Source: Tricharina praecox
Taxonomy: Eukaryota
Direction of reading: 5' to 3'
Assembly (NCBI RefSeq): GCF_024521635.1
Contig: NW_026250436.1
Location: 62,001-126,000, forward strand
DNA length: 64,000 nt
This document shows positions 1-64,000 of the stretch, in pieces (the stretch's first letter is position 1; each line of letters begins with the position of its first letter). A program made the position numbers and the translations under genes. Under the pieces are notes generated by a model. The model searched no databases. It was not told the origin of the DNA and saw nothing but the letters and a program-made list of their open reading frames with translations.

Positions 1-1033
1 TCGAAAGATTGTTCGGCGGTGATCTCGAGTGATAATCTCTGAATGTAACCCTGTGGAGCATCCCAGCGACTCGGAACAATCGGACTGAGCGAGTACATGT
101 CACCACTTCGCATCAATATGTAGAGCGTGAGTGGCCGCCAGCTCTGTTCGCCCGAGCCGAAGCAACACGCCGCCGGCTCCATCTCGTCCGAATCTGCTGC
201 GAAACCACCGACATGGCGCTTTCGGCCGCCCAGCGCGTACAGATCTAGAGACTGGTCAGGTACCTCGAACGATAGGTCGTTGCCGATGAGGAAGTCGTAG
301 GTTCTGTGTCCGAATCATCAGCCGTGCAGCTCATCACCGGGGATGCGGATCATACCGGACATAACCATCCGCCGTCAGAACGATCAAGGAAGCGCCCTCG
401 ACGCTCAGAGGATGCCACAGAACTCGCACTATCCTCGCGCCGGTATCGACATTGTGGTGGCCTCTGCCGATCCGATGGAAGCTAAATCGATCAGCCGGTT
501 GCTCTACACGCAGCACTCCCACACAGGCAACCCACTGTGGCACCACCGGTCTGGCTGCATCCCGTTTAAGGAACCCCTCTCCAGGAAGCACACAGACGGC
601 CACCTCCTTCTCTCCGACGATCGCCAGGTACAAATCATCTTGGCTGATCTCGAGTTGTCTAATCTCGAAGTCGATCTGCGGGATATTCAAAGCCTGGATA
701 GTGGTCAATACCAGCAGCAGTAGCGACAGCAGTCCCCGCATTCTCACCGTGACGAACCTTGTATTCCCTGTGTCCCACCTTCTTCGCCTCCTCTGCGACC
801 ACATCGAGACCCGGGTGCCTCGCCTTGAGATCCTGAAGGTCTGCACATCGCACCTTGTTTCCGCGGCCAACAAAGATCTCCGAGCCTCGAGTCGCGATCA
901 ATCGTTTTGGAGACACACCGGAGGTAGAATCGGAGGGGGTCGAGGGTGTGAATGTTGAGGGCGTGCTAAACAAATCGTACCCCGTCGAGGGCTTGCTTAG
1001 CCAGGAAAGTTGTTCCTCCACAACCTTCGCCAT
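1..1033 (-). CDS. NUP82: Nucleoporin Nup82/Nup88 family, N-terminal beta-propeller part; the gene runs off the left edge
   Basis: ATG at 1033 (MAKVVEEQLSWL). GT-AG introns at 694-757, 482-535 and 304-355 join in frame to give FEIRQLEISQDDLYLAIVG...IVRVLWHPLS...LIVLTADGYVRTYD...CFGSGEQSWRPLTLYILMRSGDMYSLSPIVP. The WHP and W-x-x-LTLY...GD-x-Y-x-L-x-P motifs are typical of Nup82/Nup88. Confidence 0.85.
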
Positions 1034-1327
1034 CGCGTGTTTTTTGTTCGGGACTAGTTGTGCGACCGGTTTTTTTGCGTGTAGTAATTGGACTGCGAGT
1101 GTTGAGATGGTGACGGTGGTGGTGGTGGGGAAGTCGTGTCGTTGTCGTGTTATAGGCTAGTTGTCGGCAAAGTCTTGGGAATATTAGAGGTAAGGTGACG
1201 CGTGTGAGGGAAGTTGGGTTTCTGGTTCCAAATCTCACAGACCATTCTTTCTCACCAGCGTGTTCTCCGACAACCAACCAACACCACACACTCACTCACT
1301 CACCACTCAACACATCCCCACACAGCT
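1034..1327. promoter_or_regulatory. Short bidirectional promoter between NUP82 and CBC2
   Basis: Divergent ATGs at 1033 (-) and 1328 (+) are 294 bp apart, with CA-rich leaders on each outgoing strand. ACGCGT (MCB-like) lies at 1198-1203. Confidence 0.6.
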
Positions 1328-1972
1328 ATGGCCACCATTCCCAGGAAGATTAACACCGTTCAGAACTTGGATGCGCCGTCCAGCTATTTTGAGAAGCGAG
1401 AGGTTCGTGCTGTGCTTCCTTTGTCGCATTAATTCTTTGTCTTCACATGAGCAATTACAGCGACTGACGCACTCCTGTCCGCACAGACCAAACGCCAGCG
1501 TACCGGCGACGCTCCCGCCGCACGCGAAGACCCTCTCAAGGACGCGGCGACTCTCTATGTTGGCAATCTGTACCTCCTCCGTCTCGACCCCCTTCCACCG
1601 CCTACTTTCACTAACAACCACACGCACAGCTCCTTCTACACAACCGAAGAGCAAATACACGAGCTCTTCAGCAAATGCGGCGAGATCAAGCGTCTGGTGA
1701 TGGGACTGGACCGCTTCAACAAGACTCCCTGCGGCTTCTGTTTTGTCGAGTACTACACGCACACGGATGCGCTGGACGCGATGAAATACGTTGGCGGCAC
1801 CAAGCTCGACGAACGTATCATCCGTACCGACCTTGATCCTGGATTCAAGGAAGGACGGCAGTACGGTCGTGGTCCGACCGGAGGCCAGGTTAGAGATTAC
1901 TACCGTGAGGACTATGATCCGGGCCGTGGAGGCTACGGCGGCCGAGAGCAGAGAATTGCAGGGAAGAATTAG
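1328..1972 (+). CDS. CBC2: Nuclear cap-binding complex small subunit (CBP20/NCBP2), RRM protein
   Basis: Exons 1328-1402, 1487-1569, 1630-1972. The spliced protein contains [49 protein letters not shown]...[24 protein letters not shown], the CBP20 signature. Confidence 0.96.
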
Positions 1973-2296
1973 GTTCTTGCTCGACTTGTTGGGAACTGAT
2001 GCGACGAGGAGCGTGTATTTGTACTTACTTGAATGCTGCTGCCATTTGCGAGGACTTTTGTTCTGGCACTTCTGTTGGTGATGAGCCTTTCTTCTACCTG
2101 GTTTACCCGGCAATCGTGACACAATCATGAAATTCGAAGTATCTCAAGCTCGTGAGTTCACCATGCCAGATTTCACCGACTAGTAACTGTGAGAAGATAT
2201 TATACGTCTTAGCACAAACACATCTAATACCGTACATACACGTAAACCAGCTCTCCCTTCCAATCATGACAGAATCCTCTATAGCATCTGCATGTT

Positions 2297-2867
2297 CTAG
2301 CGATACCTAACCTTCTGCCCTCCGCGCGCCTCCATCTTCGCCTGCCGCTTACTTGCGCCCGCCTGTTGCTCCTCCTGCGGCTGCGACATCTGCGGCATCC
2401 CCGGCACAGACCCTCCCGCAAAGCCTTTATACAAGCCCCAGGCGAGATAACCGGCATACGCGGGCACGACCAGTCCGACCCACCACGCCCACTCTCCGAG
2501 GACACCGACCAATCCCAGGCAAATCCACGTGACGTGCACGATATCCCACAGGTACTCGGTCACGCCCTTGGCGGCCATGTCCTCGCCGGGGTTAAACAGC
2601 TCGCCGTTGGCGGCGAAGCGCGGCCGTCCAAGCTTGTCGAGGTAGTACTCCGTGAGCAACGACGGCGCCGAGAGGAGGAGGTATTTGGTGAGCGAGCCGC
2701 GCAGGTAGATGAGCCGGTAGATGATGAAGACCGCGTGCAGCGCTGCCGTGATCATGTGTGTTCGACGCAGGGTGAGCGTGTTGGTGCGCGCCAGGGATTT
2801 AGAGGCTTTCTGGACGGTGTTAGTTATCTATTAGGATGAGTGGGATGGGTAAGCGTACATTTGCCAT
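2297..2867 (-). CDS. SND2: SRP-independent targeting protein SND2/TMEM208 (DUF788), ER membrane protein
   Basis: Exon 1 is 2859-2867 (MAN), then intron 2810-2858 (GTACGC...CTAAC...CAG), then KASKSLARTN...GRPRF...GEDMAAKGVTEYLWDIVHVTW...VPAYAGY...SKRQAKMEARGGQKVRYR, matching the DUF788 pattern. Confidence 0.9.
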
Positions 2868-3632
2868 GATTGTGGATGGTTGTGGTGGTAGTTGTGGAGA
2901 TGGTTGTCGGAAGTTGAACAGGAGATGGATGGTCAAGTACACCATCTGTCTCCGTCATTGGTCTCGCCGACCCTGCACTAAGGGAGCAACAAATATGTGG
3001 CCAGTATGAACGCCGCTAGTTACTGGTGGTTTGAGCCGCAGACACCCGGACTCCGAGAACCCTTCACTACACTTCGACATGAGGAATTGCCCGAGGTGGA
3101 CATTGAGGTAAGCTTGTTATTGACCGAGGGGAATTGTTCTCGAGACCATGAACCAAATTTCTTACGAGTCACCTCTGCAATCTTGAAGGCGAAGTAGAAT
3201 AGGTACCCAGGTGGAGCACACTCAGACATGCCTATTTAGAGTACCTAGAGCCTCTTAGAAATAGAGTTATCTCTGCATTTCCAAGGCATTGAGAACAAAC
3301 AAACTTTTCGTATGAATGGAAAGGTTTACATAAGAGGAATATTCTCTCAAGTCTGAACCACGCATTATTCAGAAACCCATTCAGAGGTGACGGTAAATCG
3401 CCAAGTCACTTCACCGAACCGAATCAGGACCAGAACACCCCACACAAACCCGCATCGGGTAGGAGACCAATCGTTTTCGGCGCTTCCAAAAAATTTCGGC
3501 TGATTGAGTGTGGAGAAAGGAACAACGTTGAGCACTTGAGCACACCTAGAACACTTGCCTAGAACACTTACCTGTCCTCACACCTCTCCAAGGCCACCCC
3601 GTCTGTCATCCATCTCCTTCCCCGCCAGCCAG

Positions 3633-3701
3633 GTGAGCTTCTAAGAACCTCAGCGGACTACCGAAATAATACGGCCAAAGCTCTCGCTAACTTTGCAAAA
3701 G
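3633..3701 (+). other. Putative 5' UTR intron of the BFR1-like gene
   Basis: CAG|GTGAGC donor at 3633, GCTAAC branch point at 3686-3691, AAG acceptor ending at 3701, 18 nt before the ATG at 3720. Confidence 0.6.
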
Positions 3702-3719
3702 TCCACGTTGTCACTCACC

Positions 3720-5461
3720 ATGGCCGCCGCTTCTCCCGTCTCCACCCCCGCCGCCGGTGCTGCCGCCGCCGACAAGAAGGCCGTCATCAAGCCCGAGCGC
3801 CCCGACGAGGATGCGTACCACGCGGCCGAGGCTGTAGCCAAGAAGGCGGTCGAGGAAGTACAAGCGAAGCTGGTATATACCTACATCACACCATCGCATC
3901 CACCCAACACAGCTGACGAAAGGGGGGGTGCAGGACGAGGTCCGGGCAAAGATCGACCTGGCGAAATCCGGAAACTCCAGAAACCCGCGGCAGCAGGAGC
4001 TCAAGGTCGAACTTGCCGACATTCGGTCTCAGGTTGCCGACAAGAAGGGTTCTCGCTCCAAGACTGAGGAGCAGATCTCGACGCTTCAGGACAGCATCAA
4101 TGCCCGCGTCAAGGAGCTCAATGCGAAGAAGAATAGGCTGCCTTACCGCACCCTCGCCGATCTCGAGGCGGCCGTCTTCAAGCTCGATAAGGATGTTGAG
4201 AGCGGAATGATGAAGATTGTCGATGAAAAGAAGGCAATCCAGGAGATCAACAACCTGAGCAGACAGAAGAAGACCTTTGGCGAGATGGACACTGCACAGA
4301 AGAGCATCGATGCCGACCGTGCCAGACTGAAGGAGTTGAAGGACCAGAAGCAGGATCCCGTCCTGAAGGAGCTCAACGAGAGGTACGACGCTTTGGACAA
4401 GGAGTTCAAGGCGATCAAGGCCGAGCAGAACTCTGCGTAAATAACCACCCAGCCACTTTTCGCACTCCCGGGCTAACATCCACCAGCTACGAGAACCTCA
4501 GCGCCCTCCAGAGCGAACGTGACCGGCTCCAGGCCATCCGCCAGGAGAAGTCGCAAGCGCTCAAGCAGATCCATGGGGATTTCATCCGAAGCCGTAACGC
4601 ATACCGGAACTACGAACGGGAAGCGCGCAAGATCCGCGACGAGCGCCGAGCCAAGGAGCAAGCCGAGTACCATCTCCAGAAGAAGCGTGCCGTCGCGGCC
4701 GCGAAGCTCGAGAAAGCCTCGATTCCCGCTTACGCTGAGGAGATCATCGCTTGCGAAAATCTCATCATCTTCTTTGACCCTAGCTCTGCTGAGGCTGCCC
4801 GGAAGGCCAAGAATGTGGCTGCTCCCCGTGAGCTCGCGGCGAAGGCTGTCCATGATGTTAAGCCCTTTGAGGGAAAGCAGGGCAAGGAGCTTGTCAAGGT
4901 GCAGGAGGATTACTTCGTCGGCACCGGAGGAAAGAAGAAGAAGGGCAAGAAGACCCGTGCTCCCGCCGATGAGACCTCCGAGGCTGCTGCCCCCGCCGCG
5001 CCTACAAAGATCAACCTTAACGTTGGACTGCTCGAGGAGCTGGCCAAGGTTGATGTGCCGACACCCGCTAGTGCTGATGAACTGCCCCACGTGCTCGCGA
5101 AGCTGAGGGAAAAGCTTCAGTACTACAAAGAAAACCAGGACAAGGTCACCCAGGCGGTTAGTACTCCGAAAACCTACAAATCATGAAATGGTTAGCTGAC
5201 GAAGTGATACGATAGAACATCGCCAAGGCCCAGAAGGAGATCGACAAGCTTGAGGGGGCCGACGAGTCCGCCGAAGCTGAGGCCTCCCCCGTCGCCGCCT
5301 CTCCTGCCGTCGAAGAGGAGAAGGCGGAGGAAGAGGTGAAAGAAGAGAAGGAGGTGAAGGGGGAGAACGAAGAGAAGGAGGACAAGGAGGAGGCCCCTCC
5401 TACTTCCACCGAAGCCGTGTCTGAGGAGGAACCGAAGGAGGAGACCGCCGCCGAGTCGTAA
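3720..5461 (+). CDS. BFR1: Bfr1-like coiled-coil protein (nuclear segregation / ER-polysome mRNP protein)
   Basis: Exons 3720-3872, 3934-4436, 4487-5156, 5216-5461, all GT-AG with branch sites. Motifs KPERPDE, LDKDVESGMMKIVDEKKAIQEI, ASIPAYAEEI, DYFVGTGGKKKKGKK and KLQYYKENQDKVT, with an acidic tail. Confidence 0.85.
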
Positions 5462-6192
5462 ACGAACCCAAGAGCTCTAGTAGATAGTGGCGGGCTCATA
5501 AAGCCCGTGGACACGACGCTGTAGATGGTGCTGGGGGAGTTGACGAGTGAGAGCGAAAGCGACTGTTGTTTGTACTTAGGTGTTTCCTTCCTGTATTTTA
5601 CTTTCTGGGGGAAAAAGCATTCTCTTTTGTCGGATCAGGAGGGGTTGGTGGGGGTTAAAGTGGGAGATAATAGATTATTTTCTTGTTTCTCTTCATTACT
5701 ATCCAGACAATGGCGAGACGTACTGTCCGAGTATCCTGTCTGCCGTCTGGACAACCGGCCGGTTCGCAGCGGCCCACTTCTTCTGCTCACCGCCTGGGCA
5801 ATGCGAGGTAGAGTGTACCAAGGATATACCCAGAAATGGTGATCCGGTCTCTCCCTCGAAGGGGCCGGGTAGCCTACTGCTCCGACTTCTGGTTCACGAA
5901 GAATGACATGTCTCGAGTGATATGTCGTGCCCTCACTCGATTGTGAAACAAAGGGATCTCGTAGATCTGCAGGTATCTCAAAAGAGATGATAAAGGTTGA
6001 GCCAAACCTACACCGAGCGAGTGATGTAGCTGAGTTGGGCTGCAAGCCTCTCTTCAAACAAGTCTGTACCTTCCTTCCCTACCCTTTTCGACCACCCGCA
6101 CTCTCCCATCAACCAGACACCCTCGCTCTACCACAACTACCTGTTTCCCCAACCACCATCACCACCCAACAAACATTCCTTACCATCACGAA

Positions 6193-7344
6193 ATGCCTCC
6201 CTCCAAAGTTACCGATGCAGGCATGAGCAGCTCCAATAAGCCTCCGCTTACACCGCCTAGCTCGGACAACGACACCGACGACTTCTCCCCAAGTAGCATG
6301 TTAACCCTAACTGTCAAGATTGACAGTCCAGACATGGACGATATACCCTATCCCGTAGAGATCAGACTAGAGACCGACGGCTTCGGCGCATTCGCCGGCG
6401 TTTCCGGCACCGTCGATCCCAGCAATCTTAGCAAGCTCAGCTCGACGGCCCTAGCCTTGGGCGGCAGCTACGACAGCATCGACGACGACGCTATCACCGA
6501 TGACAGCGACGACGAGATGCCCCCGCTCGTGGCCAGCGGCAGCTCCGAGCTGTCGGACCCCGTCTCGGCGAACATCTCCGACCCCGAAGGCTCCAGCGAC
6601 GTCGAGTTCGAGAACGTCGAATTCGAGACCGGCCTCCAGTCGCCGATCATCATCTCGTCGTCGAGCGTCATCCCATCGGAGAGCGACTGGCCCAGCTCCG
6701 AATCCGACCCCGACGACGAGGAGGAGACCACCTCAAACTCCACCTTCAAGCTGGTGTACACACCCAACAAGTGCACCGAGTCGCCTCTTGCGCCGCTGCT
6801 GCTGCTCCGCATCCCGTGCGTCAACGGCTCGCAGTCGGGCGCCATCCACTTCCACCCGCTGTTCTCGTGGTCGGCAATGGCCGTGCCGCCTTCGAACCTC
6901 CGCAGTGCGATCTCTCTGCGGGAGACCAGCGGCCGCCAGACGACGCTGTGCTCGTCGCATTTCCTGCCGGGCATCCCCTCGCGCCTATTCCCGCTCACCA
7001 TGTACGAGGTCCTGAACGCTGTCTACTCGAAGCTGGAGATCGTGTATAGCCCCTGGGAGTTGGGAGCGGGCCCCCAAGATGGATGGTACGCCGAGTGGTG
7101 CGGCGAGCAGGTGCACTATGCTGGCCTCACGCTGCAGGATTACCTCGACGATGCGAGGGAGAAGAACCTGGCCGTCGCGGTGTTCGGGCTTAGGTCCACG
7201 GAGGGCTGTGACTGGGTTGAGGATATAGGGTTTGGTGGCATGGAGGAGTGGATGGTGGCGAGAGAGGGCCGCAGGATGAGGGATAATTGGGTGGAGGATC
7301 CGGATAGTGTTGTTTGGTTGCGTACGGGAGTGATGGGTGGGTAG
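6193..7344 (+). CDS. Hypothetical protein, 383 aa: acidic Ser/Asp/Glu-rich N-terminal half and a globular C-terminal domain of about 200 aa
   Basis: Intronless ATG-TAG ORF with strong GC3 codon bias, a CA-rich leader and an AT-rich 3' flank like the neighbouring real genes. No family recognised with confidence. Confidence 0.75.
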   Translation: MPPSKVTDAGMSSSNKPPLTPPSSDNDTDDFSPSSMLTLTVKIDSPDMDDIPYPVEIRLETDGFGAFAGVSGTVDPSNLSKLSSTALALGGSYDSIDDDAITDDSDDEMPPLVASGSSELSDPVSANISDPEGSSDVEFENVEFETGLQSPIIISSSSVIPSESDWPSSESDPDDEEETTSNSTFKLVYTPNKCTESPLAPLLLLRIPCVNGSQSGAIHFHPLFSWSAMAVPPSNLRSAISLRETSGRQTTLCSSHFLPGIPSRLFPLTMYEVLNAVYSKLEIVYSPWELGAGPQDGWYAEWCGEQVHYAGLTLQDYLDDAREKNLAVAVFGLRSTEGCDWVEDIGFGGMEEWMVAREGRRMRDNWVEDPDSVVWLRTGVMGG

Positions 7345-7679
7345 ATGGGTTGCCGAGCTAGAGATTTCTTGTGGCCTTTTAATGATTTGATTTTGTTTTG
7401 CATAGAAGATACGGCTGATAGATTTATTTTTTCAATTGTTGGATTTGACCAAGGCTGTTGATGGTCTACAATGTACTTAGTTGAGGTCGATCGCCGAGGA
7501 GTTAACATTGCGAGTGCTACAGTATTATTAGTGTTTATACCTAGCGTACTAATTGCAATTGCTGTTTGGAGTTCCGTTTTATCCGCCTCAGGTCAATCGA
7601 ACTCTGCGGAGCGTATGAGCCTGTAACTACTCTAGTGTTCTGCAGGGCCCGTAGCGAGTGATGCCCAATGCACGACTAC

Positions 7680-7740
7680 ATGACGTCAACCCCGACGTCA
7701 TAGATCACGGTGATCCCCAACGCCGCTCCTTCGTATATAT
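7680..7740 (+). promoter_or_regulatory. PET8 proximal promoter: two CRE/CYS3-like bZIP sites, a GATCAC-G-GTGATC palindrome and a TATA-like box
   Basis: ATGACGTCAA at 7680-7689, CCGACGTCAT at 7692-7701, GATCACGGTGATC at 7703-7715 and TATATAT at 7734-7740; ATG at 7784. Confidence 0.4.
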
Positions 7741-7783
7741 CGCAACCCCGCCAATTCCTCTTCTACACCACCCCAACTACACG

Positions 7784-8635
7784 ATGACACACACAGACAT
7801 CCTCCTCTCCGGCGCGTTCGCGGCGTTCACGGTCGACCTCCTCGTCTACCCACTGGACACGATCAAGACCCGCCTCCAATCCCCGGCGCATCGGCACCTT
7901 CCCTTATTCGGCGGTTTATACCAAGGCCTTGGCCCCGTCATCCTGGCGACGCTCCCCAGCTCCGCCGTCTTCTTCACGACATACGAGTTCGTGCGCTCGC
8001 ACCTGCCGCCCGACCGCGTCGCCAGCAACATGCTCGCCTCGTCTGTCGCCGAGATCGCCGCTTGCGCGGTTGTGACTCCTGCGGAGGTCGTGAAGCAGAA
8101 TGCGCAGGTTGTGCAGAAGGGTGCTGGGGCGGGGGCGGGGGCGGGGAAGGGGGTGGGGAAGGAGGTGGGCGCGGTGCTGCAGGCGTTTAGGGGGATACGA
8201 CGCACGAGGGATCTGTGGACGGGCTATGTCGCCCTCGTGGCTAGGAATCTGCCGTACGTGGCGCTGCAGTTCCCCGCGTTCGAGTGGTTGAAGGCTCGCT
8301 GGTGTCCGAAGGATGCGGGGGGGCTAGAGACCGCCGTGTGGAGTGGGGTGGCGGCTGGTAGTGCGGGAGTCGGCGCCGCGTGGGTCACGACGCCGGTCGA
8401 TGTCGTCAAGACGAGGATTATGCTCGCTGCTGGGGAGGCGGGCGGCGGAACGAAGATTAGGGGCGTGGTCGCTGATATCCTTAGGGAGGAGGGCGTGAGG
8501 GGCCTCTGGAGGGGCGCGGGGATTAGAGCTGCGTGGACCATGCTGGGCAGTGGGCTGTATCTGGGCGTGTATGAGGGGAGTAAGGTGTGGTTGGAGGAGA
8601 GGAGGAGGGGGAAGGAGGAGCAGGTGAGGATTTAG
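7784..8635 (+). CDS. PET8: Mitochondrial carrier family protein, S-adenosylmethionine carrier type (Pet8/Sam5, SLC25A26-like)
   Basis: Three Px[DE]xx[KR] carrier motifs (PLDTIKTRLQ, PAEVVKQNAQ, PVDVVKTRIM). The segments GLYQGLGPVILATLPSSAVFFTTYE, RNLPYVALQFPAFE and LYLGVYE fit the SAM-carrier subfamily. Intronless. Confidence 0.85.
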   Translation: MTHTDILLSGAFAAFTVDLLVYPLDTIKTRLQSPAHRHLPLFGGLYQGLGPVILATLPSSAVFFTTYEFVRSHLPPDRVASNMLASSVAEIAACAVVTPAEVVKQNAQVVQKGAGAGAGAGKGVGKEVGAVLQAFRGIRRTRDLWTGYVALVARNLPYVALQFPAFEWLKARWCPKDAGGLETAVWSGVAAGSAGVGAAWVTTPVDVVKTRIMLAAGEAGGGTKIRGVVADILREEGVRGLWRGAGIRAAWTMLGSGLYLGVYEGSKVWLEERRRGKEEQVRI

Positions 8636-9512
8636 ATGCGGGGAGATATACGGTATGATGGAGAAATGTACAATGTGTAGACTAGATCTTAGACTAGACC
8701 GGACGGTGGAGTAATGTATGATAGAATAGAGTACGGTACAGTGCTGTCTCGGGTCTTCAGATATAGAACGATCACTCATTCTCCTGAGCGCAGAAAGGAA
8801 CCCCTTGATTTCCTCTTGAGAATCAACCAAGCTGGATTATCGTAGAGTAATGAACCCGTCATCGAGGAGGAGTGACTCAGAGGTTGGCTACGTCGATACG
8901 AAGATGACCTCCGTAGTATCTCACTCGCACGCGGAGTGATGTGGATGATGCGGAATTGGCCGGTTGATGTTCTGGCTCTACAGATGGCTCTACAGATGGC
9001 TCTACAACGGGTTCACTTTATAAGTTTAGATGCAGTGATATATACGGTATTATATAGATGGAGAAATGTACGATATGTAGACTACCTAGACTACTTAGAC
9101 TATACTGGACGGCGGAGTAATGTGGAATAGAATAGAGTACGGTACAGTGCTGTCTCGGATTTCCATATTTCTCCTGAGCGCAGAAAGGTTCCCCACATCT
9201 TTGAAACCCCTTTACTTCCTCTAGAGAATCAACCATGCTGGATTTAAGGAGAGGTATGAACCCGTCATCCAGGAGGAGTGACTAAGAGGTTGGGTAGGTA
9301 CGTCGATACGAAGGTGAGCTCCCTGGGATATCACTCGCAACCGGAGTGATGCGGATGTTGCGGAATTGGCCGGTCGATTTTCTGGCTCTACAAAGTGTGG
9401 GTTAGAGTTCGGGTATCATACGTCGGTACGAAGATGACCACCGTGATATCTCACTCGCAAGCGGAGTGATGCGGATGATGCGGAACTGGCCGGTTGATGT
9501 TCTGGCTCTACA
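8631..9512. repeat. Diverged tandem duplication (unit of about 390 bp x2) with a 94-bp core present three times
   Basis: Copy A is about 8631-9006 and copy B about 9025-9392. The 94-bp cores are at 8889-8982, 9299-9392 and 9419-9512 (TACGTCG.TACGAAG.TGA...TCACTCGCA..CGGAGTGATG.GGATG.TGCGGAA.TGGCCGGT.GAT.TTCTGGCTCTACA). TGGCTCTACAGA is repeated about 3 times at 8973-9006. Confidence 0.93.
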
Positions 9513-10072
9513 AATGGCCCATACGAGTGACCGCCACTAAGGTTGTAGCTTTTCCTCCTCTTCCCCCTCTGTGTGCAGTACTTTCTCTAGCCGTAGAGTG
9601 GAGATGTGGGTTTGTTACAACCTTACAGCTTGTCGTGTATAAATTCCAGTGGAGTGACCCAATGTGCGTGGCCTATGACAAGTGAATGCAACTATGATAT
9701 ACGCCGCTGACTGGTAGCATCTCATGTCCAGCTGTAAGCTACAGCATATCTTACACTGATCCAATGCAACTATCGCAATGCAGTGCAGTTCAATCCCAAT
9801 TTATAGCCTAGCCCTGGACAACAGCAAAGGATATGATACACCCAGCATACTCCCCATGCATCCCACGCATCCCATCAATCTCATGAATCCCTCCGTATAG
9901 TAAGGTAAGGTAAGAAGAAGATAAAAAAGAAAAAACACCACACGCCCACCGATAAGTACATTACACCCATGCCCAATTTCAAAAATTTCAAAATCAAAAT
10001 ATCAAAAACACCGATATACCCAGCACCCGCACCTGAAACGGCCCCTGCACCCAACCCGCACCCAAAAAATCA

Positions 10073-12372
10073 CTACGGCGACTCATACTCGACCATCCCC
10101 TCCGTCACGACGCCGACACACTCCTCGGGCTCACTAGCCGCGGTACTCTTGAAGCAGTACATGCGGGCGACACAGTCCTCGCCGGCGGTGACCATTCTGC
10201 TATCGCTAAGGCCGACGCAGGTGACGGGGCCCGCGTGGCCCGTGACGGTGCGCAACGATTTCCCCGTGTTGACATCCCACACCTTGACCATGGAGTCCTG
10301 GGCGCCACTGACGACGCGGAGGGTGTCCGCCGCGAGGGCCCAGACCCCCTCGACGTGGCCGAAGAGCGTCTTGAAGCAGCGCCCCGATGCAACGTCCCAG
10401 AACTTGACCGTGCTGTCGAGCGCGGCGGTGATGAGCATTCCCGGCGGTGGCTTGCGGTCAGTCTTTTTCGAGGGCTCGCGGTAGGACCACGGGGAAGGGG
10501 ATAGGGGTGGTGAGGCGTGCTCGGCGTCGAAGGGTGGAGGAGTGTAGTCGGGGAGGGAGAGCGGGATTACTTGCTGGACGTGGCCGACGTGGCCTTCGAA
10601 CGTGCGGATGCACGAGCGCGTGTCCAGGTCCCACATCTTGACGGTCTGGTCGTCCGAGGCGGAAAAGATGGTGCGTGAGTCGGAATCGATGCGGACGCTG
10701 TTGACCCAATCCGTGTGCCCCTTGAGCGCGAAGCAGGATTTGTCCGCAAAGTTCCACACTTTGATGGTCTTGTCGACCGAGCCGGAAACGAGAAGCGTCG
10801 AGTCGAAGTGGAGACACACCACGCCGTCGGTGTGACCGGGAAGGGTCGACAGGCATCTTCCCGTGCGGTAATTCCATATCTTTAACGACTTGTCCATCGA
10901 GCCGGAAATGAGCTTCGTGTCGTCGAACTGCAGCGCTCGCACGCCCGATGTGTGCCCGACCAGCGTGCGAATCTCCTCCCCGGTCTCAATGTCCCAGATC
11001 TTTATCGTCGAGTCGTACGAGCCCGTCGCCAGGATTTTGTCGTCGAATTGTAGGCACATGATGCCATCGGTGTGACCCTTGAACACCGTCTTCGTGCAAC
11101 GCCCCCGCCGCCAATTGGCCTCGACCTTGTAGCGCTCCGAGAACACCGTCTTCCAAGGTTGCGTGCGCGGACTGCTGCTCTCGGTCGCCGCTTCGGTGTC
11201 GCGCTGGCACGTCCGTTTCGACGCGGAAGGGGAGCAGGTACCGGCGGACGATGACGGTCGCATGTACGCCGCCTCGACGTCGGTGGGGTTGTCGGGCCGC
11301 TTGCCGTGGATATTGAGGCGGCTGGCGCCATTGGTGATGTCGTGCGTATGCGTGAAAATCTGAGGCTCCTTGGCTCGCAGCTCCATCTGCCGCTTCGACG
11401 CTCGTAATCGTTTTCGCTCGAGCAGAGGCAGCCCCCATCCACACTTGTCGCATTTCCGGTCAATGTGCTGCTCGCACATCTTGTGCCACACCACATCGTC
11501 ATCCGCCAGCATCCTCCACGTCCGCGATACCTGCGCCGCTTTGCACAGCGATGCCGTGTCGAGGTAGGATAGGATTCGGAAGGATATCTCGGGCGGCAGC
11601 GTGCTCAGGAAGTCGATGCGTATCAGATCGCGGATCGCACCGGATAGGTAGGATAGTTGCGGGAAGCAGCACTGTTGTAATATGCCTTGAAGCATCATCT
11701 TTCGCATCTGGCCCGGAGCGGCGGAAAACAACGACCACACGTGAGTGATGGCCTGACGATCGGCATCCGGTAGACTATCCATACTCTGCGATCGCAAACC
11801 GCATCAGCAAACACACCCCCGCCCCCGCCATCGAAAATTTAGCCGCACCGTCGGCTGAGGGGAAAACCCACACTCTGAAGCTGCTCCATCGTCGGCTCAT
11901 CCGCCGGCCGCCGACACTTGATGTCGGGCCGATGCCGATAGCAATATCTCGTATTCCCCTCCCCCGCTTCGTGACTGTGCGTCTCCGGCTTCCCATGGGG
12001 CGCGTACTGCTGCGGGATATGCTTTGACAGAAAAGGGCCGACGTCTTTCTTGACCGACTCGGTGGTGTCGGTCGAGATGGCGGCGGCAAACAATTGCGGC
12101 TCGTCGGTATCCATCGTCTTGGTGGTGGACGTCGCGGCGTCGGTAAATATCGAAGATCTCTTCCGTTTTTTCGGTCGGGGGTCGCAGGTGGTATTTGAAG
12201 AGGATGGGGGGGCGGTGAGAGGGGTAGTAGTGGTAGTAGTGGTAGTAGTAGTAGTAGCCGTAGCGACGGTGGATTTGTGGCGCATCGAGCGTCGGCGAGG
12301 AAGAGCTTCTGCTGCTGCAGCTACTTCTGGTGCAGCAGTGGTGTCATTTGTCATTGCGTTCTTTCGCGCCAT
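10073..12372 (-). CDS. sconB: Sulfur controller F-box/WD40 SCF substrate receptor (SconB / SCON-2 / Met30)
   Basis: ATG at 12372 and intron 11786-11871. Family N-terminal motifs [16 protein letters not shown] and [12 protein letters not shown]...CCFPQLS; F-box [43 protein letters not shown]; then several GH...WD repeats. Confidence 0.95.
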
Positions 12373-14593
12373 TGGTGAGGGATGGTTGGACGTCACGCGA
12401 GGGGAGGACGGGATGGGGTGCGAGCTGGCTGGCTTTGCCGGAGAGTTGCTTTTCTTCTCGAAAAAGCAATTCCGAAAACACTCCGAGCGAAGGTTATTGA
12501 CCGGGGAAACAAAGGACGACGAAGAGATCCGGATACTTTGCAGAAGAGTAAAAAAAAATAATTCTTCTTTTCGGCGATTGTTATAGACACGAGGCAGGCC
12601 ACAACATGTGTCCGGGGGAGTCGATCTGGGGTTGGTTGTATTCTGTTGTATAGCCAAGTCGAGTATGGGGAGTTCGAGGAGGAGGGAGGTAGAGTGCCGA
12701 GATGATGGGAGGACAGGGAGTGTAGGGGAGGGAGGGAGGACGAGGAGAACGGTAGATATGTTGCAGAAATAGGCTGAGGTGGGTAGAAGGTAGATCTTGT
12801 ATTCGGTCCCGGTGTCGCTCTATGGACGGTACCTACGCCAGGAGTAGATCCTCTTCGGGTAGAGAGGGACAGAGGCGGCGAAAGGCAGGTATCGAGGGCG
12901 GCAGAAACAGGTGTGGGAACTGCAGATGCTGCTGTGCTGCACGGGCGGCAGCAGTGGTGCGGTTAGATCCAGAAATGAATGCGAGCTGGTGGGCTTGCTG
13001 GATCCAGAAGTCTTCAGGCAGATGGTGTGTGGAGTGCCGTGTGAGGTGTGTGGTGTATGGTGATGCACGCTCGGGGAGGTGGGGAATTTGCTGGATTGAG
13101 TTTGGAGAGCTGAGATCGATGGACGGGCTGGACTGGCTGGCGGGCTGGCTCTGGACTGACCGGTATAAATACTATGGAGCAGAGTCGGCGGTCGGGCGGA
13201 GCTGGAACGCTACAACCATGTCGGGGCACTTTAGGTGATCTCGGGGGCGGAGGATATTCGATGTCGACAGGATCGATGGGGTATGGTGACATCCACTGAG
13301 TAAGAAGTTGTAAGTGAGTACGGCACTTGGATAGCAGCCATATTACTACCGTACTCTTGGTATCATAAGGATAATATGATTGCACTCATCGGTATCATAT
13401 AATCACATTGCAATCATCAATAATGTGCATGCGGAAGGTTTCCAGAGCATGGAACGCGGAGCAGAACGACGATCGCGCTAGATCTAATCCATGCCGTCGT
13501 AAGCCGGCCGACCTCGCTTCTGCTTCCGTCATCTTCAACCCCGACGACGACACCACCGAGCTTCGGCCCTATGTTCGATGCAACTTTCTTAGGCACCATT
13601 GCTCGGCCTTCTGGATGATGTGCTCCAGCTCCGGCAACTTCGAATTCCCGGCCCAGGAAGGAACGCCATCCCGCGGATCTCCCCGCCTGTAGTTTCCAAT
13701 TCACATGATATGTACGTAGAAACCTCCAGTGCTTTGCTCCTCTGTGAGTGGTGGTCTGGCTCGCGGCCTTACCGTCAATTCACCATTCTGAGGCGAATTG
13801 CGACATCACCACGACTCGCAAAAAAAAACGCCCCTAAAAAAAGCCAAAAAAAACCTAAAACCCTCCCCCCACCACAACCACCACCACAAAAACGACCTCC
13901 AGATTCAAACGCAAATTCTCTCCACACACCCGTCCGCATCCAGGTTGTCAGACACGTTTCAGATCGTGCGGATTTGGTATCTATCTCCACCCGTGCCGGC
14001 CGTTCTTCCAGAAGCAGACCCATTGCCTTGCTGCCTTGAATTGGCCGTGTCCAATGTTCAACGCCCATGGGTTCACATCATGCAGAGCTGTTTCTGCGAG
14101 ATGGAGATATCGATGAGCTCTTTATCTTCTCTCCCAGATAATCTCTCTCTCTATCTCTCTCACAAGCAGCCAATGCGCCGAGTTCCAGCCGAACCCGCTT
14201 CTTTTTCCACATAACCGTTCCGCCTCGGCTCGTCCAGTGACCTCGTCCAGTGACCTCGTTCGTTCGCTGCCGATGATCTGATCTGACCTGACCCCTGCCC
14301 AGCGCTACGTATCTAGATAGAGCAAATGTAACCGCGCTGGAGCTATGCTGTGACTACAACCACAACTGTCAACGAGAGCTCGCGGTATCTACAAGATATA
14401 GCTATCTCCACTGCACCATATCATCTTGCCTCCCATACCACTGCGAGCTGCACCGCCCATACGCATACCTACGGATGTCCTCGCCCTCGAGCTTCTAACG
14501 CACTCGTCCACCACGACCACCGTGCCCCCAATATATCTCGCCGCCTCAGCTCAACCACAAACGCCGCACAGCTCCCAGCTCCCAGCTACGGCG

Positions 14594-16458
14594 ATGACCC
14601 CCCCACCACCCGACTCATTGACAACCTGGTTCCTGGACGCCAAGCGCTCGCTGAACTCAGTATCGCTGTGCACGCGCGCTCACGTACTGGTGGACTCAGC
14701 GCGCGCCGCGCTGCAGGAGGCGTCGATTGTCGCGTCGCGCTGCGGCTTCCTCCGCACCGCGCTGCAGGAGCAGCTTACCATCGCTGATCAGATCAATCGT
14801 ATGGTACATACTACGAAGGATGGCGCGAGGGAGGAGTTTGAGGTACGCTTTGCTCACACGTTGTGGTTCTGGTGCTCCGAGTGTTCCCGCAAGGAGGGGG
14901 GGTGGGAGACACGGGGATATTAATGCCTCGTATCATTGGCTGCGGCGCAATTTCGTATATCTCTATGCCTTGTTCTATATCTGGCGTGGCGGACGGAGTG
15001 GAGTGGAGTGGAGTGGGTTGAGAGGGTTGGATGGAAATGGTGGGAGGGAGGGACGAGCGAGAGGGTGGGGGGAGGGGCGATGGTATAAATGCTAACACAT
15101 CTTGCGTGCTCGGCTCCAGAAAACACTGACGGATCTCGACAACGCCGATATCCGGCTCAACCAGACGCTCGAGCTCCTGCGGAATTCGGTCGTCGACCCC
15201 GCTTTTACCGTTTCTGGGTCGTCGAATGCACAGGCACAGGCACAGCCCCAACAACGGAAGGTGAAGCGGCGGGATAGGGAGGAGACGGAGCAGGAGGAGC
15301 AGGAGGAGCAGGAGCAGGATGGGGATGGGGACGGGGACAAGAAGGAGCAGGGCGAGAGCGATTATGGCGGCGGCAGTGAGAGTAGTATCGCTACCGCTAG
15401 GATGCGCACGCTACATGATTTCGTCGAGGACGGGGGTATAGAGAATCTCAAGACGCGGCTGCGACACTCTATAGACTACGTGCAGGTGAGTGAGTTCATT
15501 GGGCGCCGCCAGCGGTCTGGTCTTATCATCCATCCAGCCAGCCAACCTGACAATAATGTGATCAGGAATCCCATGACGCCCTAAGCTCGTCCATCGGCAT
15601 GTTCGACGAATCCCTGCAGTCACTGAGCAGCTCGCTCTCCTCGCTCGCCGACCCCACCCCGCACACGGAGCCTCTGCACCCCCCACTCCACGCGCTCGAA
15701 GAGCACACCGAGGCGATGGCGTCGCTTCTCGAGAGTCTAACGCAACACTACGACCGGTGTTCGCAGGCGCTGAAAGCAACCGAGTCAGGCACTTCCGTCG
15801 ATCCGGACCTGATGCTAGTCCTTTCACGGGACGCGGCGGAGGTCGACGACGTCGTGCACGAGCTCAAGGAGCGGCTGGCGGAGATGGAAACGATCTACTA
15901 CAGCATCTCGTCGAGCATCGAGGAGCTGCGCCGCCTCGAGCGCGACACCGTCGCCGTGTTTGCCGCGTTCGAAGAGTTCCAGACAGAACTCGCCATTTGC
16001 ATGGACGGCCTCAGGGAGTTCGAAATGCGCCAAGCAGAGCTGAAGTTGGATATGCAGAGTAGACTGTCCGAGCTCTGGGAGCTGGGCGAGTTCTATGAGG
16101 GCTTCGTGGGCGCGTATGATGCGATGGTCGTCGAAGTCGGCAGGCGAAAGGGCCTTGCTGTCAGGATGGAGGCCGTCGTTAAAGAGGCCCAGAAGAAGCT
16201 GCGGGCTCTGTACGATGGTTTGTCGCCCTTACCCCCGGGGCCATTTACCATGCTAACACCATGCCAGAGGACATGCAAGACCGCGAAATCTTCACGGAGG
16301 AGTACGGTCAATGGCTGCCTGTAGATCTGTGGCCCGGCTTTCGGGATCCGCCTGCACGCTGGGTCATAGAGAAGGATCTGCAGGGCGGCACTGAGCTGCC
16401 AAAGCTGGGGAAGGACGTGATTGAACGTGCGCTGCGGAGGAGGACGCCGGTACCTTAG
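14594..16458 (+). CDS. ATG17: Autophagy-related protein 17 (Atg1 kinase complex scaffold)
   Basis: Exons 14594-14842, 15120-15485, 15566-16217, 16268-16458. Motifs AKRSLNSVSLCTRA, LRNSVVDP, RTLHDFVED, MASLLESLTQHYDRC, DAAEVDDVV, YDAMVVEVGRRK and the C-terminal F..EYGQWLPVDLWPG. Confidence 0.92.
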
Positions 16459-16745
16459 GGTGGATATGGTGCATGGTAATGTGTTGCATGGGAATATGTT
16501 GCATGGCATGGGATTGCGAGGTGCATCGGTGTATCGTCATGATGGGTTGCGGATAACTCTACTCTACTTTGCTGTACTACTTATTCTTTCTTTTGGATCA
16601 GGCGGAGCGTGGGAGCGTGGGAATTTATGTAATGTATGTAGGCGGGGTGAATGGGTATTGGAGAGCTCACCCATGCTCCTAGGGCAAACACGTAGGGCAG
16701 CCAAGCCCGCCGAACCCCTGAAGCTCAGGTGCATGCCGCTCCATT

Positions 16746-16799
16746 CACGTCTTCCACGTCTTCCACGTCTTCCACGTCTTCCACGTCTTCCACGTGTTC
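16746..16799 (+). repeat. 9-bp tandem repeat (CACGTCTTC)x5 plus one CACGTGTTC variant
   Basis: Read directly from the sequence; ends about 94 bp upstream of the ATG at 16893. Confidence 0.95.
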
Positions 16800-16892
16800 C
16801 CCACTACCACTACTACAATTAGCCTTGCCATCATACAACCTCAACCCCACAACCTCACAATTTCACCTTGCCATCCACCTCACAACCTCACG

Positions 16893-18551
16893 ATGAACCC
16901 CGACCCCGAATCCCACCTCCTCTCGGTCCTCAGCTCCCACGCCTCCTCCCTCGGCAGCGCGGACATCAGCTGGGCGTTCGCGCACGCCAAGTCGTCGGTG
17001 CCGGTATCGGAGTACATAAGCACGTACCTTCTCCCGTCGTGCGTTCTCAGCCTCGAGGAGTCCGCGGTGCGCGTGCACCTCGAGAAGACAGGGCAATGGC
17101 GACGTCTCGCCAGCAGCGGCGGGCCGCCGCTATCGGAGCGCGAGATCGCGCTGCAGGCCGAGGATCTACGCGAGCGGAGTAGGGTGCTAAGGGAGAGGGC
17201 GAAGGAGGTGCGGGCTGCAGGCGAGACGCTGGCGGGCGTGCGGAGTAGGCGCAGGGCCGAGGGGGAAAGGAGGAAGAGGGCGGACGCGGTGAGGAGGATG
17301 AAGTGGGTTGCTGAGAGGGAGGAGTTGCTCGCGGCGAGGGATGATCTTGTGGGGATTCTGAGGGAGGAGGTCGCGGATTTGAGGGATTCGCTGGGGGATA
17401 ATGAGAAGGAGGCGGAGGAGGTGGAGCGTGTGCTGCTCGGTGATGATAGGGTGCTCTTGCGGCTGGAGAAGTTGGCCGCTGGGCTAGTGGTCGCCCAGGA
17501 GGAGGATACGCAGGAGGAGGTGGTCGAGAGGATGCAGGGCCTTATTGCCAGGCTGGCGGCGGTGGAGACGAGGGCGGTCAGGAAGAGGCTTGAACGGGTC
17601 TTTCGCGAGAAGGTGTCGGCGGGGGAGGGTGCCGAGAGAGGGCCCGAGGAGGTGGAGTTGCAGAAGGAGATCGATTCGCTGTACGCGGAGATCCCAACGG
17701 TTGCGCAGGGGGCCGCGTATAACCAGTTTCTAGCCCCGCTGATGGTCACGATTGCCGCGGCGACGAAGGATCGAGGCGAGAATTGGGCGCTCGGCGGGGA
17801 GTATATCTGCCAGGTCCTGCGGCATTTGCGGAACCGCTTGGCCGCGATGACGAGTTTCCTCAGCAGCTGTCATGATCGGGACGGGGCGGTGATGACATTG
17901 ATCGCGACGATCGAGCGGGAGGCGGGGGCGACGGTTATCGCTTCTCACAACGAGCGCCCCAGCACTCCGACCGCGAAGCCCCAACCACCGCGCCGTCTCG
18001 GCTCCCCGGTGAAGTTTAACGATGCGGCAAGCAAGCTCGGGCGAATACCGTACCTGACCCCCGCACGCCGGAGGGGTAAGAGCGTCGACTTCAGCAAGGA
18101 CGCATATCCGGAGCTGGCGCTGCTCAGCCACTTGGGGATCTCGCTGCCGCCCGGGTCTCCGTCCCGTATCGCGTCCACGCCGCCCGTCATCACAGACTCC
18201 TTCCTCGCCGCGCAGATTGCCGCCGCCGCTGCAAAGGTCGAGAGCGTATCTGAGTTTCCGACCGACTCGTGGGAAGCGGCGAGAGCACAGGCCGCGGATG
18301 TGGCCAGGCTCCTTCGGGAGGGCTTGTGGGCGGGCAATGAGTACGAGGTTGCGCCTAAGGAGGGGGAAGGCTCGGTAGTTGTTGTGAGACAGGAGATTCG
18401 TGATGGTGGGAAGGCTGTTGAGAATGGCGTTAAGGAGTTGTCGAGTGTTATGGGACGGCTGATTGGTATGGTAGATGAGATTGAGGGTCAGCGCGGCGAT
18501 GTGGGCAGGGAGGGGAGGAAGGGCGAGTTTGTGGGCCGCTGGGGTAGGTAA
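16893..18551 (+). CDS. Coiled-coil protein, probable augmin/HAUS complex subunit 3 (Aug3-like)
   Basis: Intronless 552-aa ORF from the first ATG. The N-terminus DISWAF...EYISTYLLPSCVLSLEE...LEKTG resembles the HAUS3 N-terminal pattern (D-x-x-W-x-F...VLS-x-EE...L-x-x-x-G) and is followed by long heptad regions. The family call is by recall only. Confidence 0.6.
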   Translation: MNPDPESHLLSVLSSHASSLGSADISWAFAHAKSSVPVSEYISTYLLPSCVLSLEESAVRVHLEKTGQWRRLASSGGPPLSEREIALQAEDLRERSRVLRERAKEVRAAGETLAGVRSRRRAEGERRKRADAVRRMKWVAEREELLAARDDLVGILREEVADLRDSLGDNEKEAEEVERVLLGDDRVLLRLEKLAAGLVVAQEEDTQEEVVERMQGLIARLAAVETRAVRKRLERVFREKVSAGEGAERGPEEVELQKEIDSLYAEIPTVAQGAAYNQFLAPLMVTIAAATKDRGENWALGGEYICQVLRHLRNRLAAMTSFLSSCHDRDGAVMTLIATIEREAGATVIASHNERPSTPTAKPQPPRRLGSPVKFNDAASKLGRIPYLTPARRRGKSVDFSKDAYPELALLSHLGISLPPGSPSRIASTPPVITDSFLAAQIAAAAAKVESVSEFPTDSWEAARAQAADVARLLREGLWAGNEYEVAPKEGEGSVVVVRQEIRDGGKAVENGVKELSSVMGRLIGMVDEIEGQRGDVGREGRKGEFVGRWGR

Positions 18552-18742
18552 ACGGACACGGTGCTGTACTGTACTTCATGATGACTTTTGTAATATTTGT
18601 AACGACCGGACTCACGATGGGGATGAATTCACGATGCCATGAGATATATCCTTCACCATCCAAACGCCGTTCCCTTCATTCATTAAGTTTTACAATCGTG
18701 TCGTAACCACCGTATAATAACCACCGCATTAGGTTGTCCCAT

Positions 18743-19579
18743 CTACAGACAGCTGCCGACCCACTTCCCCAGCGGCTGCCTCCAGCCATCGGCCAACGTG
18801 CTCCCGCCCGCAAACTCCACCTGGATGCCGGCGTCCTCCAGCGCCTCAAAAGTAAACGGCGCACTGCCACCCTCACCAAGCCACTCATCATCCTCCTTAT
18901 CCTCATCGCCGACGCCCACAATGCCCCTACTCCTGGCCTCCCTCACGCGACCCATCTCCTCCTCCAGCAACCGTCTGATCCTCGCCGCCGGCAGCGCGGT
19001 GAACAAATCACTCTTGTTGCACGCGACGAGGACCGGGAACGACGCCTTGGCCTTCGTGCCACGCGCCTCCTGCAGCTTCTGGATGCGCAGGAGAGCGGAG
19101 TAGAGGTACTCGCCGGCGTCGCGCCACTCCTGCGCGCTCGAGTCGACCACAAACACCACGCCCTTGGTCGTGTCCGCCACGACGAGCTCAGTGGCGCGCG
19201 GCCGCAGCTTGCCGTGGCCCGGAGTGTCTTGCAGCAGGAAGCGCGTGGTCCCTGTGCGCGACGGGTCCGCTTCGGCGCGGTACTTGGTGGAGGCGGTGAT
19301 GTTCGCGGGTATGTCGCATTCGAGACTCAATGGCGCTTGGGAAACGCGGGTTTCGGCCGGTGATGACACGAAGGTCGTCATCAGTGTGGTTTTACCGGAG
19401 GAGGAAGGGCCGAGAAGAACGAATGTGGGAAGGGTCGTCGATGCCCGCGTGCGGAAGATGAGTGTGTGTAGGATAAGAGGCGTCAAAAACACGACGAGGA
19501 GGCTGATTAGGATGGTGGTGGGTGTGGGGCTGAGGAGGAATTCCAGCAGCGAGGGGGAGGTGGGGGCCGCGGCGGCCAT
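18743..19579 (-). CDS. SRP102: Signal recognition particle receptor beta subunit (Arf-like GTPase with N-terminal TM anchor)
   Basis: TM segment ILISLLVVFLTPLILHTLIF, P-loop GPSSSGKT, G3 DTPGHGKLR, VVFVVDS, G4 VLVACNKSDLFTA, and LEEEMGRVREARS. Confidence 0.93.
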   Translation of the reverse strand: MAAAAPTSPSLLEFLLSPTPTTILISLLVVFLTPLILHTLIFRTRASTTLPTFVLLGPSSSGKTTLMTTFVSSPAETRVSQAPLSLECDIPANITASTKYRAEADPSRTGTTRFLLQDTPGHGKLRPRATELVVADTTKGVVFVVDSSAQEWRDAGEYLYSALLRIQKLQEARGTKAKASFPVLVACNKSDLFTALPAARIRRLLEEEMGRVREARSRGIVGVGDEDKEDDEWLGEGGSAPFTFEALEDAGIQVEFAGGSTLADGWRQPLGKWVGSCL

Positions 19580-19884
19580 TGTAAGGGTGTTTGGATGATG
19601 GTTGGTTGTGGTGATGATGGCTTGAGGTTGGTTGGGGGGTTTTGTGTTCGGAAAAGAGGGAACAAAGGACACGTTCTGGATGACGGAGCCGCGGCGCCAA
19701 GTCGTGTCACACCCGCCTTCATTCGCCTACGACACCAGCACCTAGTGCCGTGCACTCCCGAACGAATCTCAGCTCTGCAACCTCAGCTCCCAACGAAATA
19801 CCACCGCCACCGCGCTATCACCCACCGCCTTCAACGCCCCTCAAGCTCTCCGAAGCTGTTGTCGCCACCCCACACCTCGCCGCC
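19580..19884. promoter_or_regulatory. Short bidirectional promoter between SRP102 and TLG2
   Basis: Divergent ATGs at 19579 (-) and 19885 (+) are 305 bp apart, with CA-rich leaders on both outgoing strands. Confidence 0.6.
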
Positions 19885-21080
19885 ATGTGGCGGGACCGTA
19901 CAAACCTGTACTACACGACTTCTCACGCTGCTGCAAACAAGCTCTAGCTAACACCACACTCCTGGACACAGCTACATTTCCTACCGGCAATCCTACAGCC
20001 ACCATCCGGCGAAGCGTCCACGGTTCATCGACACACCCTCGACCTTCGGCGACGATGACCGGCGCGGGCTGCTCTCGCCGTCGTCGCGGCACTCCGACGA
20101 CGCAATAATCGAAATGGACCTTCTCCCGCCGCGGTGGGCCGACGTCACCGACGAAGTCAACGAGCTGCTGACGGGAATCGCGCGCAAATCTACGCTGCTC
20201 GAGCGCCTCCACAACAAGCACGTCCTCCCCGGCTTCGATGATTCGTGCCGCGATGAAGGCGAGATCGAACGCCTGACTGCAGAGATCACCGGTGATTTCC
20301 ATGCCTGCCAGAGGAAGATTTCGAGTGTCAAGGCTATGCTGCAAGGCGCGACCAGTGCTGAGGACGTCATGGGCAGGAATCTACAGATGTCCCTCGCTGC
20401 TAGGGTCCAGGAGAGCTCGACGCTGTTTAGGAAAAAGCAGAGTGCTTATCTTCGGAGTCCGTCCTCCCAACACCCCCACCCCTCTCCGGGTGATTTTCGC
20501 TGACTGGTGAATGTAGAACTCCGTGGGATCTCGACGATGACCGAGCGCTCCAGCAGTCCCGGCCTCTACAATCCAGCAATGGAAGATCCCGCGGCCGACG
20601 TATCGTACTCGCAGTCGGCACTGCAGCGCAGCGCACAATTGACATCCAACGATGCGGCGATAATGCAGCGGGAGCGGGAGATCACCGACATTGCGAAGGG
20701 GATCATCGAGCTGGCGGACATATTCAAGGAGCTTCAGAGCATGGTTATCGATCAGGGGACTATGCTCGATCGCATCGACTACAATGTCGAGATGCTGAAT
20801 GTCAACGTCAAGGAGGCGGATAAGGAGATGACTGTGGTAAGTATCATCTACCTGGGTGGGTAACAACGGTTAATTGGGTGGATAGGCAAGCGGCTACCAA
20901 CGCAAAACGACAAAACGAAAAATCATGTTCCTCCTGTTCCTGATCATCCTCGGCCTAGTCATCCTCCTGGTCATCAAGCCGAAGAAGTCTTCACCGCCTG
21001 CCGCGCCAGCGCCAGCTCCTGTGGCGCCACAGAAGGATCTGCCCCTGGTATATATACGCGGCAGGAAAGCTGTGTGGTGA
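19885..21080 (+). CDS. TLG2: Qa-SNARE syntaxin Tlg2 / syntaxin-16
   Basis: Exons 19885-19907, 19972-20456, 20517-20836, 20886-21080. N-peptide MWRDRTNLYISYRQSY, LPPRWAD, HVLPGFDD, SNARE motif REREITDIAKGIIELADIFKELQSMVIDQGTMLDRIDYNVE, and C-terminal TM IMFLLFLIILGLVILLVIK. Confidence 0.96.
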
Positions 21081-21218
21081 TGTGGTGATGTGGTGACGCG
21101 GAGAGTGGGCTTGGCCTGCGGTTGTATGATAGTTACTTTCTGTTCTTTTCGTTTATTGTGCTTTACTTTTTGTCTGTGTTCTTGTGGCTGGCATCTTCTT
21201 GGATTGGACGGCGGGCGT

Positions 21219-21247
21219 TGGGGGGGGGGGGGGGGGGGGGGGGGGGG
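21219..21247 (+). repeat. Poly-G homopolymer (29 nt)
   Basis: Read directly from the sequence; about 140 bp after the TLG2 stop. Confidence 0.95.
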
Positions 21248-22379
21248 ACAATGCGATGTGAATGGGTGGGCCAGCGAGATGCTTCTAGTGCACACTCGAG
21301 CAATGACCATACACATGTCTCCCCAACTAAAGGCAGTCCAAAGGCAGTCCATCGTAAAATCAAGATCAAGATCGAGGGAAGAGAAGAAGAAGGTTTGGTC
21401 TTATGTAACGGCAACGCGAGAGATCGCTGTTCAGCTCCTGCACTTCGTATCCACCATTAGACCACTCGAAGTCCGAGGTCAGAGACTGTGAGTAAGAGCA
21501 AGAAATTACCGTTGTGGATGTTTATGTGCCGGGTGGGTGTGGATGTGGTTGTGATGTGCCGGCTGGATGTGGTGTGCCGTATGGAATACGGGGTGCGTTG
21601 CGTAGCGGGCTGCGGGGTGCATATGCAGACTGAAGTTAAAACTGGGACTGGAAGCTGTGAGTGGTCGCGGAGTGAACGAAGAAAAAAAGGAAATATGTAA
21701 AAGGTTAATGAGGGTGTCTGGCTGGCTGGCTGGCTGGCTGTGTCTGGCTGTATCCATTGGGTATGGTGTACGGCGTAGAGAAACCAGTAAGCCTTTTGGG
21801 GGGATTATGGATGTAGTACGGATGGCATCACTCGAGCTCGCTCGCGTGGGGCTGATCACTTCGTGACTGTGAGGTGCGTTCTGCACCGCTGGGGATCGGA
21901 GGGAAGCTGGGCGGATCTGTGAGGAGACAGGAATGAGGTAGGTATAGTGGGTATAGAGCTTGCTAGAGCTTGCTAGAGCTTGCTACCTAGTACGGGAAAG
22001 TCTGGAAAGTCTGGAAAATCTGGGAACGTTCGAGTGCGATGAGTGCAGTGAAGCCAAAGCCCAAATTCTGGTATGTAGAGGTTGGAGCCTGGAGAGTCCG
22101 GCGTGCTTGAGCAGACAAACGGTTACGCGGGTGTGGGCCGGAGGCAGCAGCCTGGGGGATACGCAGCGGTCAACTTGTGACCGTCTTAGAATCACCATGC
22201 AGTACCCACCTCTGAGGAAGGGTGAATTGGAGTTTGTGATTCCCGCTGGACCAATCACGGCAAAGTGCAAATCCTCCGTTCTAACTATTCCAAGGAAAGA
22301 TAGAGTACAGCTGTCAAAGCTCATTCACGGCGTCATCCGACAAGGCTCGACACATATCCACAGCGCAGACAAGAGCTCT

Positions 22380-22608
22380 CAGAGTCAATGGCGAGAGAGA
22401 ACATCAATTTGAGTTGTTGCATACGGCCTTACTAGACTTTGGCGACTACTCAGAGTCAATGGCAAAGAGAGAGAGATCTTCAGTTTATTTCGCATGCAGC
22501 CTATCTAGACTATGGCGAAGCGTCGCACTCCTTTCCTGCCCACTCTGTCCAGCCGGGAGTTGAAACCCTGTTACCAGCCAGCACGATGGGGCGCCCAGAG
22601 TCAATGGC
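22380..22608 (+). repeat. Degenerate tandem repeat of about 72 bp marked by three exact CAGAGTCAATGGC copies
   Basis: The 13-mer occurs at 22380, 22451 and 22596; CTAGACT(T/A)TGGCGA also recurs in units 1 and 2. Confidence 0.8.
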
Positions 22609-25600
22609 TTCCTGAACTGAACGACAACTTGACAAGGCTGCTCGAGTGATCTGCCGTGATGCATAGTGGTCTCGGACATGAAATATCACCCTGCCTGCTG
22701 TCGGCGGGATCAATCGTGTGTGGCCTGACACAAATTCTGGTAGGCGTAACTTACACTCCTACCGCTCATTCGCCTCACCTCCGTGCCGCGCCTCTGCCTC
22801 CCGGACCTTGAAACCGAGTGATTATGTGTGTCCGTTCGTGACGGAGAGAATACTGCTTCCAGCATGTTGCATTGTTGCATTGTTGCATTATTGAATATGT
22901 TTACCGCGACGACGACGGCAATAGGGGACTTCGTTACGGTTTCGTTTCGTGGCAACTGACTACCGCATGCCGCTCCAGTTACCAGTTGGTTGAGGCAACG
23001 GCCCGCAAGGCCACGGAACAACTCGGCGTAGTTCGGGACAAATGATAAATCCCGGGTCACTGATATGGGGATCAACTTTCCAGTCGCCGCATCGGAGGCG
23101 GTCGGTCACATCACATCATGAATATCCCGACCCAGCCCGGCCCTGATTCTGATGATGATTCTGATTTATAGGAATGACCATCCACAATCCACCTTCCCCG
23201 CCCCGTCCCGTCCATGTTCCGCCTTGTTTATCTACACCGGAGGACCGGATGGTACATACCTACATAAGTACACAGGTACATAAAATCGGTCATTTCTTTG
23301 CGCCGTGACTTCTAGGACTACTTGGTTACAGCTTCACAGGGTCTTTGTCGTTTCACGGGCCGTTCCCAAGCACGACGATCACGGACTAGGACTGGGGGAA
23401 GTGGGCGCAAGATAGCAATACGGGAGATCCAGGACAGATGAACGGTGGGTGGGTGGGTAGCCGGACTACCTATTCCCATCACTGTCGAGGAAGGCTTCTA
23501 CTGCTTCTCGACATTCAACGGTTCTACCAGCGGCCCTTTCGGTCCGGCGGGGAATACCTACTTGCTCAAGACTGCCGGGACGACCTCTCGGGGGGTCTCC
23601 ACTGTCGCAGCGAGTAGTTACCTACCTAGCAGTCACGGTTTAACGCTCCCGAGAGTCGAACTATCTACCTACCAATGATACCGTTGGCTACCAAGAATCG
23701 GGACCATCCACGAACCAGCAACTAAACCCTCTACCTATGTATGTACTCGGGTGTAAGGTAAGTGCTGCCTTAGCTTAGTCACAACCACTCACTCATTTCA
23801 TTGTATCTGGCTTAGTGTGCTCCTAATATAGACTAATTCTTATAATTCATAATGGTGGTGAGGCACCACTTATTGGCAGCTCCTGGTACATTCAACGCAC
23901 AGCGGGAATGATCGGATTCACAGAGCAGCCAAACTAGGTAGGGGAAAGACAGATCGGAGGCGGCGAGCCCGACAAAAGCGGCGCGACATAGGAACTACTT
24001 AGGTAGGATATGCAGGATATGAAAGCTCGGCCTTCGGGCAGGACTCGAGGATAACTAAGGTTGCATTGCATGCTAGTGCGCTCACTCGACAAGCACCTAC
24101 GACGCATGGCCATTTCACCACTCGACTAACGCAAGATAACAGCAGGCCAGCAATCAGGCAGGCAAGGAAAGAAGTATGAATAAGGGCTTTGCGTCTTTGC
24201 GGGGCTGGCGGAGTGACGGAGTGGCGGAGTAGCACGACCGACCGAGCCGAGCGCCGATGCCGGTACCGGACTGCCCCAAGTTCCAAGTTCCAACCCATAC
24301 AGGTACATGTTGCGAAACATCGCCGGGGGGTGGAGACTGACTGGAGTCAAACAAAGACGGAACAAGTGACAATACCAGTGCCAACTCACAAAGAGATAGA
24401 ACGTTGGGAACGGCCAACAGGATGTTGGAAGAACTCGAAAGAAAGAAAGGAAGATGGCGGGATTATCCTACGGCTTACCCCATCCACCGGACCGCCGTCG
24501 GAGTCCCGCTTTTATAGCATTCCGGTACCTGCCCCCGGCGTGGTCATCCGAGCTTGGAAAAACGGCATTTACCATCCAGAGTTCGCGGCCTGTACATACC
24601 TAGCATGGTCAGAAGCACGATAGGCAGGCCTTCCACTCCGACTGCGGTCTCGCCCCGTTGGGCCGTTGGCAGCTGCGTTATGGTTGCCGCGGAGATCTAC
24701 TCTCCCCACCGCTGGAAGAAGCAACAACTTCGAGAGAAGCAGCGATGAATCAGAAGGAGACACAGGCCGAAGGTGAAGTGGACGAGAGTGCGACTGTGCG
24801 ACTGTGCGACTGCGCGACTGTGCGAGGCGTAGGCTACAGGACCAACCGACTCATGAGCGATGACGGACTTCCAGAGCGGCGACTGTCTACCTAATCGTTG
24901 ACGTGGGGGGCTCCATCTTTGAGTTGGAGTTGGACACCTGGCCGATTCGGTGTAGGTACTAGTATTCCCGACATGTCGGATGCGCCGAAGTGACAGAAAC
25001 GAATCGGGATTTCCTTTCGTGGCGCCTGCTAGTTAGTTAACTCTTAACGGCTTTCCGCCGGCCATCGATCACGCAGGGACGTTGGAATGTTGTTGATGGC
25101 GACGAATTATTGCTGAATGCGTATGTATGTACGGCGGCCGGCGGCCAACAGTGGTTCAATCCGATGACTACCTAGGTAGATACAGACATACAGCAAACCG
25201 CTGCGATTCTGGAATCTGCAGCTTCAACGATTCAACGAATGCGGTACCTACCTCTGGTTGAACCCCACTCACCCGGGGGCTCTACCTTAGGTAGGTATCC
25301 GAGCTCAGACGTGTGGCGGAGCTCCACGTTAACGTTAGTTAACGTTGGGATCGGGGGGCATACGTATCGACCTACCTACCTACGCCATGCAACATTGCAG
25401 CCATTACCTACCGCAGCGCCGTGAGTTCAGTTCGCCGTGAAGTTGATGAAGCCATATAGTGATCCCGAATTGAATTGAATTGTCCGATCGACCGGAGCTT
25501 ACCGGCCAAACGAGTGCTAACTATCATCTACCTACTCTAACTGCCTATGACGTCGCAATGAAACTGTCAATGGCCGGGAACAAGCGAGAGAAAAAGGACT

Positions 25601-28600
25601 GATCCCTCCACGCCGAGCTCGAGGATCTTTCTATTTGTGGGTCGAGGTGAAACGGCCCACGGGCCACGGCCTATGGGCCTTCCGACAGCCTATGTATGCT
25701 ACAGGGCTGAAGCAGCAAGCTCGAGCTGACCCTACTGACCATTTAGCTAGCTCTCACTCGCTGCACGTGTGCTCCTCCGGGGGGCCCATCTCGAAGTCGA
25801 GATCTTTTCAAACAACATGCAAAGCCCGGAACGGAGCCGCGACGACCACGACCACGTCGATGATGATGACGATGATGACGACGGGCCCAGTGGCCGAGCG
25901 CCTGCAGAATTTCTGCCCCATGATCTCAGTGGGGGGGCTGTGCGTGTGTGCACTGTGGTGGAGTAAAAAAGACAAAAAAAGGTTATTTCAATTCCCCGCA
26001 CTCGTGTTGGCCGGACGGGGGACGGGGGGGACGGGGGGGGCTCGGCGGGGTTGATGTTGGGCCGTACATGCGGTATTAGAGCAACGCCCGCCTCTGCGAT
26101 TGGCCCGGGCGGTGACGGCCATCTCCAACGCATGCCTCCCTCAAGAAAACCGCTCGTTCGCGATCGCGATGTCGACGCTCACTCCCCCCCCCCCAACCCC
26201 ACCAATGGCCGCTCCACACAAGTAAACATCCATGCGGGAGCCCTTGCGGCCTGCGGCCGGGCGCGCGATCGCGATCGCAATCTACGGCGGCGATCGGGTC
26301 CCAGACGTGGCTTGACGTTTCTTTTTTGCGCGTGGAGGATGCAAATGTAGGCATGCCGCGCGCAGAATCCAGGCGCGCTATCACTGGACGATGTCTCGGA
26401 GGGGGATGAACTTTGTTTCGTTGTGTTTGGTTGGTGCTGGGAAAGCATAATACCGTCAACGTCAACCCGCAGGATAGCATCGGTATGTATGGAGTACATA
26501 CGGTACATACGGTACATACATCTAGAGGCGGTCGAGATGCTGCTTGCCACCAGCCCCCCTCCATCCCCCCGCTGTCAACGCAGATAGATCATAGGTATCT
26601 CCCTGGCACTCCTATCTACACACGCGTCGCCATAGTTACATTATCCATACTGACATACATACAGGATACAGGTACATACATACCCAGAATGCCTACTTAG
26701 ATACACATCATATATCCCGCCTGACGGCCTGCCGCTTAACCTCTGCGGCCGCACGTCTGGGACGATCGTGCGTCCGTAGCGAGCAGCAGCAGCAGATCTC
26801 CGATCTCAGACATAAGGATGGTCAGTAGGGACGCGGACGCGGGCGGGAGTGTTGGTGCAATGGTGCCTTGGGCTTTTGGGGGCGGTCTGGATTCTGGAAT
26901 CGGCGGTCGAAACGGAGGTCGCTCTCCCTCACTCACACTCACACACATACACACGTAGGCGGGGTGGGGATGGCTATTCACGGTGCGACTGTTTCAGACA
27001 GGCAGACGGTGTTCCATCCATTCCATTACGTTTTCGTTGCGTCGGGGGAGATGGGACAGATGGAAGAGCTGGCTGGCCTGGACAACGCAGTCGTCTCCAC
27101 TCCCGCTTCACCACTCCACCACCGACTTCACTCCACTCCACTCGGCTCCGCTTTACTCTGTGATAGTACGTGGAAGGAATGAATGAGCTCAACAGATTTC
27201 GTGTGCCGGAATTCGCGATCGATAGACAAACAAAACAATATGGCAATCGCTGAGGGGATAGGTAATGTAACTATGTGGCGTTGTACCTAGTCAGTCCGCC
27301 GCTTCCGCCGCACCAACAACCTTGGGGGCGATCGCCAATTCCCTCACAGCTCAGCACGGCTTCTTTACCTATCGGATCACGGCGGCGCCGCGGAACCGTT
27401 ATGTATCCGTCACGGACCATCACTCACGCAGTCAGCAATGTCAGCATTCGGTTCCGGGGCAGCGGTTCGTGAACCTGGCTTTTCCCTGGAGCAGGTAGCC
27501 AGTTGATCCCCTTCCTTATCTGAGCGGGGCACGCACTTGCCTGCCTGCCGTTGGCCGGCCATACGCATGCTAACTAGTTGCTAGTTACATAGATAGATGT
27601 TTCGCATGGCGTTTAATATGCCGCCGCCAAATCAGCAGCTGCAGATCTAGCGCAGAGTTTCGACAGCGAAGAACCGAACGTCAGCCTCACTATTATTATT
27701 CCATCCCTCCCTGGCTCCCTCCCATCCTTCCCTTCCCTCGCGCCGCTGTCCTGCCTAGGCCCGCCCAACCGGAAGCTATCGATGGGAAAAGAACCCGGCG
27801 TGCATTAGTTAGCCAAGGCGGCGGGCGGGCAGTCGAGCGAATTCCCCTCTCTTCCCGCAGTTTCGTCTTCTTCCTCGAGCGTTTTGCTCGGCTTCTGACG
27901 GGGCGATGTAGTTAGATACCGTGCTCCGCCGCCGAATGACCATGGTCCACTGCCCGCAGTGGGTTCGAATCCGTTCTCTGCGGCGCTCGAGAGCTCGTGC
28001 ATAAGCGTGTGGTCACAGGTGTCTATGTATGCTATGTATGGCAGAAGAGTACACGTACTCACGCGTCGTTGGCGAGCGAAATAGAGTAGGCTGCTACGTA
28101 ACAGCTTGGGCCCTCGAAAGGGGACCATCATAGGATGGATGGAGGGAGGGATGGATGGAGGGAAGGATGGATGGATGGGTGAGCCAGGGGAGAACTTCAA
28201 GAGGCGACTTTCCGTTGACTAGCCCAGACCACTCGCTGCGGCGGCGACGGATGCTACAGACTAGTTTACGGCTTAGGTAGTACGAGTACGTAGAGTACAT
28301 ACTTGGTAAGTTGGTGCCGTAGTCTGCCTCCATCAGTTAGGGCTCGATTACAAGACAAGAAAAGAAAAAAAAGCAAGAAAGCCCATGATCTGAGCAGTTG
28401 AGTTGCGAGGGGAAAAAAGAAAAGAGGGGTATGTACCTAGACTACTGTATGTAAGAAGTATGTAAGTGTGTATGGATGGCTGTATGTACTCTATATCAAG
28501 GGTGGTGGCCGGAAGGAACATGTGTCAACGCCCTATCACGACCGTTACATCAAGATGTTTCCGCCGTCCGGCGCGGCCGGCAGGTAAAGTAGGCAGTCGC

Positions 28601-28998
28601 CGCTGTCGAAGCCGTTCCACCATCCACGAAGGGGAATGCTCCCTCCATCCATCGGAATTACCCACCACCCCACCACCACCCACCACCACTACCACCGCAA
28701 CCCATCATCTTCTTCATCAGCAATGCATCGGCCGGCCCACACTGAAATATCGCCAACCAACCAAGTCGGCCATCCAGCCAGCCATTCCTGCAATGTGAAA
28801 GGGGAAAAAAAAATGGAAAATTAAAAATCGGTGAGTAGAGTAGCTGCCTTCGTGTTTCTGCGCACAGACGTGGCTGAATATATTACCGCCTTAGTGTTGG
28901 GAGCATGAGGCCGACTGCCTATGTACATACCTACCTAAATACCTACATACATACATATCCACACCGTACTGTATGCCGTTGAATGGCGCGCTCCGACG

Positions 28999-29032
<34 letters not shown>

Positions 29033-30028
29033 GAAAGCGGGGCCCTGGGGAGGAGGAGGGGGGCGGTGAGCGGGGGACGGGGGGCGGGAAAGTGAAGAAA
29101 AAAATAGCAGCAGCGCTGTCCTGTCCGTCTGTCTCGTCGTTGCTCTTGCCCCGTCCGTCCAGATACAGCAATGATCATGGAGGTTTAGAGTATGCCTCTT
29201 CCCAAAGCGATCGAGATCGATAGCCATGGCGGTGCCGTGCGTAGATCAGAGATCTCAAGCAGCGCATACATACCTACATATCTACATACACCAGCAATAT
29301 GTACCGCACAACCTCGAACTACATACAGACTTAGGTACACTACGCACATTGGCCGCTGTGCGGGCGCGAAAGATGGTGGAGGTGAGGGGGGAGGGAGGGG
29401 GGAGGGGGGAGGGGGGAGGGGGGAGGGTGCATTGGCATTGGATTGGAAGATTGTGTATGGCTCCATCCCCCCAAAAAACTCTGAATGTATCTACTCCCTT
29501 GCCTAATCTTTAATCCTCACAGTAGTCTACATACTTACGGCGTAAGATATTTCGAAACCACGCATCGTAGCGCTCCACTACGGTACTATGCTGCCTTCCC
29601 TCTTCCCCATGATGGATGGGCATCCGCATCTCTGCTTTTCCCCCGATCCCCGCCAATGATGATGCTCCACCACTCCTATCGCGCAACAACAACAATAACA
29701 ACGTACAAAGTACTCTACTCTAGCATAGTGCAGAGGGTAGGCTATGAGTGTACATGTCTGGTACTTACTACCCACCAGCAGGAGGACATGCCACACGGGG
29801 CGGAGGGGCATCAAAGCGGGCGAGTGAGAGCGGCAGCTCACCCATTAGAAAGGCATATGTGGTTAAGCATTCCAATCCCACCCACAGAAAGCCTACTCGC
29901 TCACTCGCCCGCCGTCCCCCCCAGCCAGCCAGCCAGCCATCCAGCCAGCCAGCCAGCCATCCAGTCAGCCAGCCCATCCATCCAGCCAATTCGTTTCATC
30001 GGATTCTCTCCAAACCCCGAACCCCGAA

Positions 30029-30029
<1 letters not shown>

Positions 30030-30076
<47 letters not shown>
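30030..30076 (+). repeat. Poly-C homopolymer (47 nt)
   Basis: Read directly from the sequence. Confidence 0.95.
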
Positions 30077-33000
30077 ATGCCCCCTCCTCATCCTGTGGGG
30101 CGAAGCGGGAAAAGAAAAGAAAAGAAAAGAAACATCTTCTCTACTATAGTACCTGCCGGCCGTCCAACCAGCCAGCCCAGTCAGCCCAGCCAGTCATCCA
30201 GCCAGTCAACCAACCACGGCCCACGCTTGGAGAAGAATCATGTTTTTTCTCTTTCTCTTCCACGTCATCATCCAGCCCGCTGCGATTCAGGAATCTTCTG
30301 TTGCATACATACACAATGATACTATCTATACATACTCGAAAGGAAAAGGAAAGGAAAAGGAAAGGAAGAAAGAAAAAAGAAAACTCACATGGCAACGGGA
30401 CGGGTGTGTTGAAGTTTAATCTTGCTGGAAGCCCGGAATTCCGAATGGCGATGTGTATGTATGTACATACATAGAACGGAGCGGAGGAGGCGATCGCCGG
30501 AAAGAAAAAACAAGTACATATCTACATACCGCTTGTACACGGCCCGCCCGCCCACCGGCTACTACTCTGGAGCAAATGTCCATTGCCCATTGCCTACCTA
30601 CCTACCTATCATACCACGAGTCCACAGCTAGGCTAGTTTCGTTTGTAGACGAAAAGAAAAGCAAAGCCAATCCCGTCCCCCGTCCCCGTCCCTCCCCCGC
30701 GCGTTCGTTCGTTCGTTCGGTTACTCGGTTCCAACGGTTTCAGTGTCAGCTCCCCCTCTCCCTCTCGCTCCCTCTCGCTCGCCACCCAAGCCACCGAGAC
30801 TGAATGTCTGAAACCAATAGTTGCCGTCCGCCATCGGGCTCGGTAACACTACTGCTACTACTGCTACTACTGCTATGTGCTCTACTATCGCCATACATAC
30901 ATAGGCCATACACACATACATACAGAGCATTAGAACAGGCTTCTATAGCTCCGCAGGTATAGTGGAATACCTACGGGGTCGTGGTCGGGTCCGGGTCCGA
31001 GTACGTACTCTGCTACTCTACTACCTATAGCCAACCACAGTCCGGCCCGCCCGCCGAGTGATGGCCGATGCCACCGCCGCAAGCCGGGGAGGTGCGCTGT
31101 GCGGGAAAAGGTGATATCAATAACGACAAAAACAACGACAACAACTCACAGGAAATCAAGCAGCCAGTCAGCCAACCAGCCGACCGGACATGGCTACACT
31201 CGTCCCAACAACCAGAGACATGTACTTCCTGTACTTACTGTACTGTACAAACGACATCACCCCACAGACCACAGGCCACAGCTACAGGCCACCACGACAG
31301 CTACACCTAGCTATCGTACTCCACAGAATACCGTAGCTAGCTTGCCCCACACTGCACATATCTCACAGCTCACGATGCAGGTATGCCTGCGGCATACCTA
31401 ACTTCCCGCACACCGCCGCCGCCGCTCCGCTCCACTCCGGGGTACATACGTCCGCCCTGTGCCAGTGGGCTGTCTGCTCTGTATGTTCTGGCTGGCTGTC
31501 TCTGCCCTGCCCATACACAACTACCTACTACTGGTACTCTATGTAGTAAAGTAGCCAATGCCTGCCTGCGAGAAGAAGAAAAACACATACATACATACAG
31601 ACAGACAGACAGATAGAATTAAGCGCTCACCTCGGAAAAACTCTGCCCTCCCTCCAGGCTCCCTCCCTCAGAGCTTCCGCTCAGAGACTCGGCAGATGTC
31701 TGTCCGTCTGTGTGTCTGTCCGTCTTTCCGTCTGAACTATCTACGGCTCCCCGGTCCCCCATGTCTCCCACTGCATGTCAGTGTCCATGTCAGCGTCTCC
31801 CTACAATCCCAAATGTCGGTTGCCCAACCGCCAACCGCTCCCATCCACTTGGCCTGGTCCAATCCTCCTGGTTCAATCCGCCTGGTTCAATCCGCCGCAA
31901 TGGAATCCGGGGTTCGAATGGTCCGACAGGACAGGAATGCTAGCTCGTTGGCTCGTTGGCTCGTTGGTTGGCTGTTTGGCAGGACATTGGCAGTTGGCGG
32001 GGGAGGGGGGAGATCGTGACCTCGTGCCTGCCTGCGTGCAGCAGTGGACGCGCAGTACTAGTTCAGGTAGCTATCACTCGCTCGTGATCATGTTCCATGA
32101 CATGACATGACAGCTCCGAGCTCTGAGGTGTACCTACATACATACCTCCTACATACCGGTACAGTTCTTCAGGCAAAATACTACATATGTACGGACAGAA
32201 AAGCCCGCTAGAGAGAGTTGCCGTAACATAACATGGAGGGGAGGGAAGGAATACATGCTCTACTCCATAGGTTCATAGGGTCCATAGGCAGGTTCCATAG
32301 GTATCAATGTATCATAGGTATCATAGCCTCATAGGATGAGCTTTCCGCCCATCCATCCATCCTTCCTTCCCAGAGCACTCTAGATTACCTAGATATTGCA
32401 GCACCGATCGATCATTCGCCAATTGCCTCCCGCAAGCTAGGTACAAGGCACTAGGTAGGTCGTTATAGCGGCGGCGGCGGCCGTCCCAACTTCCAAACTA
32501 CCGGTCCAATGCCAATGCCAATGGAAACGGCAATGCCATGAAAATGCGATTCACAAGCCAGCCCTGTCCAGACTTCAGAGCGATCCCGTCATCCTGGAGG
32601 AGGTTTTTCCGAAGCTTTGTTCTCCCGTTATTTTCCTTTCTTTTCTTCTTTGTTTCTTTTACGAATACGTTAGATCAGTTACCAGCGAAGCTCGCACTAC
32701 ATATCTGCTAACTACTCTAGTGGAGTAACTAACTAGAGTCAACGGCCAACGACGAAACGCTTCGGCTGCTTACGAGGTTAGCTAGAAAGGTACATAGCTG
32801 GGTAGGTAGCCGGCCGGCCAATCATGTCGGGGCCTTGCCACACACCCGTCACGAGCGCGCGCACTCTGGAGTTGGTTGGTGGCTTGGTGGGTGGCTTGGT
32901 TGGTTGGTAAGGTATGGTGGGATTGGAGAAGAAGCTGGAGAAGAAGAGAAGAGAAGGGAAGAAGAAGAAGAAGCAGGGAAGAACAACAACAAGAAGAAGA

Positions 33001-33488
33001 CTGGGAATACCTACAGACCCTCCGGTACCTGTTTTCCCTTTCCCCTCCGTCGGCACTTCGACACTTCGGTGCCGGAACCGTCGAGCGCACGGCGGCGGAG
33101 TGGAGTGTCACTCACTCCCTCACTCACGAGGGATCACCCCGCCCCCTCCCCTCCCCTCCCCTCCCCTCGAGGAGACCGTTATGCATACCCATAGCATCCC
33201 ATATGTACCATGCCATACCATACCACAACCACCCTCAGTGGCGAGACAACACGTAGTGTATGTATGTAGAGTACGTAGCCCAACCAAACCCATTCAACCC
33301 AACCCATTCACCCCCCGGCAGGCCGGCGCCCCAAGTTCCAACCAACGTGCGTGCGTACGTGCGTACACTAAACATGCCCACCTACATACATAACTACCCA
33401 CCTACATAGCTACATCCGCTAGCATACACACAGGTACAAGAGTTATGTAGAGTACGGTCCCTCGGAATCGGAATCGGAGATCGCGCAC

Positions 33489-33603
33489 CCTCCCCTTCCT
33501 TCGCTCAATCCCTCCCCTTCCTTCGCTCAATCCCTCCCCTCCTCAATCCCTCCCCTCCTTCAATCCCTCCCCTTCAATCCCTCCTCAATCCCTCCTCTCC
33601 CCT
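33489..33603 (+). repeat. Pyrimidine-rich minisatellite built on TCAATCCCTCCCC units
   Basis: About six TCAATCCCTCC units with variable spacers. Confidence 0.85.
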
Positions 33604-34106
33604 CAACCGCCAGTCAGCCAGTCAGCCAGTCCTCGCTGTGGCACCGCATCACTGGCCCGCTGGCCGCACGGACCCACAGCCTACATTCAATGCGCAGAGC
33701 TCTGCACCCCAGAACCAGAACCAGTATGTACCCAAGTCTAGGAGTCCGAAGTCCAAGAGTGCCAGGAGTCCAGAACGGCCGCTCACGGGTGCGGATTCCC
33801 AGTGCGACCGAGTGGTAGCATGAGCAGCAGCACGAGCAGCACGAGGATCTAGGTAGGTACCTGGTACTCTATCTATCCATGATGTGAGAGAAGGGGAAGG
33901 GGGGAGAAAGGAAGGGATAAAAAGCGAAAGAAAAAAGATAAAGGATAAAAGAATAATAAACGGCCCGAAGTTCAAAGCTCAAAGCTGTCCTCCTGTGGAA
34001 GGTAGAGTAAGCAAGCAAGTGCTTGGAGTCGATCAGTCAGCCCAGCAAGTCCAGCAAGCCAGTCAGCCCATCCACCAACTAAAGATACACCTATACACCA
34101 TACCCA

Positions 34107-34162
34107 CCATACCTTACCCACCATACCTTACCCACCATACCTTACCCACCATACCTTACCCA
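34107..34162 (+). repeat. 14-bp tandem repeat (CCATACCTTACCCA)x4
   Basis: Four perfect copies read directly. Confidence 0.95.
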
Positions 34163-35817
34163 CCTCTACCCTACATAGATAGACGGGAAAGATAGGGATC
34201 CTCTACATGATAGATAGATCTGCAAGCCCGCAATCGCTCAATTAATCAATAATATCCACCAACGCAACGCACAGTAGGTACAGCACAGCACAGAGAGTGA
34301 GGTGAGACTGACCGACCGACTGACTGACTGCACAACTGCGAATATTTGAAGAGAAAACTAGAGTACTTCTATAGTAATACATGAAGTACAAAGATAATAA
34401 AAACGCTTTTTTTCATCCGACACAGAGGGAAGATAGAGTAGGTAGACAAACAGAAACAGGAAGAAGGAATGAGGCGGAAAAAAGAAAAGGAAAGGAAAGA
34501 GAAGGAAGAGAAAATAAAAACCTCATTCACATAGTGACTGATACAATATTATCGCACACCCCACGCTCGCTCGATCGCTAAAAACAAATAAAAAAGTCAC
34601 GACAGGAAGCAAAAAAAAAGACCAAAGTGACGGGAGGCAACCAAAAATGAAACGAGATTCGAACATATTCATGAACTGCACAGCATCATGTATCATAAAA
34701 ATAAAAAAACACCCCAAAAGTTGCCTCATTGAACCCGTTTATTGAGTGCGAAGAAACCATCCACCCTCCCAAGAGTTCCCCAATATCCTATCCTACCCGC
34801 CCCGATTCCCTAAACCATCCATCATTTGATCGCTTCCAGCAATTGCGCAAAAGAGGAGAGAACGAAAAGACAACGCGAAAGGAAAAACATAGAAAAGAAG
34901 AGAAGAAACCATCCGTGAACCCGTAATGCGTGAAGAAAGGAAAGAAAAGAAACCCAAAAGAGAAGATAATCCCTGCCTTTTGTAACAAGGAATTGAAGAG
35001 AATCCGTTAGCTTTTTTTTTTGTCCATTCCCGAATTTGGCCTCCCAACATCCCCCGTAATCCAGCCCAAGCCCCATACCCTCCTTCACTGTGCGCTCGCC
35101 CCGCAGCCAAAGGTGCCGTCAGTCCCAAACCAGTGTTCCTTTCCTTCCACCCTTCCTCGTACCATTCCTGCCGTGCCATGCCCATCCTTGCCGTCCTCCC
35201 ACCTCCATATTCCCTCTCGGATGTCCCCGGAACGATAACTCCCCAGTGTTGATAGCAGTCAAAGAAAAGTAAGATGTAAACAAATGCAAGCAGATGAGAT
35301 GCGTCAAAAAACAGTCCAAAGAAAAGGAAAAAAAGCCCAACCCGATACCCGCAAGGAAACAAGAGCAACGCAAGACAGAAAAGCAGAAACAATAACCCAA
35401 GCACAAAGAATCGCCTAGATAAAGCAGATACAAGAAGAAGAAAGTAAGAGAATAGACGCCACATCGCAAGGTGCAAACTGCATGTGCATATCGAGGATGG
35501 AAAAAAAAGTCCCAAGTATAAAAAAACAATGCAAGAATCGAATCGATAGACAGCCGTAAGCAGGATAGGGAAAACCGACAGAACACGAACGGCCAGGGCC
35601 CGAGCAAAGGTGCGCCTCGCATGTGTACAAACGTCCCAATATGTGACACTTGAATGGTAAGGTGGGACGACCAGGAAGGTGACAGGCATCAACAGACCCG
35701 TTGAGATGTCTGTCTGACTGTACACCTCCAACGTTGAAGTTGACCGTTTCCGTCGTTTCGTCGTTGGAACCAAACAAGACCCTCTCCCCCTCTCCTCAGA
35801 AAATTCCAAGAGACAAT

Positions 35818-38068
35818 CTAGCAGATGGCTGGTGTCTGCGTCGAAGTGTCGAACCTAAAAGCCCCTGATCCACGTCGGCGGTGATGATAGCCGGCGTAGT
35901 TGGCAGGGATAGGCGACGCATTCCCAGTCGACTTCTGTTGAGCGACCGAGAGCGAAGGAGGCGTGATGCTCGTACCGTTGAGAGGGCTCGCCATGTACTG
36001 GGGTGGGCTGACGGACCGCTTCTCACCGGTTGGGAGAACAATCTGAACCGACTCCTTAGGTTTCGACTCAGACTTCTTCGGAGGCTCGGGCTTGCTCAGA
36101 GGCAATTTAGTTGCCTTAGCGGAGCCAAACTGTAGACGACCGTTAGTAATCGGATGAGTAGGACGGGTTTGGAGACGAGATCAAACTTACGAAACAGTAG
36201 TTGTCGAGGAGCTCCCGATAAGATGGAGACTCGATCGAGGGCTTATCCTCGTGCGTCCAAAAGTTATCGGTGTTGAAGATCTCCGGAGGGCCAGCACCAC
36301 TGATGGACGGACTGTCCAACGGGGTGGTGGTGGACGGAAGCTCGCTGGAGAGCCTCTGCATGGGGAGGTTGAAGTACGAGTTGTCCATCCGGGGAGGAGT
36401 GGTATCGGCTTCGGCGAAGGAAACCTTGTCGGTGCGCACCAAGCCGGGTGCCGACGCGGAGCTGGTCATCTTGATCGTCTGGTTCAACGAGGCCCGGAAG
36501 TCGTATCGGTTTCCGAAAGCGTTGCCGGTCGGATTCGCTCGACGACTGGGCAGCTCGGTCTCCTGGTCGACGGTCACGGGCTTAGACTTCTTCGACCGAG
36601 GGCGATCGAGCTTGTTGACCTTGGCGAAGAATGCGTCATCCAGGAGCTCGAAGTCATCCATGTGAGGGATGGTCCGAGGACGTGACGACGGGGTGGATGG
36701 CTTCGACGACCGGGGCAGGGCTGAGGCTTGGTGGCCAGCGTGGGGGCGAGTGGGGAAGGCCTTCTTGAAGTCGACCTGGAAGTTGACGCCGCCGTTGTTG
36801 TCCCAGTGCTCCTGACCGTTCGCAACGTATCGGATGCAGAAGAAGAGGATCTTCTTCTCCAGGTTAGCCTGCTCGGCCAGCTTGATCTTGAAGATGAAGC
36901 GGTCGATGCCGTCCTCCCGTTCCCGACGCCTGACATCGCTGCTGTAGTCAGCGCTGACCTCCGATACCGTCTGCCAGTAGTCGAAAGTGAAGCGAGCCAC
37001 AACGTGCTTCTGGAAGGACAGGTTCGAGACGGCGACGGTGCCGATCAGGTTCTTCTTGTCCGTCGACAGGCACAGCTTCTCCAACCGAACGGGAAGGGCC
37101 TTCCTCGACTCGTGATCCTTGGGGAAGTTGGGCAGGCCGATCTCCCACTGGGGTTCGTCGTCATCGTAGCCGAACGGGTACTCGGATTCGCCGTCGTAGA
37201 CACCCTCGACCGGGGACGATCCGACACTGACGGCCGAAGGCTTCTCGGAATGGAGGAAGTGGCGGACGTGCTCGATGCGGGCGTCAAAGTGGACGTTCTT
37301 GGGGAAGGTAGGAGTGGCCGGGACACTGCAAGGTCGCGAACGGCTGGGGGACTTCAAGGATGACTTGACGACCTCACCGCTCTTCTTGCGGACCATGGGC
37401 GGTGCTATCCGGTAGTCGTCCTCAAAGTCACTGACGCTTCCGCTGTTGGAGCCGCTCCGGGGACGGGTTGCGGCGATATCGATGAGCATGGAGGAGGTAT
37501 CCGATCGTGATCGGTAGTGGTGCGAATGCTGGTTGCGTGCCCGGGGAGAGAGAGCTGCGGCGGCTGCTGCTGCGGTGGCTGCTGCGATCTCGACCGAAGC
37601 TGCTGTCCGTTCAGGCGAAGGGAATCGTCGCTGGGGGATCCTCATGATGGCTTCCTTCAGCTCGTCTTCTAGCTTGCCCAAATCCCTGCCACGCCTCAAA
37701 CCACCATCCTCCTCGTCGCTCGAATTCTGGGTCGAGTCGGGTGGCGACATAATCGCGCCTGCGGGCATAACCGACAGACCGTTGTCGACGGGAGGTGGCG
37801 ACTGGTGCACGCTGCCGCTCATTCGGGGATCTGTAGACGGCTGCTGTTCCTTCGTCGATGGGGACTGGGGGGTGGAGAGTAGTGGGATGGGTAGCGAGCC
37901 GGACGATGACCTGCGTTGCTTGTGAAGATATGTGGCGGAACGGGGAGGGTTTGAGGATTGGAGGAAGTTTAAGGTCGAGCGGCTTTGTGGGTCATGGTTG
38001 GAGAAGGAGGAGGACCGGCTCGAACACGGAGACGCACTAGGGGTCTGGACGGGGGGTGTGTATGGCAT
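35818..38068 (-). CDS. Protein phosphatase 1 glycogen-targeting regulatory subunit with CBM21 domain (Gac1/Gip2-like)
   Basis: Exons 36191-38068 and 35818-36129; intron 36130-36190 (GTAAGT...CTAAC...CAG). Start MPYTPP, MVRKKSGEVVKSSLK, RVxF motif KNVHF, CBM21 signature GTVAVSNLSFQKHVVARFTFDYWQT...FCIRY...WDNNGGVNF, and spliced SYRELLDNYCF|FGS. Confidence 0.93.
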
Positions 38069-38198
38069 TCGCTCGATTGTCGGGGGGTTCCGGGGCGAGT
38101 GGGTTTTTTCTTTCGAGGTGCTGGTGTTTTTTTCTTTTTTTCTTTCCTTCTTTTCCGGGCTGAGTTCTGTTGTGGTACGTAGACTCGAAACAAGAAAT

Positions 38199-38300
38199 CT
38201 AAATCGGAGCGAACAACGTTATCAGCCGCCAATTTCCGTGGGAAGGTCCGAGGGTTTTTCGAGTAATTTTTTTCTCTCGTTCTCTCGCGCGTGCACGTAC
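38199..38300 (-). other. Putative 5' UTR intron of the CBM21/PP1 subunit gene
   Basis: Minus-strand G|GTACGT donor at 38300, GCTGAT branch at 38226-38221, TAG acceptor ending at 38199, 130 nt before the ATG. Confidence 0.5.
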
Positions 38301-38865
38301 CAACTACGTAAGCGGTGGTCGATTATAGTAATCCGAAGCCGAAATCCTCGAGCACTGATTTCTTCTCGCTAGATTTCTAAGAGCCTACTATGGCGCTTGA
38401 AAACTATATCGAGGAAAAAAGAGGCGTACAGAAGAACCGAATCCCTTGAGGTCGGATTGGAGTGTGGTGGGTAGTGTGTGGGGGGAGGTAGTCGTTGGAG
38501 GAGCTGTGGATGGCGTAGACTCCTTTGGTGATGTTTGGCGAGACCTTTTCTTCGAGGTGCTCGTGCCTGTGGGGAGGAGAGAAGGTTGGAGTCGGGGGTG
38601 GGTGGTCGAGGGTAGTTATATCGCAGAGGGAAGAGAGTACCCAAAGGATTGACGGGGGGTGGAGGGAGAGGCGGACTAAGGCCTTCTGTGGGGTGGCGGG
38701 AGGGGAAGGGTTGTTGATGGAGGGAGGAGGAGGAAGATGTTTGGAGGAGAGGAGTATCTTGTATGGATTGACGGGGAGAACAAAAAGGCCGATGGGGGGG
38801 TGGGAGGAGAGAAAAGAGAAACGGGATTTACAGGGGTGGGGGGGTGGAGGAGGAGGATGAATTTT

Positions 38866-38888
38866 GGGGGGGGGGGGGGGGGGGGGGG
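38866..38888 (+). repeat. Poly-G homopolymer (23 nt) within a G-rich promoter block
   Basis: Read directly from the sequence; about 800 bp upstream of the CBM21 gene ATG. Confidence 0.95.
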
Positions 38889-39093
38889 TGGAAGGCGAGG
38901 TTGAGAGGTACTAGTGCAGGTTGGATGTATGGATGGAATGGTATTATTATTATTTTGGGGGAGGTGTGAATTGTGGATGGGGATGTGGACGTGGTGTGTG
39001 TGAGGATGTGAGTGTGGATGCAGCAGTGCAGCAGCTTGCTGCAGAGTGCAATCTTTGAAGAGTCGGTGGTGGTGGTGGGTGCGCTGCTTTCTC

Positions 39094-39102
39094 CGCTGCT
39101 GC

Positions 39103-39133
<31 letters not shown>
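39094..39133 (+). repeat. (GCT)n microsatellite
   Basis: Read directly, with one interruption. Confidence 0.9.
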
Positions 39134-39135
<2 letters not shown>

Positions 39136-41256
39136 CTGCTTCTTACCATAGCAAAGCTCCGCAGCACCAAGCAGGCGGGTACTCATTCAGACTAAACCAA
39201 GCAGAACCAGCAGCAGTAGCAGCACCAGCAGCATCATCATCATCATCATCATCAACACAAATCAACACGCAAAGTATACAGTGCGGAGTGGAAGTGCGCG
39301 GCACACACGAACGATGCTGTGTCTATCTGTCCGTTCGCCATCCACTCCTTCCCTCCTCCTCGCTCCCATCCCGTTCGTTCCCTCCCTCCCCCGTTCCGTT
39401 CGTCTGGCTGTCCGGCTTGCTCTGCTACCTACTCTAAAATGCCTGCTTGCCCGCCTACTGCCTGCCTGCCTGCTTGTTGCTTGCCTGCTTGCCTGTCTAT
39501 CCCACAGCTTCGTTCCTTGACTGCCCTTGTCGTCCTGATCCTCGCTCGTCCCACCCCCCATGCCATGCCATCATCTTCACAATGCCCCCCGCCTTCGCCT
39601 CCCCCCCTGTGCTCCTCAACCCCTACATTGCCCCCCTGCTTTTCTATTGTTACATTCAACGCTAGAGCCGAACTTATCAATCAGACCAGGAGGAGGACGA
39701 ATGCTCATGTATCACCAAAAAAAAACGTAGTTCCCACAATCGGTCTCCACGAGGAGGGCATGGCTACCACCACCGCCGTCCGTCGCCTACTTACCTGACC
39801 TAATCCAAACCCGCCGCCGCCCGCACTACCGAATACCACTCATACTCGTCCTGCGGCTTGGCTCGACTGACTTGACTTGACATGCACTTGTGGCTTCTGC
39901 TACACATGATACATACGAACGGACGATGCTCCTGCTGCTATGTACTGCTACCTACTGCTGCTGCTGCTGTTGCTGCTGCAGTAGTCGCGGTACACGTCCG
40001 GCGGGTAGTGGCTCCTGTGCACTTAGCTGATCCCGATATCGTGGACGGACAGTCTACAGAACGACACGAGTGGAGCGGCCACGAGCACGCACTCACTCTC
40101 GTTGGGACTCAGTGAGGCGGCCTAGGGAGGTACATCGTTAGCGGAGTCGAATGGTTACAGGTTGTATGTAACTACTACCGTTCAGTGGAATGGCCACGGT
40201 CGTGCGAGTGGCCCAACGGGTGCCGTGCACAGATCATCATCATCGTGTCCGAGAACCTACATACATACTGGACATACCGTAGCCACCTAGCTATCTGGCC
40301 GAGAACTCCATCCTGTCTGTGGCCATGCCGCCGCCACCGACACCTCCACGCACGTCTTTGGACACATCTACACGTACCTACCCTGAGAAATACAAGTCAG
40401 AGGCACCCGCGGTTCCAAGAATCATGGCGGCCGCTGACTCCACCACCTCGCCGTGGACACCGGATTCCGCCCATCCCCCCCCATCGCTTCCTCTCTTGCT
40501 GATTCCTACCCGTTCACCGCCCTGGCATTGCCCTCGCCGCCCAGTCATTGCCCTCACCGCTCCTTGACCGACCTTGAAAGCAATCGCTCGACAATGAACT
40601 GGCACACCTCATCCCAGCCCCCCTCGCCGCCCCCAGCAAACTTTCTTCGGTCCGTACCTCGATGAGGAGTAGAGCAGCAGCAGCAGTGGGAAGAACAGCA
40701 GTGGCCAGTTGGAAAGAAGGAACGAAAGGAAGGAAGGATTGGAAGCTGAAGAAAGAAAGAAAGAAAAAAGTGAGATGCGCGGAAAATTCCAAAAAAAATC
40801 TCAATCGGAACCGGTCTTGTCCCTGCTGCAATCGCTGGCTGGATGTACTGGATGTACTGTACCTGTCTTGGACATGGACGAGATGGATGACCAGCGGACA
40901 AAGGCACATGTATGTATAGTATGTACCGCCCGCCGCCGCCGCCGTGGTAGTCGTAGTCGTAGTCGTCAACTTCGCCATCCGACGGCCCGCAAGCAAGAAA
41001 GCAGGCCCAGCGAGAAGGGGCCAGACAGGCATGGGTGGGATATCAAGCAAATCGGCTCGCAGCTCAGCTCAGCTCGGGGGCTCATCAGCATACCGTTTGG
41101 GTAGTAGTAGTAGTTCTCAGTAGCAGTAGCAGTAGTAGTTCTCGGTAGTAGACATCCACCGGTCTACACGCACGCACACGTATGTGTATGTACAGTTCAT
41201 ACATAGAGCGGAATGTGTGCACCATCCACCAGCCACCATCCACCGTTTATTTTTCC

Positions 41257-41302
41257 TTCTTCTTCTGCTTCTTCTTCTTCTTCTTCTTCTTCTTCTTCTT
41301 TC
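41257..41302 (+). repeat. (TTC)n microsatellite
   Basis: Read directly, with one interruption. Confidence 0.9.
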
Positions 41303-44300
41303 TTTCGCCGAAGATCCCTTTTTCCACCACATTCTCTTCCCTCGTTCTTCTGCCCGCTCTCCGCTCTCCGCTCTCCGCCCTCCTCCGCCGCCGTGCCGAT
41401 GGGTTTCTTTCTGACTCCGGTTTTTTTCTTTCTTTCTTTTCTTTTTTCTTGCGTTTCTTTTCTTTTTCTTTTTTCCTTTTTCCTTTTTTGTTCCCCTTCC
41501 TGTCCTGTCCTGTCCGTCTTGAACCTGTCATCAATCAATCCCGCCCGCACGCACAATCCGCAATCGCATCTACTCTTCCTATCCGTCATTCGCCATTCAC
41601 CGCACACCCACCAACTTACCCAGCACCCACCCACCACCTTCCAGCTTCGCTTCCGCGTATGGGGCTGGCTGTGTTTGGATTTTTTAGAGTACCTGCCTGC
41701 CTGCCTGGCTCGTGTATGTATGGTATGTATCGACCAGCAGGCCAGCCAGGGCCCCGGATGCCATTTGTAGCTGGCCATGTACCTGCTCTGTTCTGGCTGG
41801 CTGCCACGCAACTCGCAACTCTCGCCAAACCCGTTGCTCAACACAACATGCCCTACTTTGTACCTACTATATGTAGAGTATCCATCCATCATCCATACAC
41901 ACCACCACCACACCGGCCGGCCGGGCGTGCTTGCGTTGCGGTGGTGGTGGTTCGAACAAGGAAAAAGCGAAAAGAAGAAGAAGGGAAAAGAAAAGAAAAA
42001 TATAATATAATACTTTGTAACGACAGGAAATAATAATGATAATGATAATGATAATCGTACCCACACCACACCACTACCATCAGCACCGCTGCCACACACA
42101 CACCCAAACCCACCCAACCCATCCACCCACTCGCGACGACTCGACTCGATACACAACCGAACTAAAATACCCCAGCAGCGATTCCTCACCCCACTTCTCA
42201 CTCCTCCCTCGCCTAGAGTACAAGGTTGCCGCACCCCCCTGTCAAACCCGTTCTGCACCTCTCTCTGTGTCTCTCTCTGTCTTTTTTTCTTCTCATTCTT
42301 TCTTTCCTTTTTCTTTCCTTTTTTTTCTCTCTCTCACACCTTGCTGTGTCTTCAGATTGGCAGGCAGGCAAGAAGGCAAGCAAGCAGAGACGAAGCACCA
42401 CCGGGGCTTGGCCCTGACTGACTGACACTCACTCACTCATGCTCTGCCTCGACTCGTCTCGACAGCACCTTCATCTGGATCCAGCGCGTCTTGCTGGTGG
42501 CCTCGCATACATAGCATACCGTACTGTACATACATGCCACATACCCAAATTATTGTTCTTTGGCATTATTGCAATGCAGAAAGTCGATGCGCTCAGAAGG
42601 GAATGAACCCTTGTAGCACCACCACCAACACCACCTACCACCACCACCACATCCACCACCACATCCACATCCACCACCGCCGCCGCACTTCCCCCATCCT
42701 CTGCTCCTCTGCTCCTCGCCATCCCTCAGCTATCCTCTTCCTCCTTCTCCTACCTCCTCCTCTCCCTAATCCGAGGACTGATTGAACCCGCCGCCTACAA
42801 ACTCCGCAGCACGAGCACTCCCCCTCCCCCCCGTATCGCATACGGTACCTACCATGCCATACCCGCCCACCTCTTCCCCATCCAGCACCTCCCGTCCCCG
42901 AACCGGTTCGCTGCGCTCGTTCGATGCGGAAGTCGTATTGCCTATCCTGACCAGCTCTTGTCTATTCTACTGCGATCTCCTCTACTGTGCTCTACTCTGC
43001 TCTCCTCTACTCTATCCCTCATCACCTCCATGAGTCCATGTAGATACCGTACTGTACAAACCCAAGCCGCCGCCCCGTCCGCCGCATGTTTTTCCACATG
43101 CTGTTCGTTCGCTGAGGCGTTGAGTCGTGTGCGACGGTGCATGCATTGCCTCGACGAAAACTGAGTCTTCTACTCTACCTATCACAGTATCGAACGCCAT
43201 GGTATGGAGTTACGCCACCCCGCCAGCGGCCAGCCAACTGGCCAACCAGCCAGCCAGGTTGCTTGGCCGATTGGTCCGCCACACTCGTCCGTTCGCTGGC
43301 GGTTATGTACCTTCCACCCTTCCACCCTTCCTTCCTTCCACCCTTCCGTTCCGGCTTCCCCAAAGTCAAAAAAAAAAGGGTTGAGTAGTATTTTGTTCTG
43401 CGCGGCGCCGGGTTGCGTGGGTTGCGTATCGCATCGCTTGGGTCGGATAGGATGGGTATGTAGCTGTGCCCTTGAAGCCCGTAGATGGATGGATGGGAAC
43501 ATGTGCGCACTGCCACTGCCACTGCGTGCAGAGTTTACTAGTATGGAGTAGTAGTTTGTAGAGTAGGCTTTTCGCCCTTCGCTTGTATTCCGGAAACTAT
43601 GCTCCATTCCGCAGAGTACTACGTATGGTAGCTTCCGTTCCGGATCCCGAGCGTGAAGCGTGAAGCGTGAAACTTTGAACTCTTGAAGAGGGAGATAAAG
43701 ATGGAGATAAAACGAAAACAAAAACCCACCCGACCCGGGAGTGCTCACTGCTGACATGCCCATCCCTATTCCCGCTTGGGACTTGCAAGGACTTGCAAGG
43801 ACAGCCAGCCAGCAGCCACTCTGAATCTTGCTCCTTCGCTCCCTCCCTTCCGGTAAGCGGTTGATTGACGGCTAGGTAGGCGACTAATTACTCTATCTGC
43901 TCTACTTTTTAACTAGGCTGTCCAGGTAGGCTGGGGTTTTTTTCTCGCTGTTTCTTTCGTATTTTCGTGGGAAGCGAGGCAGCGCGGCTTACTTGGAGAG
44001 AGCACGGGGAGTACGTACTCGGCGGTACTTGACTAATAACCTGCCGCTCGCTCGGCTGCATGGTAATCTTGAGAATCTACAGTACCGTGTTGTAGATACT
44101 GCTAGGTACTGGGACAGCCTTCGTCCCATCTTCCCTTGTCCCTTCTCCCCTTGTCGTTGTTGTAGTTGTCTTGGTCCTAGATGCTGGAGTGGAAGAGAAG
44201 AGAAGAAGAGAAGAGCCCTCTGTTCTACATACATATTCCCAGTACTAGATGCTGGATGCTGGATGCTGGATGCTGGATGCTGGACGCTGGTGCCGGTGCT

Positions 44301-45198
44301 CGGTGCTGGTTGCTGGGTACTAGATAAAAACCGTGACTGGGCAACTAACTACCGTGACTGGGTACTGGGTACTGGGTAAACCACTAGACCACTAGACCCA
44401 CTAGGCCACTCCTTTTCCTCCACCCAGACACTCAGGCTCCGAGAAACCGTTTCGAAATCGCGATCTGCTCACGCTTCGGTTGGTTTCGCCGCTCGCTAGG
44501 AGAAGGCTGCGACTCTGCGGCTCGGCGCGGCGCGGCGGAGAGTCGAGGTCGAAGTCGAAGTCGATTACGATCTCCCCCTCAGCGATAGGCATGTAAAGGA
44601 CGGTCCAGAATCTCATCTGCCTATCTTTCGATTCATCAATGTACTCTAAGTACTCTATGTACCTAAGATGTATGTAGAGGATAGCCAACAGCACAGCACA
44701 GTTGTCAATGAGGGGGTGCGTCTTGTATGTACCGTATCTCGTGTCTTGTCCTGTACGCGCAAAACTACAAAGGCGCGCGCCGCACGCCTCAATTCCCAGC
44801 GAATGTACTCTATCGCGAATCTGACTGCGAAATGTACGATGTAGTACATACCACATCTACATACGACATACATGGCAGCTCCGCTCCCTGTGACGTTGTT
44901 TGGGCGGCGCGGCGCGGGGAGGAGAGGGGAAACGCGGCGCCGCCGCACGAACGAAAAGGATCGACGTCATCGTAATACTCTAGGAATATGTATGTGTGTA
45001 TGTGTGTATGACGATGACGGAATCGATCGTGAGGTTCGTGCCGTGGCCGATTGATGCTATGTAAGTGCTAATGCGTAGCAACTATCACCTACCGGGGTGC
45101 GCACGACACGTCGACCAACACCGGGCGCAGACGGGGGGAAGGGGGAGGAGGAGCAAAGTTTCGTTTCCCCCCTCCCCCTCCCCCGTGGATTGGATTGG

Positions 45199-45243
<45 letters not shown>
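45199..45243 (+). repeat. (GATT)11 microsatellite
   Basis: Read directly from the sequence. Confidence 0.92.
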
Positions 45244-45244
<1 letters not shown>

Positions 45245-45831
45245 GGGCACTGGGCGATGTGTAGAGTACATACGGTAATGTACAAACCTAGTGTAGAGGC
45301 CGAGGGGAAGCGGAAAGGTAAAATAGAGTAGAGCGCATTCTTTACGGCTTCCATTCGTGATTCCCCAAAGAGGTGAGGAGAAGGGCGTGGGCGTAGTGAG
45401 AGGTGACGATGCGCACGCCGCACGCCGCACCGCATGTGCGTGTGCGAGTGGGAGTGGGCTGTCGCCTGGCGGATCGAACTAACTGCTACCTAGTACCTAG
45501 CGCTCGGAGGGGGTTAGCGGCGAGCGTTGGTGAAACGCACACTTCACACACATCACACACATACATCACGTACATACACGAGATAGGGAATCGAATCGAC
45601 CGCATATGTACATAGGTGAGAAGGAAGTGCTTACTTACATGGCACATCATCATATACCCTAGGGTGCCTCAGCCGCATCGCACGCTTCGGAGAAACGTGT
45701 GTGGCGATGCTCGCTAGCTCTGCTCCACGGCCCGCCATGGCTCCGCGCCGGGCTCCGGTGAGGGGGTGGACAGTGGACAGCGATGCGAGCGTCGAGCGAT
45801 CGTGGATGCTGAGTCGTATGGCTGCGATTGG

Positions 45832-45914
45832 CCGTCGGCGCAGTCACCTCGTTTCTGCGATGGTTTCGACTTTCGACCGCCGGCACAGTCGCCTCGTTTC
45901 TGCGATGGTTCGAC
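45832..45914 (+). repeat. Two-copy tandem duplication with a 45-bp period
   Basis: CCG(T/C)CGGC(G/A)CAGTC(A/G)CCTCGTTTCTGCGATGGTT(T)CGAC at 45832-45870 and 45877-45914. Confidence 0.9.
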
Positions 45915-48900
45915 GGCCGCCGCCGCCGTTCTCCGAGCGTATGTATGCGCGAGTCGCGACCCTACGGTACTTAGCGAGCTAACCACCATACCTGGTAGAG
46001 CTACGGTGCTAACAGCAGTGATCGACCGACTATGATTGGCAGCAGGCTAACGCCACCACCACCACGATAATCGATGACTTCGAATCGCCCGGCTCGCTGC
46101 GGCAACGCGAATCCAATAATGCAATCTACATACCTTCGAGACGTGTGGATATCGATGCGAGCGAGCGAGCGACAGCAGACGACACGAGCATACATAGCAG
46201 ATCCCCCGCAGGGCCCCCCGGAAGCGGTGCCAGTCTGTCTCTCCCTCTCGTAGTTACTGGATAGAGTACCATAGTACTAGAGCAGGTAGAGTACTATCCA
46301 CAGGGTGATGGCCAAGCACTCTACTCTACTCTACTTGCGCGTCCGCGCCCGCGTTCGAGTCCGATCGATCTGACAATCCCCGCTTCCCTGAGGATCACCG
46401 AGACAGCCCAGAGGTGGACGGGAAGTGAGGCGAGGTGAAGGGGGGTGGAGGGAGGTGAGGTGAGGTGATATGAGGTGAGGGCGACAGCGAGCAAAGTGCA
46501 GTCCCTTGCCTGCCTGCATAATCATCACGGCGGATGCATCCCATCCTGCTCTCTCCCCCACACAGACGCAAGCACACAGACCGCGTCCCCTTCTCCCCCG
46601 TACATGCCCGCCTCGAACGAATCGGAGCGTTCTGTTCTCCCCGCAGAACTATTTGCACTTCTCTGGGGCAAAGGGGGGGGGGAAAGCGGGGCCACCACGG
46701 CCGACATCACACTGAATGGGATCGGATGGTAGGGGTCAATGGCGTCGGCGTGTTGGAGTTGGAGTTCGAGGCTGTGTTGTTGTTGTTTTGCGGTCCAACC
46801 TCGGAAATCTCCGAGCTGAAGAATGCCCGATCGCCGTTCCCCCCCTCCCAGCCGACTCTGAGGCTTAGACGGCCTCAGCACGGACGAACGCGCGCCACAA
46901 TCTCCTCTAGAGTATCGCGCCGGGGCCACATCGAGCATCGTGCGTTGGACGCCTCGTCGTGGTGCCTCAGCCCCACTACACACATGCCTGCTCATCTGAG
47001 ACCCGAACGGATTACTCCAAACGGGCTCGGTCGGACAGCATTGAGATACGATATGTAGCATTCAGACTTCGATGAGCGATATCTACGGTATGTATGGGGA
47101 AAATCCGCGAACGTCCGAATCAGCACAAACTGCTATTTCGGTTCCCTGTCCGTCGCAGTGTCGCACACCCACCGATGATCCATAATTCTGGAACCGAAGC
47201 CACTACACTTGTCTAACGAATTGCCCCCCCCCGTCCCCCCTTCCCTTGAATCCCTTCCCTTCCCTTCCCTTCCGATCCCACGGTAAAAATAACATCTTCA
47301 CCTGAAAATCGTTATATCTAATCCGCGTATGCGTACCACTCTTGTATGTATCTCTCCTCCTTGCCGCCCCCCGTCGAACTCTACCCTCCCGCAATCTGTT
47401 TCAAACCGTAAAGTAACCCTCCACTCCCCTCTCCCCCTTCCGATCCCCCTCTTCCTCCTCCTCTTCCTCCTCCTCCTTCTGTTCCTCCTCCGCCTCTGGT
47501 TCCTTCCTCGCTCGGCTGCTCCGTCCGGATCAAGAAGAAGCTCACCATGCTCTGCTCGGATCCGCTCAGCTATACCTTACCGTTCCCCCAGGCGCCCGCA
47601 TACGCCGCCGGATACAAATCACACGAGAATACTCGGCGGCCCGTTTCTAAACTTTCCTTATCGAAAGGAAGCGCGCACCCCCCTAACCTCTCGCTTCCGG
47701 GACCATCTTCGAGTTCTCGATATCTACACTCGTTCTCTATCGCAGCCTCCCTCCTCATATCTGCCCTTTTTGCTTCTTCATTTCCCACGCATACACAGGG
47801 TGTGGCCGAAAAAAGAAAGAAAGAAAGGGAAAGAAAAAAAAAGAAGAAATTTTTTATGCAAGACGCCTCAAGAAAATCCATTTAGGCCGCGCATAGAGTA
47901 TGTTATGCCTTTGTGTGTCACGACACACCGCTTCGAGCCATACCCATCCAGCGGTGCCACTCCCCTCCCCCAGCTATCCGGTTGACACACCGTCCGATGT
48001 CTAAATCTTACAGCTTATCCTATCCTATCCCTCCATCCATCCATCCATCCTGCCTCCTCCTCCCATCACCACCCACCACGCCCCCCGTACCCTCCCCAGC
48101 CCAGTCCAGCCCACCCACCCATCCCCCACAGTGAAAGCCCGACAATTCTGGGCGGCACGCCTCATCCTGGCATGGCATGGCATGATGGGAAATGCTGTGT
48201 CCGGTCGACAAATTGCACTTTGCCCTCCCTCCTTTCTGTTGTGCGGAAGGGTTGTGGAAGTGGTGGTGGTGGTGGTGGTGGGTTGGGCATGGCAAAGGAG
48301 CGGCAAACGTTTGCCTTGGCCAAAGGCGTGGGAAGGGGGGCCCCGAAGCTGGCTGGCTGCTGCTTCATCTCACACCATCCCATCCGTTTTATGTACGGCC
48401 CGCAGAAAAGATGGGTACCGTTCTGTTTTACCATCCGTCCTCCACTGCTGCTCCTGCTGCTGCCAGTGCTCCTTTCGGAATGGATGGATGGATGATCAAC
48501 ACCAACATACCGCGCTCTACATCTAGGTACACAGGTCAAAGATATATCTCCACAACCTTGGAAGGAAGGAAAGAAGGGGCTGGTTGTCTGTAGTGTGTGT
48601 GGTGGGTGGGAAGGGTGTGCGTGGTTCGGGCAGATGGGTGTGTGTATCATCAAGGGAATTCGAGGTTTTGGGCCGGCCATACAATTTGCTGCAGCAGCAA
48701 AAGTGGAGTGCTTCGAGTTCGAGATGCATATACATGGATACACACACATGTCCTGTCACCACACTCTTGCGCACACACACAGAGACAGTCGCACAGAGAC
48801 ACCCCTCACCCTCCGCCGGCCCTGGCTTCGACGAGGCCGAACGAAGGGAACTGATAAGAAGTATCCTTTCTATCCGGCTCAAACACATGATCGCGGGGGA

Positions 48901-51900
48901 GGGTGGCAAGGCGGCCTATCAGAGGGATCGGCAAATCCGGCTGGCATAGCCTTCCACGGCTGGACGGGACGGATATAATGAGGAGGAGAAGAAGAAGCTC
49001 CACCGTGGACACCCGTAGCCGGTCGGAAACGCCATGATTGCATGTATGTGGCGACTGCGGCGAGACCATTTTCCCTCGGTATCTGTAACGCCCGCCAGTA
49101 GACCGCCCCCTCCCTCTAACTTTCACCACCACCACCATCACTACCACCTCCTCCATCATCATCACCACCTCCTCCTCTGGATCCTCCGCAGCAGAGAGGG
49201 CAGGAAGCCTTGCAATCAATCAATAAGCTCTTACGTATAATTACTATATAGCATTGGTCCTTCCTTCCTTTTGGTGATGGCGACTGGAATTAGCCGCACG
49301 TCAGAACGTTATGGATGGATTATTGTCCAGAACACAGCATGCGACGCGCAGGAAACAAGCAACACCACCCCTCTCCCCCAATGCCCGAATCATCCAGGCG
49401 GTTGCGTTCCTGATCGAGAATTACTGCTGGGATCGCGAGAATCGCTTGCTGGTGTCTGTCGCTGTGGGGGATTTCCACATCCACAATCTTCCTTCTTTGG
49501 GACCGCACTCCCACCTTCCATCTCCTATCTACACTACCTGCCTAGGTATCTATCCATCGGTCCGCTATTGTTATTGCTTCTGTTTCTGTTTCTCGATGTT
49601 TCGATGTTTCGACTATGCTAGTATACTACTACTCTAGATGGTTTCCCTCATATTCCTGGCGCCGCGGCATGCGGGAGGGTAGGGGAGGGGGGTGGATTGG
49701 ACGGGGGACAACCGCTCTTTGCGCAGGGCTGCAGTGGCGATTTCAAGTTTGCAACCCAAGTTACTCAATTCAACCCAACCCCAAGAGTCCAACCTCAAGA
49801 GTCCAGGTCCAAGACTCCGCGGCGACCGAATGGCCCGCATGGCCCGCATGGCCCGCATGGCCGGTCTGGGGCGCGCTGGGCGAAATCTCCGGCTCCCATA
49901 GGGAGTACACCGTACACACCTGGTTCATCGGGGATTTGCCTGGCCATCGGAGATGCGTGAGGTGCGCCTGCCGATTCGATTCGTGTCGCGCTTTGCTTGC
50001 TTTTTTGGTTTACGGGCTATGAACTATGAACTATTGCCTGGGGAAATGGGGATGAGGATGGGGGAATGGAAATGGAAATGGGGCTGTATTGCTGCTACTG
50101 CTACTGCTACTGCTGGTGCTGTGGTGAATTGAATGTTCTGGGGGGATGGAGCAACTCGAGTCTCGGACTCGAGGAGTGCTTGGGACTGGGACTAAGGGTC
50201 TGGGTTCATACTTGACTACATACGAACTTGAAGGGCATGACCCTGACGACGACGACGACAATGATGCTTGGATTGGATAAATGTGTGTGGTCGCCGTCGC
50301 CGTCGCCGGTTCTGATATGTGTTGGACCGTGGTTGCCATTGGAGCTTAGTTATTTTTGCCTTTCCCCGGATTTTCTGGAAGTATGTAGAGCTCGCAGACT
50401 CGCAGTGCGCACATGTATGTAAATAGTACTGTATGTGGGTAATGTACACTAGGTAGAGTACTGTACATGGCATTACATGGAAGCGGAGTGCAGATTCCAA
50501 GTACCATACCTACCAAACCTACATACCTACATCACCTCGCAGCCTTGTAGATACTCGTACCCGTGCACATGTTTTCACCACCGATGACTGCTCACCGATA
50601 ACTGGCCAGCCAAGCGAACCAACTGCCCGTTCATTCCACGACGTACTCTACTCTAGTATTCTATGAGCACACGATCTCGTCACGCCGATGTATGGATGAG
50701 GAGGGGATGGATAAATTGGGGGATGAGGGGGATTCGTCTCGCTCCGTACCCGATCCTTGCCCAGTCCGTGCCCGATCCCGGAGAAGGGGCGCAGAGTGGA
50801 GTGCAGCGGTGGTGGAGCAGAATGGTGGTGGTGGTGGAGCAGAATGGTGGTGGTGGTGGAGAATACAGATCCGGACCAACATCCAACATCGAGCATCGAG
50901 CATAGCAGACGATTGTGGGTTGGGTTGTGGGCTGTGGGGTGCTGTGTGCATGCGCGATGGCGGAGTGATGGAGGGCGACGATGGAGGGCGGAGGCTTCGC
51001 GGGGTTGGCCGAATCATTGGGTCCCCGGCCCTCCCCCCCCGGCTCAACGTTGAACGAATGGGAGGTTTCGGCATGTAGAGTACGGTAGAATATGGTTGGC
51101 ATGGAGGGTTGGCGTGGAAACTGCGCAGACAGAGACAAGACAGAAACAGGGCCGGGCACGGTGCAGCGGTGCAGCGGTGCAGCGGGTCTCGATCTCGCTG
51201 GAAACCTCGTGCATCGGTCGGTTAGGTCGGCCAGCCGGCTTCAGGATCAGGAGCAGGATCAGGAGCAGGATTGAGGCTCAGGAATGAGGATTGCCGCTCT
51301 GCCGCTCTGCCGCTCTGCCGAGTCTGCTGGCCGGGTCTGGACTCTGGACACTGGAGTCGAACTCGGACTGGAATTCTACATAGACGCAGACTTGAACTCT
51401 GGAATCTTCCGCCGAGAAGCTTCCGCCGAGAAGTAACTTTGAAGTCTGAAGACGCCGTGCGGCCTGTCCTGTCCTGTCTAGCCCCCAGTGTCCTGTCCGC
51501 CCAAGGCTGCTCAATCGCATGACTGTTCACTGTCCACTATCCACTGTTCGCCCCCCGGCCCTCGCCTACTGAGCCTACATACAAAGCCTACAAAGCCCGT
51601 AAAGCCTACCAAGCCCGTAAAGCCCACAAATCCCGCCGGCCTCGAGTACGTACGAGCGTACGAGCGATGTGGTAACAAGGTAACAAGGTAACATTGTATG
51701 TAACAGCTTGCGTGGGAGTGTGTTTGGTATTTGCTTCTTTCTTCTTTTTCTTCCTCCTCTTCTACTATCATACAAGGTACTACCGGTACGGTGCTACGGT
51801 ACTACATCATCTCGTTGAACGTTCCCGTTCGAGGTCTGATTCCCGCCAGCCTGCCAGCCAGCCACGGCCTCACAACAGCGTGAGATTGGATACCGGGAGG

Positions 51901-52604
51901 GGCCGGGGGGGGGGGGGGGGAATGGGGCTGCAATTGCATAAGTTTGTGTGCATGTAACAGTCATGCTCATTGCTCTTTGCTCATTGCTCAGCCCATGTGG
52001 TGCGAGGTGCGAGGTGACGTTCTGGCGTTTTTTTTCTCTCGAGCTCGAGAGGGAAAAAGCAAAGAGCAAAAGAGAGGGCCATGGGAGGTGCAGACTCAGT
52101 GGCTATTGGGCAGTGGGCTCTCGGCGGCGGCCAAGGCCGTATGTTACCTACATTGTTGTTCGGCGAAGTTGCACTCCGGTTGGTTGCTGCGGTGCTCGAT
52201 ACGCTACTAGGTGCGAGGTTGGTACCATTAACTGAACAGACGGACAGACAAGCCCGCGATGATGGCGTTCGTTAACCATCATACGGTATTTGAGATGGAA
52301 GGAAGTAGACAGTGAGCACGCAGGAAACGAAACGCTCGCTGGCGGGCTGGTCGACTGGCTGGCTGGGAAACTCGGTACCCGTAGTTACCTGTACCCGTAC
52401 CTGTAGAGTACCTGTAGAGCACGGTGATTGTGATTGTGATGGCTCGTTCTCGTCTCGTCTCGTTTCGTTTCAGCATCTGTACGCTGCACGCATCATCACA
52501 GGTATCTAGTGCCTACATTACATGGAGCACGGTAGAGCACGGTGCCGGTACTCTACGCAAGGTGACACGGCGACACGGTGACGCCCCAATGCCCATCGCA
52601 TCGG

Positions 52605-52653
52605 CCACCACCACCACCACCACCACCACCACCACCACCACCACCACCACCAC
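52605..52653 (+). repeat. (CCA)n microsatellite, about 16 units
   Basis: Read directly from the sequence. Confidence 0.92.
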
Positions 52654-53342
52654 TGCCACTGCCACTGCCACCCCTCACATCCATCCACCTTCCACCCACG
52701 GAGACACGCGCGAGCGAGCGAGCCACGCAGCGAGAATCAGGCACGCCTCGCAGCGCAGCCCGCGGCGTCGATTCCGAATTGCAAAGTCGTCTGTGTAGAG
52801 TACGCACCACCTACTGTGGCTACTCTGGCACCCAACGACGGAAGCAAGTCGAGCTAGACATGTAGCTAACGCGACGGATCGCCCTCCATTGCATGTCTTC
52901 TTTCTCCGCGCATCACATCACATCCCCTCGTCTCCCATCCCCTCGTCTCGTCTCCGCCACCGGCGACTCGAGGACCCCCCTTCCCAAAAGCCGAAACACT
53001 CCTCTCTCTCTCGCGGCTCGCGAGAATACCGTATGTGTGATATGTAGAGTATGCAGTGAGCGTTCACACACGCCATGGTGCTGTGCGCGGCGCGGCCCAT
53101 GCAGATTCCGTGCGGCGCTGTGCGGGCGGCATTGCAATCCGGCGCCGGCGCGGCGAGGGTCATGGTCCACGACGCCGAATAAATACGTAGACCGGGGGGA
53201 TCCCCCGGGAGTTACTGCGTAATGCCCGATCCCTATCCCTATCCCTATCCCTTCTCTCGCTCGCTCGCTCGCTGGCACGCACGCACTTGCGAGTGCCTTC
53301 CTCCTCCTCCTCCATATGTAGATACCCCGGATTTTTAATACT

Positions 53343-53398
53343 CTCTGGCTATGCTATGCATGCTCTGGCTATGCTATGCATGCTCTGGCTATGCTATG
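53343..53398 (+). repeat. 20-bp tandem repeat (CTCTGGCTATGCTATGCATG)x2.8
   Basis: Read directly from the sequence. Confidence 0.95.
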
Positions 53399-54896
53399 TG
53401 GGTACACGCATAACCACCATATGTAGAGTACCCACTCTATCCCTCGGACCCCACACTGACTGACGATCATCACTTCCGTATTCCGTATTCCGTCTAGGTA
53501 TGTAGGTGAACGTCCGGGCACCGCTGCTGCTGGTGCTGCTGCCTGTCTCGTCAAGCCACATCATCTGTAAGAAAGAAAAAAAAGGGAAGGGGGGTATCGA
53601 AGCGGTGCGCTCGCTCGGCTTCACGTAAGTAAGTAAGTCATGCTGCACACTGCCACCCCGCCGCGGCAGGTAACCGCCACTCCCACTCCACTGATAACGG
53701 CCGGTGGCAGGGCACAGGGTGGGAGCCCAGCTGGGAGGGAGGCGCACCCCCCGTTCACGCTTCTCCTCGAGTTGCTCAAAGATATCGACTCTACATATCT
53801 GCTCTACCTAGAAAGATACTCCAACCATCGCACCCCCAGCCAGCCTCGGGGGCCGGGGGCCGGGGTGTAACTACTGGGCATACATAACGCAGCGCAGAAA
53901 GGCTTGTCTTCGTTCGGTCCGCGAAGAAAATCCTCTAAAGGCTACTAGTTTTCGTTAGCTGCTAGCACTAAGAGCTCTACCGAGAGTGCGCTCTCGCTTT
54001 CAACACACACAAACCAAACCAAAACCACAGACGAGAGAGAGAAAATTCCTGCAACGCCATCTCGATACAGGAAGCCATCCGAAACGAAACGATAGCGAAT
54101 CCCCGTCCTCGTCCGCGTACATACGGACCGCCCGCGCCCCAGTACCCGAGTACCAATTTACCTACATACTGCGTGTGAGTACATAACCTATTATTAAGCG
54201 CTGACCACAGTAGTCCAGTGTCCGCAGCCCATTCAAATTTCAATGATTCAACGGTTTTTTTTATCCCGCTCTGAGTCCCGACGGGCTGTTGTGTTATGAC
54301 TGATCCTCAATGCTCAAGTTCATGGCGTGTGCATCACCGTGGTGGTGGTGGTGGTGGTGGTGGTGGTGCGTATCCGCTTCGGGCTGTGCGATGCGAAAAC
54401 GTTTCAGCGCGGGAGGTCGAGATGGGGCCACGCCGCGCCGCCCTATGGCATTGGGATTCGCGATTGGCGTTTGGGATTGCGTTCGTTCCGTTCGTTCGTT
54501 CGGCCACAGCCCCGCTGGGTGGGAGCGAGCCCACCCACCCACCCAACCGGGCGCGCAGTGCGGGCAGGGGGGTCGATATATCTACATGGTCTAGTCTTTG
54601 TGATCACTGGCTACTGGCCACTGGACAGCGCGCGGCAGCGAGTGCCGAGTTCGGTGAGATAGATGCTTACATAAGCAACTAGTCACGAGTGATGGCGAAT
54701 GCATAGATTCCTAGATATTCCTAGATATCTGTATCTGTATCTGTATCCGATGGGGGGTCTGTATGTAGTGCTCTGGGTACTCTAATGCACTCCACACTCC
54801 ACAATCTCTTGCGCCAATGGCCGACTCGACGGGAGGGTTCAAGGGACTTGTTGCTTTGCTTTGCTTTGCTTTTCCCCACAGATATGGATCTTGCTG

Positions 54897-54897
<1 letters not shown>

Positions 54898-54971
<74 letters not shown>

Positions 54972-54972
54972 C
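54898..54972 (+). repeat. (TGCC)n microsatellite, about 18 units
   Basis: Read directly from the sequence. Confidence 0.95.
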
Positions 54973-56077
54973 TTGGTGGTGGTGGGGATGCATGATTACT
55001 CTGCTCGGAGCCTGCTGGAAGCTGGAGGACTGTCCGACTCTCACGCCGCGCGAACTGAAGCCTGAAGGAGGTTTGGGCTGGAAGTCTGGAAATTATTCCT
55101 ACCGTATGTAGATACTGCAGGGTGGGAAGGTAGGAGGGTTTTTGCTTCTTTTTCCTGGAATTTCCTCAGCTCAGCTCATCCACAGCCGCTGCGGCGCTGT
55201 CACTGCAACCGAACGAGCGGGTGAGCGTAGGTATACTGTGGCCATGCCTATAGAGTACTTCTGCAATTCAAGATACCGTATGTATGCACTGATACTGATG
55301 GACAACGAAGTTCGAACCCGAAGCAATCGAATTGCAGACTGATGCAGGATAGCCAGCCACCCAGCCATACTGATTTGCTCGGGGGCAAGGAGGCCAGGGG
55401 GCATACCTATGGTACAAAACCGAGACGAGAAAATGGCTCTTCTTCGCTACACACTACAGTAAAACTACAGTACTACTACCTACAGTACTACAACTGAAAG
55501 TAATGCCGAGTAAAATGAAGTGGAGACCCGACTTGTTTCGGTACGGAAGTTGGCGCAGCGGTAATGAGGCCGTCCCTATGTACGGTACATAAACACAGTA
55601 CTAACCACAGTATACTCACGTCCGAACGGCTCTTTGGCTTGTTTAATTTACATTCAGGTACCGGTACCTGAAGTCCCGGACGGTATCATACGCTATACAC
55701 CTATGCTAGGTATAGGTATGAGTACATGCGGCAGGGTCCATCCGAGCTACTCCTCCTATATCCATATGCGAGCTCCTCATGTCGCCAGAGAGAGAGATAT
55801 CTCGGCGAGCGAGGGCCAAGATAAAATGTTCTTTTCTTTTGTTCGAAACGACTAGGGAAGGTTATCTCCCACCTAATTCAATCAGTAGAGTAGGGGGAAG
55901 ATACGTCCTTGACGTTCGCAGTTCCTGCTCCTGTTTTCTGCCCGCGTCTTTGAGGCGGTCGAAACGCTGCCCCCCTGGTAACTATGCGTGCATGTAGGTA
56001 AAGTACTGTATGTACTCGATCCTCGCCGAAACCCGGGCGATGCGCTGCGCAGTCGTACTCTACTCTACGTATGGGGA

Positions 56078-56262
56078 CGGACGGTAGAGACGGTATGGTA
56101 CGGAATGGCATTGTATGGCATGATACGGACTGTATGGTACGGTACGGACGAAGCAGTATGGTACGGTATGGTAGATACGATACCTACTGTACTCCCCGGA
56201 CGGAACGGTATGGCATCGTATGGTATGGCATGGTACGGGGCCGTACGGTGCGGTACGGATGG
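56078..56262 (+). repeat. Degenerate pentanucleotide satellite (GTATG/GTACG/GCATG)
   Basis: Repeated GTATGGTACGG-type units over about 180 bp. Confidence 0.8.
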
Positions 56263-56934
56263 CAACGACCCCGAAAAGCAAACATGAATCTGCAGGATAA
56301 ACTTTGTTGCGCCTCATGGGTCACGTAAGTATACCTACGTCCTTACTTCTTATGGTATGCATGATACGGTATGGAGTACCCAGGTCGGTACTCCAGATAC
56401 CTCCGCTCCCTTCTTTCTTTCTTTCTTTTTTGTCCTGCCCCCTCGGCCCCCCGTCTGTCCCAGCTACCCTTTGTAGAGAGAGAAAGAAAGAAAAAAAAGC
56501 GCCGACATGCAAGACCGACAGAGAGGAGTACTTAGTTAGAGGATTTAGTTAACTATTCCCGTGTCGACAGACGTAAGACGTTTGGGGCGACCGACCGACT
56601 GCTGCTGCTGCGCAGTGCGGGCCGGGGGGGATGTGTGTGTGTGTGTGTGGTATCTTAGGTATTTTTCATTGGGCGCGTCCGGCGGCGAACAGGTATCAGG
56701 TATGGGATACTTGTAAAGATGGTTGTTGAGGACTGGGTTGCTGTTTTTTTTTCTTCCTTCCTTCTTTTCTGCGAGCTCTTGAGCGTGGGTTTGCTATTTT
56801 TTTTTTGGTTGCTTGGTTGCTTGGTTGCTTGCTTGCCTGGTTGCTTGCTCTCCTTTTCGGCGATGCGACTGGTCGTGAACGTCCTGCGCTAAAGCTCAAT
56901 ATACTTCCCGACCCGGCTGCGACTACGAACGGTG

Positions 56935-56967
<33 letters not shown>

Positions 56968-59900
56968 ATGTTGATGATGATGATGAGGTTAAAGAAGAAG
57001 AGGAAGGAACGAACGAAGGGAGGGAGGCGTGGCGGCGGCGTGGCGGCCTGGTGATGGGGATTTTTTTTTGCTTCTTCGTTCCCAGAATCCCTACTGCTGC
57101 TGCTGCTGCCGGTACTCCTGCTACTGCTGCTGCTGTGTTGCTGATACCTGGTTGGCCGGCGACGAGATGTGGGATGAGGATGTCATGGGATGTTCGGCAG
57201 GCAGGTACATGCTAGTACCTGCCCACTATCTACGTCCCCCCCGTCCCACCGTACACGACAGCGCGGGGTGAGCTACCTAGGTGTGCTGAGTGGATGGATG
57301 CGGCCCCCGACACCGGACGCGGAGACGTGGTGTGTGCTCGTCGTCCACATGTGCCCACTCTACATGCTGTGCCCGCCGTACGTACGTGGGCCTGTGCTTC
57401 CACCGTAGGACTGCCCTTTTGGTGCTTCTGGGCTCTGTTTGCAACACATTAAACTTGCCGGTCCTGCACAATCCCTCAACCGGCACCTTTTCTCCTTCTA
57501 CCGACGTCTGGCTGTCTGTCCATCTGTCTGTCTTTCTGTCTGTCCGCCCGGCTGTCCGAACCATCTCGAACACGAACGAACGGGACGTCGAGACGTTGAT
57601 GTTGAGGAGCTGATGTTGCCTATCAGTCGGGGGCCATCTTTTTTTGTTGGGCCAGGCCTTAGACGGACGTGGACATCCCACACAGTTTCATACGCCGTGG
57701 GGTTTCGGTCATCGGAAATTCGGTACGTACGTACTTGCTCCTTCTAACTTGCATCCTTTCCACTAAAATCTCCACAGGGCGAGCAGCAGCAGCGGAAGTC
57801 AGCAGTTCAGCAGTCAGCAGTCGCCGGCCCCGCGGGGCGGTACGTACAGTACGTACCAACTTCATGGAGCATCGTCACCGCGGAGCTGAGATCACCTGAA
57901 GGGGAAGGGGAGCAAGGCACCAGCAGTGAAGTGTGGGGTTTTCAGTTACACACGGATTCGCAGCTCTTTGCTTTTGGCGGTGGTAGTGGCCGCGGCGTAG
58001 GAATGGGAGACGTCTTTTCCCATTCCTGTACCTCTCGCGTGCCCCCCTTCACTTGATCCCATCGCTATTTCTCCTCCGGCGCTGCTTCTTTTTCCGCCCC
58101 CGCGGCGGGAGTGCGATGGACACTGGTCATGGGCCGCGTGCCCATCTTCTTCATCCATCGCATTCCTAGGCTATACCCCGCCGTGCTCTAGTATCGCACC
58201 GCAGTCATCCGAATCCATTGGCATTTCGTTTCGTTTCGTTTCGTTTGTTCGTCTCTCCCCTCATCCCCGTGCGAAGCGAAAAAACAAAAAGGGTCACTGA
58301 CGCTTACATTTTCTTTCCTTTTTTCAGCTCGGGGATATGGGTTATTTTTTTTTTATTTTTTTATTACCCTCCGCAGTTACACACAAGGATGAGAGGGGTG
58401 AGGGGAGCTTTTGCTTTGTCGCCAGGAACGCGCAGAAGTTCGAATTCGAGATCCGCAACTGACCAGTGACCAGTCGACCCCGCGCGCGAGAGCGGTGAAT
58501 CGGAACCCACCCAAGCCTCTTGAGAGTCTGCTCTTAGTGGAGGAACCGAACAGAATGAAGAAGACGGGGCAGGGGCAGCATGCGGCAGCATGGTGATCTC
58601 CTCCGTCTTGCGCCTTGTGCCACTCGACGTACCTCACCATGTACCGTACCAGCGTTCACTTCCAGGTACGGGTCAGGTGACGACGAAGCAGGCCCCCTCC
58701 CCTCACCCCCTCACCCCCTCCCCCACCTCCACCGCCATTGCCGCGTCGAGCGCATGTGGGGGAGCACCTGGGGGCGTGGGAGGGGGATACGGGTTGGTGA
58801 GGTCTCAGATGCGTGCAACATGTCTCATTTTCGTGGCCATGGTCGAGTCGTCTTCAGATCTGGGTTTCGGCAAGCAGCAGGACAGGACAGGGAAGGGAGG
58901 GGGGTGGGTTTGGTGATGGGGGAAGGTCTGAGCGTTCGTACGTTCGTGCAAACAACCCATCACGTACCCAACACGCAAAAAAGGAAAGAAAGGAAAAAAG
59001 TCCCCGGAACATGGGGCTGGTGGTGATGCGGAGAGTTACGGTATGGCTGGCGGGCACGTGCACAGAGCATGATGTTGCGTTGTGATACAGTGATGTCACG
59101 ATTTGCCCTCTCCACGTCCGTGCGCCACTGTCATCGTGGTCTGTGCTGCGAGAGACAGGGCTGGGATGGGGCTGGAGGCTGGGGGGCTTGGATGGTTCCG
59201 AGGTGCACATCCATCATCTGTATGCACGGATGGTCGCTCGCTCGTGTCATGGGATTTGCCTATGATAGGTTTCGCATCTTAGAGTTCTCTGCATATAAGA
59301 AGGTACCAATACGACCGCGGGCGCGCCGTGGTTGGTATGTAGGTGACCCTGGAGTCTGGACGCACAAAGGAACGGATTTACCATCCGTACTCTACATACA
59401 CACCTACATACGCTGATGAGTGGCCATGGTTCGCCCGGATGCAGCCCCACAGCTTCCCATTCGTTTCTCGTTTCTCTCTCGAATCTCTGCACTCTGCGAT
59501 TTCTCTCTCCTCTTCATCTTCCCGTTCCCCGCAAAAGATCCCGTCCCCTATCCGAAACGAAACACAATCACATGTTTTTTTTCGATGTTTTTCCTCGCTA
59601 TCATTACAAACGCCACAAAAGATATCAACAAAAATATTTTTTCTCACTCCGCTCCCCCCCCACCCCCTCTCGGCGCCCGCGCCAGCTTTTGTTGCGGTAG
59701 GTACCTACATGAATACAGAGATAATTAAACAATAATGCGGACGGCGCTCCCCTCCTCCTCCTCCTCGGATGCAGGCACGAACGAAACGGGAATTCGGAGT
59801 GGGGCTCGGCCTTACCTACTCTACTCTACCTAAGGAAGAGAGTACATTACGGGTGCAATATATTCATCTCCCCCGTTCTGACCGGCAACCGGTGGGGCGA

Positions 59901-62102
59901 GGCGGAGCGGTTGCGAGGGAGGGAGGGATGGGGGGTGGAGATTTGACACCTCTGTAGAGTATGTATGTACATATAATATGTACTCTAGATCTGTGGAATA
60001 CCTAGCGCGCTGCATGTACTCTACGATAAGGGGTGTGCGTGCGAACTGCGAACTGCGAACTGGTGCGAACTGGTGGTGCCGGGATGGTGATAGTGGTGGT
60101 GGTGGTGGTGGTGGTGGAGACATGACCTGACATGTGAGTTCACCGGAGATCACTCGCTTAATTCTGTGCTAACCACCAAACAGACCACAAAAAAACGCCC
60201 CCCCGGACTGCACTGCGAAGAGGCGCTGTCAGAAAACGGGACGAACGGAACGGCTGCTAGCTAGCTACTTGCTTCGCTACTCTGCTAGGGAGCGCTGTGG
60301 CGGAAAAGTGAAAATCTCTGCCAGCTCGTCTAATCCTCCCTGCATTCGATATCTGCATTCTGGGAAGGGAACGGCTGGGCTGGGCCTTGTTCTGGGGGCC
60401 CTGGGAGCCCTGGGGGGGGCGGGCGGGTGGGTGGATGGGGAGGGAGGGAAGGGAAGGGCGCGCGCGCGCGCAAAAGAAAGCGGGTACTGGTGGATCAGGA
60501 AAGTCCCCCGTCCGTTCGTGTCGTGGTCTGGTCCCTGCAGGAGATCAGTGTGGCATTGGAAGTATTGCTACTTACTAACTTTGCTAGGTACTTCAGACTT
60601 CAAACTTCTGGTGGACGCTACCTGTTTGCGGTGTTTTTTTTTAATTGATTTATTACTTTTGTTCTGGACGCGGCGGGGCAGGCTCGAATCACCATTGTCA
60701 TTGCTATTGCTAGGTATTGCTATTGCCATTTCCGTTTCGGTTCTGTTCTGTTTGCGCTGGGATGGATGGATGGATGGATGGATGGCGTGCATACGGGGTC
60801 TGGGGGATGAATGGATGGCGTGCAGCTGGTTTCTCACCCTTCGTCTGTCTGTCGCCGGCGGCGCCGAAGAGGGTTCCTCCTACCTACCTACCTACTCCGT
60901 CCGCCGGGGTGGGAGATTGAGTATATTGGTATATTGGTATATTGGGCCTCAAGTCGAGACAATGGTACCGTACTCTACTCTACGGTGGGCGGGTGGGTGG
61001 GTGGGTGGGATGTTTCAAGATACCCGATAACTACATATCTACATGATAATCTATCTACAGCGTCTGCTGCCGCTGCAGAGTTGCAAACAGAGGTGAGCAC
61101 AGCCGAACGCGTACCCAAGTGGTAGGTATGGTAGGTACTCTACTCGACTCCACCGCTAGTTGGTTGGCTTGCTAATCGTTACATACTATGGAGTATGTAC
61201 ATATCCCATATGTACATACACACCGAGCGGTCCATTCCTTATCCGCCGCTTTGCAAATACGGAGATACTATGCCCCCCCGGTGCACCATCACCATTATCA
61301 CCACCTCCAGATTCTTACCCCGCCATCGAGGGCGCTTTATCGTCGCGGTTCCTCTGACTACGGCTGGGGCTGGCGGGGGGCTGGCGAGGGAGGAGGGGTG
61401 ACTGATGCGTGCACGCATGGAACCACTGCTGCTGGCTGCATGTCCATCGTGTATGATATGTACATGCCGCTTGGGCAAGAATCAAGATATGTCTATCTGT
61501 CTGTCACGACGACAGCTCTGCTCTAGGTACCCGTCTCCTGACGCTACTCCCGGGAGATCTCGAGTCCGAGCGTCCATCTGGATTCTGCCCGCCCCGCCCC
61601 GCCCCGCCCCCGCCCCCGCCCCCAAAGCAGGGCAGGGCAGGGCAGGGCAGGGCAGGGCAGGGCAGGGCGGGCAGAGGAAAGCAAGATAGGCGACTGAATG
61701 AATGACGGGGCTGACTGGGCGGCAGAGACAGGGTTGATTTCGCTATCCATTATGTACCATGCATACTTGCATACATGGCATTGTCTATCTCTCCACCGCC
61801 CACCGCCCACCGCAGCCCCTAGGCCCCCGTACAGGCTCCTGGGTGCGCTTACGTGTTGCGAGTGTGTTGCGAGTGTGTTGCATGCGAGTTGCGTGCTTGC
61901 ATATGTGTGAGTGGGCGTGTGTGGGTGTGTGAGTGTGGTGTGAGTGGGCGTGTGTCGAGATCCGGCCGTTTCTCCATGTTTCCATTTCCGTTTCCGTTGC
62001 TGTTTCCGGTTTGCGATAGGTATGTAGGTATCGGCCGACCGACCCTGAGAACACGCCGGGACCGCAGGCAGAGGCAGGAAGCAGGAAGCAGCGCGAAGCG
62101 AT

Positions 62103-62150
62103 CAGGACCACGACCAGGACCACGACCAGGACCACGACCAGGACCAGGAC
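62103..62150 (+). repeat. 12-bp tandem repeat (CAGGACCACGAC)x3 plus partial copies
   Basis: Read directly from the sequence. Confidence 0.9.
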
Positions 62151-64000
62151 CGAGACCGGGAGCGGAAGCTCGCCCTCCCAACGCGGCCGGGGGGTCGGCG
62201 GGTGGCTTGGGCTTGGGCTTGGGCTTAGCAGCAGGGCAAAAGTCTTCTCGATCATTCCCGCACGTCTGGATTCGTCCCCGGAATCAGGATTCATCTTTCG
62301 CCAGCCAGCGACGTGCTATATGCGTACTGCGTGCAGCGCGATGACGATGAGCATTCATCTTCACCTTTCTACAGATACTATTTTACGCTGCGCTGTACAT
62401 AGTACAGTGTACATATTGCATCCTGCTTCGCGAACCACGAGTGAGGAGAGGGAGGGGGACGAGGACGGGGTGGGATGAATGAGTGGACAGCCAGTCCTGC
62501 CTGCCAGTCCTGCCAGTCCTGCAGGGAGGACCAGAAGCATCATCCACCCACTCATCCATTCAAACCAGCCAATCCACCCATCACGGTGGGTGTGGGAGGA
62601 AGTGCGATACCTCTTCTCTTCCCACCGCGTCCCGCAGGCCCCTCCACCCGCCCCCCGCCCCGCCGTGCCCCGCAAAGCAAAAAAACGTACGTACATATGT
62701 ATGTACGCATGTACTGTACATGCTGCAGCGCCATGCCATGCCGGCCATGCCATGCCGTGCCATGCGTTTTGCTCGTGTCCGAGGACGTAGACGTACCTAT
62801 CAAGGAGGCGTATGTATAGTGTACCGTACACATGTGCGTCAACCATCTCCATCCCCCGCCCCGCCCCCTGACCCCCGGTCCAGCACAGAACCGTGAGGAG
62901 TGCAGCAGCAGCAGCAGTGCGGGGAAACCGAAAGACGCAGCTCGCAGCTCTTCACGTCTCTCCGCGATGGATGGATGGATGGATGGACGGCTCTGGTAAC
63001 CAACCACGGATGCAGTGTCCATCATCCCCCAGGCCCCCCGGAGGCCCGGTCTGGCCATCATGATTTCATGATATCGCCTGCCACTCGTATCAGATGGCGA
63101 TACCTATACCTAGTAGGCTGGCTGGCTGGCTGACTGACTGACTGGATGGATATACTTATCTATCTATCTATCTATGGCGTCCGTCTGGGGATTTATTCCG
63201 TTTGGTTTCTTTGCATGTGCGCGGTGATTATGGTGGATATGGAGGTGGAGGTGGTGGTGACGGTGGTGGTGGTGTGGACGCAATATCCAGATCCTGTCAG
63301 CGAAACGAAACAAGCGGGCCAATGATAAGGATGCGCCGCCGTTCCGTCGCAGGAAAAGAAAAGCGAAGCTGCCGTGAACGGAAGGAAAAGAAAACAAAAC
63401 AAAAAGAAAGAAAGAAAGAAGGAAAAAAAAAACTGGAAATCATTTATTTGAAGTTGCTATCGGCGCGCTGTACACTCTAACTCTCTAACTGCTATGATAG
63501 AGCAGGGAGGAGATATCCGTTATTGGTTCGTTGTTCCTTCCTTCGTTCGTTCTTGCATTTGTTGCATTTGTTGCGTTCGTTTCCCTCGCTCGCTCGGCCG
63601 CGGCGGCGGGCATGTAATCGCGCGCGCGGTCGAAATATCTGGCATCTGCCTGGGTATGGTAGATAGAGGGGGAAGTGGATTTGCGCCGAATAGAGTAGAT
63701 TGCATTGCATGCTCGCACCTGCTCAGCTCATCATCATCATCCTCATCATCGCTTCGGGCGATATCTACACACATTCGATCACGCGCAAAATAATAATATA
63801 GACTTCCGATATTCGACATTCGATATCACGACATCAATTCTTGGTATTGTTTTATGTATTACCGGTTGTATTATTAATCGAATCGAATCATGAATGGCGC
63901 ATGGCATCACCACCACCACCACCACAACGGAGTGTAGAGAAAGAAAGGGAACTTCGCCGTCCAGCCACCACCCAACCAACCTCCCACCCGCCTGCGGCGT

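Follow-up and report, generated by a model that had tools for sequence, protein, structure and literature searches.

Why should a single octamer recur dozens of times in the non-coding DNA of a fungal contig, and is it a signal read by the cell or a trace of some mutational process? The question arises from a 64-kb stretch of DNA (hereafter, the window) of Tricharina praecox (Pezizales), as confirmed by a protein match of 100%, in which the word TAGAGTAC and its reverse complement GTACTCTA are found at 35 exact sites on the two strands, versus about one expected. The first-pass annotation considered these sites to be an orientation-independent, lineage-specific element, such as a chromatin organiser site, a transcription terminator or a modification target.

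The octamer and its TA-bounded core

The over-representation of TAGAGTAC is borne out by several background models. In 100 dinucleotide-preserving shuffles, the word appeared 1.00 times on average and 4 times at most, and none of the 100 reached 35. Markov expectations derived from the window's own shorter words are 1.5, 1.06, 1.9, 2.2, and 5.2 at orders 0, 1, 2, 3, and 4, respectively; the values of 21 and 32 reached at orders 5 and 6 reflect nothing more than the enrichment of the 6- and 7-mers that make up the octamer. Order-3 expectations summed over 200-bp blocks give 5.0, which is a conservative estimate since the motif itself is counted within each block. The 35 sites seen thus represent a 7-fold enrichment, and the excess therefore persists after short-word bias has been modelled. 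Among the 8-mers lacking a period of 1–4, TAGAGTAC is the top one (z 22 at order 3, z 13 at order 4).

Three sites belong to the gene-dense half, all on the plus strand and all located correctly by the first-pass annotation: 3237..3244, which is non-coding, and 8727..8734 and 9133..9140, which lie in copies A and B, respectively, of a 406-bp tandem repeat. The interval 22301–61142 contains 32 sites, 16 on each strand; the 31 coordinates reported earlier for it are all right, and one minus-strand site, 59387..59394, had been overlooked. The plus-strand sites are 22301..22308, 28291..28298 (within a GTA/TAC-rich TA chain), 33267..33274, 33448..33455, 34359..34366, 41685..41692, 42214..42221, 45262..45269, 46262..46269, 46287..46294, 50454..50461, 51076..51083, 52404..52411, 52796..52803, 53424..53431, and 55251..55258. 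The minus strand carries 28486..28493, 29710..29717, 31534..31541, 33864..33871, 44641..44648 and 44650..44657 (9 bp apart), 44805..44812, 50643..50650, 52548..52555, 54777..54784, 56055..56062, 59980..59987, 60016..60023, 60970..60977, and 61135..61142, with a second TAGAG unit preceding the sites at 29710, 50643, 56055, and 60970 (TA-GAG-TA-GAG-TA). An assembly artefact can be set aside, since a metagenome contig of independent origin (X1) that spans 45251–47225, and with it the three sites at 45262, 46262, and 46287, has no differing letters.

The conserved part of the octamer is a core of seven bases, TA-GAG-TA (TAGAGTA/TACTCTA), present at 69 sites in the window, 34 on the plus and 35 on the minus strand, in line with the claimed independence of orientation. 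The position profile carries its information in these seven bases and is flat from the second flanking base outwards; the preferences of the flanks are weak and roughly complementary on the two sides, with G at 35 and A at 17 of the 69 sites on the 5′ side and C at 35 and G at 24 on the 3′ side. This profile bears on the idea that the sites are what is left of a single dispersed family of SINEs, MITEs, or solo inverted-repeat ends, decayed to its best-conserved 8 bases. The sites 8727 and 9133 do have long flanks in common, and a longer similar string, TAGAGCAG(G/A)TAGAGTA, is present at two sites. However, the profile holds no information past the bases that adjoin the core, the repeat search gave nothing but low-complexity families and the one 406-bp tandem repeat, and such decay should erode the octamer too, yet decayed variants are scarce. 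A decayed family is therefore highly improbable, and the earlier statements that the sites are not one repeat family and, for the most part, that their flanks are unrelated hold, extended similarity being confined to the tandem-repeat pair.

TAGAGTA is not the only word of its kind. Counts of the TA-NNN-TA family in the window are 69 for TACTCTA, 33 for TACCGTA, 19 for TACAGTA, 17 for TACCATA, and 16 for TATCATA, and the sister words have R...Y flanks similar to those of TAGAGTA. In non-coding DNA, pairs of TA are spaced by 4 bases at 4.0 times and by 5 bases at 2.6 times the expectation, versus at most 2.0 and 1.6 times, respectively, for 11 other dinucleotides tested. Chains of four TAs occur 41 times versus 2.6 expected from random placement, a further TA is found 4–6 bases off at 48 of 67 core sites, and about 9% of the non-coding sequence consists of TA chains. 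One such chain, at 52376..52416 (+), includes eight TAs spaced 4–6 bases as well as the site at 52404.

All 35 octamers and 67 of the 69 cores fall outside the coding mask (16.4 kb of the 64 kb), which confirms their description as intergenic and agrees with the tolerated insertions expected of Tc1/mariner footprints. The term "gene desert" applied earlier to their surroundings was an overstatement: a gene for a CBM21 protein-phosphatase regulatory protein lies at 36143–38218 on the minus strand, and there are low-level spliced transcripts with introns at 40120–40178 and 45502–45639. RNA depth (X3) is 3–250 in the gene-poor region versus about 3,500–3,900 over the CBM21 gene, bearing in mind that RNA contigs cannot reveal transcript ends and that uncovered stretches are no proof of silence. 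Near-identical DNA aligned along 20 kb of the window shows six differences in the non-coding part, none within a site, which are too few to test constraint; its indels are located in simple repeats. Splice-site, branch-point, tRNA-derived, and RNA-family origins for TAGAGTAC were also considered, and Rfam and ARAGORN gave no matches in the window. Deamination (CpA to TpA) from CAGAGCAC was dropped, as precursor-like words are rare (C at position 1, 2 cases; C at position 6, 5 cases).

TA-bounded words in related fungi

Relatives were compared at loci around the orthologous CBM21 gene, 39 in all, including those of three Tuber species with about 86% identity across 13.5 kb. TAGAGTA is missing from four of the five Tuber loci (L007, L008, L009, and L022) and is enriched only about 2–3-fold in the fifth, L006, as well as in the Wilcoxina-like loci L003/L005, which supports the description of the word as lineage-specific. 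Tuber has TA-bounded words of its own, as had been suspected for other fungi, namely TACTCGAGTA, TACCGGTA, TACCGTA, and TACAGTA. The top Tuber word is ACTCGAGT/TACTCGAG, i.e., TA-CTC-GAG-TA, which has the same CTC/GAG bases as the Tricharina word; L009 has 9 copies of TACTCGAGTA. The words TACGGAGTA and TACCTCTA, named in the first-pass annotation as comparable, were met in the literature searched only as incidental occurrences, e.g., in primers, and a search for the exact octamer and the core yielded no biological use and no motif report. The 5-base TA-TA excess (2.6 in the window) is 2.0–2.5 in Tuber; seven loci whose CBM21 identity does not exceed 41% lack it (0.9–1.4).

In the Tuber relatives, the TA-bounded words are insertions, specific to a lineage, at what is otherwise a single TA. 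In alignments, most of them are found in one species only, and different words may occupy the same position: at one orthologous TA, the species have TA, TACCGGTA, or TAGTCTA, and at another TACTCGAGTAC, TACGAGTAC, or TACTGTAC. Longer insertions are composed of similar units, a 15-base one being CGGTA+TCGTA+CTGTA and a 10-base one at GTAC being CAGTA twice. Of 29 five-base indels, which come from four pairwise comparisons and are not independent, 12 are bounded by TA, and no other dinucleotide bounds more than 6. In a strict three-way comparison, where TA makes up 5.1% of dinucleotides, TA bounds 4 of 7 five-base events and 0 of 81 events of 1–3 bases. Only two of the TA-bounded TACTCGAGTA sites in the aligned L009 block are shared by the three species. 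The within-species pairs (L005/L003/L004, L007/L022/L008, and L001/L002) differ almost only by slippage indels, with no fresh 5-base TA scars. The contig of the closest relative (L001/L002) overlaps the window only at 34662–38618, a stretch without sites, and the single core site that could be set against a paralogous copy, at 8843, gave substitutions and no clean 5-base gap.

These indels also bear on cryptic simplicity, according to which TAGAGTAC would represent 1.4–1.6 units of a pentanucleotide microsatellite, (TAGAG)n/(GTAGA)n, that arose by slippage in DNA rich in short tandem repeats. Mono-, tri-, and tetranucleotide repeats abound in the region, and slippage accounts for most differences between close Tuber haplotypes. 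The words GTAGAGTA(G) and TAGAGTAG have a perfect 5-base period, as do many other top order-4 outliers, and a few short true arrays exist: TAGAGTAGAG occurs 10 times, TAGAGTAGAGTA 6 times, and a three-unit (TACTC)n array, which may be read as serial TA-CTC-TA units, lies at 46318..46336 (−). However, two full units are found at only 10 of the 69 cores, the other 59 lying outside two-unit arrays, and the favoured 3′ C of the commonest octamer breaks the period (35 C versus 24 G). Among the Tuber five-base indels, tandem duplications make up 5 of 29 versus 12 TA-bounded events, and in clear cases the inserted bases are missing from the empty allele, as with CAGTA inserted into cattGTACttgg. Nor can slippage account for a 5-base spacing excess that is peculiar to TA among the dinucleotides. 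We consider an origin by slippage unlikely.

Excision of a TA-targeting transposon as a putative source

In our opinion, held with about even confidence, the TAGAGTAC sites are not a signal read by the cell but mainly neutral footprints, left by the excision of a cut-and-paste element of the Tc1/mariner type, maybe a MITE, that targets TA. Such an element would insert at TA, which here mostly lies within R-TA-Y (GTAC, for instance), with duplication of the TA. Upon excision, the transposase would cleave the non-transferred strand within the element, about 3 bases from its end, and end-joining would therefore leave TA, three terminal transposon bases, and TA, a net insertion of 5 bases. With element ends CTC...GAG, the scar would read TA-CTC-TA, equal to TA-GAG-TA on the other strand, and in a GTAC target it would become G-TAGAGTA-C. 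Since each scar turns one TA into two, repeated insertion and excision would build TA-GAG-TA-GAG-TA chains and GTA/TAC-rich patches. As a reading frame does not survive the insertion of 5 bases, scars would accumulate in non-coding DNA alone. For Tricharina, both this excision process and the presence in the genome of a transposon with CTC/GAG ends are inferred from the anatomy of the words and from the Tuber insertions.

Known transposons offer close parallels. The core shows the two TAs bracketing 2–4 bases by which Tc1/mariner footprints are recognized, and the canonical footprint of Sleeping Beauty, as given in the available text of PMC6943129, is TACAGTA/TACTGTA, likewise a strand-equivalent word of 7 bases in which two TAs enclose three others, with a net 5-base insertion. 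This very word occurs 19 times in the window with similar flanks; the Tricharina middle, in contrast, is GAG/CTC instead of CAG/CTG, and the donor element was not found in the window. Plant Stowaway/mariner elements have a TIR beginning CTCCCTCCRT and a TA target (PMC1925063; PMC4561436, in part), and their natural footprints include TACTC...AGTA, TACT...AGTA, and TACTCC...AGTA, where one TA can be entered and left more than once (excerpts of PMC1925063). Their CTC...GAG ends adjoining the TA duplication match the putative scar bases of Tricharina, and Tuber TACTCGAGTA and variants such as TACGAGTA fit the Stowaway footprint pattern; unlike these plant footprints, which keep fragments of both ends, the Tricharina word retains three bases. 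In fungi, Tc1/mariner is described as the most ubiquitous DNA transposon superfamily, with thousands of DNA transposons in Tuber melanosporum (PMC5751038, in part), and polymorphic TA-flanked elements have been noted in Tuber indicum (PMC3864998, in part).

The putative donor itself has escaped detection. A scan for TA-flanked inverted repeats in the window and the 39 loci gave no element with TA|CTC...GAG|TA or GAG...CTC ends, pairs of TACTC...GAGTA and sister words within 1.5 kb of each other in the window included no convincing source element, and a Pfam scan of 102 ORFs of at least 118 aa from the gene-poor part revealed no transposase domain. The resulting tally in the surveyed window, 69 scars and zero resident copies, counts against excision scars, as do the substitutions seen in place of a clean 5-base gap at 8843. 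The findings from rice speak against them too: according to the accessible part of PMC4423477, natural excisions are there mostly untidy and resident insertions exceed excisions about 2–3 to 1. By our own estimate, the implied scar-to-substitution ratio in Tricharina is roughly ten times that of Tuber, which also argues against scars. Furthermore, the same CTC/GAG ends would have to undergo lineage-specific repair, with both overhangs kept in Tuber (TACTCGAGTA) and one in Tricharina (0 TACTCGAGTA). The density of the word, about 1.4 per kb, is to our knowledge far above that of any known footprint.

The missing donor brings in a TA-targeted mutation other than transposition, e.g., recurrent breakage at R-TA-Y with error-prone or templated repair, or palindromic additions of the hairpin type. 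It would fit the Tuber insertions, which occur at TA with no element in sight, and the palindromic Tuber words TACTCGAGTA, TACCGGTA, and TACTAGTA, as expected from hairpin opening. Yet the inserted bases are few and highly specific (GAG/CTC, CGG/CCG, CAG/CTG) and, unlike hairpin-derived additions, are not copies of the local flanks. Moreover, CAG belongs to documented Tc1/mariner ends and CTC to documented Stowaway ends (PMC6943129 and PMC1925063, each in part). Such a process appears distinctly unlikely.

Possible selection on the word and its meaning

The sharpness of the word counts against neutral scars. Versus 69 intact cores (about 5–7 expected), the 21 one-mismatch neighbours total 157 with 122.5 expected, an excess of about 35 over all of them, and single-base neighbours of the core are near background, with the exception of other TA-NNN-TA words. 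Such a scarcity of decayed cores requires either a recent burst or selection. It might thus be supposed that TAGAGTAC is a cis-element under selection, a DNA site to which an abundant protein of chromatin or general regulation would bind, or an RNA site for a factor of termination or surveillance that acts on the pervasive low-level transcripts, possibly recruited from scars. Like the sites of transcription factors and general regulatory factors, it is short, dispersed, strand-independent, and non-coding; its density is fairly even, about 1.3–1.8 per kb along long non-coding stretches; and the gene-poor region has the low-level spliced transcription mentioned above. However, there is no halo of degenerate variants of the kind described by a weight matrix, and a TA-bounded family with varied middles is not explained by one protein. 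The absence of TAGAGTA from four of the five Tuber loci and its enrichment of only about 2–3-fold in L006 and the Wilcoxina-like loci, the demonstrated insertion origin and fast turnover of the Tuber analogues, and the absence of the octamer as a motif from the literature searched point the same way, and we regard a selected cis-element as improbable.

What stood of the functional interpretation made earlier is thus its description of the word, while a chromatin organiser site, a terminator of pervasive transcription, or a modification target gained no support, and the TA anatomy and the cross-species indels point to a mutational origin. The small number of decayed copies leaves some room for a functional binding or termination motif. 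The octamer would then be a putative working signal, maybe seeded by scars, that selection preserves; an abundant factor of the chromatin, insulator-like, or termination kind would bind to it and organise the long, weakly transcribed non-coding tracts, and decayed copies would be scarce owing to constraint and not to youth. We give this version only a slim chance. If it were correct, TAGAGTAC would be a very abundant new cis-element.

If the sites are excision scars, the top over-represented non-repeat word of the intergenic DNA would be a record of past transposon traffic, and one transposon family would have left more than one scar per kilobase. Cut-and-paste transposons would then be a major and nearly invisible source of small insertions in gene-poor regions of Pezizales, and GTA/TAC-rich low-complexity DNA would likewise be transposon-derived even where there is no element to annotate. 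Strongly enriched, strand-symmetric, lineage-specific intergenic words of fungi would not have to be regulatory, which calls for caution in motif discovery, and the TA-NNN-TA spectrum may provide a cheap, alignment-free readout of the transposon end types that have been active in each lineage.

Enrichment and anatomy of the octamer

The octamer TAGAGTAC/GTACTCTA has 35 exact sites on the two strands of the 64-kb window; 100 dinucleotide-preserving shuffles averaged 1.0 and never exceeded 4. All 31 coordinates that the first-pass annotation had listed within 22301–61142 were recovered by exact search, as were its three sites in the gene-dense half; the minus-strand site 59387 had been overlooked, so the tally for that interval becomes 16 sites on each strand. 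With shorter words of the window itself as the basis, Markov models predict 1.5, 1.06, 1.9, 2.2, and 5.2 sites at orders 0–4. Orders 5 and 6 predict 21 and 32, solely because the constituent 6- and 7-mers are themselves enriched. At orders 3 and 4, the octamer ranks first among 8-mers without a period of 1–4. To allow for patchy GTA/TAC-rich composition, expectations of orders 1–3 were added up block by block (200–5000 bases, each block containing its own motif copies), and even at its most conservative (200 bp, order 3) this model gives 5.0 expected sites. Thus, the enrichment survives the modelling of short-word bias that had been proposed along with the original observation as a way to refute it. 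An independent soil-metagenome contig is identical to 45251–47225, three octamer sites included, with no differing letter, and an assembly artefact is therefore excluded as their source. The observation is confirmed, and it is stronger than initially put.

The conserved part of the word is the seven-base core TAGAGTA, found at 69 sites (34 on the plus and 35 on the minus strand). It is preceded by G in 35 and by A in 17 of the 69 cases and followed by C in 35 and by G in 24, and the profile is flat past one base on either side. Among the single-base neighbours of the octamer, the flank variant TAGAGTAG occurs 24 times and TACAGTAC 14 times, every other one at most 7 times. All 35 octamers and 67 of the 69 cores lie outside the coding mask. 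The sequence TAGAGTAGAG, with two full TAGAG units, is present 10 times against 69 cores, so the word is for the most part not a microsatellite.

A repeat search of the window returned mono- to tetranucleotide low-complexity families and one 406-bp tandem repeat, and nothing else; sites 8727 and 9133 share their flanks because both lie inside the latter. Descent from a decayed repeat family, already dismissed in the first reading, fails on the flat flanks and is therefore highly improbable. The tandem repeat itself (about 406 bp, 8640–9520, two full copies and a part, 84–92% identical) is located just downstream of a mitochondrial-carrier gene, and TA-bounded units distinguish its copies: TACGGTA(T) versus an empty TA, and two versus three TAGACTA units.

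TAGAGTA/TACTCTA is also the commonest TA-NNN-TA 7-mer of the window (69 occurrences), followed by TACCGTA (33), TACAGTA (19), TACCATA (17), and TATCATA (16), and these sister words have similar purine...pyrimidine flanks. In the non-coding DNA of the window, a second TA stands exactly 4 or 5 bases past a TA at 4.0 and 2.6 times expectation, against at most 2.0 and 1.6 times for the 11 other dinucleotides tested at the same self-spacings. Chains of TAs with 4–6-base steps are far above random, with 41 chains of four (2.6 expected) and 12 of five (0.3 expected), and they take up 4.3 of the 47.6 kb that is non-coding; a further TA lies 4–6 bases off on at least one side of 48 of the 67 non-coding cores. 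Slippage as the origin of the word would account for a few (TAGAG)n arrays but leaves both the isolated majority of cores and the TA specificity unexplained, and it is regarded as unlikely.

The gene-poor setting

Third-position GC periodicity places coding signal at 2.3–20.5 kb, 36.1–37.5 kb, and perhaps 56.7–57.2 kb, and the coding mask leaves about 47.6 kb of the window as non-coding. The CBM21-domain ORF (691 aa, 36143–38218, minus strand, domain match) encodes a protein phosphatase 1 regulatory subunit that is 100% identical to an NCBI protein named from Tricharina praecox (Pezizomycetes, Pyronemataceae), the next relatives being Sphaerosporella (68%), Wilcoxina (67%), and Pyronema (65%). 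For T. praecox, PMC12581995 names a RefSeq assembly. Two runs yielded RNA contigs that back introns at 36129–36191 (61 nt) and 38198–38301 (102 nt) within the gene region 36000–38731 (minus strand). Among the 102 ORFs of at least 118 aa in the gene-poor part, neither a transposon nor any other convincing Pfam family was found, and Rfam and ARAGORN searches of the window returned nothing.

Transcript cover was taken from two runs whose contigs contain GT..AG-type joints on the minus strand. The CBM21 gene is deeply covered (about 3,500–3,900 in run X3), and much of the supposed “desert” is thinly covered (3–250), with spliced minus-strand transcripts there bearing introns at 40120–40178 (57 nt) and 45502–45639 (136 nt), seen as contig joints with CT..AC ends. 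The region, first described as a gene desert, contains the CBM21 gene and is thinly transcribed and spliced; “gene-poor” is the fairer label. Weak, partly spliced minus-strand transcripts extend across 38200–56000 (e.g., 39666–41145, 41523–42110, 42675–43376, and 47495–50049). They have no Pfam domain and no GC3 periodicity and may therefore be long non-coding RNAs. Very long homopolymers also occur in the window, of about 47 C (30030–30076), 28 G (21220–21247), and 23 G (38866–38888); its commonest 8-mer is CCCCCCCC/GGGGGGGG, with 100 occurrences on both strands, and among its plentiful tetranucleotide repeats are (CCTG)n, (CCAG)n, (CATC)n, and (TACA)n.

TA-bounded words in related loci

One metagenome scan seeded with the CBM21 alignment yielded 39 loci around the orthologous gene. 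L006, L007 (with L008 and L022), and L009 represent three Tuber species, their proteins being 86–91% identical to those of T. melanosporum and T. magnatum, and L003, L004, and L005 are Wilcoxina-like (82% protein identity). The 10-kb flanks of the gene in L005, L006, L007, and L009 contain few long ORFs (14–20 of at least 130 aa per 18–22 kb in six frames), so the gene-poor surroundings may be conserved across Pezizales.

TAGAGTA is absent from L007, L008, L009, and L022 (12.9–22.3 kb each, about 1.1–2.3 expected). L006 has 4 copies (1.85 expected), L005 has 6 (1.8 expected), and L003 has 4 (1.1 expected). The word itself is therefore lineage-specific, as had been proposed. The distant fungal locus L019:1–20746 (CBM21 about 39% identical) has 8 TAGAGTA sites where 1.6 would be expected, 4 of these being TAGAGTAC; TACTCTA/TAGAGTA is its commonest TA-NNN-TA word too, yet its general five-base TA–TA ratio is only 1.3. 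This ratio is 2.6 in the window, 2.0–2.5 in Tuber, 1.2 in a Wilcoxina-like locus, and 0.9–1.4 in seven more distant loci (CBM21 identity at most 41%).

In the Tuber loci a different word ranks first, ACTCGAGT/TACTCGAG/GTACTCGA, which forms the palindrome G-TA-CTC-GAG-TA-C with the same CTC/GAG bases; L009 bears 9 copies of the palindrome TACTCGAGTA in 22 kb. Further strongly enriched words in the non-coding DNA of L009, L006, L007, and L022 are TACCGGTA, TACCGTA, TACAGTA, and TATCATA. Over 13.5 kb, most of it non-coding, L009, L007, and L006 share about 86% identity, and when the three are aligned, most TACTCGAGTA sites prove to be insertions confined to one species. Among the clearest cases, cattGTACttgg in one species stands opposite cattGTA-CAGTA-CAGTA-Cttgg in another, and a 15-base insertion consists of CGGTA+TCGTA+CTGTA beside a lone TA. 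At one orthologous position L009 has just the empty TA, L007 has TA-CCGG-TA, and L006 has TA-GTC-TA; at another, the three species show TACTCGAGTAC, TACGAGTAC, and TACTGTAC; and a 27-base insertion found only in L009 is a chain TA-CTCGAG-TA-CCGG-TA-...-TA.

Indels with clean flanks were counted in four pairwise, mutually non-independent Tuber alignments, where 12 of 29 five-base indels are TA-bounded on both sides (any other dinucleotide, at most 6) and 5 are tandem duplications. TA bounds 5 of the 16 ten-base indels, against 1 of the 63 two-base and 2 of the 43 three-base ones. In a stricter three-way set, in which TA makes up 5.1% of dinucleotides, TA-bounded events account for 4 of 7 five-base indels and 0 of 81 of 1–3 bases. 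These cases and counts show that TA-bounded words in the Tuber relatives arise when (N)3-TA is inserted at a TA already present, and that this has happened again and again in the same positions.

The octamer had been interpreted as a functional DNA element, for which no support was obtained. A selected binding or termination motif would agree with the sharpness of the word and with the pervasive weak transcription of the region; against it stand the family of sister TA-NNN-TA words and the insertional origin of the analogous Tuber words, and in addition no degenerate halo surrounds the word and Tuber lacks it at the orthologous locus, all of which makes such a motif improbable.

Excision scars as a possible origin

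With moderate confidence, the most likely explanation is that the octamer represents a lineage-specific set of scars left by excised transposons. Insertions of (N)3-TA at TA are the known signature of Tc1/mariner excision. Such an element duplicates the TA when it inserts, and at excision the non-transferred strand is cut a few bases within the element. TA-GAG-TA would then be what a family with CTC...GAG ends leaves behind, a scar of three bases, and the flanking G...C would remain from a GTAC target; serial scars would give the (TAGAG)n mini-arrays and the TA chains, and the non-coding restriction would reflect plain purifying selection against five-base insertions. TACCATA/TATGATA are classical scars of the Mos1 mariner, and TACATA/TATGTA those of Tc1; if these apply, more of the window's TA-word spectrum would be accounted for.

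Plant Stowaway MITEs are described with the terminal inverted repeat CTCCCTCCRT and a TA target (PMC1925063; also PMC4561436), their ends thus beginning with CTC like those proposed here; natural footprints such as TACTC...AGTA and repeated insertion at the same TA are reported for them (PMC1925063). Among DNA transposon superfamilies, Tc1/mariner is described as the most ubiquitous in fungi, and T. melanosporum is reported to contain thousands of DNA transposons (PMC5751038); polymorphic TA-flanked elements have been described in T. indicum (PMC3864998). The Wilcoxina-like locus L005 contains a TA-flanked candidate MITE of 423 bp (18574–19000), whose terminal inverted repeats start with CTGTAGC..., a Tc1-like CTG/CAG end, and agree at 15 of 16 bases. 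A weak TA-flanked candidate of 637 bp in the window (26633–27273) has inverted ends matching at 12 of 14 bases (GTTACATTA...), which correspond to no enriched word.

Several observations count against excision scars. Searches for TA-flanked inverted repeats revealed no element with ends matching the word in the window or in any locus, nor do the ORFs of the gene-poor part include a transposase remnant; 69 scars without a resident copy require short residence times. A TA-targeted repair process without a transposon would account for the missing source element but leaves the few, specific inserted triplets unexplained, and such a process is rather doubtful. As for scars, the Tuber words keep both overhangs, whereas the Tricharina word keeps one, and natural excisions in rice are reported as mostly untidy and outnumbered by insertions (PMC4423477). 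The contig of the closest relative overlaps the window at 34662–38618 only, a stretch without any site, the compared runs are nearly identical to the window, and the sole paralogous comparison, at core site 8843, looks like substitutions. All 21 one-mismatch neighbours of the core total 157 (122.5 expected) and the seven transition neighbours 59 (43.9 expected), against 69 intact cores where about 5–7 are expected. So few decayed copies imply, as a rough estimate, a mean age of about 4–5% divergence, and therefore a recent burst or selection.

There is about an even chance, then, that in Tricharina an already known mechanism, Tc1/mariner-type excision, has acted at unusual density and is seen as the top intergenic word.
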